This document shows positions 1 to 64,000 of a DNA stretch of 64,000 nucleotides, piece by piece. Below the pieces are notes generated by a model, which saw nothing but the letters and a program-made list of their open reading frames with translations, was not told the DNA's origin and did not search any database. Origin of the DNA: Candidatus Altimarinota bacterium (GTDB lineage Bacteria; Patescibacteriota; Gracilibacteria; BD1-5; UBA6164). The stretch covers positions 12,909 to 76,908 of the forward strand of contig JANJUN010000023.1 of assembly GCA_024710565.1 (NCBI GenBank), written 5' to 3'. Positions within the stretch are counted from its first letter, which is position 1, and each line of letters begins with the position of its first letter. The translations under genes were made by a program, and so were the position numbers.

Positions 1-1163
1 AGTGAGAGATAATCGTGAGTTTTTTTGATAACTTTCCTCTTCAAACCAATCAAATGACTTTTTATAATCTCAATACTCAGGCTTCGACTCCTTTTGATAG
101 CGTAGTATTAACTTCAAAAATTCAAAACTACCCATTTGATTTATATGACAAGAAGTTTCAATGTGTCATAGATAGTGATGGGGATGAGATTTCAGATGAG
201 CAGGAAGCAATCCATAAAACTGATGTATTTTCTCTTGATACAGATGGGGATTTTTATACAGATTATGAAGAAATTTTTAATTCATGGAATCCTTTGGATA
301 ACAATTATTGACCCAATCAAGAACCAAGGACACAAATGCCAAATGATATAGTAAAAAAAGCACAAGAAAATATAAAGACAAAACAATATTGTGATACAAA
401 GATTTCACTTTCGACAAAAGTTTCAAAAGATACGGGACTTCTTACCTCTGGATTTTGAAATGAATACTTTGTTGTTACTATGAAAAAAATATCCAATTAT
501 ATCAATCAGGTTTCTTCTGAAAATCTTTGGTATATTTTACTCGTGGTTATCGGACTTTGATATATTCATGCTCTTGGGCCGGGGCATTCAAAAAGTTTAC
601 TTATTTCCTATATTTTAGATAAAAATAAAAGTTTTTTTGATGGATTATTGTATGCTATGATCTTTACTGTGACGCATCTTCTTGATATTATAGTGTTATT
701 TTTGCTTACTAAAGTCATTTTTAATTTTTATGATGTATCAAATTATATGCTTTATATTCAGAGATTTTCACTTCTGATACTTTTATTTTTCAGTATCTAT
801 TTGATGAGGAAATCATATAAAATGATAAAAAATCCATCGGTTTGAATTGGTTCTGCGTGTGAGAATAAAAAAGATATCAAAGGAACTCTTTTAGTTTGAT
901 TTATTGCTGGATTGGCTCCGTGTACATTTTGATGGAGTATCTTCTTATTACTTTTTTCTACTGGAAATTTGAGACTCATTATTCCTATGATTTTAGCTTT
1001 ATGAATAGGAATATTCTTGTGTCTTTTGAGTATTTTAATTTTTAGTTTTTTCTTAAGAAGAAAAATTTTTGAAAAAATAAAATTATTTTCTGAATATTCA
1101 TGACTTTTTTCCAGTAGTATTTTGTTTCTTTTAAGCATATATTTATTTTTCCAATTATACTAA
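1..1163 (+). CDS. NicO/RcnA-like metal (Ni/Co) transporter fusion protein, 3' part; the 5' end lies outside the window (complete copy at 51408..52934)
   Basis: The ORF is open with TGA read as Gly (checked codon by codon) and ends with TAA at 1161..1163. It has acidic DSDGDEISDEQE and DTDGDFYTDYEE repeats. These are followed by HALGPGHSKSL and GLAPCTFGW motifs inside a multi-TM C-terminal half, as in NicO/UreH-type transporters. Confidence 0.7.
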
Positions 1164-1169
1164 AAAAAT

Positions 1170-1200
1170 AAAACCCCAAACAAAAATAGTTTGGGGTTTT
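1170..1200. terminator. Bidirectional rho-independent terminator hairpin (mirror copy 51371..51401)
   Basis: aaaaccccaaac / gtttggggtttt stem with a 7-nt loop, flanked by A and T runs, between convergent genes. Confidence 0.8.
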
Positions 1201-1206
1201 ATGAAA

Positions 1207-2772
1207 TTATTCTTCTTCTACGCTTTTAATGATTTCTTTAAATCTAAAATATTCTGTGATCCTGAGTCCGCTAAATTTACCTATAAGAAAATTGATTGGG
1301 ATGAGTCAAAGCAGAATTTCAGGATAAGAAAGTAAGAAAACTTTTATTGCCGTGATATTGAAAATTCAGAAGGCAAATATAGGAATCAAAAGAGTATAAA
1401 AAAAGCTTTCCTTGTATTCTCATAAATCTTTCGAAGTAATGATGGTAATCATTTTTTCGCTTAAGAGAATAAAAACGATAAAGTAAAGAACATCTCACAT
1501 ATTGAGAGTGATGAGATTGAGCGAATACAGAATATTGATAATTCCAATAAAAAATATGATATTTATAGAAAGCAGAAATGCCATTCTTGGTGCGTATAAG
1601 AGATTGTATCTTTCAGTGATGAGAGAAAGAACTAAGTTGAGACAAACATATAATAAAATTAAACTTCATCAAAATACCAGTCCTAATTTAAAAAATAGTA
1701 ACGTAATAAATAAAGGAATCACTATTCCTATCGGAGAAAGTCCGATAAAGTGTTTAAAAATAATGATGATAGTTAGTACGATCGGAATGAGTAAAAAAAT
1801 ATAAATACTGTTGGTTGAGTATCAAACATTGGAAAGATTATTGATAAATTTTGATAAGAAAAAGATATTTTTTACATCATTTTGAGTAAGATCGATATTG
1901 AGAAAACTTTGTTTATTCGCCTCGAGTTCTGTAATAAGATCTCAAATCTGATTTTGTTTCAAAATTAAGTATTTAGAATTTTCTCACAGTAATATGATTT
2001 TATCAAGCCAAACTTTATTTGCTAAAAAGTTTTTTAAATAGCTTCATAAGATATTGAGATTGTAAGAAGAGAGTCAGACGATATTATAGGTTTCTCAGGA
2101 ATTGTTACTGGTAAGGTCTTTATTGATATTGGAGAGAATATTAAATACAAAATCTCTTGAACCCCAAACGATGATAAAATCTGATTTAAATCAGAGCGTT
2201 TGTTTGTAATCCTTTATATTATTCACAATGCTGGAAATTTCAATATCTGTTTTATTGAGAGGTCAAATAGTGTTTACATACACTCCATCTTTTTTAGAAA
2301 ATTCAATGTAGTTATTGATATCACTCGAAAGAATTTCATCAGAGTAAATCAGAAGAAATGATTTTTCATAGACTAAAATATTATAGGTATTATGAAACAG
2401 TATCTTTTGTTCACTTGCTTCATCTTCGCTTTTAGTCGTTTCAAAAATATTCAGTTCGAGTTCTTTTTCTCATTTTTCACTAAAAACCCTCATAAATACA
2501 GGACCATTTTGAGTAGAAGCTCATTTCAAATTCCATTCAAAAATGAAAGATTTTTCTCAGTAGAGATTTTCAAGTTTTTCTTTAATATTTGAGATGTCAA
2601 TAACATATTCATTGTTGATATTGATCTCTTTGGAAATAAGCTTATTTATTTCCTCAGATATATCAAAAGATGTTTCTAGGGAAGAATTTTCATAGGATTC
2701 TTGAATATTTCCACTTGCAAAGCTGTTGAGTGTGAGCGATATTAAAAGAATGCAAAGAAGTAATTTTTTCAT
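1207..2772 (-). CDS. Secreted/membrane protein: signal peptide plus a C-terminal domain of about 7 TM helices (possibly the 7TM domain usually fused to inactive transglutaminases)
   Basis: 521-codon ORF free of TAA/TAG, verified codon by codon on the mirror copy 49799..51364. N-terminus is MKKLLLCILLISLTLNSFA. The hydrophobic C-terminal 230 aa end in GKFSGLRITEYFRFKEI. The family assignment is from memory only. Confidence 0.6.
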
Positions 2773-2773
2773 A

Positions 2774-4243
2774 TTATTTTCTATTAAGAATTATTCAAAA
2801 GGTTTTTAAAAAAATTTTTACATCTAAGAGAAAACTCCAGTTTTCTATATAGAATACATCGAGATTTACTTCGTCTTCAAATGTATTTTTTTCTCTTCCG
2901 TTTACTTGAGCGAGTCCTGTAATTCCAGGTTTAATCGTAAGTACTCTTTTTTGATGAAGAAGATAATTTTGAACTTCTCTTGGTTGATGTGGTCTTGGTC
3001 AAACGAGACTCATATTTCATAAAAAAACGTTGAAAAGCTGTGGTAGTTCATCAATAGAGTATTTTTCAATAAAGTTTCAAATTTTTGTTTTTCTTGGATC
3101 ATCTTTTATCTTATAGAGTGGACCATGTCTGGATGATTTTTCGGCTATAAGTTTTTTTTCAAAAGCAAGAGCTTCGTCTTTGTTATTATCGACTCCATAA
3201 CTTTCTTTGATACAATATTTCCATTTGAGGTATCTGAATTTATAGAGATTGAATTTTTTTCCGGTCTGTCCGACTCTGAGATTTTTATAAATGATAGGTC
3301 CATCGGGATCTTCCCATTTAATCAGTATTCCTACTATGATAAATAGAGGAAGGGAAATAATAATTCAGATGATACTTCCGATGAGATCAATTCACCTTTT
3401 TAGAACTCTTCACCAAGCTCAAAGGGCGGTATTTTTTATTTCTACTACTGGAATTTTATTTAAGAGGGACACGGTAGTATTGCTTTTAGTAACATCAAAA
3501 CTATTGGTAATATATCTATAGCGTATTCCGTATATTCTCGAAAAATCCCAAATTTGGTAGAGTTCATCACTATTAAAATCACTATCAATATAGAGAATTT
3601 CATCAATAGGATTTTTTTCTAAAATATCTCATATATGTTGTGCGTTTCATAAATAGGGAAGTTTTGCATTTGTTTTTGCTTTATTGATGTATCAGATGAT
3701 GTTATAAATATGGGCTTCTTGAATATCATCTAAAATATGGTGTATATTTTTTTCTCACTGAGAGGTTACTATCAGTATATTTCTTTTTGGAATATATCAG
3801 CTATCCAAAAGAAAATTTTGTATTTTATTGAGAATAATTCTTTCTGTAATAATTCAAAAAACACCAATAAGAGTGGTAAATAAAATAACGAGTCTTGGAA
3901 TTTCTACATTATAAAAAACTCATTTTCCAAAATAAACAAATACAGAGAAAAATAAAAAAAAGTAAATACTGTATAACAATATATCAAAAGTTTCCTTTAA
4001 TTTTGATGCTGTTATTTTGAGAGAATATAGTCCGTGAATAGAAAAAATAATCAAGTATAAAAAGGCTCCAAAAATCGCAAATTTGAGAAGGTATTCATTA
4101 TGAATAATTTGTATAGGGAGTTGTACTCATGGGACAAAGTCGTTTATTTCTCTGAGATCTCTCGCTATAAAAAAGCTCAAAAAGATGATAAGAAAATCCA
4201 GAGGTAATTTTAAAAGTGAAAAAATAATTTCATGTTTTTTCAT
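2774..4243 (-). CDS. Polyprenyl-phosphate sugar phosphotransferase (WbaP/EpsB-like, Bac_transf family)
   Basis: 489-aa ORF with N-terminal TM helices. The C-terminus carries GQTGKKFNLYKFRYL ... DELPQLFNVFLGNMSLVGPRPHQPREV ... KPGITGLAQVNGR, the bacterial sugar-transferase signature. Confidence 0.85.
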
Positions 4244-4423
4244 AGGGGATTTTAGAAAAAATAGAATTTTATAATGTGGGTATTGAATGGAATGTGTTTT
4301 CCAGTTCTTTTTTTATTTTATGTAATTTTTTATTATTGCAACTTCTTATTGATTTAAAATTTGATTTATGGAGAAAAAATATTATATTTCAAAATATATT
4401 TTATTTTTCGTTACTTGCTTTTT

Positions 4424-5398
4424 ATGAAACAAATTTTTCTTGTGTTATTTTCTGACTTTTCTTTGTTATACAGACACTTTCTTCATTGGAATATTTCAAA
4501 GATTTTAATTTCTCTCTTTAGTTTCCTTTTATGACTTCTTTTTGCTCTTCCGTTTTGAGGATTACTTTTCCTCCTACTTTTCATTGATCCTATCGATTGG
4601 CAGGATATTTTTTCTACGTATTATGCTACACAAACCATAGGGCTCTCTTTTTTAACAGCCATCAGTTCACATCTTTTTTATGTTATATTTGAAGTACTTC
4701 TTCTTGTATTGTGAGTATTGGCGTTTTGATTTTGAAGTAGTTATAAATTGGTGCTCATGGCAAAATTAAATTTGGATTACAAAGCAGGTACACCAACGGG
4801 GTTTTTTAAAAATCATTATTTTTCTTTTTTGAAAATATCAAAGACGATCTGAATTTTTTCGTGGATAGGAGTGGTGTTTCTGGCTTTATTTTTTCTCATC
4901 GTATGAATTTTTCTTGCCATTATTTTTTTCTATTGAGGGATTGAGGAGGCTTATGTTATAGCAACACAATCAGAAAGTGTAAGCGCACTTTCTTTAGCGG
5001 TTTTATCTGTAGTTATAGTTGGATTTTTGATATTTTTGTATTTGGCATATAGAATGAATTATTCATATATCATTATGTTAGATGAAAAAAACTACCCAGA
5101 AAGAAAATCAGCACTTTTTTATGTAAAAGAATCATTTAAAATTACTTCGGGAGTAAAAGTATTTTTCTTTTTCCTCGTAGCACTTGTATTTTCTATTTGT
5201 ATTGTTTTTCCAGTTGATTATATAGGGAAATATATAGAGGCGATGGAATATCCTTTGGTAGAAGCTCTTTTTTCTCTTATCATATTTTTGACTATGAACG
5301 GATTATTTGAGATGTTACTAGTGAGTACCTATTATAGTATTATGCAAAAAGATACTACACATGCCGATACTTCTGAGTCTATAGCAGAATGAGTTTAA
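4424..5398 (+). CDS. Multi-pass membrane protein, unknown function
   Basis: 324-codon ORF (TGA = Gly) translated directly. It has several hydrophobic helices. With code 25, TAA at 5396..5398 is the stop; the TGA at 5390 is read through. Confidence 0.55.
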
Positions 5399-5418
5399 TT
5401 GAATTATTTTAAAAAACA

Positions 5419-6234
5419 ATGAAAGTTTTAATATTTTGAGATATTTATGGAAGAGTAGGAAGAAATGCTTTTAAAAAGCATTTCTTGTCTTTAAAAGAAA
5501 AATATAATCCAGATTTTGTTTTGGTAAATCCTGAAAATATTTCTTCGGGAAGAGGTCCTATAGAAAAACATATGAAAGAACTAGATGCACTCTGAGGTAT
5601 AGATGTGTATACTTCTTGAAATCATATTTTTGATAACTATGATGATATTAAAAATTATTTAGAAAAACCTGACTCTAAACTCCTTCGTCCAGCAAATTAT
5701 TATGAATCAGAGCATCTATATATTCCAGGAAAAGGATATAAAATATTAGAAAAAAATGGTTTAAAACTTCTTGTTATCAATATTATGTCATCAGTATTTA
5801 TGAGAGATGAAGTCTATAATCCTTTTTTAAAAATGGATGAACTTTTAAAGACGATTGATACTTCTTGATTGAATGGAATTATTATCGATTTTCATAGGGA
5901 AACCACTTCAGAAATCTATGCAATGGGGATGTTTTTGGATGGAAAAATAAGTTTTCTTTACGGAACACACACTCACATCCAAACCAATGATGAGTTGATT
6001 TTACCGCAGGGAAGTGGACTTTTAACAGATGTATGAATGAGTGGACCGCTCTATAGTATTATATGAGCTGATTTTGAGGGAATAAAATCAAGATTTTTTG
6101 GGGGGATTTTAAAAGGGAAGATAGAACAGGCGCTCGATCCAAATTATGTGGTAAGTGGCTGTGTTGTTGAAATAGATGAAAAAACAAAAAAATGTTTACA
6201 TATAGAAAAAATTAGAATAAAGGGGAAATTATAG
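5419..6234 (+). CDS. ymdB: YmdB-family metallophosphoesterase (2',3'-cyclic-nucleotide 2'-phosphodiesterase, TIGR00282-like)
   Basis: MKVLIFGDIYGRVGR ... NPENISSGRG ... YTSGNHIFD ... GTHTHIQTND ... DVGMSGP. The conserved GD and GNH glycines are TGA codons (5437..5439, 5617..5619). Verified codon by codon; TAG at 6232..6234. Confidence 0.88.
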
Positions 6235-6246
6235 TAAGAAAAATAA

Positions 6247-6275
6247 AAAAATAGAAACTTTTAGTTTCTATTTTT
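6247..6275. terminator. Bidirectional terminator hairpin (mirror 46296..46324)
   Basis: aaaaatagaaact ttt agtttctattttt. It overlaps the stop codon of the convergent minus-strand gene. Confidence 0.7.
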
Positions 6276-6642
6276 CATCTTTTAAGCGTTTTAAATCTTC
6301 TAGGTTTCATTTTTTTATTCTTAAAAGTTTCATTTTTTGAGTAAGAAGTTTTGTTTTGAGTTTTATTCTTGGAATATCTTCTTCAAAAGTAGTTTGCGCG
6401 AGATTTTCTCATTTTTTTAATTCACTGTAGGTTTCATAAAATCAGGTAAATGCTTCTCCGATACTTTTTGAAAGTCAGATTCCTGTATAGTGGAGTACTT
6501 TTTTCCCAAGTTTTTCTTTGCTTACATCTTTTTGGTCGTTTGATTTTTCTTGTAATTTTTTTGTTGTATATAAAACGGTATCATCTAAATATGCTTGAAA
6601 ATAAGCATATTTTTCTCATAAATATCTAAAAGGATTCTTCAT
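6268..6642 (-). CDS. Hypothetical protein (124 aa)
   Basis: ORF MKNPFRYLGEKYAYFQAYLDD...KRLKDEK, read on the mirror copy 45929..46303. It is bounded by a terminator, and I recognised no family. Confidence 0.5.
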
Positions 6643-6741
6643 ATAAAAAAGTAAATATAAAAATATTGAGGATATTATATTTATTATTTACTTTTTTCAA
6701 ATTTTATTATTATAGAGAAAACTTAGTATTAATTTCTTTTT

Positions 6742-7110
6742 ATGACCAAAAAACTTTTTTTACTCATCATATTGTGTATTTTTTTGTTAAGTACTACGAC
6801 ATTATTTTTTATTTTTCATTATTTAGATCCTTATAGAAATGAATTTGTTTCGGTTGTTACATTAGGAGTTTCAGTTTTACTATGTATTACTTCTTTTGTC
6901 AGTATGCTTTTGTATCTTTTTAAAAAAGTTCATTATAGAGGAGAAGTATTTTTATCACATATTTTTTCCAGTTTACGACAAGCATTTTTAGTCGCTCTTT
7001 TTGTTATTGGAGTGGTTTTATTTAAAATTATTGGAGTATTTTCTATTGCGACAGTAGGGCTTTTTATTTTGATTCTTATTTTTATCGAAATGATGTTTCA
7101 AAATTTTTAA
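6742..7110 (+). CDS. Small integral membrane protein (122 aa, about 4 TM helices)
   Basis: Intact ORF in the track with no TGA. It is strongly hydrophobic (MTKKLFLLIILCIFLL...). Confidence 0.6.
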   Translation: MTKKLFLLIILCIFLLSTTTLFFIFHYLDPYRNEFVSVVTLGVSVLLCITSFVSMLLYLFKKVHYRGEVFLSHIFSSLRQAFLVALFVIGVVLFKIIGVFSIATVGLFILILIFIEMMFQNF

Positions 7111-7139
7111 ATAAAATAACAGAACGTCAAGAGGTTTTT

Positions 7140-7168
7140 TTGATTTTCTTATCTTTATGTGATATAAT
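7140..7168 (+). promoter_or_regulatory. Sigma70-type promoter of the M23 peptidase gene (mirror 45403..45431)
   Basis: TTGATT (7140..7145), a 17-nt spacer ending in TGA (extended -10), and TATAAT (7163..7168); this sits 40 nt upstream of the ATG at 7208. Confidence 0.5.
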
Positions 7169-7207
7169 TTTTTTGTCTCTACTATTTAAAAAAGAAAAAT
7201 AAAATTT

Positions 7208-9253
7208 ATGAACGCAATACAAAAAATACTTACTACTTTCCTTCTTTTTATCTTTACTCAATCTCTATTTGTACAAACATATGCAAATTCACTTATCTAC
7301 TCAAAACAAGTGAGAGGAAAAATCATGGAAAACTTTAAACAAGAACAGTTTAATAATATTTATAATAATCAAAATGGACTTTTAAAAGAGGATGTGAATT
7401 TTTTTGAAACTCAAAATAAAATCATGATGTTTGAAACTATCAGAGATAATAATAAAGAACAAAAAGAAGAACTCGATATTCAAAGACAGGTTATTTCAGA
7501 TAGAGTAACGAATTTAGAAGATGCTATTGCTCTTATAGATGCGGATATTGAAAAAACAAAACAAGAGATTTTATCCTTAAGTCGTAATATCGTTGCATTA
7601 TACTCAGAAATAGCGAGTACAAAACAAGAGATAGATGTAAAAAATAAAGAAATATATGAATCAAGAAAGATTCTTTTGGATTATATTGCACATATTTATA
7701 AAAAACAAAATGTACTCTATTCAGGAGAATATAAAGATATTGACTCACTTAAAACGGTGTTATTGTCAGATGGAAGCTTGGGAGATATTCTTTCAGAACT
7801 TCATTTTACTTCGGTACTTGAAATAACTGGACAATCTTTAGTGGAACAATATAGAAAATTAGTAAAAGAATTATTTGTAAAAAAACTTGATTTAGAAAAA
7901 AAGAATAAAAATGTAAAACTCTCAAAAACTCAAGAATTGATAAAGAAAAAATCTCTTCAGGAAAAAAAAGAATTTAGAGAAAAAATCCTTGATTATACAA
8001 AAGGACAAGAAGAACTTTTTACTCAATATGTAAAAGAAAAAATTAAAGTAGATACGACTCTTAAAATAAAAATTATTCAAAATAAGGTAAAATTAAAAGA
8101 TCAAAAATCCGAATTGTTAGCGAAATATAACTGTGATTATTTAGATGAAAAATTATTCTCAGATGATGTCTATTTAATAGATATTGATGATAAATCAAAA
8201 AAAGATTGTATGGAACTCAATAAGATTTTAACATTAGAATCACAACTCAAACCATTTTCACAAAATAAACAAAATGTGTTTTTATGGCCTATACAACCAG
8301 AAAAATGAATAAGTGCGTATTATAAAGATCCATCATACTTAGACGCTGTTTGAGCAAGTCATGATGCGATTGATATTATTGCTCCACAGGCAACTGATAT
8401 TATTGCACCAGCAGATGGATACATAACTTATGTAAAAGAACCAACAGATGAGGGGTATGCCTATGTAGTACTAAAACATGCAAATGGATTTGTGAGTGTC
8501 TATGGACATATCAATGAGGTATTATTTACACAATATGATTTTATTAAAGCAGGAACCGTTTTTGCTCGTAGTTGAGGAGAAGTTGGAACCAATGGGGCTG
8601 GACTTATGACCACTGGACCACATCTTCATTTTGAAGTATTTAAAGATAGAGAATATGTTGATCCACTCAATTATTTAGATCTTACAGTATTATCAGAAGA
8701 TAAAGTTCCACCAGTTCAAAAATATGCATATAAATATGTAAATGACTATAAAGAAAGACACGGAGAAGAATATACTGGAGATTTACTCAAAAATATAGTG
8801 GTATTTAAATTAGAAGGAGAAAATGAGATAGAGAGACAAAAAGATTTACTTGCAAAATATGCAACGAGTGAATTTAATAATTGGGATATGTGGGTAGAGG
8901 AAGCAGTTGATGGAAATATTGATCCAAGTTTCCTTATGTGTATTGGACTTGCTGAGAGTGGACTTGGAAAAAATTTAAAAACATCGTATAATGTTTGAAA
9001 TATTGGGAATACAGATAGTTGAGGAACCTGGGAATTCCCAAATGCAAGAAGCTGAGTATACCGGATGACAAAAACTTTAAATAATCAATTTTTATGAGAT
9101 TATAAAGAAATGAGTAAATTATCAAGATATGGAAATAAAACCGGATCGATTTACGCGTCATCTCCAATCAATTGGCATAATAATATGGTAAAATGTTTAC
9201 AAGCTCTGAAAGCAGAACATATTCCAGATAATTTTAACTTTAGACTACAATAA
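7208..9253 (+). CDS. M23-family metallopeptidase with signal peptide, long N-terminal coiled coil (EnvC-like) and an extra C-terminal glucosaminidase/muramidase-like region
   Basis: 681-aa ORF verified codon by codon. M23 motifs are HDAIDIIAP ... GFVSVYGHI ... GEVGTNGAGLMTTGPHLHFEV. The C-terminal CIGLAESGLGKNLKTSYNVGNIGN resembles the FlgJ-type glucosaminidase motif. TAA at 9251..9253. Confidence 0.85.
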
Positions 9254-9256
9254 TTT

Positions 9257-10189
9257 ATGTATTACTTTTTAATAATTTTATTTTCTAGTGTATTGTCTGA
9301 TTGAGTATTCGCTTCGAATACTCAATCAAATGATGCTGGAATTTCACATGGGGTGAGTTTTTTATCAAAAATACTTTCTACTGACGCATTAGTAAATTTT
9401 GCTTTTGGTATTCTTGTACTGATAGCAACTTTTTTAGTTTCAAAGATACTTTCTGGAAAACTCGAATCCTATTATACTTCTTATAATAAAGATGGAGATC
9501 AAACAAAGGAATGACTGTATGGGGTAATTAGTAGAAGTATAAATATCACGGTATGGTTTTTATGAATTACGTTGATGTTTGGGGTAATGGGATTAAATGT
9601 GGGATTATTTTTATGATGAATCGGTTTTTGAATCTGATTTACTATGCAAATATTTCTTTCTAATTTTATCTATTGAATTGTTATGGTTACACAAGGAACC
9701 GTAAGAAATGGAGATTTGATAGAACTGAATGGAGAGGTTTCAAAGGTTGAAAAAGTAAATCCACTTTTTACTGAAGTAAAAAAACTCAATGGAGTGAAGA
9801 GTTTTATACCAAATATTAAATTTTTACAAGACTCATTTTCTAACTTATATATCAATGAAAGCAGAAGATTTGAAGTAGAATTTACCCTTGATTACACAGC
9901 CGATATTCCAAAAGCAAAACTCATTATTGATAAAGTAATAGGAAGTGTTCCTGGAATAATAGAAAAACCAGAACATAAAATATGGCTTACAGGATTAAGT
10001 GAAAATGGGGTGGTTGTAAAAGTACTTTTCCGGATGAAATCAAGAGATAAGGTATTTACGATTCGTTCTAATGTGATAGAAACTCTTAATTTAGCATTTA
10101 AACAAGCATGAATATTAGTCGCATTTAACCAAATGACTTTTGTGCAAAGAGATGATATTCAGAGTGATAAATATAAAGCAACCAAATAA
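9257..10189 (+). CDS. Mechanosensitive ion channel family protein (MscS-like)
   Basis: 310-aa ORF verified codon by codon. It has TM helices with GLFLGGIGFGIGFTMQ, followed by a beta-domain (GDLIELNGEVSKVEKVNPLFTEVK). It starts 4 nt after the M23 stop. Confidence 0.82.
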
Positions 10190-10229
10190 AAAACATATTT
10201 CTTTAGAAATATGTTTTTTATTTGGTTGC
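10178..10229. terminator. Long perfect hairpin terminator (24-bp arms, 4-nt loop) overlapping the MscS stop codon (mirror 42342..42393)
   Basis: gcaaccaaataaaaaacatatttc ttta gaaatatgttttttatttggttgc, read directly. Confidence 0.8.
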
Positions 10230-10247
10230 TTATTTAAAAGTATCTAA

Positions 10248-10294
10248 TTTTTATAGTAAAAAATATTTGATTTTTATAGTAAAAACTCTATAAT
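10248..10294 (+). promoter_or_regulatory. Promoter with two 15-bp direct repeats (operator-like) upstream of the AbiEi-like gene (mirror 42277..42323)
   Basis: tttttatagtaaaaa occurs at 10248..10262 and 10271..10285, 23 bp apart start to start. TTGATT is at 10267..10272, then a 16-nt spacer, then TATAAT at 10289..10294. The second repeat fills the spacer. Confidence 0.45.
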
Positions 10295-10336
10295 TATTAT
10301 AGAATGATTTTAGCTTAAAAATAACAAAATATAACT

Positions 10337-11116
10337 ATGATAACTTTTGACAAAATTGTTAATAAACTGTTAAAAAAATGATGAAAAGTAATTTTTAAAG
10401 ATGATATTTTTGAAATTATTGACCCAGAAAAAAAGCCTGAATATATGACTTTAGTCAATAAAACTATCTACCTTTTAAAGTCTAAAAATGTCATAAAAAC
10501 GATTCGTAATGGAGTCTATATTATACCAGATAGATTTGATGAAAAATTAAATGAAATCGACCTGATAGAAAAGTATTATTTTGCCTTTGTGAAAAAGTAC
10601 ATAGCTGAAAATGTTGGAAGTGAATATTTTATTTCTGGGAAAAAATCTCTTGAAATACACTTAAAAAATTTTTCTATTCCAGAAAAAATTATTATCGTCA
10701 ATAGAAAAATAAATAAAAAAGTGATGATATGAAATTACCAAATCATTTTTAAAACCATTTCTGCGTGAAAAGTGAATCTCTTTCAAAAGCTCTCAAAATT
10801 GACGAAATCCGTAGCAATAGAATCTACCACATTTAAGATATCTGCTTTAGAATTGGCTTTGGTAGAAACGGCACTTATCTCAGATAGTATGGAGGGGATA
10901 GATATAGAACTGCTTTCTAAGGCAATTAAAAAATATGGAAAATTCTTTCAAACTGAGCACTTTTATATTATTGGAGAACTTAAATATGGTATGGCGTTTA
11001 ATCGTCTCAAGGAAATTTCAAAACATATTGATACAAAATTATACGAAATATTTTTAGATATTATCAAGAAAAATGGAGGTCTTTTTATAGGGGAAGGTTT
11101 GAGGAAGGTGATTTAA
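10337..11116 (+). CDS. wHTH protein resembling AbiEi-type (type IV TA antitoxin-like) transcriptional regulators; no cognate toxin adjacent
   Basis: 259-aa ORF joining two track ORFs through two TGA codons. The N-terminal pattern ...LLKSKNVIKTIRNGVYIIPD matches the AbiEi_4 (l.rv.rGvY) style. Assignment is from memory. Confidence 0.45.
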
Positions 11117-11319
11117 ATTTGTATTTTTATATAAAAAAGTTAAAATACTCTCAAACCTTACTTTATCACTTATCATCACTATCATGAGAACAATATTTCT
11201 TCATTTGAAATGTATCGCTAGAATTTGGTAATTCTAAAAAAACACTTTCAAAAAATAAAATAATCAAAATAAATCTTTAAAAAAGATTTATATTTTTAGT
11301 ATTCTATAATATAAAAATT

Positions 11320-12498
11320 ATGACCAAAAACTTAAGAGAACTGGAACAATTACAACAAAACCTTGAATATCAAAATGGCGAATTAAGAGTATTTATCGCT
11401 GATGTACTCGCACTTGAAAATAGAAATGAAGAAGATATGAAGGCTCGTATGATAGAAGTAGAAAATCTGGTAAATACCTATGGATGAGTAGTAATTTTAC
11501 AACACGTTCAAAAAAGAGGAACTCCTGATTATAAAAATTATATTTGAGGAGGAAAACTCGAAGAAATTATGCAAGAAATGCAAGAACAAAATGCTAACTT
11601 ACTCATACTTTGAAATATTTTAAAACCCATTCAAATATATAATATCAATGAAAAACTCAAAACTATCGGAGCAAAAGCTTGGGATAGAATAGACCTCATT
11701 TTAAAAATATTTGAAAAAAATGCCAAAACGATGGAATCAAGACTTCAAATAGAACTTGCCTCCATAAAACATATGTGACCACGTATTTTTGGTATGAGTG
11801 AAGAACTCGGAAGTCAGTGAAGTGGAGGTTCAAAACTTTCCAGATGAAAATGAGAAACCAACACAGAAATCATGAAAAGACATTTGAAAGAAAGGGAAAT
11901 ACATATAAAAAAAGAACTCGAACAATATAAAAAAGTAAGAGCAGAACACAGAAAATCAAGAAATAAAAGAGGAATGAGTACGGTTGGAATCGTATGATAC
12001 ACTAATGCTTGAAAATCAAGTCTTATGAATGTATTAACTGGAAAATGAGTATTAGCTGAAAATAAACTCTTTGCGACCCTTGGAACTTCTGTGGGAAAGA
12101 TGTATATCGAAAATCACTTTGATGAATCAGGAATATTTCTCAAACAAAAAGATGTTCTTATCAATGATACGATTGGGTTTATCAGAGATCTTCCACCCAA
12201 CCTCATTCAGGCATTTGCTTCTACTCTCGAAGATAGTATTGAATCCAATATTTTGCTTCATGTGATAGATGCTAGCGACCCAAAACTTGAGGAAAAAATC
12301 CAAGTCGTTGATGATATTTTGAAAAAAATATGATCGACACAAAAAAAAAAATATTTTTTTAAAAAAATAGATATGATTTCAAAAGAGTATTTAGGAGAAT
12401 TAAAAAATAAATTTTCTTATCTCAATCCACTTTTTATATCTACCTATTTATGAGAAGGAATAGAGGATTTAAAACAAATTATTTTAAAAAAAATCTAA
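11320..12498 (+). CDS. hflX: GTPase HflX
   Basis: Verified codon by codon. Motifs: RGKGETNTE; G1 GIVGYTNAGKSSLMNVLTG, with both glycines as TGA (11995..11997, 12010..12012); DTIGFIRDLPPNLIQAFASTLED; LLHVIDASDP. The G4 motif reads KKID rather than NKxD. Confidence 0.9.
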
Positions 12499-12515
12499 TA
12501 TTTCACGATAAAAAT

Positions 12516-12547
12516 AAAAAAATGCAAAAAAGATTTGCATTTTTTTA
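12516..12547 (+). terminator. hflX terminator hairpin (mirror 40024..40055)
   Basis: aaaaaaatgcaaa aaaga tttgcattttttt. Confidence 0.75.
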
Positions 12548-12592
12548 TTTAAATATATTATTCACCATACATTATTGTTTAACTTTTTTAGT

Positions 12593-12748
12593 ATGGTATG
12601 AGATAAACCTCGTTGATGGGTCATTTGATATACTCCGAAACAAGCCGAAGAATTAGCAAGACAAGACGCGATAAAGAAACAACAAGATGCAATGAAGAGA
12701 AAAATACAAGGGAAAGTATGAGTTATTTTGCAAAAGAATAAAAAATAG
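12593..12748 (+). CDS. Possible small protein (51 aa) in a mini transcription unit between two terminators
   Basis: ORF MVGDKPRGWVIGYTPKQAEELARQDAIKKQQDAMKRKIQGKVGVILQKNKK with 4 TGA codons and TAG at 12746..12748. It could instead be a small RNA. Confidence 0.3.
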
Positions 12749-12768
12749 AATGGAGACATTCTATTTTT
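12741..12768 (+). terminator. Terminator hairpin after the small ORF (mirror 39803..39830)
   Basis: aaaaatagaatg gaga cattctattttt. Confidence 0.75.
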
Positions 12769-12791
12769 TTATTCTCTCTTTTGAAGAGAAA

Positions 12792-12819
12792 TTGCATTTT
12801 TTGAAAAAAAATATATAAT
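12792..12819 (+). promoter_or_regulatory. Sigma70-type promoter of the SbcC-like gene (mirror 39752..39779)
   Basis: TTGCAT, a 16-nt spacer and TATAAT (12814..12819); the ATG is at 12849. Confidence 0.45.
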
Positions 12820-12848
12820 TTTTTTCAATTATTTTTTAGCTTGTTTCA

Positions 12849-15230
12849 ATGAAAATACTTTCTCTTAAATTATTACACTATCGTAGATTCCGCCAAGAAG
12901 AAATCAATTTTAGGGATGATTTTTCGTTAATTTTTTGAAAAAATGGTAGCGGAAAATCATCTCTTTTAGACGCTATTTGATATGCACTTTTTTGACCAAG
13001 TAGTAAGGATTTTGTAAGAGTGAGTAGGGAACATCTCAGAAGTGATTTTTTGCGTGATAGAGAACCATCAAAGATAGAACTTCAATTTCAGTATGGTCTG
13101 TGAGACTATAAAATTGTCAGAATTATTGATGCAGGAACAAAAAAATTTGCTTCTGATTTTATTATAGAAAATAAAGATACTCTCACAGGACCAGAGGGAT
13201 TAGAAATTATTGGATGAGATGAAATCAATCGTTATATCGAAGATCTCATTTGAGTCAACAAAGAAATGTTTCTTAGAAGTGTGTTTGCTAAACAAAAAGA
13301 TCTCGAAGTATTATCTTGATGACTTTCCCAAAGAAAGGAACTGATCAATAAGATTCTTGGATTAGATAGAATAGAGGAGATTATAGAACAATTAAAAAAA
13401 GAAGAAAAAGAGAAAAAAACGCTTTTAGAAATCTATAAAAAAAAGGTGTGAGATTTTGATGTAACTTCACTCAATACAAAAAAAGAAGAAATCCAAAAAC
13501 AAATCACCCATACAGAAGAAATCTATAAAAAATCACAAACACAAAGACAAGAAAATCTTTTACAATATGAAAAAATAAAACTTTCTTTTGAGCAAATTTT
13601 AGAGAAAAAAAATGCATTTACTCAATTAGGAACCGATCTTTCTGTAAAAAAAGAGCAATTGAAAAATCTTTGAAAAAATATTCTTGATAAGCAAGTTGAA
13701 CTTCTTGAAATAGAAAAAAAAGAGAAATATTTGCAAGAAAATAAAAATATTCTTTTGGAGAAACAAAAATATGACACGATAATTTTACAACAAGAAACTC
13801 TGAAAAATCAAGATAAAATAAAAAGAGATTTAGAAGAAGAGCTCAAAAAAAATCAGCAAGAAAGAGAAAAAATACAACAGAAAATAGAACAAAATACTCA
13901 AGAAAAAATAAAAGAAGATATAGAACTTTCTCAAAAAGACATAGAGCTTTTCCAAAAAAATATACAAAAAAATATTTCACTAAAATCTACTCTCGAAACA
14001 GAATTATTACAACTCAAAAATCTTTGACAGGAACTCGGGAAAGAATTAGAACTTTTGCAAAACTTATGACAAGACGCATCTTGTCCTACTTGTAAAAGGC
14101 CGCTTAAGAAAGATTTTCCAAATCTGGTTATTCTCTTTGAAAAAGATTTACAAGAAAAAAGAGATGCCTATAAAACAAAACAAAATGATCTTACTAAAAT
14201 TATATCAGAAATACAACAGGATGAAAAAGACTTACTTACGTCAAAAAATCAACTTCATTTACTTCAAAATTTAGAAAAAGAAATATTATTATCGTATAAT
14301 CAAATTCAGAATTATACCAAGGTGATAACAGATATATCTCAAAAACTTTCTTCTTTGAAAGATGTCCATTATAAAGAAGAAAATCATAAAAAAATACAAA
14401 TAGAGTTTGAACAAATAAATCAGGTTTTTCAAGAATACAATAAAATCTCTTGACAGGTGGTAAAAAAACAAGAAATTCTTCATTTTATTGATACCGCACT
14501 TCAAGATACAAAACGTATTCAAAAGGAAATCCTAGAGGGAGAAAAAAAATTATCCCATATTGGATTTTCTCAAGAAGAATATGAGAATATTCAAAAGGAT
14601 TTTGAAGAATGAAATCAAAAACTTCATCATATAAATACTCAAATAAGTGAGATAGAAAAGGTAAAACTAGCTTTCGAATTTGATATGAAGTTACTATTTC
14701 AACAAGAGCAAATTTTTTTACAAGATAAAAAACAAATTGATATTTTGGTTTGAGAGAGTTCAGATATTTTATTAAAAAAACAAATTTTATCGGATTATAT
14801 TCTCTATCTTTTAGCTTATATGAAGCCACGTATTGAGGATGTAGCAAGTGAATATTTTTCTCTTATTACTGATGGAAAATATACTACATTAACTTTGGAT
14901 GATGATTATAATATCATGATAGATGAAAAAAATCTTGATTTATATAGTGGGGGAGAAAGGGATTTAGCAAACCTTTGTTTTCGTCTCAGTTTAGGGCAAA
15001 ATCTTACCAGCCATAAATGAAATCCAATCAATTTTTTAGTTTTAGATGAAATTCTTGCTAGTCAAGACAGAGACAGACAACAAAATATTTTAATTCATCT
15101 CAAAAGATTAGAAAATAAATTTTCTCAAATTATTCTTATTTCTCATGCAGAAGAAATGAAGGAATTAGCTACGAACTTGATGGAAGTAAAGTCTATAAAC
15201 AAGCAAGAAAGTAGTATTGTATATCATTAA
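12849..15230 (+). CDS. SbcC/Rad50-family SMC-like ATPase (DNA double-strand-break and hairpin repair type)
   Basis: 793-aa ORF verified codon by codon. Walker A is FGKNGSGKSSLLDAI. It has a long K/E-rich coiled coil with a CPTC zinc hook (GQDASCPTCKRPL). The C-terminal signature and Walker B are SGGERDLANLCFRL ... LVLDEILASQD ... LISH. Confidence 0.85.
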
Positions 15231-15256
15231 AAAAAATTTTTTGTACCACTCAATTT

Positions 15257-15285
15257 TTGCATAATAAATAAAATTGTGATATACT
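15257..15285 (+). promoter_or_regulatory. Sigma70-type promoter of paralog A (mirror 37286..37314)
   Basis: TTGCAT, a 17-nt spacer ending in TGA, and TATACT (15280..15285). Confidence 0.4.
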
Positions 15286-15318
15286 TCACAGGTAACTTAT
15301 TTATTACCAAATACTATT

Positions 15319-15870
15319 ATGTCTGAAATAAATACAAAAGATTTTAACCAATCTACACCAAAAGTATCTCCTGATGAACTGATACAAAAAACTGCTTATG
15401 ATAAAAGAGTGGACAGAATGGATTTACCAGAGGTGAGAGCTCTTGAAAGAGAATTTTCTCAAGAAAAGCAATGAGTTATATCTCAAACCAAGGAAAAATT
15501 ATTGGCTCATATAGAGCAAAGTTTGGCAGATGGATTTACCGTTGAAACCCAAGAAGATTATGAGGTATTGACGAAACTACTTTCTCTTTTGTGAAAAAAA
15601 CAAATACTACCAGAATATAAAATACTACAACATATAGCGGATAGAACAGGAAAAAGTTTTTTTTCGATCAGCTATGATAAACAGGGAAATCTTTTGAAAT
15701 TGTACGCAAAACTTCCTCAAGAAATTACAAGAAATAAGAGAGTAGAAGCTTTGAGTTTTATGGGAGATATTTCTTTAGAAGACGGTCGTTTTACTCAAGA
15801 AAATTTGATTACGCAGTATCAATTTGACCTTTTACATAATAATAATCGCTTTGATATGAGCGAAAAATAA
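15319..15870 (+). CDS. Hypothetical protein, paralog family member A (183 aa)
   Basis: ORF with 2 TGA codons. It aligns by eye with the N-terminal 120 aa of 18456..19835 (DKRVD/DKRLD, GFTVETQEDYEVL/GYTVANAEDYGVL, ILPEYK/IPEYQ, FFSISYDKQGNLLKLY/LFSVVLTKDNNLELY). Confidence 0.6.
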
Positions 15871-15923
15871 AAGAAACCACCAAATAAAAAATAAAAACAA
15901 ATTTATAATATAATATTAAAAAT

Positions 15924-16823
15924 ATGGCAGAAGTACCAGCTCTACACGAGATTCCAAAAGTTGAATCTAAAAAAGATTTTAATCAAATAGTTGAAACCGC
16001 TTTAGCTGATAAAAGATTGAATCAAAAAGAAAGAGGTGAAATTTTAGCTTTGATAAAAGAAATGAATAAAGAGAAACAAAATATTCATAATCAAGCGATT
16101 CAAAATCTAAAAGATTTTGCAAAAACCTACGGATATACCGGATTTCAGGCGCATTTAGAAAAATCACTAAACTCTCAGAGTGCAGCAGTATCACAAACAA
16201 GCGAAATTCCTGTTGGAGAGTCATTATCAAAAGATGAAACTTTAGTTCCTTCAGAATCAACTCCACCACAAGAACCATCTTCGGTTGCACCATGAAAATC
16301 TTCTTCCTCTTCTTCACCAGAAGAAATATCTTTTATTGATAAAACTTGAGATTTTATTAGCTCAGGTTTTGATAAAGTAAAAAATATTTTTTCATCTTGA
16401 ATTGATTTACAAAGTATTCCAGAAAATGATAAAAAAATAATTGAAGAATTACAAAAAACATGATTTAAATTAAAGACAGTTGAATGACAAAAAAGTGTTT
16501 ATGAAGTAGATATGCTTTGATTAGGAGAAAAAAGTATTCTTACTATCGAAAATAATGGAAAAATAAAATTTTCAACCAACAGAGTCGTAGTTGAGGGAAA
16601 ACAAAAAGAATTTGAATTTTCTGATGTAAAAGAGGCGAAAGAAAAACTCACTCAAATAAATGAATATATTAAAGTTTCTTTTGAGATAAAACCCCTTGAA
16701 AATATTTATGAAACTCAAAGAGATTTTAGCCAACAAGATAGATATAGAGAATTAAGTACTAGAAAAGGAGCTTTAGAAAAAGATTTATGAATTATTTCAG
16801 AATCATCATCTGATTCAAAATAG
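15924..16823 (+). CDS. Hypothetical protein, paralog family member B (299 aa)
   Basis: The N-terminal module ETALADKRLNQKERGEILALIKEMNKEKQ is shared with A and C. It is followed by a Ser/Pro-rich linker and a unique C-terminal domain. TAG at 16821..16823. Confidence 0.6.
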
Positions 16824-16825
16824 TA

Positions 16826-16849
16826 AAAAACTCGCGAAAGCGAGTTTTT
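16826..16849. terminator. Bidirectional terminator with GAAA tetraloop (mirror 35722..35745)
   Basis: aaaaactcgc gaaa gcgagttttt, between convergent genes. Confidence 0.8.
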
Positions 16850-18335
16850 ATTTTATATATCCTTCCACAAAACTATCAACACTTTTCCCAAGACTGGCTC
16901 TTTTAAAATGAAAAGCAAATTTTTTGTATAAAATATCATTATTTATAAAGTTTGCCCCAAGCATAGTCCAAACTCTGTATGTTTTTTTTGGATGTAATTT
17001 ATGCCAAAAATTTGAGTAGAGTTCTTGAGTTCATTCAAGAAAATCCTCTAAATCATTTGCCCAATAATCTTCGTTATAATCCTCATGTTTTCCTCTTTCT
17101 TCTTCAAACTTTATACTTCCAAATGAGTAAAAATAATTTCTTTCAAAATATTCTTGCTCATTCCCATATCTAATTTTTACGACATATTTATGATTTTTTG
17201 AAGTTAAAATAGCATTTTTCAAATTGTCTTCAGAATTTGCCATCCGATAAGGAAGAAATTTATTATTGAGCATTTCGAGTATTTTTTGCTCCTGAGCTTT
17301 GAAGTTTCATTTTCTTTTATCCAGAGGGCCTACTTTATCAACTTTCCATAATTCTAAATCTAGATTTGTTTGAGGATTTGGCATTTCTATCGATTTTAAA
17401 AATGGAATATTTCAAGATATTTCAAATTTTCTGTTTTTGATTTCATACGTTTTTCCAGCTTCAAAATGAGTGATAGGGAAGTTTCTTCCATATTTTTTTG
17501 CAGCGTTTTTTTCAAGTTTTGCTTCTTGCTCAAGTTTTAAAATTCTTAGCTTTAAAAATTCAGGATTTGGTGCGACAATTCATTGTCCGATAACTGATTT
17601 CATAAAATAGGGAAGCTCCTGAATATCACTACACTCAATAAAATCTTCCTCAAAACGGAAATAATTATATTCGATTTCTTCTATTCTTTGAGTGGTATAT
17701 TCTTTTAAAATATTTTTTCTTTCCTCTGTACTTTTAGCTTCAATTATTTTGAAATTTCCTGGAAGCTCATTTCTTGTACTCATATAAAGTGCTTGTTCAT
17801 AATTTTTTGCGGTAAATAAATCATACAGCATATTGATGGATTCTTCATTTTCTGGAGGAACCGTATCAACGTCAGTATATAAAAGTTCGGTTTCATTTGA
17901 AATGGCTAAAGTCATGACATCATCTTCATTGGTCAAATAATTATTTTCAAAAATGATACCAGTTATATCAATTCATTTTAAGTTAAAAGTAACTCATGAT
18001 TTTAATATTTGAATTTTTTGTTTTGGAAGATGTTTTTCAAATAAAGGAACTAAAAATAATAAAGTTTCAGGAATTAAAAGGAGGGGTCTTGGTTTTAGAT
18101 TTTCATAAATTTTTGCAAGAGTGTATGGGTCAAGATGGTCTGAGTGGGAGTGACTTAAAAATATAGCGTCAATTTCCAGTTTTTCATAATCAATTTCGAT
18201 TTTTGGATATCTAGCCATCATATCACCAAAAGCATAATTTGAAAGCCAAGCATCAGAGAGTATTTTTATCGTTTCTCACGTAGAATTTTTTATTTCAATA
18301 AGAAATTCAGAGTGTCATAGGTAGTGTATTTTCAT
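16848..18335 (-). CDS. MBL-fold metallo-hydrolase with a C-terminal extension of about 300 aa of unknown function
   Basis: 495-aa ORF checked on the mirror copy 34236..35723. It has MKIHYLGHSEFLIE and LSHSHSDHLDPYTL (HxHxDH). The remainder is unrecognised. Confidence 0.7.
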
Positions 18336-18395
18336 AAATCTAGGTTAAAAATAATTTTTGAGATTATAGTGATTTTTTATAAAAATGATAATTTT

Positions 18396-18424
18396 TTGTA
18401 AAAGAAAAGAAAGTATGGTACAAT
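18396..18424 (+). promoter_or_regulatory. Sigma70-type promoter of paralog C (mirror 34147..34175)
   Basis: TTGTAA, a 17-nt spacer ending in TGG, and TACAAT (18419..18424). Confidence 0.4.
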
Positions 18425-18455
18425 TTCAAAGAGTTTAATTTTTAATAATAATTAT

Positions 18456-19835
18456 ATGTCAGACGCACTACAACAAAATCCATCAGAAGTAATAAATAAA
18501 GTACAAAATTTTAATGAATTAGTAAAAACTATTTCTTCAGATAAAAGATTAGATGGAGCGGATAAAAAAGCTATTGATGAGTTAGTTGGATTGTATCAGG
18601 CAGAAAAAGCATCATACATACAAGAGACAAAAACTCAAGTAGTACAACTTCTTCAAGAATCTCTTAAAAAAGGATATACTGTAGCAAATGCAGAAGATTA
18701 TTGAGTACTTGAAAAAACATTACAACTCATTAATTCAGAATATAAAATTCCAGAATATCAAGCTATGAAAGCAGTTGCTGATAAGTATGATACAGCGCTT
18801 TTTTCAGTGGTACTTACAAAAGATAATAATTTAGAGCTCTATACAAGACAATCTTATATTAGAACGGCAACGTCAAATACAGATTTATTAGGAAAATTTT
18901 CACTTATGGATGGAGTATATACCAAAAAAACTTTTCTTGATACCTTTCAATTTGACGATGATCTTAGAAATAATAATGGCGTTGATATGAGGGGTGTTTC
19001 TCTATCACATGCTCCTTTAATTCCTACTCCAGAAGAAGTGTCGCAAAATATCTCAGTAGATCCTAAAAAAATAGAAACTCCTGAGTCACAAGATGCTCCG
19101 TCAAACGTAGAAGTGACTTCATCAACACAAAAACCAGAACAGGTTGCATTAACTCCAGAACAAACAAAATTACAAGAGGCTATTCAATATAACAGAAGAT
19201 ATACTCCTGAACAAATAAAAACTATTCAACAGAACCTATGATTTACTGGAAATGAATTAGATGGAAAAGTATGACCAAAAACAGTAGATGCTATTAGAGC
19301 ATTTCAAGCACTCAATGATATTGTGATAGATGGAAAAGCATGACCAGAAACTCTTGATAAAATGTGATATATATTAAAAGATGGAGTATTGGTAGAAAAA
19401 AAACCAGAAGGTATACAAAAAGATAAAATGAATGGTGATAAGTCAACAGGAACAATAAAAGAATCAGTTTGAACAGAAAATAGAACTCCTCAAGAGGGTA
19501 TAAGTGAAAAAATATCGCCAGATTTTTTAATAAATGGAGTGACTATTGAGACACAAGAGTCATATGAAAAATTGAAAAAATCTTTATCATTAGAGCTTCC
19601 AGATTGGAAAAATCTCCCTCAAGAAATTCAGAATAAAAAATGAGCAGAAGTTTTTAGCTTAGCATTAGAGGAAGGAAAAATAAATGTATATTTTTGAGCT
19701 GTGAGAGAAAATGAATCCGGACAACAATATGTGATGAAATACTGAGAAATAGTAAATGGAAAATTTGAAAAAGCATCATTTTTTTGAGCTAATTTTGCCT
19801 GGGATGATATCTGAAATAATTCAAAAATTGATTAA
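18456..19835 (+). CDS. Paralog family member C with a central peptidoglycan-binding (PG_binding_1-like) domain (459 aa)
   Basis: The N-terminal 120 aa are paralogous to 15319..15870. IKTIQQNLGFTGNELDGKVGPKTVDAIRAFQALNDIVIDGKAGPETLDKM matches the PG_binding_1 repeat pattern. I see no obvious signal peptide. TAA at 19833..19835. Confidence 0.65.
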
Positions 19836-19850
19836 AAAGGAAATAAAAAC

Positions 19851-19878
19851 TTGAAAAAAAAACGTTTTTCCATATAAT
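19851..19878 (+). promoter_or_regulatory. Sigma70-type promoter (mirror 32693..32720)
   Basis: TTGAAA, a 16-nt spacer and TATAAT (19873..19878), upstream of the ATG at 19929. Confidence 0.45.
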
Positions 19879-19928
19879 TCGCCCATATTTTTAAAACACA
19901 TTACAATTTAATTTTTTAGTACAGAATT

Positions 19929-20261
19929 ATGGCAAATAGTCACGGACTTACCTCGAGAATTGTTAAAAAACAAGCAGCAGCAAGAAAACAAGCAAAAAAT
20001 AAAAAAGCATCATATCAAGTGTACATTGGAAATGAAAATCCACAAACGAGAAAAAATATGTCGTATAAGGCAAGAACACATTATTTTGAAAATAAACAAA
20101 ATTTTCCAAAGAAAAAATTAGCCAATAAAAATATTCAAACTCTTATTGAACAAGGAATTATTGATGAAAGAGGATTTTTTAAAACGGGGAAAAAGAAAAA
20201 TTTTATTACCAAATCTATGGTAGATGCAAAAGGATTAGACTTTTATGGAATGCCGAGATAA
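19929..20261 (+). CDS. Small highly basic protein (110 aa), unknown function
   Basis: Intact ORF without TGA. It is Lys/Arg-rich (MANSHGLTSRIVKKQAAARKQAKNKK...), has its own promoter and is followed by a hairpin. Confidence 0.55.
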   Translation: MANSHGLTSRIVKKQAAARKQAKNKKASYQVYIGNENPQTRKNMSYKARTHYFENKQNFPKKKLANKNIQTLIEQGIIDERGFFKTGKKKNFITKSMVDAKGLDFYGMPR

Positions 20262-20276
20262 GGAGTAAAAACTTCA

Positions 20277-20309
20277 AAGATTAAAGCCAAAAAGTTTTAA
20301 TCTTTTTTT
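20277..20309 (+). terminator. Terminator-like hairpin (mirror 32262..32294)
   Basis: aaagattaaa (9-nt loop) tttaatcttt followed by a T run. Confidence 0.5.
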
Positions 20310-20326
20310 AATAATAATATAAAATT

Positions 20327-21043
20327 ATGCAAAGATTTTTACTAAAAACAACCGTACTTGGAAATGATGAAATTATTCTCCAAGATGAAGAAATCATCTA
20401 CCAATTGGTAAAAGTATTAAGAGCGAAAAATACTGATCAGGTAATATTTTTTGATGGAGAGAATTTTTTTGATTATGTGTATGAAATTAAATCGATTGAT
20501 AAAAAAAATATTATTTTTTCATTCATCTCAAAACAAGAAAAAAAAGAAGAATTTGTTTGACTCAACCTCTATCAATCACTTCCAAATAAAATCGATAAAA
20601 TAGAAGATATTATTCAAAAATGAACCGAGATTTGATACAGTCATTTTTGTTTTTTTCGTTCAGAAAGAAGCCAAGATATCTATATTTCTGAGAATAAAAT
20701 ACTCAGATTTGAAAAAATTATTAGGGAAGCAGTGGAACAATCAGGTAGAAATAGAGTTCCAGAAATTACTTTTTTAGATGTTCTTGATATCACAAAGATA
20801 AAATGACAAAATATATTTTTTCATACCGATGAAATGGGGGCTGAAAAATTATCAGATATTGCATTTGATTTTTCATCCCAAATCAATATATTCGTTGGTC
20901 CTGAGGGATGATTTTCATCAAAAGAAAACGATATATTTCTTCAAAATAATTTTCTCAAAGCATACCTTGGAAATAATATATTAAGAACCCAAACGACAGG
21001 AATGGTAGTTTGATTTTATATTTTACAAACTAATAAAAAATAA
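20327..21043 (+). CDS. rsmE: 16S rRNA (uracil1498-N3)-methyltransferase RsmE
   Basis: 238-aa ORF verified codon by codon. Motifs: LYQSLPNKIDKIEDIIQKGTEIG, REAVEQSGRNRVPEI, VGPEGGFSSKE, LGNNILRTQTTG. Confidence 0.85.
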
Positions 21044-21046
21044 ATT

Positions 21047-21295
21047 GTGGCAATAGATTTAGGCGTAAAAGTAGCAGGGGCACATTCTCTTTTAGAGAGA
21101 GATATTGAAAGCATTTCTCCCCAAGATTTAGAAAAATATAAATGACAATTAGAAATAACCAGAGATTTAGTGAGGCATAATATTTGACTCTGTTTGTGAA
21201 GAAAAAATACCTCACCTAGAGTATTATTAGAGGCGTATCAATCAATAGGAGCGCTAGAAAACAAACTCTTACAAATACAAAAATTATTTCCGTAA
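21047..21295 (+). CDS. Possible small protein (82 aa, GTG start), in frame with and one codon after the rsmE stop
   Basis: ORF VAIDLGVKVAGAHSLLERDIESISPQDLEKYKGQLEITRD... with no ATG. It is locally less AT-rich. Weak call. Confidence 0.3.
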
Positions 21296-21306
21296 ATAAA
21301 ATAATT

Positions 21307-21951
21307 ATGGTTTTACTACTTGCGTTTATTACGATGCTTATTGATCATATTGGAATGATTTTTTTCCCGAGTGATGATATTTGGAGGATGATTGGGAGAA
21401 TATCATTTCCTTTATTTGCTTGGGGGATAGTGAGAGGGTATAAGTTGACAAAAAATAAACAAAATTATGCTAAAAGAATTTTAGCACTTGCACTTATTTC
21501 TCAAATCCCATTTTTATTCATCAATCAAGATTTATTTCTCAATGTGTGTTTTACGCTTCTTTTTTGACTTCTTTCCTTATGAACTATAGAAAATAAAGAA
21601 ATAAATCGGTATTTTAAAATTCCTATTATAGGTTCATTTTTAGCTCTTGCGGACTTTTTTCATTTTGATTATGGAATATATGGAATTCTTTCTATCATAT
21701 TATTCTACTTTACTTGGCAGAAAAAAATGACCGTTGTATATTTTTTTGTGCTGACATTTTTATTTTATGATGTAAATTACCAAAATATAACATTTCATTA
21801 TCATATACAGATTTTATCGGTAATATCAGTTTTTATACTGTATTTTACCCCCATACAAAAATATGATTTTAAGATGAATTATTATGTCAAATATTGATTT
21901 TATCCAGTTCATCTTATGATTTTATATTTGATTTATTGGTTTGTGAGATAA
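21307..21951 (+). CDS. TraX family membrane protein
   Basis: MVLLLAFITMLIDHIGMIFFP ... IGRISFPLFAWGIVRGYKLTKNKQNYAKRILALALISQIPF matches the TraX pattern. 214 aa; TAA at 21949..21951. Confidence 0.75.
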
Positions 21952-21972
21952 AAAAGGAGTTTCCTCCTTTTT
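21951..21972. terminator. Bidirectional terminator (mirror 30599..30620)
   Basis: aaaaaggag tttc ctccttttt between convergent genes. Confidence 0.7.
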
Positions 21973-23154
21973 TTATTTTTCTGAGTTTATTTCTTTGTCG
22001 CTTCTGTTTTCTCAGGTTTCTATTTCAAAACTTACTTCTTTAGTTTCTTTTTGTAATTGAATTGCTTTTTTGCTTCCTGAAAATATTTTTTCAAATATCC
22101 ATATCAATCAGTATGAGAGAGAAAATAAGAAAGGAAATCTATATTCTCTTTTTTTCCCATAACCGATTCAAAAAAAGATAAGAAATAATAGAAAAATATG
22201 ATATTCAACACGTCAAAGAATAAAAAACAAAATAGATAATAAGGTGATGGAAAGTCCATTGATGATATGATTTCTATTTTTAGAATTTATATCTATGAGG
22301 CTGAGAATATTCACATATGGAATATATGCGATCGCTTTGTTTATTTTTTCATCTTTAAGAGATTCTAAGAAGGTTTTATCTTGTTCATTGATAGTATTTT
22401 GATTATTTTTTTTATTTTGAATAATATCTTTCATCGATAGAAAAACTCCATTTCAAAAATAATTTTTTATATATTGTATAAAAGCAAAAATAAGTAAAGA
22501 CCCTTCTTCAAAAGTTGGAACTTTTGTAAGATGAAAAGAAATAATATTTTGTTTTCCGATCAGTAATAAAGAATAAAATCAAATAAAAATGAGATACAGT
22601 AATAAGAAAAGAAATCAAATATTTTCATATCATCATACAAATACCAAACTGATAATAATACTTATTAGTGTATTTATTTTAATATTATTTTCTATAATAG
22701 GACTTTTATAATTATAAAATTTTCCTTTTAAAACAAATCCTATAAACGGAATAAGAGAAAGGATAATAGTCAAAATTCCTTGTTCATTGAGGCTAGAGCT
22801 TTTTATTTGAATGATACTACTTGTTTTTGTCATATCGCTCATTTCTTTTATAGAAAAATCATCCCCAATACTTGCTTTATATGCACCATATAATAACCAT
22901 CAAAAGAGTCATAAAAACAATACTGCAGCACTTACGTGATTGAGATAAAAATTAAAAACAGAAATACCTCATAAAAAAGAAAAGGTAATAAATATCAGAT
23001 AATTGACAAACATTAAAAGATGAATGAATAGCGCAGTTTTTGCATGTTTTTTTACAAAAGGATGATTTATATTTTCTTTTTTTGAAGGGATTAATAAAAG
23101 CCCTCCGAGTCAAAAGTAAGCTGAAATAGCATTATTTATAATTTTTTTATTCAT
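21973..23154 (-). CDS. Membrane protein built from three DUF4870-like 2-4 TM modules (393 aa); could alternatively be split at internal ATGs
   Basis: A single TAA/TAG-free frame links three track ORFs (mirror 29417..30598). The repeated module pattern is INNAISAYFGLGGLLLIP...PFVKKHAKTALFIHLL / GILTIILSLIPFIGFVL / INKAIAYIPYVNILSLI. Confidence 0.5.
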
Positions 23155-23231
23155 TTTTTATTTTTAATTAGGTGTTTTAAAAAACTTGAATATATTATAC
23201 ATCAAATATTCTCTAAACACAAATTTAGTAT

Positions 23232-23813
23232 ATGAAAAATCTAGAAGTTGTCTTTGACAAATCGATTTCTATTGAGTCAAATAAAGTTTCCTTTGATAAT
23301 AAAAAACAAATTGTTTTTGTCGGGAGATCAAATGTTTGAAAATCAAGTTTAATGAATGCTTTATTTCAAAGTAAAGATTTAGTAAAAACGAGTTCTCTTC
23401 CAGGGAAAACAAAATTAGCAAATTTATTTAAAGTAAATAATAAATATCATTTTGTCGATTTACCAGGATATTGATTTGCTAAACTCGGACTAGAACAAAA
23501 AGCAAAACTCGACGCACTGATTAGTTGGTATTTAGAAGAATTTAGTAAAGATATTAAAAAAATAGTAGTTGTTTTAGATAGTAAACTTGGCCCTACTGAT
23601 ACTGATATTGATATGTTTAAATTTTTACAAGAATTTCAGGTTCCACTTATTTTTGTGTTGAATAAAATAGATAAATTATCAAATAATGATATTTTTAAAT
23701 CAGTTACTCATACACAAGATATTTTCTTTTGACAAAAAGTAGTCGCTGCATCGGCAAAAAATAATACGTGAATTGATGAATTGAGAAAAGAACTTATACA
23801 GAGTCTAAAATAA
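23232..23813 (+). CDS. engB: Ribosome-biogenesis GTPase EngB (YihA/YsxC)
   Basis: [16 protein letters not shown] (the P-loop Gly is TGA at 23337..23339), [32 protein letters not shown]. 193 aa. Confidence 0.9.
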
Positions 23814-23848
23814 AAACCTTTCCATGGAAAGGTTTTTATTTTAGACTC
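23801..23848. terminator. 48-bp perfect palindrome (24-bp arms) acting as a bidirectional terminator; it contains the stop codons of both convergent genes (mirror 28723..28770)
   Basis: gagtctaaaataaaaacctttcca|tggaaaggtttttattttagactc, read directly. Confidence 0.8.
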
Positions 23849-24299
23849 TTATTTTTGTTATTTTTTCTTTATATTTTAAACATTTTGAAGTAATACATTT
23901 CCCAGTAATTCAAGCAAAAAGTGGGAGAATTCACATAAGTCATATCAAAACATCAAAATCAAGATTTGGACTTTCTTCTATACTTCCAGCTATATAAAAT
24001 AGGAGTATTCAAAATATTATTTGAAGAATTCTTAAGTATTTTTTCTTCAGGAAACAGAGATTGGTTAATCACATAAATACTGGAACTATTCAGATACCAA
24101 TCATAATATATTTTGCTATTTGAGCTTCTTCAATACTTAAAACAAGAGCTCAGAAAAAATATTCAAAATCAATTCCTTTATCAAGAGCGATAAGATTATA
24201 ATACATTACACCAATATATAAAAGTCAAAAAACAACTCTTCCTACTAAAATCGTTCTATCGCTTGGTCTTTTTTGTATAAATTTTATAAGTCACATCAT
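23841..24299 (-). CDS. DUF2892 (YgaP-like) membrane protein
   Basis: 152-aa ORF read on the mirror copy 28272..28730. GRVVFGLLYIG ... GILPLFAGITGKCITSKCL resembles the DUF2892 C-terminal motif. Confidence 0.6.
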
Positions 24300-24369
24300 A
24301 CTTTTTTCTACCATTAAAAAATAAAGTTAAGATTATGATAAGAGAAAATCAAAAAAAATCAAAAAAATT

Positions 24370-24396
24370 TTGACAAATATGAAAATTTTATATAAT
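24370..24396 (+). promoter_or_regulatory. Promoter of tRNA-Gln (mirror 28175..28201)
   Basis: Consensus TTGACA (24370..24375), a 15-nt spacer and TATAAT (24391..24396), 19 nt upstream of the tRNA. The spacer is shorter than optimal. Confidence 0.45.
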
Positions 24397-24414
24397 TAAG
24401 TCGCAATTAATTAT

Positions 24415-24489
24415 TGGGGTGTCGCCAAGTGGTAAGGCATCGGACTTTGACTCCGACATTCGTAGGTTCGATCCCTACCACCCCAGCCA
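24415..24489 (+). tRNA. tRNA-Gln (anticodon UUG), CCA encoded
   Basis: Folded by hand. Acceptor TGGGGTG/CACCCCA (U1-A72, G73 as in bacterial tRNA-Gln). D arm gcc/ggc. Anticodon stem tcgga/tccga with loop cTTTGac. Variable region cattc. T arm gtagg ttcgatc cctac. CCA end. Confidence 0.9.
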
Positions 24490-24651
24490 AAATAACTCAT
24501 AGGCTTTCGCAATAAAAATATGGATTATAATTATAGTTCAGGGGAGCGAAAGTGAGGGTTTTCACGAAAGTGAAAATTCAAATGCGATGGATAAGAGCAT
24601 TTGAAACGAGTGGCCTACCCTTTAGGGAGCCGATCCCTACCACCCCAGCCA
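24490..24651 (+). other. 141-nt structured spacer followed by a 21-nt exact repeat of the tRNA-Gln 3' end (T-loop half, acceptor 3' strand, CCA)
   Basis: cgatccctaccaccccagcca occurs at 24469..24489 and again at 24631..24651. The spacer holds the hairpins ttcac-gaaa-gtgaa and aaatgc-(11 nt)-gcattt. The second copy is preceded by taggga-gccga-tcccta instead of a true T arm. Confidence 0.6.
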
Positions 24652-24746
24652 TAGAATTAAGTACCAATGAAGACGTAAAAAATAAGAAAATTTGGGTTTT
24701 ATTTTTTAAGTTTTATACTTAATTTTAATTTTTAAATAATATACAT

Positions 24747-25058
24747 ATGTTAGCTGTACTAGAATTAGGTTGAAATCAATTTATCGTAAGAAAATGAGAT
24801 GTAATTGATGTTAAGAAATTAGATAAACAAGTGGGAGATACTCTCAGTGTTGAAGCTATGTTAGTAAGTGATGAAGATGGAGTAGATGTAAAAGTAGGAA
24901 CTCCAGTAGTAAATGGTTCTAAAGTTGAATTAAAAGTTTTAGACCAATTTAAAGATGAAAAAGTAAGAGTTTTCAAAATGAAAGCAAAGAAAAGATATAC
25001 GAGAAACTTGTGATTTAGAGCAAGTTTAACTAAGTTAGAAGTATTAAATATAGCATAA
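24747..25058 (+). CDS. rplU: 50S ribosomal protein L21
   Basis: MLAVLELGGNQFIVRKGDVIDV ... VRVFKMKAKKRYTRNLGFRASLTKLEVLNI. The GG of the conserved GGKQ motif includes TGA at 24771..24773. Confidence 0.92.
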
Positions 25059-25064
25059 AAGGAG

Positions 25065-25089
25065 GGTAGTATCATACTACCTTTTTTTT
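25065..25089 (+). terminator. rplU terminator (mirror 27482..27506)
   Basis: ggtagt atcat actacc followed by T8. Confidence 0.7.
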
Positions 25090-25137
25090 GTAGTCTAGTA
25101 AAGTTTAATACTTCTTTTTATTTTTTAATAAAAGTTA

Positions 25138-26259
25138 ATGGTTTCAAAAGTTAATTTAAAAGCAAGAATTGATAGACATTCAAGAATTTTAAAAGATAAT
25201 TTATGAAATATTCATCCTTTTAGATCATTTTATCACAAATTTAATTACAATATTGTATTTATATTTGTTGTGTTTTTATTTCCGGTATATCCACTTTTTT
25301 CTTCTTTCTTTTATGAAAATACAGCGTATGATTTTTATAGATGAGATATCGATGAAACTACGATATTGGATTCATATTTAGATGATGAGGAAGCGAGCAT
25401 TATTGTTTCAAAAGATTCGTTTATATCGATCAATACTCTTATGGATGGGAGTAGGGATTTAAGTTGATATAGTGAGATTATTGATTATGAAATCCTTCCT
25501 TGAGATAGTTTATCTCTCATCGCACAAAAATTTTGAGTTTCTAATAATTCTATCTTATGGGCGAATAACTTTGATGCCAAAAAAATCCTTCATCCGGGGG
25601 AAAAGATTAAAATTCCACCAGTTTCTGGTCTTATTCATCAGGTAAAATCTGGGGATACACTATGAACTATAGCTTCTAAATATAAAGTAAATCAAGAAAA
25701 AATTATTGCGCAAAATGGTCTTACTGGAGCTTCGGCTACGATAGAAGCTGGACAAATGTTGATTATTCCAGGGGCTATTAAAGAAGTACCTAAACCAGTT
25801 ATCGCACAAGCTCCTAAAAGAACTTCTTCTTGAAAAAGAACAAATACCCAAGCACAAGGATGATATAGTTTTGCTCAATGAGGAACTTCAGAGTTTATAG
25901 ATACAGACGGGTCATATAAATTAGTAAAAAGAACACCACAATGGACATTTTACTGGTGAAATTGTACTTGGTATGTAGCTCAATATAAAAATGTAAATTG
26001 GTCGTGAAATGCAAAAGATTGGTTAAGGAATGCAAAATGAAAATGACATTCTACCGGGTCAACTCCTGGATTATGAGCTATCGTAGTATTTCATGGAAAG
26101 TGATATAATCCTGTGTACGGACATGTATGAATCGTTGTTGATGTAACATCAACTGATATTATTGTAAAAGATATGAATTACCGTAGATTAAACGAAGTTA
26201 CCGTGAGAAAAGTTCCTAAAACAGATAGAGCTATTCAATGATATATCTATGTGGATTAA
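25138..26259 (+). CDS. Cell-wall hydrolase with N-terminal TM anchor, two LysM domains and a C-terminal CHAP (NlpC/P60-superfamily) domain
   Basis: 373-aa ORF verified codon by codon. LysM: YEILPGDSLSLIAQKFGVS...KIKIP and HQVKSGDTLGTIASKYKVN...LIIP. CHAP: YWGNCTWYVAQ ... GAIVVFHGKGYNPVYGHVGIV. TAA at 26257..26259. Confidence 0.85.
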
Positions 26260-26311
26260 AAATATTGAAATAAAAAAAATCGTAATTACGATTTTTTTTA
26301 TTTCAATATTT
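26260..26311. terminator. Palindrome centre: a terminator-like AT-rich hairpin between the two tail-to-tail CHAP gene copies
   Basis: aaatattgaaataaaaaaaatcgtaa|ttacgattttttttatttcaatattt. It has the same style as the other A-run/stem/T-run terminators in the window. Confidence 0.6.
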
Positions 26312-27433
26312 TTAATCCACATAGATATATCATTGAATAGCTCTATCTGTTTTAGGAACTTTTCTCACGGTAACTTCGTTTAATCTACGGTAATTCATAT
26401 CTTTTACAATAATATCAGTTGATGTTACATCAACAACGATTCATACATGTCCGTACACAGGATTATATCACTTTCCATGAAATACTACGATAGCTCATAA
26501 TCCAGGAGTTGACCCGGTAGAATGTCATTTTCATTTTGCATTCCTTAACCAATCTTTTGCATTTCACGACCAATTTACATTTTTATATTGAGCTACATAC
26601 CAAGTACAATTTCACCAGTAAAATGTCCATTGTGGTGTTCTTTTTACTAATTTATATGACCCGTCTGTATCTATAAACTCTGAAGTTCCTCATTGAGCAA
26701 AACTATATCATCCTTGTGCTTGGGTATTTGTTCTTTTTCAAGAAGAAGTTCTTTTAGGAGCTTGTGCGATAACTGGTTTAGGTACTTCTTTAATAGCCCC
26801 TGGAATAATCAACATTTGTCCAGCTTCTATCGTAGCCGAAGCTCCAGTAAGACCATTTTGCGCAATAATTTTTTCTTGATTTACTTTATATTTAGAAGCT
26901 ATAGTTCATAGTGTATCCCCAGATTTTACCTGATGAATAAGACCAGAAACTGGTGGAATTTTAATCTTTTCCCCCGGATGAAGGATTTTTTTGGCATCAA
27001 AGTTATTCGCCCATAAGATAGAATTATTAGAAACTCAAAATTTTTGTGCGATGAGAGATAAACTATCTCAAGGAAGGATTTCATAATCAATAATCTCACT
27101 ATATCAACTTAAATCCCTACTCCCATCCATAAGAGTATTGATCGATATAAACGAATCTTTTGAAACAATAATGCTCGCTTCCTCATCATCTAAATATGAA
27201 TCCAATATCGTAGTTTCATCGATATCTCATCTATAAAAATCATACGCTGTATTTTCATAAAAGAAAGAAGAAAAAAGTGGATATACCGGAAATAAAAACA
27301 CAACAAATATAAATACAATATTGTAATTAAATTTGTGATAAAATGATCTAAAAGGATGAATATTTCATAAATTATCTTTTAAAATTCTTGAATGTCTATC
27401 AATTCTTGCTTTTAAATTAACTTTTGAAACCAT
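26312..27433 (-). CDS. LysM-CHAP cell-wall hydrolase (mirror copy)
   Basis: Exact reverse-complement copy of 25138..26259 (52571-x). Confidence 0.85.
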
Positions 27434-27512
27434 TAACTTTTATTAAAAAATAAAAAGAAGTATTAAACTTTACTAGACTACAAAAAAAAGGTAGTATGAT
27501 ACTACCCTCCTT

Positions 27513-27824
27513 TTATGCTATATTTAATACTTCTAACTTAGTTAAACTTGCTCTAAATCACAAGTTTCTCGTATATCTTTTCTTTGCTTTCATTTTGAAA
27601 ACTCTTACTTTTTCATCTTTAAATTGGTCTAAAACTTTTAATTCAACTTTAGAACCATTTACTACTGGAGTTCCTACTTTTACATCTACTCCATCTTCAT
27701 CACTTACTAACATAGCTTCAACACTGAGAGTATCTCCCACTTGTTTATCTAATTTCTTAACATCAATTACATCTCATTTTCTTACGATAAATTGATTTCA
27801 ACCTAATTCTAGTACAGCTAACAT
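27513..27824 (-). CDS. rplU: 50S ribosomal protein L21 (mirror copy)
   Basis: Exact reverse-complement copy of 24747..25058. Confidence 0.92.
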
Positions 27825-27919
27825 ATGTATATTATTTAAAAATTAAAATTAAGTATAAAACTTAAAAAATAAAACCCAAATTTTCTTATTTTTTACGTCT
27901 TCATTGGTACTTAATTCTA

Positions 27920-28081
27920 TGGCTGGGGTGGTAGGGATCGGCTCCCTAAAGGGTAGGCCACTCGTTTCAAATGCTCTTATCCATCGCATTTGAATTTTCA
28001 CTTTCGTGAAAACCCTCACTTTCGCTCCCCTGAACTATAATTATAATCCATATTTTTATTGCGAAAGCCTATGAGTTATTT
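27920..28081 (-). other. Structured spacer plus duplicated tRNA 3' end (mirror copy)
   Basis: Exact reverse-complement copy of 24490..24651; tggctggggtggtagggatcg is seen at 27920..27940 and 28082..28102. Confidence 0.6.
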
Positions 28082-28156
28082 TGGCTGGGGTGGTAGGGAT
28101 CGAACCTACGAATGTCGGAGTCAAAGTCCGATGCCTTACCACTTGGCGACACCCCA
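28082..28156 (-). tRNA. tRNA-Gln (UUG) (mirror copy)
   Basis: Exact reverse-complement copy of 24415..24489. Confidence 0.9.
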
Positions 28157-28271
28157 ATAATTAATTGCGACTTAATTATATAAAATTTTCATATTTGTCA
28201 AAATTTTTTTGATTTTTTTTGATTTTCTCTTATCATAATCTTAACTTTATTTTTTAATGGTAGAAAAAAGT

Positions 28272-28730
28272 ATGATGTGACTTATAAAATTTATACAAAA
28301 AAGACCAAGCGATAGAACGATTTTAGTAGGAAGAGTTGTTTTTTGACTTTTATATATTGGTGTAATGTATTATAATCTTATCGCTCTTGATAAAGGAATT
28401 GATTTTGAATATTTTTTCTGAGCTCTTGTTTTAAGTATTGAAGAAGCTCAAATAGCAAAATATATTATGATTGGTATCTGAATAGTTCCAGTATTTATGT
28501 GATTAACCAATCTCTGTTTCCTGAAGAAAAAATACTTAAGAATTCTTCAAATAATATTTTGAATACTCCTATTTTATATAGCTGGAAGTATAGAAGAAAG
28601 TCCAAATCTTGATTTTGATGTTTTGATATGACTTATGTGAATTCTCCCACTTTTTGCTTGAATTACTGGGAAATGTATTACTTCAAAATGTTTAAAATAT
28701 AAAGAAAAAATAACAAAAATAAGAGTCTAA
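28272..28730 (+). CDS. DUF2892 (YgaP-like) membrane protein (mirror copy)
   Basis: Mirror of 23841..24299; translated directly from this strand. Confidence 0.6.
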
Positions 28731-28757
28731 AATAAAAACCTTTCCATGGAAAGGTTT

Positions 28758-29339
28758 TTATTTTAGACTCTGTATAAGTTCTTTTCTCAATTCATCAATT
28801 CACGTATTATTTTTTGCCGATGCAGCGACTACTTTTTGTCAAAAGAAAATATCTTGTGTATGAGTAACTGATTTAAAAATATCATTATTTGATAATTTAT
28901 CTATTTTATTCAACACAAAAATAAGTGGAACCTGAAATTCTTGTAAAAATTTAAACATATCAATATCAGTATCAGTAGGGCCAAGTTTACTATCTAAAAC
29001 AACTACTATTTTTTTAATATCTTTACTAAATTCTTCTAAATACCAACTAATCAGTGCGTCGAGTTTTGCTTTTTGTTCTAGTCCGAGTTTAGCAAATCAA
29101 TATCCTGGTAAATCGACAAAATGATATTTATTATTTACTTTAAATAAATTTGCTAATTTTGTTTTCCCTGGAAGAGAACTCGTTTTTACTAAATCTTTAC
29201 TTTGAAATAAAGCATTCATTAAACTTGATTTTCAAACATTTGATCTCCCGACAAAAACAATTTGTTTTTTATTATCAAAGGAAACTTTATTTGACTCAAT
29301 AGAAATCGATTTGTCAAAGACAACTTCTAGATTTTTCAT
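28758..29339 (-). CDS. engB: GTPase EngB (mirror copy)
   Basis: Mirror of 23232..23813. Confidence 0.9.
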
Positions 29340-29416
29340 ATACTAAATTTGTGTTTAGAGAATATTTGATGTATAATATATTCAAGTTTTTTAAAACACC
29401 TAATTAAAAATAAAAA

Positions 29417-30598
29417 ATGAATAAAAAAATTATAAATAATGCTATTTCAGCTTACTTTTGACTCGGAGGGCTTTTATTAATCCCTTCAAAAAAAGAAAAT
29501 ATAAATCATCCTTTTGTAAAAAAACATGCAAAAACTGCGCTATTCATTCATCTTTTAATGTTTGTCAATTATCTGATATTTATTACCTTTTCTTTTTTAT
29601 GAGGTATTTCTGTTTTTAATTTTTATCTCAATCACGTAAGTGCTGCAGTATTGTTTTTATGACTCTTTTGATGGTTATTATATGGTGCATATAAAGCAAG
29701 TATTGGGGATGATTTTTCTATAAAAGAAATGAGCGATATGACAAAAACAAGTAGTATCATTCAAATAAAAAGCTCTAGCCTCAATGAACAAGGAATTTTG
29801 ACTATTATCCTTTCTCTTATTCCGTTTATAGGATTTGTTTTAAAAGGAAAATTTTATAATTATAAAAGTCCTATTATAGAAAATAATATTAAAATAAATA
29901 CACTAATAAGTATTATTATCAGTTTGGTATTTGTATGATGATATGAAAATATTTGATTTCTTTTCTTATTACTGTATCTCATTTTTATTTGATTTTATTC
30001 TTTATTACTGATCGGAAAACAAAATATTATTTCTTTTCATCTTACAAAAGTTCCAACTTTTGAAGAAGGGTCTTTACTTATTTTTGCTTTTATACAATAT
30101 ATAAAAAATTATTTTTGAAATGGAGTTTTTCTATCGATGAAAGATATTATTCAAAATAAAAAAAATAATCAAAATACTATCAATGAACAAGATAAAACCT
30201 TCTTAGAATCTCTTAAAGATGAAAAAATAAACAAAGCGATCGCATATATTCCATATGTGAATATTCTCAGCCTCATAGATATAAATTCTAAAAATAGAAA
30301 TCATATCATCAATGGACTTTCCATCACCTTATTATCTATTTTGTTTTTTATTCTTTGACGTGTTGAATATCATATTTTTCTATTATTTCTTATCTTTTTT
30401 TGAATCGGTTATGGGAAAAAAAGAGAATATAGATTTCCTTTCTTATTTTCTCTCTCATACTGATTGATATGGATATTTGAAAAAATATTTTCAGGAAGCA
30501 AAAAAGCAATTCAATTACAAAAAGAAACTAAAGAAGTAAGTTTTGAAATAGAAACCTGAGAAAACAGAAGCGACAAAGAAATAAACTCAGAAAAATAA
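29417..30598 (+). CDS. Three-module DUF4870-like membrane protein (mirror copy)
   Basis: Mirror of 21973..23154; translated directly from this strand. TAA at 30596..30598. Confidence 0.5.
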
Positions 30599-30619
30599 AA
30601 AAAGGAGGAAACTCCTTTT

Positions 30620-31264
30620 TTATCTCACAAACCAATAAATCAAATATAAAATCATAAGATGAACTGGATAAAATCAATATTTGACATAATAATTCATCTT
30701 AAAATCATATTTTTGTATGGGGGTAAAATACAGTATAAAAACTGATATTACCGATAAAATCTGTATATGATAATGAAATGTTATATTTTGGTAATTTACA
30801 TCATAAAATAAAAATGTCAGCACAAAAAAATATACAACGGTCATTTTTTTCTGCCAAGTAAAGTAGAATAATATGATAGAAAGAATTCCATATATTCCAT
30901 AATCAAAATGAAAAAAGTCCGCAAGAGCTAAAAATGAACCTATAATAGGAATTTTAAAATACCGATTTATTTCTTTATTTTCTATAGTTCATAAGGAAAG
31001 AAGTCAAAAAAGAAGCGTAAAACACACATTGAGAAATAAATCTTGATTGATGAATAAAAATGGGATTTGAGAAATAAGTGCAAGTGCTAAAATTCTTTTA
31101 GCATAATTTTGTTTATTTTTTGTCAACTTATACCCTCTCACTATCCCCCAAGCAAATAAAGGAAATGATATTCTCCCAATCATCCTCCAAATATCATCAC
31201 TCGGGAAAAAAATCATTCCAATATGATCAATAAGCATCGTAATAAACGCAAGTAGTAAAACCAT
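30620..31264 (-). CDS. TraX family membrane protein (mirror copy)
   Basis: Mirror of 21307..21951. Confidence 0.75.
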
Positions 31265-31275
31265 AATTATTTTAT

Positions 31276-31524
31276 TTACGGAAATAATTTTTGTATTTGT
31301 AAGAGTTTGTTTTCTAGCGCTCCTATTGATTGATACGCCTCTAATAATACTCTAGGTGAGGTATTTTTTCTTCACAAACAGAGTCAAATATTATGCCTCA
31401 CTAAATCTCTGGTTATTTCTAATTGTCATTTATATTTTTCTAAATCTTGGGGAGAAATGCTTTCAATATCTCTCTCTAAAAGAGAATGTGCCCCTGCTAC
31501 TTTTACGCCTAAATCTATTGCCAC
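31276..31524 (-). CDS. Possible small protein, GTG start (mirror copy)
   Basis: Mirror of 21047..21295. Confidence 0.3.
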
Positions 31525-31527
31525 AAT

Positions 31528-32244
31528 TTATTTTTTATTAGTTTGTAAAATATAAAATCAAACTACCATTCCTGTCGTTTGGGTTCTTAATATATTATTT
31601 CCAAGGTATGCTTTGAGAAAATTATTTTGAAGAAATATATCGTTTTCTTTTGATGAAAATCATCCCTCAGGACCAACGAATATATTGATTTGGGATGAAA
31701 AATCAAATGCAATATCTGATAATTTTTCAGCCCCCATTTCATCGGTATGAAAAAATATATTTTGTCATTTTATCTTTGTGATATCAAGAACATCTAAAAA
31801 AGTAATTTCTGGAACTCTATTTCTACCTGATTGTTCCACTGCTTCCCTAATAATTTTTTCAAATCTGAGTATTTTATTCTCAGAAATATAGATATCTTGG
31901 CTTCTTTCTGAACGAAAAAAACAAAAATGACTGTATCAAATCTCGGTTCATTTTTGAATAATATCTTCTATTTTATCGATTTTATTTGGAAGTGATTGAT
32001 AGAGGTTGAGTCAAACAAATTCTTCTTTTTTTTCTTGTTTTGAGATGAATGAAAAAATAATATTTTTTTTATCAATCGATTTAATTTCATACACATAATC
32101 AAAAAAATTCTCTCCATCAAAAAATATTACCTGATCAGTATTTTTCGCTCTTAATACTTTTACCAATTGGTAGATGATTTCTTCATCTTGGAGAATAATT
32201 TCATCATTTCCAAGTACGGTTGTTTTTAGTAAAAATCTTTGCAT
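31528..32244 (-). CDS. rsmE: 16S rRNA methyltransferase RsmE (mirror copy)
   Basis: Mirror of 20327..21043. Confidence 0.85.
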
Positions 32245-32309
32245 AATTTTATATTATTATTAAAAAAAGATTAAAACTTTTTGGCTTTAATCTTTGAAGT
32301 TTTTACTCC

Positions 32310-32642
32310 TTATCTCGGCATTCCATAAAAGTCTAATCCTTTTGCATCTACCATAGATTTGGTAATAAAATTTTTCTTTTTCCCCGTTTTAAAAAATCCT
32401 CTTTCATCAATAATTCCTTGTTCAATAAGAGTTTGAATATTTTTATTGGCTAATTTTTTCTTTGGAAAATTTTGTTTATTTTCAAAATAATGTGTTCTTG
32501 CCTTATACGACATATTTTTTCTCGTTTGTGGATTTTCATTTCCAATGTACACTTGATATGATGCTTTTTTATTTTTTGCTTGTTTTCTTGCTGCTGCTTG
32601 TTTTTTAACAATTCTCGAGGTAAGTCCGTGACTATTTGCCAT
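32310..32642 (-). CDS. Small basic protein (mirror copy)
   Basis: Mirror of 19929..20261. Confidence 0.55.
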   Translation of the reverse strand: MANSHGLTSRIVKKQAAARKQAKNKKASYQVYIGNENPQTRKNMSYKARTHYFENKQNFPKKKLANKNIQTLIEQGIIDERGFFKTGKKKNFITKSMVDAKGLDFYGMPR

Positions 32643-32735
32643 AATTCTGTACTAAAAAATTAAATTGTAATGTGTTTTAAAAATATGGGCGAATTATATG
32701 GAAAAACGTTTTTTTTTCAAGTTTTTATTTCCTTT

Positions 32736-34115
32736 TTAATCAATTTTTGAATTATTTCAGATATCATCCCAGGCAAAATTAGCTCAAAAAAATGATGCTT
32801 TTTCAAATTTTCCATTTACTATTTCTCAGTATTTCATCACATATTGTTGTCCGGATTCATTTTCTCTCACAGCTCAAAAATATACATTTATTTTTCCTTC
32901 CTCTAATGCTAAGCTAAAAACTTCTGCTCATTTTTTATTCTGAATTTCTTGAGGGAGATTTTTCCAATCTGGAAGCTCTAATGATAAAGATTTTTTCAAT
33001 TTTTCATATGACTCTTGTGTCTCAATAGTCACTCCATTTATTAAAAAATCTGGCGATATTTTTTCACTTATACCCTCTTGAGGAGTTCTATTTTCTGTTC
33101 AAACTGATTCTTTTATTGTTCCTGTTGACTTATCACCATTCATTTTATCTTTTTGTATACCTTCTGGTTTTTTTTCTACCAATACTCCATCTTTTAATAT
33201 ATATCACATTTTATCAAGAGTTTCTGGTCATGCTTTTCCATCTATCACAATATCATTGAGTGCTTGAAATGCTCTAATAGCATCTACTGTTTTTGGTCAT
33301 ACTTTTCCATCTAATTCATTTCCAGTAAATCATAGGTTCTGTTGAATAGTTTTTATTTGTTCAGGAGTATATCTTCTGTTATATTGAATAGCCTCTTGTA
33401 ATTTTGTTTGTTCTGGAGTTAATGCAACCTGTTCTGGTTTTTGTGTTGATGAAGTCACTTCTACGTTTGACGGAGCATCTTGTGACTCAGGAGTTTCTAT
33501 TTTTTTAGGATCTACTGAGATATTTTGCGACACTTCTTCTGGAGTAGGAATTAAAGGAGCATGTGATAGAGAAACACCCCTCATATCAACGCCATTATTA
33601 TTTCTAAGATCATCGTCAAATTGAAAGGTATCAAGAAAAGTTTTTTTGGTATATACTCCATCCATAAGTGAAAATTTTCCTAATAAATCTGTATTTGACG
33701 TTGCCGTTCTAATATAAGATTGTCTTGTATAGAGCTCTAAATTATTATCTTTTGTAAGTACCACTGAAAAAAGCGCTGTATCATACTTATCAGCAACTGC
33801 TTTCATAGCTTGATATTCTGGAATTTTATATTCTGAATTAATGAGTTGTAATGTTTTTTCAAGTACTCAATAATCTTCTGCATTTGCTACAGTATATCCT
33901 TTTTTAAGAGATTCTTGAAGAAGTTGTACTACTTGAGTTTTTGTCTCTTGTATGTATGATGCTTTTTCTGCCTGATACAATCCAACTAACTCATCAATAG
34001 CTTTTTTATCCGCTCCATCTAATCTTTTATCTGAAGAAATAGTTTTTACTAATTCATTAAAATTTTGTACTTTATTTATTACTTCTGATGGATTTTGTTG
34101 TAGTGCGTCTGACAT
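32736..34115 (-). CDS. Paralog family member C with PG-binding domain (mirror copy)
   Basis: Mirror of 18456..19835. Confidence 0.65.
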
Positions 34116-34235
34116 ATAATTATTATTAAAAATTAAACTCTTTGAAATTGTACCATACTTTCTTTTCTTTTACAAAAAATTATCATTTTTATAAAAAATC
34201 ACTATAATCTCAAAAATTATTTTTAACCTAGATTT

Positions 34236-35723
34236 ATGAAAATACACTACCTATGACACTCTGAATTTCTTATTGAAATAAAAAATTCTACGTGAGAAAC
34301 GATAAAAATACTCTCTGATGCTTGGCTTTCAAATTATGCTTTTGGTGATATGATGGCTAGATATCCAAAAATCGAAATTGATTATGAAAAACTGGAAATT
34401 GACGCTATATTTTTAAGTCACTCCCACTCAGACCATCTTGACCCATACACTCTTGCAAAAATTTATGAAAATCTAAAACCAAGACCCCTCCTTTTAATTC
34501 CTGAAACTTTATTATTTTTAGTTCCTTTATTTGAAAAACATCTTCCAAAACAAAAAATTCAAATATTAAAATCATGAGTTACTTTTAACTTAAAATGAAT
34601 TGATATAACTGGTATCATTTTTGAAAATAATTATTTGACCAATGAAGATGATGTCATGACTTTAGCCATTTCAAATGAAACCGAACTTTTATATACTGAC
34701 GTTGATACGGTTCCTCCAGAAAATGAAGAATCCATCAATATGCTGTATGATTTATTTACCGCAAAAAATTATGAACAAGCACTTTATATGAGTACAAGAA
34801 ATGAGCTTCCAGGAAATTTCAAAATAATTGAAGCTAAAAGTACAGAGGAAAGAAAAAATATTTTAAAAGAATATACCACTCAAAGAATAGAAGAAATCGA
34901 ATATAATTATTTCCGTTTTGAGGAAGATTTTATTGAGTGTAGTGATATTCAGGAGCTTCCCTATTTTATGAAATCAGTTATCGGACAATGAATTGTCGCA
35001 CCAAATCCTGAATTTTTAAAGCTAAGAATTTTAAAACTTGAGCAAGAAGCAAAACTTGAAAAAAACGCTGCAAAAAAATATGGAAGAAACTTCCCTATCA
35101 CTCATTTTGAAGCTGGAAAAACGTATGAAATCAAAAACAGAAAATTTGAAATATCTTGAAATATTCCATTTTTAAAATCGATAGAAATGCCAAATCCTCA
35201 AACAAATCTAGATTTAGAATTATGGAAAGTTGATAAAGTAGGCCCTCTGGATAAAAGAAAATGAAACTTCAAAGCTCAGGAGCAAAAAATACTCGAAATG
35301 CTCAATAATAAATTTCTTCCTTATCGGATGGCAAATTCTGAAGACAATTTGAAAAATGCTATTTTAACTTCAAAAAATCATAAATATGTCGTAAAAATTA
35401 GATATGGGAATGAGCAAGAATATTTTGAAAGAAATTATTTTTACTCATTTGGAAGTATAAAGTTTGAAGAAGAAAGAGGAAAACATGAGGATTATAACGA
35501 AGATTATTGGGCAAATGATTTAGAGGATTTTCTTGAATGAACTCAAGAACTCTACTCAAATTTTTGGCATAAATTACATCCAAAAAAAACATACAGAGTT
35601 TGGACTATGCTTGGGGCAAACTTTATAAATAATGATATTTTATACAAAAAATTTGCTTTTCATTTTAAAAGAGCCAGTCTTGGGAAAAGTGTTGATAGTT
35701 TTGTGGAAGGATATATAAAATAA
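34236..35723 (+). CDS. MBL-fold metallo-hydrolase with long C-terminal extension (mirror copy)
   Basis: Mirror of 16848..18335. Inter-anchor segments were checked codon by codon on this strand; TAA at 35721..35723. Confidence 0.7.
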
Positions 35724-35747
35724 AAACTCGCTTTCGCGAGTTTTTTA

Positions 35748-36647
35748 CTATTTTGAATCAGATGATGATTCTGAAATAATTCATAAATCTTTTTCTAAAG
35801 CTCCTTTTCTAGTACTTAATTCTCTATATCTATCTTGTTGGCTAAAATCTCTTTGAGTTTCATAAATATTTTCAAGGGGTTTTATCTCAAAAGAAACTTT
35901 AATATATTCATTTATTTGAGTGAGTTTTTCTTTCGCCTCTTTTACATCAGAAAATTCAAATTCTTTTTGTTTTCCCTCAACTACGACTCTGTTGGTTGAA
36001 AATTTTATTTTTCCATTATTTTCGATAGTAAGAATACTTTTTTCTCCTAATCAAAGCATATCTACTTCATAAACACTTTTTTGTCATTCAACTGTCTTTA
36101 ATTTAAATCATGTTTTTTGTAATTCTTCAATTATTTTTTTATCATTTTCTGGAATACTTTGTAAATCAATTCAAGATGAAAAAATATTTTTTACTTTATC
36201 AAAACCTGAGCTAATAAAATCTCAAGTTTTATCAATAAAAGATATTTCTTCTGGTGAAGAAGAGGAAGAAGATTTTCATGGTGCAACCGAAGATGGTTCT
36301 TGTGGTGGAGTTGATTCTGAAGGAACTAAAGTTTCATCTTTTGATAATGACTCTCCAACAGGAATTTCGCTTGTTTGTGATACTGCTGCACTCTGAGAGT
36401 TTAGTGATTTTTCTAAATGCGCCTGAAATCCGGTATATCCGTAGGTTTTTGCAAAATCTTTTAGATTTTGAATCGCTTGATTATGAATATTTTGTTTCTC
36501 TTTATTCATTTCTTTTATCAAAGCTAAAATTTCACCTCTTTCTTTTTGATTCAATCTTTTATCAGCTAAAGCGGTTTCAACTATTTGATTAAAATCTTTT
36601 TTAGATTCAACTTTTGGAATCTCGTGTAGAGCTGGTACTTCTGCCAT
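35748..36647 (-). CDS. Paralog family member B (mirror copy)
   Basis: Mirror of 15924..16823. Confidence 0.6.
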
Positions 36648-36700
36648 ATTTTTAATATTATATTATAAATTTGTTTTTATTTTTTATTTGGTGGTTTCTT

Positions 36701-37252
36701 TTATTTTTCGCTCATATCAAAGCGATTATTATTATGTAAAAGGTCAAATTGATACTGCGTAATCAAATTTTCTTGAGTAAAACGACCGTCTTCTAAAGAA
36801 ATATCTCCCATAAAACTCAAAGCTTCTACTCTCTTATTTCTTGTAATTTCTTGAGGAAGTTTTGCGTACAATTTCAAAAGATTTCCCTGTTTATCATAGC
36901 TGATCGAAAAAAAACTTTTTCCTGTTCTATCCGCTATATGTTGTAGTATTTTATATTCTGGTAGTATTTGTTTTTTTCACAAAAGAGAAAGTAGTTTCGT
37001 CAATACCTCATAATCTTCTTGGGTTTCAACGGTAAATCCATCTGCCAAACTTTGCTCTATATGAGCCAATAATTTTTCCTTGGTTTGAGATATAACTCAT
37101 TGCTTTTCTTGAGAAAATTCTCTTTCAAGAGCTCTCACCTCTGGTAAATCCATTCTGTCCACTCTTTTATCATAAGCAGTTTTTTGTATCAGTTCATCAG
37201 GAGATACTTTTGGTGTAGATTGGTTAAAATCTTTTGTATTTATTTCAGACAT
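36701..37252 (-). CDS. Paralog family member A (mirror copy)
   Basis: Mirror of 15319..15870. Confidence 0.6.
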
Positions 37253-37340
37253 AATAGTATTTGGTAATAAATAAGTTACCTGTGAAGTATATCACAATTT
37301 TATTTATTATGCAAAAATTGAGTGGTACAAAAAATTTTTT

Positions 37341-39722
37341 TTAATGATATACAATACTACTTTCTTGCTTGTTTATAGACTTTACTTCCATCAAGTTCGT
37401 AGCTAATTCCTTCATTTCTTCTGCATGAGAAATAAGAATAATTTGAGAAAATTTATTTTCTAATCTTTTGAGATGAATTAAAATATTTTGTTGTCTGTCT
37501 CTGTCTTGACTAGCAAGAATTTCATCTAAAACTAAAAAATTGATTGGATTTCATTTATGGCTGGTAAGATTTTGCCCTAAACTGAGACGAAAACAAAGGT
37601 TTGCTAAATCCCTTTCTCCCCCACTATATAAATCAAGATTTTTTTCATCTATCATGATATTATAATCATCATCCAAAGTTAATGTAGTATATTTTCCATC
37701 AGTAATAAGAGAAAAATATTCACTTGCTACATCCTCAATACGTGGCTTCATATAAGCTAAAAGATAGAGAATATAATCCGATAAAATTTGTTTTTTTAAT
37801 AAAATATCTGAACTCTCTCAAACCAAAATATCAATTTGTTTTTTATCTTGTAAAAAAATTTGCTCTTGTTGAAATAGTAACTTCATATCAAATTCGAAAG
37901 CTAGTTTTACCTTTTCTATCTCACTTATTTGAGTATTTATATGATGAAGTTTTTGATTTCATTCTTCAAAATCCTTTTGAATATTCTCATATTCTTCTTG
38001 AGAAAATCCAATATGGGATAATTTTTTTTCTCCCTCTAGGATTTCCTTTTGAATACGTTTTGTATCTTGAAGTGCGGTATCAATAAAATGAAGAATTTCT
38101 TGTTTTTTTACCACCTGTCAAGAGATTTTATTGTATTCTTGAAAAACCTGATTTATTTGTTCAAACTCTATTTGTATTTTTTTATGATTTTCTTCTTTAT
38201 AATGGACATCTTTCAAAGAAGAAAGTTTTTGAGATATATCTGTTATCACCTTGGTATAATTCTGAATTTGATTATACGATAATAATATTTCTTTTTCTAA
38301 ATTTTGAAGTAAATGAAGTTGATTTTTTGACGTAAGTAAGTCTTTTTCATCCTGTTGTATTTCTGATATAATTTTAGTAAGATCATTTTGTTTTGTTTTA
38401 TAGGCATCTCTTTTTTCTTGTAAATCTTTTTCAAAGAGAATAACCAGATTTGGAAAATCTTTCTTAAGCGGCCTTTTACAAGTAGGACAAGATGCGTCTT
38501 GTCATAAGTTTTGCAAAAGTTCTAATTCTTTCCCGAGTTCCTGTCAAAGATTTTTGAGTTGTAATAATTCTGTTTCGAGAGTAGATTTTAGTGAAATATT
38601 TTTTTGTATATTTTTTTGGAAAAGCTCTATGTCTTTTTGAGAAAGTTCTATATCTTCTTTTATTTTTTCTTGAGTATTTTGTTCTATTTTCTGTTGTATT
38701 TTTTCTCTTTCTTGCTGATTTTTTTTGAGCTCTTCTTCTAAATCTCTTTTTATTTTATCTTGATTTTTCAGAGTTTCTTGTTGTAAAATTATCGTGTCAT
38801 ATTTTTGTTTCTCCAAAAGAATATTTTTATTTTCTTGCAAATATTTCTCTTTTTTTTCTATTTCAAGAAGTTCAACTTGCTTATCAAGAATATTTTTTCA
38901 AAGATTTTTCAATTGCTCTTTTTTTACAGAAAGATCGGTTCCTAATTGAGTAAATGCATTTTTTTTCTCTAAAATTTGCTCAAAAGAAAGTTTTATTTTT
39001 TCATATTGTAAAAGATTTTCTTGTCTTTGTGTTTGTGATTTTTTATAGATTTCTTCTGTATGGGTGATTTGTTTTTGGATTTCTTCTTTTTTTGTATTGA
39101 GTGAAGTTACATCAAAATCTCACACCTTTTTTTTATAGATTTCTAAAAGCGTTTTTTTCTCTTTTTCTTCTTTTTTTAATTGTTCTATAATCTCCTCTAT
39201 TCTATCTAATCCAAGAATCTTATTGATCAGTTCCTTTCTTTGGGAAAGTCATCAAGATAATACTTCGAGATCTTTTTGTTTAGCAAACACACTTCTAAGA
39301 AACATTTCTTTGTTGACTCAAATGAGATCTTCGATATAACGATTGATTTCATCTCATCCAATAATTTCTAATCCCTCTGGTCCTGTGAGAGTATCTTTAT
39401 TTTCTATAATAAAATCAGAAGCAAATTTTTTTGTTCCTGCATCAATAATTCTGACAATTTTATAGTCTCACAGACCATACTGAAATTGAAGTTCTATCTT
39501 TGATGGTTCTCTATCACGCAAAAAATCACTTCTGAGATGTTCCCTACTCACTCTTACAAAATCCTTACTACTTGGTCAAAAAAGTGCATATCAAATAGCG
39601 TCTAAAAGAGATGATTTTCCGCTACCATTTTTTCAAAAAATTAACGAAAAATCATCCCTAAAATTGATTTCTTCTTGGCGGAATCTACGATAGTGTAATA
39701 ATTTAAGAGAAAGTATTTTCAT
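37341..39722 (-). CDS. SbcC/Rad50-family ATPase (mirror copy)
   Basis: Mirror of 12849..15230. Confidence 0.85.
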
Positions 39723-39822
39723 TGAAACAAGCTAAAAAATAATTGAAAAAAATTATATATTTTTTTTCAAAAAATGCAATTTCTCTTCAAAAGAGAGAAT
39801 AAAAAAATAGAATGTCTCCATT

Positions 39823-39978
39823 CTATTTTTTATTCTTTTGCAAAATAACTCATACTTTCCCTTGTATTTTTCTCTTCATTGCATCTTGTTGTTTCTTTAT
39901 CGCGTCTTGTCTTGCTAATTCTTCGGCTTGTTTCGGAGTATATCAAATGACCCATCAACGAGGTTTATCTCATACCAT
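39823..39978 (-). CDS. Possible small protein (mirror copy)
   Basis: Mirror of 12593..12748. Confidence 0.3.
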
Positions 39979-40072
39979 ACTAAAAAAGTTAAACAATAAT
40001 GTATGGTGAATAATATATTTAAATAAAAAAATGCAAATCTTTTTTGCATTTTTTTATTTTTATCGTGAAATA

Positions 40073-41251
40073 TTAGATTTTTTTTAAAATAATTTGTTTT
40101 AAATCCTCTATTCCTTCTCATAAATAGGTAGATATAAAAAGTGGATTGAGATAAGAAAATTTATTTTTTAATTCTCCTAAATACTCTTTTGAAATCATAT
40201 CTATTTTTTTAAAAAAATATTTTTTTTTTTGTGTCGATCATATTTTTTTCAAAATATCATCAACGACTTGGATTTTTTCCTCAAGTTTTGGGTCGCTAGC
40301 ATCTATCACATGAAGCAAAATATTGGATTCAATACTATCTTCGAGAGTAGAAGCAAATGCCTGAATGAGGTTGGGTGGAAGATCTCTGATAAACCCAATC
40401 GTATCATTGATAAGAACATCTTTTTGTTTGAGAAATATTCCTGATTCATCAAAGTGATTTTCGATATACATCTTTCCCACAGAAGTTCCAAGGGTCGCAA
40501 AGAGTTTATTTTCAGCTAATACTCATTTTCCAGTTAATACATTCATAAGACTTGATTTTCAAGCATTAGTGTATCATACGATTCCAACCGTACTCATTCC
40601 TCTTTTATTTCTTGATTTTCTGTGTTCTGCTCTTACTTTTTTATATTGTTCGAGTTCTTTTTTTATATGTATTTCCCTTTCTTTCAAATGTCTTTTCATG
40701 ATTTCTGTGTTGGTTTCTCATTTTCATCTGGAAAGTTTTGAACCTCCACTTCACTGACTTCCGAGTTCTTCACTCATACCAAAAATACGTGGTCACATAT
40801 GTTTTATGGAGGCAAGTTCTATTTGAAGTCTTGATTCCATCGTTTTGGCATTTTTTTCAAATATTTTTAAAATGAGGTCTATTCTATCCCAAGCTTTTGC
40901 TCCGATAGTTTTGAGTTTTTCATTGATATTATATATTTGAATGGGTTTTAAAATATTTCAAAGTATGAGTAAGTTAGCATTTTGTTCTTGCATTTCTTGC
41001 ATAATTTCTTCGAGTTTTCCTCCTCAAATATAATTTTTATAATCAGGAGTTCCTCTTTTTTGAACGTGTTGTAAAATTACTACTCATCCATAGGTATTTA
41101 CCAGATTTTCTACTTCTATCATACGAGCCTTCATATCTTCTTCATTTCTATTTTCAAGTGCGAGTACATCAGCGATAAATACTCTTAATTCGCCATTTTG
41201 ATATTCAAGGTTTTGTTGTAATTGTTCCAGTTCTCTTAAGTTTTTGGTCAT
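40073..41251 (-). CDS. hflX: GTPase HflX (mirror copy)
   Basis: Mirror of 11320..12498. Confidence 0.9.
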
Positions 41252-41454
41252 AATTTTTATATTATAGAATACTAAAAATATAAATCTTTTTTAAAGATTT
41301 ATTTTGATTATTTTATTTTTTGAAAGTGTTTTTTTAGAATTACCAAATTCTAGCGATACATTTCAAATGAAGAAATATTGTTCTCATGATAGTGATGATA
41401 AGTGATAAAGTAAGGTTTGAGAGTATTTTAACTTTTTTATATAAAAATACAAAT

Positions 41455-42234
41455 TTAAATCACCTTCCTCAAACCTTCCCCTATAAAAAGACCTCCATTT
41501 TTCTTGATAATATCTAAAAATATTTCGTATAATTTTGTATCAATATGTTTTGAAATTTCCTTGAGACGATTAAACGCCATACCATATTTAAGTTCTCCAA
41601 TAATATAAAAGTGCTCAGTTTGAAAGAATTTTCCATATTTTTTAATTGCCTTAGAAAGCAGTTCTATATCTATCCCCTCCATACTATCTGAGATAAGTGC
41701 CGTTTCTACCAAAGCCAATTCTAAAGCAGATATCTTAAATGTGGTAGATTCTATTGCTACGGATTTCGTCAATTTTGAGAGCTTTTGAAAGAGATTCACT
41801 TTTCACGCAGAAATGGTTTTAAAAATGATTTGGTAATTTCATATCATCACTTTTTTATTTATTTTTCTATTGACGATAATAATTTTTTCTGGAATAGAAA
41901 AATTTTTTAAGTGTATTTCAAGAGATTTTTTCCCAGAAATAAAATATTCACTTCCAACATTTTCAGCTATGTACTTTTTCACAAAGGCAAAATAATACTT
42001 TTCTATCAGGTCGATTTCATTTAATTTTTCATCAAATCTATCTGGTATAATATAGACTCCATTACGAATCGTTTTTATGACATTTTTAGACTTTAAAAGG
42101 TAGATAGTTTTATTGACTAAAGTCATATATTCAGGCTTTTTTTCTGGGTCAATAATTTCAAAAATATCATCTTTAAAAATTACTTTTCATCATTTTTTTA
42201 ACAGTTTATTAACAATTTTGTCAAAAGTTATCAT
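41455..42234 (-). CDS. AbiEi-like wHTH protein (mirror copy)
   Basis: Mirror of 10337..11116. Confidence 0.45.
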
Positions 42235-42381
42235 AGTTATATTTTGTTATTTTTAAGCTAAAATCATTCTATAATAATTATAGAGTTTTTACTATAAAAA
42301 TCAAATATTTTTTACTATAAAAATTAGATACTTTTAAATAAGCAACCAAATAAAAAACATATTTCTAAAGAAATATGTTTT

Positions 42382-43314
42382 TTATTTGGTTGCTTTATAT
42401 TTATCACTCTGAATATCATCTCTTTGCACAAAAGTCATTTGGTTAAATGCGACTAATATTCATGCTTGTTTAAATGCTAAATTAAGAGTTTCTATCACAT
42501 TAGAACGAATCGTAAATACCTTATCTCTTGATTTCATCCGGAAAAGTACTTTTACAACCACCCCATTTTCACTTAATCCTGTAAGCCATATTTTATGTTC
42601 TGGTTTTTCTATTATTCCAGGAACACTTCCTATTACTTTATCAATAATGAGTTTTGCTTTTGGAATATCGGCTGTGTAATCAAGGGTAAATTCTACTTCA
42701 AATCTTCTGCTTTCATTGATATATAAGTTAGAAAATGAGTCTTGTAAAAATTTAATATTTGGTATAAAACTCTTCACTCCATTGAGTTTTTTTACTTCAG
42801 TAAAAAGTGGATTTACTTTTTCAACCTTTGAAACCTCTCCATTCAGTTCTATCAAATCTCCATTTCTTACGGTTCCTTGTGTAACCATAACAATTCAATA
42901 GATAAAATTAGAAAGAAATATTTGCATAGTAAATCAGATTCAAAAACCGATTCATCATAAAAATAATCCCACATTTAATCCCATTACCCCAAACATCAAC
43001 GTAATTCATAAAAACCATACCGTGATATTTATACTTCTACTAATTACCCCATACAGTCATTCCTTTGTTTGATCTCCATCTTTATTATAAGAAGTATAAT
43101 AGGATTCGAGTTTTCCAGAAAGTATCTTTGAAACTAAAAAAGTTGCTATCAGTACAAGAATACCAAAAGCAAAATTTACTAATGCGTCAGTAGAAAGTAT
43201 TTTTGATAAAAAACTCACCCCATGTGAAATTCCAGCATCATTTGATTGAGTATTCGAAGCGAATACTCAATCAGACAATACACTAGAAAATAAAATTATT
43301 AAAAAGTAATACAT
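42382..43314 (-). CDS. MscS-like mechanosensitive channel (mirror copy)
   Basis: Mirror of 9257..10189. Confidence 0.82.
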
Positions 43315-43317
43315 AAA

Positions 43318-45363
43318 TTATTGTAGTCTAAAGTTAAAATTATCTGGAATATGTTCTGCTTTCAGAGCTTGTAAACATTTTACCATATTATTATGCCAAT
43401 TGATTGGAGATGACGCGTAAATCGATCCGGTTTTATTTCCATATCTTGATAATTTACTCATTTCTTTATAATCTCATAAAAATTGATTATTTAAAGTTTT
43501 TGTCATCCGGTATACTCAGCTTCTTGCATTTGGGAATTCCCAGGTTCCTCAACTATCTGTATTCCCAATATTTCAAACATTATACGATGTTTTTAAATTT
43601 TTTCCAAGTCCACTCTCAGCAAGTCCAATACACATAAGGAAACTTGGATCAATATTTCCATCAACTGCTTCCTCTACCCACATATCCCAATTATTAAATT
43701 CACTCGTTGCATATTTTGCAAGTAAATCTTTTTGTCTCTCTATCTCATTTTCTCCTTCTAATTTAAATACCACTATATTTTTGAGTAAATCTCCAGTATA
43801 TTCTTCTCCGTGTCTTTCTTTATAGTCATTTACATATTTATATGCATATTTTTGAACTGGTGGAACTTTATCTTCTGATAATACTGTAAGATCTAAATAA
43901 TTGAGTGGATCAACATATTCTCTATCTTTAAATACTTCAAAATGAAGATGTGGTCCAGTGGTCATAAGTCCAGCCCCATTGGTTCCAACTTCTCCTCAAC
44001 TACGAGCAAAAACGGTTCCTGCTTTAATAAAATCATATTGTGTAAATAATACCTCATTGATATGTCCATAGACACTCACAAATCCATTTGCATGTTTTAG
44101 TACTACATAGGCATACCCCTCATCTGTTGGTTCTTTTACATAAGTTATGTATCCATCTGCTGGTGCAATAATATCAGTTGCCTGTGGAGCAATAATATCA
44201 ATCGCATCATGACTTGCTCAAACAGCGTCTAAGTATGATGGATCTTTATAATACGCACTTATTCATTTTTCTGGTTGTATAGGCCATAAAAACACATTTT
44301 GTTTATTTTGTGAAAATGGTTTGAGTTGTGATTCTAATGTTAAAATCTTATTGAGTTCCATACAATCTTTTTTTGATTTATCATCAATATCTATTAAATA
44401 GACATCATCTGAGAATAATTTTTCATCTAAATAATCACAGTTATATTTCGCTAACAATTCGGATTTTTGATCTTTTAATTTTACCTTATTTTGAATAATT
44501 TTTATTTTAAGAGTCGTATCTACTTTAATTTTTTCTTTTACATATTGAGTAAAAAGTTCTTCTTGTCCTTTTGTATAATCAAGGATTTTTTCTCTAAATT
44601 CTTTTTTTTCCTGAAGAGATTTTTTCTTTATCAATTCTTGAGTTTTTGAGAGTTTTACATTTTTATTCTTTTTTTCTAAATCAAGTTTTTTTACAAATAA
44701 TTCTTTTACTAATTTTCTATATTGTTCCACTAAAGATTGTCCAGTTATTTCAAGTACCGAAGTAAAATGAAGTTCTGAAAGAATATCTCCCAAGCTTCCA
44801 TCTGACAATAACACCGTTTTAAGTGAGTCAATATCTTTATATTCTCCTGAATAGAGTACATTTTGTTTTTTATAAATATGTGCAATATAATCCAAAAGAA
44901 TCTTTCTTGATTCATATATTTCTTTATTTTTTACATCTATCTCTTGTTTTGTACTCGCTATTTCTGAGTATAATGCAACGATATTACGACTTAAGGATAA
45001 AATCTCTTGTTTTGTTTTTTCAATATCCGCATCTATAAGAGCAATAGCATCTTCTAAATTCGTTACTCTATCTGAAATAACCTGTCTTTGAATATCGAGT
45101 TCTTCTTTTTGTTCTTTATTATTATCTCTGATAGTTTCAAACATCATGATTTTATTTTGAGTTTCAAAAAAATTCACATCCTCTTTTAAAAGTCCATTTT
45201 GATTATTATAAATATTATTAAACTGTTCTTGTTTAAAGTTTTCCATGATTTTTCCTCTCACTTGTTTTGAGTAGATAAGTGAATTTGCATATGTTTGTAC
45301 AAATAGAGATTGAGTAAAGATAAAAAGAAGGAAAGTAGTAAGTATTTTTTGTATTGCGTTCAT
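43318..45363 (-). CDS. M23 metallopeptidase with coiled coil and C-terminal muramidase-like region (mirror copy)
   Basis: Mirror of 7208..9253. Confidence 0.85.
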
Positions 45364-45460
45364 AAATTTTATTTTTCTTTTTTAAATAGTAGAGACAAAA
45401 AAATTATATCACATAAAGATAAGAAAATCAAAAAAACCTCTTGACGTTCTGTTATTTTAT

Positions 45461-45829
45461 TTAAAAATTTTGAAACATCATTTCGATAAAAATAAGAATC
45501 AAAATAAAAAGCCCTACTGTCGCAATAGAAAATACTCCAATAATTTTAAATAAAACCACTCCAATAACAAAAAGAGCGACTAAAAATGCTTGTCGTAAAC
45601 TGGAAAAAATATGTGATAAAAATACTTCTCCTCTATAATGAACTTTTTTAAAAAGATACAAAAGCATACTGACAAAAGAAGTAATACATAGTAAAACTGA
45701 AACTCCTAATGTAACAACCGAAACAAATTCATTTCTATAAGGATCTAAATAATGAAAAATAAAAAATAATGTCGTAGTACTTAACAAAAAAATACACAAT
45801 ATGATGAGTAAAAAAAGTTTTTTGGTCAT
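45461..45829 (-). CDS. Small integral membrane protein (mirror copy)
   Basis: Mirror of 6742..7110. Confidence 0.6.
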   Translation of the reverse strand: MTKKLFLLIILCIFLLSTTTLFFIFHYLDPYRNEFVSVVTLGVSVLLCITSFVSMLLYLFKKVHYRGEVFLSHIFSSLRQAFLVALFVIGVVLFKIIGVFSIATVGLFILILIFIEMMFQNF

Positions 45830-45928
45830 AAAAAGAAATTAATACTAAGTTTTCTCTATAATAATAAAATTTGAAAAAAGTAAATAATAAATATAATATC
45901 CTCAATATTTTTATATTTACTTTTTTAT

Positions 45929-46303
45929 ATGAAGAATCCTTTTAGATATTTATGAGAAAAATATGCTTATTTTCAAGCATATTTAGATGATACCGTTTTA
46001 TATACAACAAAAAAATTACAAGAAAAATCAAACGACCAAAAAGATGTAAGCAAAGAAAAACTTGGGAAAAAAGTACTCCACTATACAGGAATCTGACTTT
46101 CAAAAAGTATCGGAGAAGCATTTACCTGATTTTATGAAACCTACAGTGAATTAAAAAAATGAGAAAATCTCGCGCAAACTACTTTTGAAGAAGATATTCC
46201 AAGAATAAAACTCAAAACAAAACTTCTTACTCAAAAAATGAAACTTTTAAGAATAAAAAAATGAAACCTAGAAGATTTAAAACGCTTAAAAGATGAAAAA
46301 TAG
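45929..46303 (+). CDS. Hypothetical protein, 124 aa (mirror copy)
   Basis: Mirror of 6268..6642; translated directly from this strand. TAG at 46301..46303. Confidence 0.5.
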
Positions 46304-46336
46304 AAACTAAAAGTTTCTATTTTTTTATTTTTCTTA

Positions 46337-47152
46337 CTATAATTTCCCCTTTATTCTAATTTTTTCTATATGTAAACATTTTTTTGTTTTTTCATCTATT
46401 TCAACAACACAGCCACTTACCACATAATTTGGATCGAGCGCCTGTTCTATCTTCCCTTTTAAAATCCCCCCAAAAAATCTTGATTTTATTCCCTCAAAAT
46501 CAGCTCATATAATACTATAGAGCGGTCCACTCATTCATACATCTGTTAAAAGTCCACTTCCCTGCGGTAAAATCAACTCATCATTGGTTTGGATGTGAGT
46601 GTGTGTTCCGTAAAGAAAACTTATTTTTCCATCCAAAAACATCCCCATTGCATAGATTTCTGAAGTGGTTTCCCTATGAAAATCGATAATAATTCCATTC
46701 AATCAAGAAGTATCAATCGTCTTTAAAAGTTCATCCATTTTTAAAAAAGGATTATAGACTTCATCTCTCATAAATACTGATGACATAATATTGATAACAA
46801 GAAGTTTTAAACCATTTTTTTCTAATATTTTATATCCTTTTCCTGGAATATATAGATGCTCTGATTCATAATAATTTGCTGGACGAAGGAGTTTAGAGTC
46901 AGGTTTTTCTAAATAATTTTTAATATCATCATAGTTATCAAAAATATGATTTCAAGAAGTATACACATCTATACCTCAGAGTGCATCTAGTTCTTTCATA
47001 TGTTTTTCTATAGGACCTCTTCCCGAAGAAATATTTTCAGGATTTACCAAAACAAAATCTGGATTATATTTTTCTTTTAAAGACAAGAAATGCTTTTTAA
47101 AAGCATTTCTTCCTACTCTTCCATAAATATCTCAAAATATTAAAACTTTCAT
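46337..47152 (-). CDS. ymdB: YmdB-family metallophosphoesterase (mirror copy)
   Basis: Mirror of 5419..6234. Confidence 0.88.
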
Positions 47153-47172
47153 TGTTTTTTAAAATAATTCAA

Positions 47173-48147
47173 TTAAACTCATTCTGCTATAGACTCAGAA
47201 GTATCGGCATGTGTAGTATCTTTTTGCATAATACTATAATAGGTACTCACTAGTAACATCTCAAATAATCCGTTCATAGTCAAAAATATGATAAGAGAAA
47301 AAAGAGCTTCTACCAAAGGATATTCCATCGCCTCTATATATTTCCCTATATAATCAACTGGAAAAACAATACAAATAGAAAATACAAGTGCTACGAGGAA
47401 AAAGAAAAATACTTTTACTCCCGAAGTAATTTTAAATGATTCTTTTACATAAAAAAGTGCTGATTTTCTTTCTGGGTAGTTTTTTTCATCTAACATAATG
47501 ATATATGAATAATTCATTCTATATGCCAAATACAAAAATATCAAAAATCCAACTATAACTACAGATAAAACCGCTAAAGAAAGTGCGCTTACACTTTCTG
47601 ATTGTGTTGCTATAACATAAGCCTCCTCAATCCCTCAATAGAAAAAAATAATGGCAAGAAAAATTCATACGATGAGAAAAAATAAAGCCAGAAACACCAC
47701 TCCTATCCACGAAAAAATTCAGATCGTCTTTGATATTTTCAAAAAAGAAAAATAATGATTTTTAAAAAACCCCGTTGGTGTACCTGCTTTGTAATCCAAA
47801 TTTAATTTTGCCATGAGCACCAATTTATAACTACTTCAAAATCAAAACGCCAATACTCACAATACAAGAAGAAGTACTTCAAATATAACATAAAAAAGAT
47901 GTGAACTGATGGCTGTTAAAAAAGAGAGCCCTATGGTTTGTGTAGCATAATACGTAGAAAAAATATCCTGCCAATCGATAGGATCAATGAAAAGTAGGAG
48001 GAAAAGTAATCCTCAAAACGGAAGAGCAAAAAGAAGTCATAAAAGGAAACTAAAGAGAGAAATTAAAATCTTTGAAATATTCCAATGAAGAAAGTGTCTG
48101 TATAACAAAGAAAAGTCAGAAAATAACACAAGAAAAATTTGTTTCAT
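47173..48147 (-). CDS. Multi-pass membrane protein (mirror copy)
   Basis: Mirror of 4424..5398. Confidence 0.55.
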
Positions 48148-48327
48148 AAAAAGCAAGTAACGAAAAATAAAATATATTTTGAAATATAATATTTTTTCTC
48201 CATAAATCAAATTTTAAATCAATAAGAAGTTGCAATAATAAAAAATTACATAAAATAAAAAAAGAACTGGAAAACACATTCCATTCAATACCCACATTAT
48301 AAAATTCTATTTTTTCTAAAATCCCCT

Positions 48328-49797
48328 ATGAAAAAACATGAAATTATTTTTTCACTTTTAAAATTACCTCTGGATTTTCTTATCATCTTTTTGAGCTTTT
48401 TTATAGCGAGAGATCTCAGAGAAATAAACGACTTTGTCCCATGAGTACAACTCCCTATACAAATTATTCATAATGAATACCTTCTCAAATTTGCGATTTT
48501 TGGAGCCTTTTTATACTTGATTATTTTTTCTATTCACGGACTATATTCTCTCAAAATAACAGCATCAAAATTAAAGGAAACTTTTGATATATTGTTATAC
48601 AGTATTTACTTTTTTTTATTTTTCTCTGTATTTGTTTATTTTGGAAAATGAGTTTTTTATAATGTAGAAATTCCAAGACTCGTTATTTTATTTACCACTC
48701 TTATTGGTGTTTTTTGAATTATTACAGAAAGAATTATTCTCAATAAAATACAAAATTTTCTTTTGGATAGCTGATATATTCCAAAAAGAAATATACTGAT
48801 AGTAACCTCTCAGTGAGAAAAAAATATACACCATATTTTAGATGATATTCAAGAAGCCCATATTTATAACATCATCTGATACATCAATAAAGCAAAAACA
48901 AATGCAAAACTTCCCTATTTATGAAACGCACAACATATATGAGATATTTTAGAAAAAAATCCTATTGATGAAATTCTCTATATTGATAGTGATTTTAATA
49001 GTGATGAACTCTACCAAATTTGGGATTTTTCGAGAATATACGGAATACGCTATAGATATATTACCAATAGTTTTGATGTTACTAAAAGCAATACTACCGT
49101 GTCCCTCTTAAATAAAATTCCAGTAGTAGAAATAAAAAATACCGCCCTTTGAGCTTGGTGAAGAGTTCTAAAAAGGTGAATTGATCTCATCGGAAGTATC
49201 ATCTGAATTATTATTTCCCTTCCTCTATTTATCATAGTAGGAATACTGATTAAATGGGAAGATCCCGATGGACCTATCATTTATAAAAATCTCAGAGTCG
49301 GACAGACCGGAAAAAAATTCAATCTCTATAAATTCAGATACCTCAAATGGAAATATTGTATCAAAGAAAGTTATGGAGTCGATAATAACAAAGACGAAGC
49401 TCTTGCTTTTGAAAAAAAACTTATAGCCGAAAAATCATCCAGACATGGTCCACTCTATAAGATAAAAGATGATCCAAGAAAAACAAAAATTTGAAACTTT
49501 ATTGAAAAATACTCTATTGATGAACTACCACAGCTTTTCAACGTTTTTTTATGAAATATGAGTCTCGTTTGACCAAGACCACATCAACCAAGAGAAGTTC
49601 AAAATTATCTTCTTCATCAAAAAAGAGTACTTACGATTAAACCTGGAATTACAGGACTCGCTCAAGTAAACGGAAGAGAAAAAAATACATTTGAAGACGA
49701 AGTAAATCTCGATGTATTCTATATAGAAAACTGGAGTTTTCTCTTAGATGTAAAAATTTTTTTAAAAACCTTTTGAATAATTCTTAATAGAAAATAA
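48328..49797 (+). CDS. Polyprenyl-phosphate sugar phosphotransferase, WbaP-like (mirror copy)
   Basis: Mirror of 2774..4243; translated codon by codon on this strand. TAA at 49795..49797. Confidence 0.85.
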
Positions 49798-49798
49798 T

Positions 49799-51364
49799 AT
49801 GAAAAAATTACTTCTTTGCATTCTTTTAATATCGCTCACACTCAACAGCTTTGCAAGTGGAAATATTCAAGAATCCTATGAAAATTCTTCCCTAGAAACA
49901 TCTTTTGATATATCTGAGGAAATAAATAAGCTTATTTCCAAAGAGATCAATATCAACAATGAATATGTTATTGACATCTCAAATATTAAAGAAAAACTTG
50001 AAAATCTCTACTGAGAAAAATCTTTCATTTTTGAATGGAATTTGAAATGAGCTTCTACTCAAAATGGTCCTGTATTTATGAGGGTTTTTAGTGAAAAATG
50101 AGAAAAAGAACTCGAACTGAATATTTTTGAAACGACTAAAAGCGAAGATGAAGCAAGTGAACAAAAGATACTGTTTCATAATACCTATAATATTTTAGTC
50201 TATGAAAAATCATTTCTTCTGATTTACTCTGATGAAATTCTTTCGAGTGATATCAATAACTACATTGAATTTTCTAAAAAAGATGGAGTGTATGTAAACA
50301 CTATTTGACCTCTCAATAAAACAGATATTGAAATTTCCAGCATTGTGAATAATATAAAGGATTACAAACAAACGCTCTGATTTAAATCAGATTTTATCAT
50401 CGTTTGGGGTTCAAGAGATTTTGTATTTAATATTCTCTCCAATATCAATAAAGACCTTACCAGTAACAATTCCTGAGAAACCTATAATATCGTCTGACTC
50501 TCTTCTTACAATCTCAATATCTTATGAAGCTATTTAAAAAACTTTTTAGCAAATAAAGTTTGGCTTGATAAAATCATATTACTGTGAGAAAATTCTAAAT
50601 ACTTAATTTTGAAACAAAATCAGATTTGAGATCTTATTACAGAACTCGAGGCGAATAAACAAAGTTTTCTCAATATCGATCTTACTCAAAATGATGTAAA
50701 AAATATCTTTTTCTTATCAAAATTTATCAATAATCTTTCCAATGTTTGATACTCAACCAACAGTATTTATATTTTTTTACTCATTCCGATCGTACTAACT
50801 ATCATCATTATTTTTAAACACTTTATCGGACTTTCTCCGATAGGAATAGTGATTCCTTTATTTATTACGTTACTATTTTTTAAATTAGGACTGGTATTTT
50901 GATGAAGTTTAATTTTATTATATGTTTGTCTCAACTTAGTTCTTTCTCTCATCACTGAAAGATACAATCTCTTATACGCACCAAGAATGGCATTTCTGCT
51001 TTCTATAAATATCATATTTTTTATTGGAATTATCAATATTCTGTATTCGCTCAATCTCATCACTCTCAATATGTGAGATGTTCTTTACTTTATCGTTTTT
51101 ATTCTCTTAAGCGAAAAAATGATTACCATCATTACTTCGAAAGATTTATGAGAATACAAGGAAAGCTTTTTTTATACTCTTTTGATTCCTATATTTGCCT
51201 TCTGAATTTTCAATATCACGGCAATAAAAGTTTTCTTACTTTCTTATCCTGAAATTCTGCTTTGACTCATCCCAATCAATTTTCTTATAGGTAAATTTAG
51301 CGGACTCAGGATCACAGAATATTTTAGATTTAAAGAAATCATTAAAAGCGTAGAAGAAGAATAA
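49799..51364 (+). CDS. Signal-peptide protein with C-terminal 7TM-like domain (mirror copy)
   Basis: Mirror of 1207..2772; translated codon by codon on this strand. TAA at 51362..51364. It starts 1 nt after the sugar-transferase stop. Confidence 0.6.
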
Positions 51365-51407
51365 TTTCATAAAACCCCAAACTATTTTTGTTTGGGGTTT
51401 TATTTTT

Positions 51408-52934
51408 TTAGTATAATTGGAAAAATAAATATATGCTTAAAAGAAACAAAATACTACTGGAAAAAAGTCATGAATATTCAGAAAATAATTTTATTTTTTC
51501 AAAAATTTTTCTTCTTAAGAAAAAACTAAAAATTAAAATACTCAAAAGACACAAGAATATTCCTATTCATAAAGCTAAAATCATAGGAATAATGAGTCTC
51601 AAATTTCCAGTAGAAAAAAGTAATAAGAAGATACTCCATCAAAATGTACACGGAGCCAATCCAGCAATAAATCAAACTAAAAGAGTTCCTTTGATATCTT
51701 TTTTATTCTCACACGCAGAACCAATTCAAACCGATGGATTTTTTATCATTTTATATGATTTCCTCATCAAATAGATACTGAAAAATAAAAGTATCAGAAG
51801 TGAAAATCTCTGAATATAAAGCATATAATTTGATACATCATAAAAATTAAAAATGACTTTAGTAAGCAAAAATAACACTATAATATCAAGAAGATGCGTC
51901 ACAGTAAAGATCATAGCATACAATAATCCATCAAAAAAACTTTTATTTTTATCTAAAATATAGGAAATAAGTAAACTTTTTGAATGCCCCGGCCCAAGAG
52001 CATGAATATATCAAAGTCCGATAACCACGAGTAAAATATACCAAAGATTTTCAGAAGAAACCTGATTGATATAATTGGATATTTTTTTCATAGTAACAAC
52101 AAAGTATTCATTTCAAAATCCAGAGGTAAGAAGTCCCGTATCTTTTGAAACTTTTGTCGAAAGTGAAATCTTTGTATCACAATATTGTTTTGTCTTTATA
52201 TTTTCTTGTGCTTTTTTTACTATATCATTTGGCATTTGTGTCCTTGGTTCTTGATTGGGTCAATAATTGTTATCCAAAGGATTCCATGAATTAAAAATTT
52301 CTTCATAATCTGTATAAAAATCCCCATCTGTATCAAGAGAAAATACATCAGTTTTATGGATTGCTTCCTGCTCATCTGAAATCTCATCCCCATCACTATC
52401 TATGACACATTGAAACTTCTTGTCATATAAATCAAATGGGTAGTTTTGAATTTTTGAAGTTAATACTACGCTATCAAAAGGAGTCGAAGCCTGAGTATTG
52501 AGATTATAAAAAGTCATTTGATTGGTTTGAAGAGGAAAGTTATCAAAAAAACTCACGATTATCTCTCACTCAGAAATCTCTTTTTCGCACTCAAAACTAT
52601 AGTTTATCTCAATTCCTGTTGATAAAATCTGATACTCTTCTAATTCCAATATTTCAAATTTTCCCATATTACAAGAATTTTGGGGAATATCGATCTGTAT
52701 ATTTTTGCGTACGTATTCTTGTATAATATCTTTATGATCATAATATTCATACACCGACTTAAAGGCAATATTTTTTGAATTGAGTAAATATTCTATCTCA
52801 TAAGAGTGAAAATACGTAGTTACATTTAAAAAATTTTTATGAAAGCTCAAAAAACTCGAAGAAATATCAAGAGGATGTGCAAAAGTTGCCTGAGTAAAAA
52901 AAAACAAAAGAAATAATAAAAAGATTTTTTTCAT
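51408..52934 (-). CDS. NicO/RcnA-like metal transporter fused to an N-terminal secreted domain with acidic Ca-binding-type repeats (complete copy, 508 aa)
   Basis: The ATG at 52934 and signal peptide MKKIFLLFLLFFFTQATFA lie outside the repeat. The ORF runs through the TGA at 52566..52568 into the repeated region. Motifs are as for 1..1163. Confidence 0.7.
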
Positions 52935-53049
52935 ACCTATGAGTAAATAATATTTAAAAATGATTATATAAACAATAGGAAAAAAGAAAAATTTGTTTTT
53001 TACGAAAAACTCTTAATATGGTACAAAATTATATTTTAACTCCTGAAAA

Positions 53050-53709
53050 ATGCTTTATATCGTTGCAACCCCTATTTGAAATCTTGAAGATATGACTCTG
53101 AGAGCTATCAGAATTCTCTCAGAAGTGGATAGTATTGCTTGTGAAGATACAAGAACCTCTGCAACGCTCCTCAATCATTATAATATAAAAAAACCGCTTA
53201 TCAGTTTTCATTCGCACTCAGGAGTAATGAAAACTCAAAAAATCATTGAAGATCTCAAAAGTGGAAAAAATATCGCACTTATTTCTGATGCGGGAACTCC
53301 TGGGATTTCTGATCCAGGATATGCACTCATCAAAGAAGCTCTTGAAAATGATATAGAAGTGACTCCTATTCCGTGAGTGACTGCTTGTATTACAGCGCTC
53401 AGTGCAAGTTGACTCCCATCAAATCACTTTTTATACTTATGATTTCTTCCTATAAAAAAAGGAAGACAAACGATGCTCAAAAAACTTCAAAACAAAGAAG
53501 AAACGGTAGTAATTTATGAATCTGTTCATAGAATACTCAAAACCTTAGAAGATTTTATACAATATTTTTGAGAAGATACTCCAATAGTCGTAGGAAGAGA
53601 ACTCACCAAAAAATTTGAAGAATTTAAGAGGGGTACTATAAAAGAAGTATTTGATTATTTTTCTCAAAATAAAGAAAAAGTAAAAGGTGAATTTGTAATC
53701 ATTTTTTAA
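53050..53709 (+). CDS. rsmI: 16S rRNA (cytidine1402-2'-O)-methyltransferase RsmI
   Basis: MLYIVATPIGNLEDMTLRAIRIL...IACEDTR ... ISDAGTPGISDPG ... IPGVTACITALSASGLP ... LGFLP ... YESVHR. The Gly of TPIGN is TGA at 53077..53079. 219 aa. Confidence 0.9.
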
Positions 53710-53710
53710 T

Positions 53711-54016
53711 ATGCAACTTGGAAATATAAAAGATTTACTTTTAAAATCGCTCGGGAAAACCTGAAAACAAAATCAAGTTCTTTCCTCTATTATTTATAAA
53801 AGTATTATACATGATTTTTTGGAATTAAAAAAAATAGATATAAGTTCTTACATTATATCTATTCAACTTCGTGAAAATATTATTATTTTAAAGACAAACA
53901 AGCCAATTTTAAATTCAGAAATCAAACATATAGAAAAGTTTTTAATTCAAAATATTGATCAAAAATTACAAAAAATTTGAATACACTTGAAGCAAATAGA
54001 GCTCGTTGTAAAATAA
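53711..54016 (+). CDS. Small protein, possibly DUF721/DciA-like (101 aa)
   Basis: ORF begins 1 nt after the rsmI stop. MQLGNIKDLLLKSLGKTGKQNQ ... IIILKTNKPILNSEIKHIEKFL. The family guess is weak. Confidence 0.4.
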
Positions 54017-54018
54017 TC

Positions 54019-54222
54019 TTATTTGAGTTCTTCAAAAAGAACTCTATACATTTTTCCATCGATAACAACGGTATTAGAGGACGTGGTATTATATTCTAAA
54101 ATATTTGATTTGTAACTCGCTCCTGTATTTGATAAAAATCAGGCCAAAAAAATCATTACGCCTATAAGTCCAACTACTAGGGTTGAATCTTCTATTTTTT
54201 TATCAAAAAACTCATAATACAT
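54019..54222 (-). CDS. Small membrane-anchored protein (67 aa)
   Basis: ORF MYYEFFDKKIEDSTLVVGLIGVMIFLAGFL..., checked codon by codon. Confidence 0.35.
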
Positions 54223-54313
54223 TTTTATAATTCCTCTCTTCATTGGCAAAAAAGTATGATATAAGATATTGCTATCATTAAATCATACTTTGAAATAAAT
54301 TGCAAATGTTTTT

Positions 54314-56416
54314 CTATCACTGGTACTTCCATGTCATGTTTGTTCCCTCTGAAATTTCTTGAATCATTTCTATAGAAAATGTTTTATTTTGGATCATATC
54401 CCTATAATTTGCTAATAGCATCAATGTTTCTTGAGGGAGTTGAGAAAAACCTTCAAAATTCTCAACGAGCAAATATGCTAACTTTGTCTGAGATTGATTA
54501 AATTCTATTTGAACTTCAGGTGGTACTACATTTTTTTGTAATTCTATGAGCTTTTGAAAAGACGTAGAAAGTTTTCACAATGCTTCTGAATGTTTTTGGA
54601 AAGCTTCTTTCAGTTTTTTTAATTCCTCTGTATTCGTTTGAAATTCTTTTATTTTTGATATGTACCAAACTAATCCTTCTTGGAGTTTTTTTTGTTCCTC
54701 TTGAGTAATCGGTTGTTTTTCTGCCTGCTTTCTTTTTATTTTAATAATATCACGAATCATTGGATCTTCTTTAATTTGAAGATTTTTTTGTTCAAGATTT
54801 TCTATAAACTGAGTAATATTTTGTGAACTTTGAGTGAGTCATTGTATTTGATTGGAAATTTTTTCTGATTCATTTTTATATTCCTTTGGTTTGATAATAA
54901 AAATGATATTTCCCGACTCTTTGAGTGAAACTAAAGATTGAATAGCTGTTTTATAAGTACAAATAATAATGCTATTAGTTACATTTTCTATTTCAATATT
55001 TTCTCCTATCACAATGGAAGATCTTAAAGACTGTAATTGAATATTTTTTCCAATTACTATAGACGATTCTACTGATACAGCATGAATATTTCCTTGTTGA
55101 GATTGAAGTATCGCATTGGAAAGGACCTTTCACTCAATAGTAATATTTCACTTTTGAGAAACTACTTGCCCGTTTTGTGAAATTTCTCAAAATTTTATAT
55201 ACTGTTTTCCAGAAGATCAAAAAATATTTCATGTAATATCTACATTATTTTCAACATAAATACTCCCATTTACATCACCTATACATTTTACATTCTCAGC
55301 TTTTACCCAATAATCATGTATTACCTCTCAGTGAATAGACACATCTCCACTAGCATGTATATTTCCTGTTTTGGGTCCTATCGTTCATAGTTGTATATCT
55401 CTTGTTACGGCAACTGGTGACTTCATTTGATTGATGTCAACCTTTACTTTTTTCCCCTCTTTTTCGCCATGGCTCTTACTGTCATAGTGTCAAATAATAG
55501 GCTGTACATATCCTGGTTGAGATGAAACAAGATATTGAATATCATTTTCCTGTATCACGGAAGTTCCTTCTCCACACCATTTATACATATCAAAATCTAT
55601 TGGATCGGTAGGAAGTAACTGATCTCAGGCAATATTCATTCCAATTTTTCCTTCTTTGAGTGGTATTTTTTGATACATTTTTTTTCCAGCAGGAACCTGT
55701 GGGAATACTCTGGCATAATTTTTCCAATCCAATTTTCCATTTGTTGTTTGAATTTGAAGATCCTGTCAAAGTGGAATAATGGTTTCTAAATAAGCATCTA
55801 CTCATGGAATTGGTTGGAGTGCTTCTGCAATAACAACCTTTTTTTCTTTTGCTCAAGATATTGCTTCCTGTATGAGCGAAATTTGTAATCCATAACGAAT
55901 TCCATGTAACCACATTCTTGCTATAAACTCATCTACATTTAAAAAAATATTAACTTCTTTTGTCTTTCCATTTTCATCAGTAATTTCATCAAATAATGGA
56001 CTAAATGTATATTCTGCTTGATCTTTGTCTCTTCAAAAAATCATTGGTTTGTGATATTTTGAAACTCTTTCTGGTGGAAATAAAGAAATTTTATCACACA
56101 ATTTTACTTGATAACTTGACGGATCTGATTTTGATTTTACATCAGACGGATTAAAAACGAGCTGTGAAAAAAGAGTATAATCTAATCACTCAAAATAATA
56201 ATTATTCTTAAAGATACTATCTACATATCACATAAATCTTTGCCTCGTAAGAGATGAGACATCAAGAAATACCCCATCTTCTTTTATCTGTACCAGAGTG
56301 TCGTATCATCCTACTCTCAATAAATTTTGAACTTGTTGTGAAGTATCTGGAGTTCATAGAGAATCATTAGGCGTTTCTATTTCTTCATCATGTCAGGTCA
56401 AAATATTAAGTGCCAT
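54314..56416 (-). pseudogene. FapA/DUF342-family protein, reading frame disrupted: in-frame TAG at 55349..55351 and a 60-nt segment (55321..55380) that encodes the conserved motif only in a shifted frame
   Basis: The frame set by the ATG at 56416 is open to 55352 and again from 55348 to the TAG at 54314..54316. The conserved beta-helix segment IGPKTGNIHASGDVSIHGEV is read only in the neighbouring frame. The flanks (VAVTRDIQLGT and IHDYWVKAENVKCIGDVNGSIYVENNVDITGNIFG) are in the main frame. A C-terminal coiled coil is present. All frames were checked triplet by triplet. Confidence 0.65.
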
Positions 56417-56523
56417 AAAAAAAAGATAAAATATTAAATCTACTTTATCTTATCATATTTTTTTATAAAAAACAAATTTAGCAATTTCCCTAAAAAATAA
56501 TAGAAACAAATTTCCCCAAATAT

Positions 56524-57126
56524 TTACCATCTTTTAAAACTTGGACACGCCTGAGTGATATCAATAATAGCAAATCCAGGATGTAAAATTGCCTCTTTTA
56601 TGATTTCTTTGAGTTCAGCAAATTTTGAACTATCTGCCCTTTTTGCAAAACCACATCCTGCATCGATAGCGAGTTGTATTGGGTCAAAAGGAAGGTTAGT
56701 ATTTCCATCAGGAGTCGTTTTGGTTTTTGCTCCTAAAGGAGTAGTTGGTGATGCTTGACCAGTAGTAAGTGCATAATTCTCATTATTAAAAACTAAATAC
56801 GTCATATTTATATTTCTCTTACAACTATGAATAAAGTGCCCCATTCCTATTCCATATCCATCACCATCTCATCACATAACAACAACAGTGAGTTCAGGTT
56901 TTGCTAACTTTACTCAAGTCGCAAATGGAAGTGCTCTTCCATGAAGTGTTTCAGCCGCATATCAATCAACATATTGACTTGCTTTTCCTGAACATCAAAC
57001 TCCAGAAACTACCACTCTTTTATGTGAAGGAATTTCTAATTCTTTAAAAGCATTTTTGAGTGCCATGATGATGAGTGTATCTCAACACCCAGGACACCAT
57101 TGTATATTTGTTAATCACGTTCTCAT
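56524..57126 (-). CDS. 2-oxoacid:ferredoxin oxidoreductase, beta (TPP-binding) subunit
   Basis: 200-aa ORF verified codon by codon. Motifs: WCPGCGD (the last Gly is TGA at 57082..57084), GVGCSGK, VVMGGDGDGYGIG, NNENYALTTGQ. Confidence 0.88.
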
Positions 57127-57128
57127 AT

Positions 57129-58799
57129 TTATTTTCAAATTAAGGTATTAAAATCCTCTATATAAAATGGGAAAAGATCATATTTTCTCAAGTTTGAAAT
57201 CTTTAATCATGGTATAAATCTCAGTCCAAATTGCCCACAAATATAATTTTCGAGCTGTCCAGAATAATTATTTTCTACAAAAATTATCTCCTGTTTATCC
57301 TTGAGTACATCGTACAATCTCTCATCAAGAGGTTTTAAAAATGTAATCACCACCATTCCATATTCTGAATTATCTTGAATAAATTCTTTTGCAGTATAAC
57401 TCGTAGCTGAAAAAACGATAAGCATTTTTTTCGCATTTCAATTGAAAACTTCAAATCAAGAAATTCCCTCTTTTTGAAAAAAATATTCTAATTTTTTCCA
57501 TCTTTTTTCGGTCATCAATTTTTTATTTTCAGAATCTTCTGAGGTAGCTCAAAATTCATCATGTTCATAACTCGATGCTATAAAATCACCATTTGGAGTA
57601 CCAACAGATACTTTTGGTGAAATACCACTTGAAGTCAATGCATATCTTTTATAATCATTTGGTGGATTTTCTAAAACATCTCCTCTTCTTACCTCTATAC
57701 TCGGACGTTCCCCTATTGTTCCTGATAATTCTGAGAGTTGTTTGTCTAAAAGTAAAATAACTATAGTTTGATAGGTATCAGCGAGATTAAGCGCTAATCC
57801 TGAAAAATAATATGCTTCTTCTAAAGAACTTGGAGTTAAAACTATATGGTCAAAATCTCCAAATGTTGGATTGAGCGCAAAATTGATATCTCCAGTTTCG
57901 TGATATGTTGGTGTTCCAGTACTCGGTCACGCTCTTTGAGAAAGAGCTACTACGATCCCTATTTCTGCTTGAATAGCAAAACTCAGAGCCTCACTCATCA
58001 GTGCAAATCCTCATCCAGAAGTTCCTACCATAGACCTTGCTCCAGTAAAAGAAGCTCAAAGTGCAGAGTTAATAACGGCAATTTCATCTTCAGCCTGAAG
58101 ATATGTTACTTTTTTAGAAGCAATAATTTCTGTTAAAATAGTAGACGCTGGAGTCATCGGGTAGGCAGAATAATATTCTAATGCCGCATCGATTGCACCA
58201 GAAGCAACCATCTTATTTCCATAACTTACTTCTCTCCTCTCTGCTATTTTTCAGATCTTATCGAGTGATTTTTCAAATGAAAGATTTTTATATGCATTTT
58301 GAAAGATTTTAATATTTGCTTCGATAGTAGCCGTTCCTTTACGAGCAAATATTTCAGATAAACATATTTCTATAACTGAAGTATCTATATCAAAATAATA
58401 CGCAAATAAAGCGAGTAAATAGGTATTATCGTAGGCATCATTGATTTCAAACGATAGTATCTGTATATTTTTTTCTTCTATAATATTTTTTATATCAGGC
58501 GTGAGTGTTGTTTCAATTTTTTTATTACAAAAAATAACTCCCCCCTTTTTAAGAGCGGAAATATTTTTTTCTAACGATTCACGATTAAAGGCAAAAATAA
58601 CATCACATGTTTGAGTTAAAAATACCCTCTTATCAGAAATAAAAATATCAAAATAATTTACTCATCATTTAATTCTTGATTCGTATTCTATATCAGTAAT
58701 AATATAATATCCCAGATATGCAAAAATATTAGTAATAATATCCGCAGTAGAATTGATACCAAGTCCTGCAGGTCAGGTTACTCTTATATTTAAAAACAT
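57129..58799 (-). CDS. 2-oxoacid:ferredoxin oxidoreductase, alpha subunit with N-terminal gamma-domain fusion
   Basis: 556-aa ORF verified codon by codon. The gamma-like N-terminus is VTGPAGLGINSTADII. The alpha core is GNKMVASGAIDAALEYYSAYPMTPAS ... [34 protein letters not shown]. Its stop lies 2 nt before the beta-subunit ATG. Confidence 0.85.
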
Positions 58800-58804
58800 A
58801 TTTT

Positions 58805-59086
58805 TTATTGATTAGTTTCATTGGTACTTCAAGTGGCTACGCTCGAAGCATCTTCATTTAATAATTCTCCACTTCAAATTTCTTGTGTTCCTCCTGATGC
58901 GCTCGTAGTTCATGAGAAAGATTGTAAAAGTTCTTGTAATTGTTCTTGTGTAAGCGATGTTTCGCTATTTGGAGATCAAAAATAACTCTCATAAATTACT
59001 AAAGCTCACGTAGATACAATAGATCAAATGATAGCAATGAGTGCTATAATAGCCGCTATTTTTGCGGTAGTATTTTTTCTTGGCAT
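58805..59086 (-). CDS. Small membrane-anchored Ser/Thr/Gly-rich protein (93 aa)
   Basis: ORF MPRKNTTAKIAAIIALIAIIGSIVS... checked codon by codon. Its stop lies 5 nt upstream of the OFOR alpha ATG. Confidence 0.45.
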
Positions 59087-59148
59087 AAAAATAATGTAAT
59101 AAAATAAACTGGTAAAAGTATATGGAAATAAAATTATTTTCAAATTTT

Positions 59149-61752
59149 TTAGTTATTCTCAAATATTTTTTGGATTTCTTTAGGTAATTCTTCTTTCATT
59201 TTTATAGTATCAATTTTTCTAATAATTCTAAACTCTTTTCCTCAAAATAATAATATTTCCTCACCTCTTGAATAATTATTGGTATCATAAAAGGTGATAT
59301 ACATATTCTTAAAATAATGGTCTTTATCAGAAAATACATACTGAGATCTCACTTTTGCTATCACTTGTTCTTGTCCATCATTTACAGGCACACTTGTTGA
59401 AAGTAATGCTTTTTCAATAGAAATATTATACTGATTATTCGCATCTAGAGATACCTGAACATCATCATATTTAATATCAAGAAATCCTTTAAGTGATTGA
59501 AAATCCCCTTTTTCTCCAAATAATTTATCTCTCTTAAAAAAGGTAATAGTTCTATCCTCAACAACTTCTGTTTCATTATTTCATTCATAAATTTTCCCAG
59601 CAATTTGCTGAGTATTAAAAAATGTATTGAGAAAAAATCTTGTAAAATCATATTTTGGTCTTTCTTCCTCACTCACCTGCTTATACATGATAGCTAAATC
59701 TGCTTTAATACTATCTAACTCATATGATCCTGATAATTTTTGTCCATTTCTTTTCAAATTATCAAGCCTATAAAATTCTCTTGGATAGAGTGAAAATGAA
59801 AAAACTTCTCCATTGATAGCAATATTTGAAATCTCATAGTAAGAATCTGAAATGATTTTATATACGACATGAGAAGTATCAATTCACTGAAATTGTGATA
59901 AGTATTTTATCAATTCCTCTTTACTTAAAGCGACGTATTGATTTTGTTCAAATATGGTTTGCGCATTTAAAAGATCACTTTTTACTTTATCATATTTTAT
60001 AAGATATTCCGGATGATTGCTGAGCGCTGAATAATATTCAGTATACAAAAGTCTATTAGTAGCATACAATTGATTATAATTCAGGTTTTTTTCTGATAAA
60101 AGCGATTTATTTTTATTGTAGAAATCAAAAATATTTTTCATTATTTTATCAAATTGCACCAATTGTTGGGAGGTCATCGAATTATTTAAATTGAGAACCA
60201 AAAGTCATCTTTCATTGAGATCTTCTTGAAAAAAGGCAGTTCTCATTTCTGATAAAAATTTAGTAAAGATTCTATGATATTCAACTATTAATGTTTCCTG
60301 TCTTCCAGAGTTTTTATAATATATGGCTATATTTTTATTGATTTCTAAATAAATATTCACGATTGATAAAATATCTTCAAACTTTGAGGTATCTGAAAAA
60401 GACACATTATATAACAAAATATTTTTTAAAAAATATGCGAGATAATCGAGTCTCAAAACAATTTCTTGATTTTCATCAATCAATAAAACTCCATCTTTCA
60501 ACTGTAAATTATTTTCTTGTAGGAAAAATTGTAAGAAGGTAAAAATATGCTCTTGTAAATAGCTATTTGAGTGGGTTTGGTTATCAACGAGTGTATAAAT
60601 TTTATTTAAATAAAAAGAGGAAATGTTTGATTTTAACTGACTTTCTTTTCATCATCCTGCGAGTATATCTCATAAAGCAAGAGTACTCGTAATATAATCA
60701 ATACTATTCACTTTTAATAAATTCTTATAGTAAAATGCTATAATATTTTGAAAATTTTGAAAATCTGACTGGCTCAAAGTTTCTAATTTTTTTAAATCTA
60801 ACACAATATCATTTTTGGCATTTTCATAAAAATTCTTATCCTTATTTTTTTGGAAAAGCAGATTCAATTTTGAGAGTATATTTTTTTTATAATAGGATAT
60901 TTTCTTCTCTTTATTGAGAAAAAATACGAAATATTTTTCAATATATGAAATTCCAAAAAGATTTTTATCTTTATACAAAAGTTCTTGTATTCTATCAAGA
61001 TTATATTTTTCAAATTCATTTAATGAGTAGGAAAAAGAGAAAAAATTCTTAAAAAATTGAAGTGCATTTCTATCACTTTTTGGATATAATTGAGTAAAAA
61101 ACTTTTGATTTAACTCTTTATTATCATCTAAAAAACTTTGATTTACATAAAATATCTTTGATATAGATTCAATTCTAAGAATATCTGCATTTTTTAAAAA
61201 TTTATTTCTTCCAATGTTAAATCAAAAAAACATATGCGGATAGATAACAAGTGAAGTCATATTTTCTTTTGATGGCGAAGATAAAAGTGATATATTCACA
61301 ATAGAATCAAAAGAAAATATTTTTATATCTGCATGATTTCTTGAATCAACAAAAAATTTTCACGGTGATTTTGGTTGGATGCTAAAATCTTTATTTTTAA
61401 TAGAATAATTATACGATATATCATAGAGATCAAATAAATATAATCCCTCCTCAATATTTATATTTACGTTTCTATCAAGAGTTTCTCTAGAATAATTTTT
61501 CCCAGAAAAAATAACAGAATCAATGTAATTTAATTGATCCACAAAAAATTTTCACGATGTGATTTCCTGAGCCTGAACAGGTTGTAAAATCATTTGAGAT
61601 CATGAGGAAATGAGTTCATTATATCCAACAGATATTTCCGGTATAGAAAATGAAGATTGTGAAGCGGTTTGATTAAAGTAGGTTACACTTATGGTAAAAA
61701 ATAATCAAAAAATAGCCACCAAAAGAGAAATAATTATTTTTTGTATATTCAT
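59149..61752 (-). CDS. Large membrane-anchored hypothetical protein (867 aa)
   Basis: The 868-codon frame is free of TAA/TAG (every triplet checked) and joins four track ORFs. N-terminal TM helix is IIISLLVAIFGLFFTISVTYF. The internal repeat GKFFVD occurs twice. I recognised no family. Confidence 0.7.
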
Positions 61753-61826
61753 AAAGTTATATTAGAAATAAATTTTCTTGCTTATAATAATAAAAAAAAC
61801 TATTATGTAAACAAAAAATACATTGA

Positions 61827-62849
61827 TTATTGTTGAAAATCATCTTCAAAAATATCTAAAAATTTTCAAATAATATCCTTATTTTTTATAAGAAGTCCCA
61901 TTTCCCTATTTTTATCAATACTATAAGAAGAAAAATTCACACTTCCAATATAGAGATACGTGTCGTCTATCAGAATTGATTTTGCATGGACTTCTGGCTT
62001 TTCTAAAAGTTTGTAGGAAATGTTTTTTTCACGTATTTTTTGTATTTCATCTTCATTAGATGCAACCTTTTTGAGATCTGGGAAAATAATATTTATATCA
62101 ATATTTTCTTTATGTTTTTCAAATAATATTTCCATAATTTCACTATCAGAAAAATTATGTGCGTATATTTTGATAGATTTTTGAGCATTTTTCAGTAAAA
62201 AAGTCATTTGTGTTCTTGATGAAAAAGGACTTAAAACAAGATTTGGATGATAAAAATTTTTCTTTTCTCCCCCAAAATCACTCTCAAAAATTTCTTGAAA
62301 TATTCAGGCCATTTGCTCATTTTGAAGCATTAAAAAAAATTCCCTATTATACTTAAAGGTGGAATATGAATAATTTCCCGTTGAAATAATAACTTCATCA
62401 TCAACTATCATCATTTTACTATGATTGAGCGCATAATTTTGTCCATTTGAATATACTACCGAAACTCAAGATTTTTGTAAATCTCGAAAAGTTTGAGTGT
62501 TTAAACTCGGAGCTTTATAAACATTTTTTTCTAGAATTACTTTTACATCAACTCATCTCTTGTGAGCATCAATAAGAGCTTTTTTGAGTCTTTTTTCAGT
62601 AAAAATATAAACCTCTAAATATACCTTTTCCTTAGCAGAATCTATTTTAGAAACAAGTTCTTCAAGAAATTTGGTATCGGGAGTATGACGCATTGTCAAT
62701 CAAGAAAGGTACTCAATTTTTTCAAAAGAAAAATCTTTGATTTGTTCTTGAATTTGATCTTGAGATTTTTTATTTTCATGAAATTCTACATATTCGTTTT
62801 GAGAAGAAAATAAAAAAAATACTAAAATAAAAAAGAGTATTGATTTCAT
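61827..62849 (-). CDS. Secreted phospholipase D-like protein with two HKD motifs (PLD/cardiolipin synthase/Nuc superfamily)
   Basis: 340-aa ORF verified codon by codon. Signal peptide is MKSILFFILVFFLFSS. HKD motifs are NHSKMMIVDDEVIISTGN and VHAKSILIDDTYLYIGSVNFS. Confidence 0.8.
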
Positions 62850-62860
62850 GAAAAAATAAT

Positions 62861-62897
62861 AAAAAATAAAGATAGACGTATTCTATCTTTATTTTTT
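62861..62897 (-). terminator. Terminator hairpin after the large surface protein gene
   Basis: aaaaaataaagatag acgtatt ctatctttatttttt. Confidence 0.7.
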
Positions 62898-62908
62898 ATT
62901 TCTGCAAA

Positions 62909-64000
62909 CTATTGCGCAAATAATTTTGGTGGATTTGATTGTACTCTTGTATCGTATTTGATAACAAATGGATCTTTATATTCTCATGAATCAGTACAAT
63001 TATTATTTGAATTTTTATCACATCAAACATTTGCTCTTCTGATATAATTTAAATCATATATCATTGCGATGTCAAAATTTTGCGTTTTTGTTCACCCTGG
63101 TAAAATATATTCTCCTCAGGCAAGTATCCCTCATCCAATAGTATTTCTGGTAAATATACTTCCGTTTAAAAAAAGTTGATTTTTCAGAGCTTGCGTTCTT
63201 TCTATTGAATCCTGAACATATGGTACTCCTGATGCATTTACACTTATAAGTCCTCCATCAGCATAGATAATAGCATTAATTTGAGATACATTTGGCATGA
63301 TGTAAATATTTCCTTTTCCAGTATAGCCAGTACTCACATCATAATTATCCTTGAGAACAATAATTCATTTTAATTGAGTCGGAATAAAATTTTCGTCAAA
63401 AATAACATTTCCATCAACTACTACCAATGTTTCAACATCAGGAGTAATATTTGATATTTTTTCATCTCATTGAACATATTTTACTCCATTGATAATTTGT
63501 CCACTGCTCATATTTTTTACATATTCATATGCTGCTTTTCTAATAAGTGTTCTTTGTTCTGAATTATATAAGTTTGAAATATTCGCTTGTTGTCAAGTAA
63601 ATTCTGATTTTCCAGCTCATTGAATTCCTCCAATTACTCTCACTCACATAAACTCACTTCCGGTAGTTTTAATAGGCGTCATATCATTTCCGCCATCTTG
63701 TTCTGATAGATAGTATTTTACCGTTTTTCATCAGAGCTTATAACTTACTATTGGACGATTAATTTGAAGTCATGGTGTTTGATTTAAGTCTGTTGCAGAA
63801 ACACTCGTATTGATTCTTGCACTAAATTCTGTTCCAGTTTCTGAGGTTAATGTAGATCAATTTACAGATTTTGATTCTATTTCTAAATCAGCTCAATTTG
63901 GTTCAATTTGAGAAGAAAAATCATTCATAGTATAGTCACTTAATCCACTCCAAGTTAAACTTGATTTTTGAGTTAAAAGAAGTTTATATTTATTTTGTGT
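62909..64000 (-). CDS. C-terminal 363 aa of a large secreted/surface protein (5' end beyond the window)
   Basis: The frame is open from 64000 to the TAG at 62909..62911 (every triplet checked). The sequence is beta-rich and Gly/Asn/Ser/Thr-rich (GNIYIMPNVSQINAIIYADGGLISV ... NGSIFTRNTIGGGILAGGEYILPGG). I cannot name a family with confidence. Confidence 0.65.

Follow-up and report, generated by a model that had tools for sequence, protein, structure and literature searches.

Introduction

Contigs that fold back on themselves are a known class of assembly artefact, with mirrored halves, no spacer, a palindrome of k-mer scale at the turn and another, true continuation of the sequence. Inverted loops give rise to palindromic unitigs that SPAdes and MEGAHIT output in full, and unsafe unitigs arise under low coverage (Rahman & Medvedev 2022, PMC9528984). 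Exactly mirrored palindromic contigs in single-cell assemblies have been judged artefacts (bioRxiv 10.1101/2023.06.06.543983), and more than 85% of the chimeras formed in multiple displacement amplification (MDA) are inverted joins (Lasken & Stockwell 2007, PMC1855051).

Three natural systems bear on the same kind of sequence. Read-through of hairpin telomeres (Borrelia ResT, phage N15 TelN, phiKO2 TelK, Agrobacterium TelA) gives a perfect palindrome. Bidirectional intrinsic (rho-independent) terminators, made of an A-run, a stem and a T-run, lie between convergent genes and carry a U-tract after the stem on both strands. Genuine inverted duplications can start by snap-back at short inverted repeats, a mechanism known from E. 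coli sbcCD mutants, yeast mre11/sae2 mutants and Tetrahymena rDNA.

The window analyzed here, a 64,000-nt stretch of a deposited contig, shares all of the listed traits of fold-back contigs. It differs from known examples in its unusual length, which is 52.6 kb or more and may take in the whole contig, and in that its nucleating palindrome can be placed to the base and is a conserved predicted terminator. The earlier note on this DNA had preferred a fold-back chimera and had raised, as other options, a hairpin telomere and a real palindromic amplification.

Geometry of the palindrome

Comparison of every position x with the complement of 52571-x gave 0 mismatches. Window 1..52570 is therefore a perfect palindrome over all 52,570 nt, and the mirror symmetry described earlier is borne out in full. 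The center lies directly at 26285/26286, where the sequence reads ...AAAAAAAATCGTAA to the left and TTACGATTTTTTTT... to the right, and the reported lack of a central spacer is thereby upheld. A palindrome of 52,570 nt cannot be due to chance. The parts of the window are as follows.

1..26285, no strand assigned: left arm, exact reverse complement of 26286..52570 with 0 mismatches
26286..52570, no strand assigned: right arm, running unbroken into 52571..64000
52571..64000, no strand assigned: unique region, single-copy within the window, encoding RsmI, a FapA-like protein, 2-oxoacid:ferredoxin oxidoreductase subunits and a PLD-like protein

The outer limit at 52570 is biologically meaningless, being the mere mirror of window position 1, in keeping with the remark that the left arm is cut by the window edge. 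An open reading frame (ORF) on the minus strand, 51408..52934, crosses the 52570/52571 boundary uninterrupted, and the palindrome may therefore reach further to the left of the window. In the unique region the right arm simply runs on as ordinary chromosome, and this stretch may likewise be mirrored to the left of the window. Very probably, a single genomic segment has been written out twice, which makes one arm a spurious extra copy.

Gene content and genetic code

Under translation table 11, the longest ORF within 38 kb has only 366 aa, and a look-up of this fragment had no match, which lends no support to an annotation of the source with that table. ORF calling with that table gave fragments and was dropped once TGA proved to stand for Gly; ORF coverage rose from 0.37 to 1.42 when TGA was taken as a sense codon. 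Aligned to relatives, the TGA codons of the window fall on Gly 100 times and on Trp 0 times, and in the reverse direction the counts are 177 for Gly and 0 for Trp. Reading TGA as Gly is also the only choice that restores the P-loops. Homologs, orthologs of the LysM protein among them, carry the name Candidatus Gracilibacteria. The organism is a Candidatus Gracilibacteria MAG that uses genetic code 25 (TGA = Gly), the code of Gracilibacteria and Absconditabacteria.

The gene count depends on TGA being read as sense. With TGA read through, each arm holds 22 complete genes that encode 60 aa or more, one gene cut by the boundary and a tRNA. An earlier count of 27 genes and a tRNA present twice was right about the tRNA and the mirrored genes and is slightly higher in number, the gap being due to small ORFs. 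The genes that matter for the argument are these.

24415..24489, plus strand: tRNA-Gln(TTG); mirror copy 28082..28156, minus strand
25138..26259, plus strand: LysM + CHAP peptidoglycan hydrolase gene (PF01476, PF05257); mirror copy 26312..27433, minus strand
37341..39722, minus strand: SbcC/Rad50-like SMC-type ATPase, 793 aa (SMC_N, AAA_23, AAA_15, AAA_29); mirror copy 12849..15230, plus strand

The LysM/CHAP gene, which the earlier note had rightly placed beside the center, contains 17 TGA = Gly codons, and its stop codon is followed by 26 nt up to the center. The genes of the window are core chromosomal ones, such as L21, EngB, HflX, RsmE and RsmI. Within the 38 kb of unique sequence there are housekeeping genes only and no phage, plasmid or linear-replicon genes, and Pfam scans of 30 window proteins found no telomere resolvase (ResT/TelN/TelK/TelA); both results speak against a telomere at the center.

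An SbcC-like gene inside the repeat, also noted previously, is confirmed by its domains: SMC_N, AAA_23 and AAA_29 lie at the N terminus, a CPTC zinc-hook motif sits halfway along the coiled coil, and an LVLDE Walker B motif is found near the C terminus. Split Walker domains, coiled coil and CxxC zinc hook are all shared with the SbcCD hairpin nuclease. That system has an adjacent SbcD/Mre11 phosphoesterase, whereas no such partner stands beside the SbcC-like gene in the window, where the neighbors encode a family-less 183-aa protein and HflX. The sole Metallophos protein of the window is YmdB-like (46337..47152), and the SbcD partner could be encoded outside the window.

Continuation past the center in relatives and sibling strains

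We refer to the CHAP flank of the center as the A side and to the flank with a convergent 286-aa gene and a T2SSE ATPase gene as the B side. Seven MAG contigs of relatives (L008, L009, L010, L011, L012, L013, and L026; L009 is the 102.6-kb contig of UBA7396) have the same A-side synteny as the window. In all of them the CHAP stop codon is followed by an A-run/stem/T-run hairpin, the convergent 286-aa gene, whose product ends in ...ISNAMKE/K, and the T2SSE ATPase gene. The B-side genes are absent from the window.

This far flank, which differs from the mirrored arm, is found in sibling strains and in the strain of the window itself. The sibling-strain Logan contig L036 encodes a CHAP protein of the same 90% cluster and shares the TCGTAA/TTACGA hairpin core with the window; it extends 37 nt past the center and there runs into the B gene at its 3' end, ATTTCTTCATAGCATTTGATAT. 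From the opposite direction, contig L034 of sample SRR22388146 carries the T2SSE and 286-aa genes and ends ...GAAATAAAAAAAATCGTAA/TTACGATTTT, matching the window for 19 nt to the left of the center and for 10 nt to the right, which is all that the contig holds. SRR22388146 also contains a contig 97.5% identical to the window (L001). That L034 ends at +10 rather than +11 means that the A flank of the 97.5%-identical strain in this sample differs by 1 nt.

Every spanning contig of the relatives has the plain A-to-B arrangement, and the locus is thus internal in relatives and in a sibling strain rather than a physical replicon end. The CHAP 3' end is joined to other downstream sequence in L008-L013, L026, and L036, and B-side contigs enter the same hairpin from the opposite side; with these contigs the telomere option of the earlier note falls by the note's own test, and its preferred fold-back gains support. 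A scan of IMG/VR with the center sequence gave no match. Two contigs from a JGI metagenome scan with the hairpin core (L028 and L029) were set aside as chance matches from unrelated organisms with a similar terminator; by BLAST to the window, L028 matches the 26-nt hairpin alone and L029 matches nothing.

A natural palindrome and predicted terminator at the center

Together, L034 and the window-side contigs allow a natural perfect palindrome with two unlike flanks to be reconstructed. In this reconstruction the two flanks part at position 20, giving an arm of 19 nt and a palindrome of 38 nt. A second natural palindrome lies nearby.

26267..26304, no strand assigned: natural 38-nt perfect palindrome without spacer, GAAATAAAAAAAATCGTAA to the left of the center and TTACGATTTTTTTTATTTC to the right; probable turn-round point of the assembly
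28722..28771, no strand assigned: second natural perfect palindrome, 50 nt, arms of 25, no spacer; mirror copy 23800..23849

Past 26304 the true genome would continue not with the AATATTT... of the window but with TTCATAGCATTTG..., where the convergent 286-aa gene has its 3' end. The B-side gene is a secreted-protein gene, with its stop codon inside the right arm of the 38-nt palindrome. A longer central palindrome, in which the spacer after the CHAP stop would mirror the end of the B gene, was considered and rejected; the match ends at 19 nt, and only 38 nt are claimed. In the sibling strains the spacer between CHAP and hairpin clearly mirrors the B-gene end, with arms of 25 to 26.

The predicted hairpin (ΔG of -16.9 kcal/mol, z = -5.1) has a 4-nt loop and a 17-bp stem that includes A8 and T8. 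Hairpins occur at the orthologous site between the CHAP and 286-aa genes in 9/9 relatives, with z from -2.3 to -8.1 and with differing stem sequences, and the site is conserved in structure while its sequence turns over. We consider 26267..26304 to be a predicted bidirectional intrinsic terminator between convergent genes: it has the A-run, stem and T-run of this class and the U-tract after the stem on both strands. It differs from usual bidirectional terminators in that the stem is very A/T-rich and forms a spacer-less perfect palindrome of 38 nt, and in that its right arm takes in the end of the downstream gene, namely the final codons and the stop codon. Such an anatomy, with conserved structure and variable sequence, speaks against a telomere.

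The 50-nt palindrome at 28722..28771 sits between the convergent YgaP-like and EngB genes, and spacer-less perfect palindromes reach 50 to 56 nt at other sites of this genome and among sibling strains. Long, A/T-rich, perfectly palindromic putative bidirectional terminators appear, from these sequences, to be a habit of the lineage.

Where unitigs break

Logan contigs of several strains stop within a few nucleotides of the center, as might be expected at a closed chromosome end, and the exact stops distinguish the possibilities. The rule used here is that a unitig stops k - (arm + 1) nt past the center if the palindrome is internal, and (k - 1)/2 nt past it if the fold-back is a true one. Contig L035, from the independent read set SRR19748632, is 100.000% identical to window 23820..26296 and ends at +11. 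In a simulated graph with k = 31, the natural junction gives a stop at +11 with the same terminal sequence as L035, while a pure fold-back or a hairpin end gives +15.

The rule was validated on three more cases besides the central end of L035. L003 stops at +11, in accord with L009, the contig of a 99.6%-identical strain that spans the site, and the arm is 19; L037 and L038 stop at +4 on the A side, L031 and L032 stop at +4 on the B side, and the two pairs agree on an arm of 26; and the other end of L035, at window 23820, lies +5 past the center of the 23800..23849 palindrome, as predicted for an arm of 25 and k = 31. The last palindrome serves as an internal control of the rule, since both of its unlike flanks are in the window. 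Stops at +4, +5, and +11 thus each fit the arm of a short natural palindrome and not the +15 predicted for a closed end, even in the strain that is 100% identical to the window.

The +11 end of L035 means that the natural junction exists in SRR19748632, with which fold-back molecules in that sample are still compatible. A mixture of natural and fold-back molecules gives +11 as well, so that the L035 break leaves room for a minority of fold-back molecules. A branch at position 20 that came instead from a co-occurring strain with another A flank is unlikely, because L034 independently agrees. In simulation, every k from 21 to 39 leaves the junction ambiguous, whereas a k of 41 or more resolves it.

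Origin of the 52.6-kb palindrome

Very probably, the palindrome of 2 x 26,285 nt or longer is a sequencing or assembly fold-back at the predicted terminator hairpin that is foreign to the genome of the organism. The chromosome would run through the LysM/CHAP gene, the 38-nt palindrome, the convergent 286-aa gene and the T2SSE-type ATPase gene. The halves of such a palindrome are identical k-mers on opposite strands, and in a de Bruijn graph with k ≤ 39 the path from A through the palindrome to B is inseparable from the path from A through the palindrome to the reverse complement of A. If the assembler picked the latter path, it would have retraced its own segment; the arms would therefore be identical by construction, with no spacer, as is expected when one segment is emitted twice. 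Under the same reading, a separate B-side contig of the source genome would end ...ATGAAGAAATAAAAAAAATCGTAATTACGA.

The same product could have arisen by another artefactual route, the snap-back self-priming of a displaced 3' end at the hairpin, either in whole-genome amplification or in library construction. We favor mis-traversal of the graph over physical snap-back, although which of the two acted is inferred. The causes named in the earlier note, MDA or a missed adapter, hold as to artefact, but with a natural palindrome, a predicted terminator, at the center, graph mis-traversal is at least as likely. Common short-read assemblers end at k ≥ 55, which should be enough to resolve a 38-nt palindrome. 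An extra factor would therefore be needed, such as low coverage of the junction, chimeric reads or an error in repeat resolution.

A real inverted duplication (palindromic amplification) in the population or part of it, set off by a break near the hairpin, with the strand snapping back on itself at the 38-nt palindrome and then being filled in by replication, is in our judgment very unlikely. The center does fall exactly on a natural perfect palindrome, where such events nucleate; the simulated mixture described above also breaks at +11; and the SbcD partner of the SbcC-like ATPase is not seen in the window. Against this, perfect identity over at least 52 kb would demand a very recent event, while an artefact predicts it, and exactly mirrored contigs are a recognized artefact of assembly. 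A palindrome of at least 52 kb should also be unstable in a genome of ~1 Mb that encodes a zinc-hook SbcC/Rad50-like ATPase. The previous argument that long palindromes are not maintained holds for the 52-kb object but not for the natural palindromes of 38 to 56 nt, which are common in the genome. Furthermore, the B side would be lost or split off in such a duplication, yet contigs from that side with the same hairpin occur in the same read sets, and the spanning contigs of relatives all run from A to B. We give equally little credence to a sub-population in which snap-back at the 38-nt palindrome had produced, in vivo, either a giant inverted duplication or a broken chromosome capped by a hairpin, coexisting with the normal A-to-B arrangement. 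If true, it would represent a natural, palindrome-nucleated chromosome rearrangement in an uncultivated CPR bacterium rich in predicted terminators that are perfect palindromes of 38 to 56 nt.

That 26285/26286 is a covalently closed hairpin telomere, or a replicated-telomere junction, of a linear replicon with a resolvase of the ResT/TelN/TelK kind is extremely improbable, since the sole likeness to known hairpin telomeres is that reads rounding such an end would give a spacer-less perfect palindrome, whereas the site is internal and terminator-like, no resolvase is encoded in the window and the unitigs do not stop where a closed end predicts.

Implications

With a fold-back artefact as the preferred reading, the deposited MAG contig has at least 26 kb of spurious duplicate sequence, which inflates genome size. 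The single-copy genes for L21, EngB, HflX and tRNA-Gln falsely look duplicated, estimates of contamination or duplication would rise, and the structure might be misread as a telomere or as an amplification. We recommend splitting the contig at 26285/26286; the importance of the finding lies mainly in quality control. An artefact of this kind can be recognized without reads, by locating the natural central palindrome in relatives and then checking where unitigs stop at a known k. The 52.6-kb palindrome is almost certainly no genuine genomic feature, and the real biological features of this locus are ordinary ones, namely, genetic code 25 and long, A/T-rich, palindromic predicted terminators.

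Perfect palindrome of 52.6 kb

Direct comparison found position x to be the complement of position 52571-x at 52,570 of 52,570 positions in the interval 1..52570 (0 mismatches). The centre, 26285|26286, reads ...AAAAAAAATCGTAA|TTACGATTTTTTTT... with no spacer, so the perfect palindrome described in the earlier note is real as sequence. Its outer boundary at 52570 is a mere mirror of window position 1, and an ORF at 51408..52934 (-) runs over it uninterrupted; the palindrome may therefore extend leftward past the window edge, as had been suspected. The window has a GC content of 28%, and the sign of the GC skew flips at the centre because the sequence is mirrored there. The exact window proteins also appear at NCBI on a 78,386-nt contig (2 x 39,193, an even length). 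This contig is presumably the source and may in its entirety be a single palindrome; if so, 52571..64000 is mirrored to the left of the window too.

The centre locus in relatives

The gene nearest the centre is the following.

25138..26259, + strand, LysM/CHAP gene, ending 26 nt short of the centre

Seven MAG contigs of relatives were compared: L008, L009 (UBA7396, a 102.6-kb contig), L010, L011, L012, L013, and L026. Their CHAP proteins score 59-85% in the best tblastn segment, in which TGA counts as a mismatch, and those of the closest four (L008, L009, L010, and L026) are 83-89% identical to the window protein by code-25 BLASTP. The CHAP gene is contig-internal in 7/7 and is followed by an A-run/stem/T-run hairpin, a convergent gene for a 286-aa secreted protein (C terminus ...ISNAMKE/K), and a T2SSE-type ATPase gene. 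On the CHAP side of the hairpin (A side) the relatives share synteny with the window; the 286-aa gene and the T2SSE ATPase gene of the other side (B side) are absent from it. A near-identical protein of the B side, P0170, is encoded on another NCBI contig (26,927 nt), which may come from the same MAG. The hairpin folds in 10/10 orthologous intergenic regions (z from -2.3 to -8.1) with differing stem sequences; kept structure with varied stems is what a conserved bidirectional intrinsic terminator would show. The palindrome centre of the window lies exactly on this element.

Sibling strains and unitig ends

The exact CHAP protein (code-4 translation) is recorded both at NCBI, on the 78,386-nt contig, and in Logan, where contig L035 (SRR19748632) matches window 23820..26296 at 100.000% identity and stops 11 nt beyond the centre. 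The B side is represented by Logan contig L034, which carries the T2SSE and 286-aa genes and comes from a sample that also contains a 97.5% identical A-side contig, L001. Its terminus, ...GCTATGAAGAAATAAAAAAAATCGTAA|TTACGATTTT, agrees with the window over 19 nt on the left of the centre and over the full 10 nt present on the right. When the window A flank and the L034 B flank are joined, a natural 38-nt perfect palindrome results, GAAATAAAAAAAATCGTAA|TTACGATTTTTTTTATTTC, beyond which the reconstructed true sequence is TTCATAGC..., where the window has AATATTT..., mirroring its own A flank. A sibling strain, L036, has a CHAP protein in the same 90% cluster and shares the hairpin core TCGTAA|TTACGA; its palindrome is broken by an A10/T9 asymmetry, and the contig runs on across the hairpin to ATTTCTTCATAGCATTTGATAT, where the B gene ends.

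Logan contigs are products of a k=31 de Bruijn graph, and the observed unitig ends are consistent with k=31. Where a natural palindrome of arm length m has unlike flanks on its two sides, a flank unitig stops k-(m+1) nt past the centre; at a pure fold-back or closed hairpin end, it stops at (k-1)/2, or 15 nt. In simulation with the actual sequences, the natural junction gave a stop at +11, ending in the terminal sequence of L035; a fold-back alone gave +15, and a mixture of both gave +11. The rule agreed with contig L003, which stops at +11 where m = 19 by the spanning contig L009, whose strain is 99.6% identical; with L037 and L038 (A side) and L031 and L032 (B side), which stop at +4 where the sequences give m = 26; and with the other end of L035, at +5 inside the 50-nt palindrome 23800..23849 (m = 25), both flanks of which are in the window. 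Since L035 breaks at +11 and the rule held in these three further cases, the independent read set of the identical strain (SRR19748632) contains a junction at which the palindrome leads on to another flank.

Origin of the mirrored contig

The 52.6-kb palindrome is almost certainly an artefact rather than real biology. The earlier note had preferred this reading, and it is borne out by independent data in which the hairpin or its ortholog leads on to a different flank (L034 and L035, the sibling L036, and the seven relatives). In a two-strand graph the palindrome halves are the same nodes, and for that reason a walk through A, the palindrome, and the reverse complement of A is locally as valid as one through A, the palindrome, and B. 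In simulation the natural junction was ambiguous throughout k = 21 to 39 and resolved at k = 41 and above. Palindromic unitigs arise from inverted loops, SPAdes and MEGAHIT output them in full, and imperfect coverage leads to unsafe unitigs (Rahman and Medvedev, PMC9528984). Elsewhere, contigs of exact mirror symmetry were noted in single-cell assemblies and judged artefacts (bioRxiv 10.1101/2023.06.06.543983). A physical route is also possible, by snap-back priming, for which a 38-nt perfect palindrome would be an ideal primer; inverted joins primed at short complementary sequences make up >85% of MDA chimeras (PMC1855051). We favor the graph route over a physical chimera because at k <= 39 no chimeric molecule is necessary. 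With a final k of at least 55, something more would be needed, for example poor coverage of the junction or chimeric reads.

A real, palindrome-nucleated inverted duplication in a sub-population would leave identical unitig ends, as the simulated mixture did, but it is very improbable: it needs a very recent palindrome of at least 52 kb in a small genome encoding an SbcC/Rad50-like protein, and it is without positive support. The hairpin telomere that the earlier note had offered for the centre is hardly credible, given that contigs of relatives and of L036 read through the hairpin, B-side contigs enter the same hairpin, unitigs end at +4, +5, and +11 and not +15, the site has the anatomy of a terminator, and a resolvase is absent from the window.

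Genetic code and gene content

With the standard bacterial code, no ORF in 38 kb exceeds 366 aa, and table-11 ORF finding across the window yields fragments only. Once TGA is sense, ORF coverage rises from 0.37 to 1.42 and the gene map is normal and dense. In some genes the TGA share of codons reaches 4.5%, and only the reading of TGA as Gly restores the GxxxxGKS P-loops. In alignments with relatives, window TGA codons stand opposite Gly 100 times and Trp 0 times; reciprocally, TGA codons of the relatives do so 177 and 0 times. The genome uses genetic code 25 (TGA = Gly). The protein next to the centre has homologs named Candidatus Gracilibacteria.

The genes are chromosomal housekeeping ones (L21, EngB, RsmE, HflX, YmdB, MscS, an M23 peptidase, a sugar transferase, RsmI, and 2-oxoacid:ferredoxin oxidoreductase), and a protein family scan returned no telomere resolvase, phage genes, or plasmid genes within the window. 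The sole RNA gene of the window is tRNA-Gln(TTG), in two mirror-image copies, and there is no tRNA-Gly(UCA) in it. Individual features are as follows.

37341..39722, - strand, SbcC/Rad50-like ATPase, 793 aa, with CPTC zinc hook
32736..34115, - strand, possible paralogue (shared N-terminal region of ~130 aa, judged by eye)
35748..36647, - strand, possible paralogue (same region, by eye)
36701..37252, - strand, possible paralogue (same region, by eye)
45952..46359, + strand, long ORF open with TGA read through, Lys/Arg-rich, low complexity
27496..27846, + strand, long ORF open with TGA read through, antisense to the true L21 gene (about 27505..27816, -)

The SbcC-like gene noticed earlier inside the repeat is present; no SbcD/Mre11 nuclease gene adjoins it, its neighbors being HflX and a family-less 183-aa protein. 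The three paralogue-like proteins, from neighboring genes, appear by eye to share the motifs DKRxD ... Q/SxEK ... PEYxxxxxxAD in a region with no Pfam match, and the longest additionally has a PG_binding_1 domain; they may be a lineage-specific, cell-wall-associated paralogous family. The two long ORFs are probably spurious, and naive TGA-as-sense ORF calling over-predicts genes in this A/T-rich genome.

Putative palindromic terminators of the lineage

Other long, natural perfect palindromes in the window are these.

28722..28771 (mirror copy 23800..23849), 50 nt, no spacer, between convergent YgaP-like and EngB genes, overlapping both 3' ends
42340..42395, 27+2+27
40021..40059, 17+5+17
62858..62900, 19+5+19

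Very long A/T-rich, terminator-like palindromic hairpins recur in the lineage and are kept despite the SbcC-like gene; contig breaks and fold-back misassemblies probably concentrate at them. In the siblings L030, L031, L032, L037, and L038 the spacer between CHAP stop and hairpin, TATGAAGAAAT, is the exact mirror of the last four codons of the B gene (ATG AAG AAA TAA). It lengthens the sibling perfect palindrome to 50-52 nt; the window mirror ends at 38 nt (spacer region 26260..26285 compared). From one close strain to the next, the palindrome seems to expand and decay; template switching at the hairpin may be the cause.

The correction implied is to drop one arm, cutting the contig at 26304|26305 or at the symmetric 26266|26267. 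The genuine features of this genome are then ordinary ones: code 25 and lineage-wide, long A/T-rich putative terminators that are perfect palindromes.
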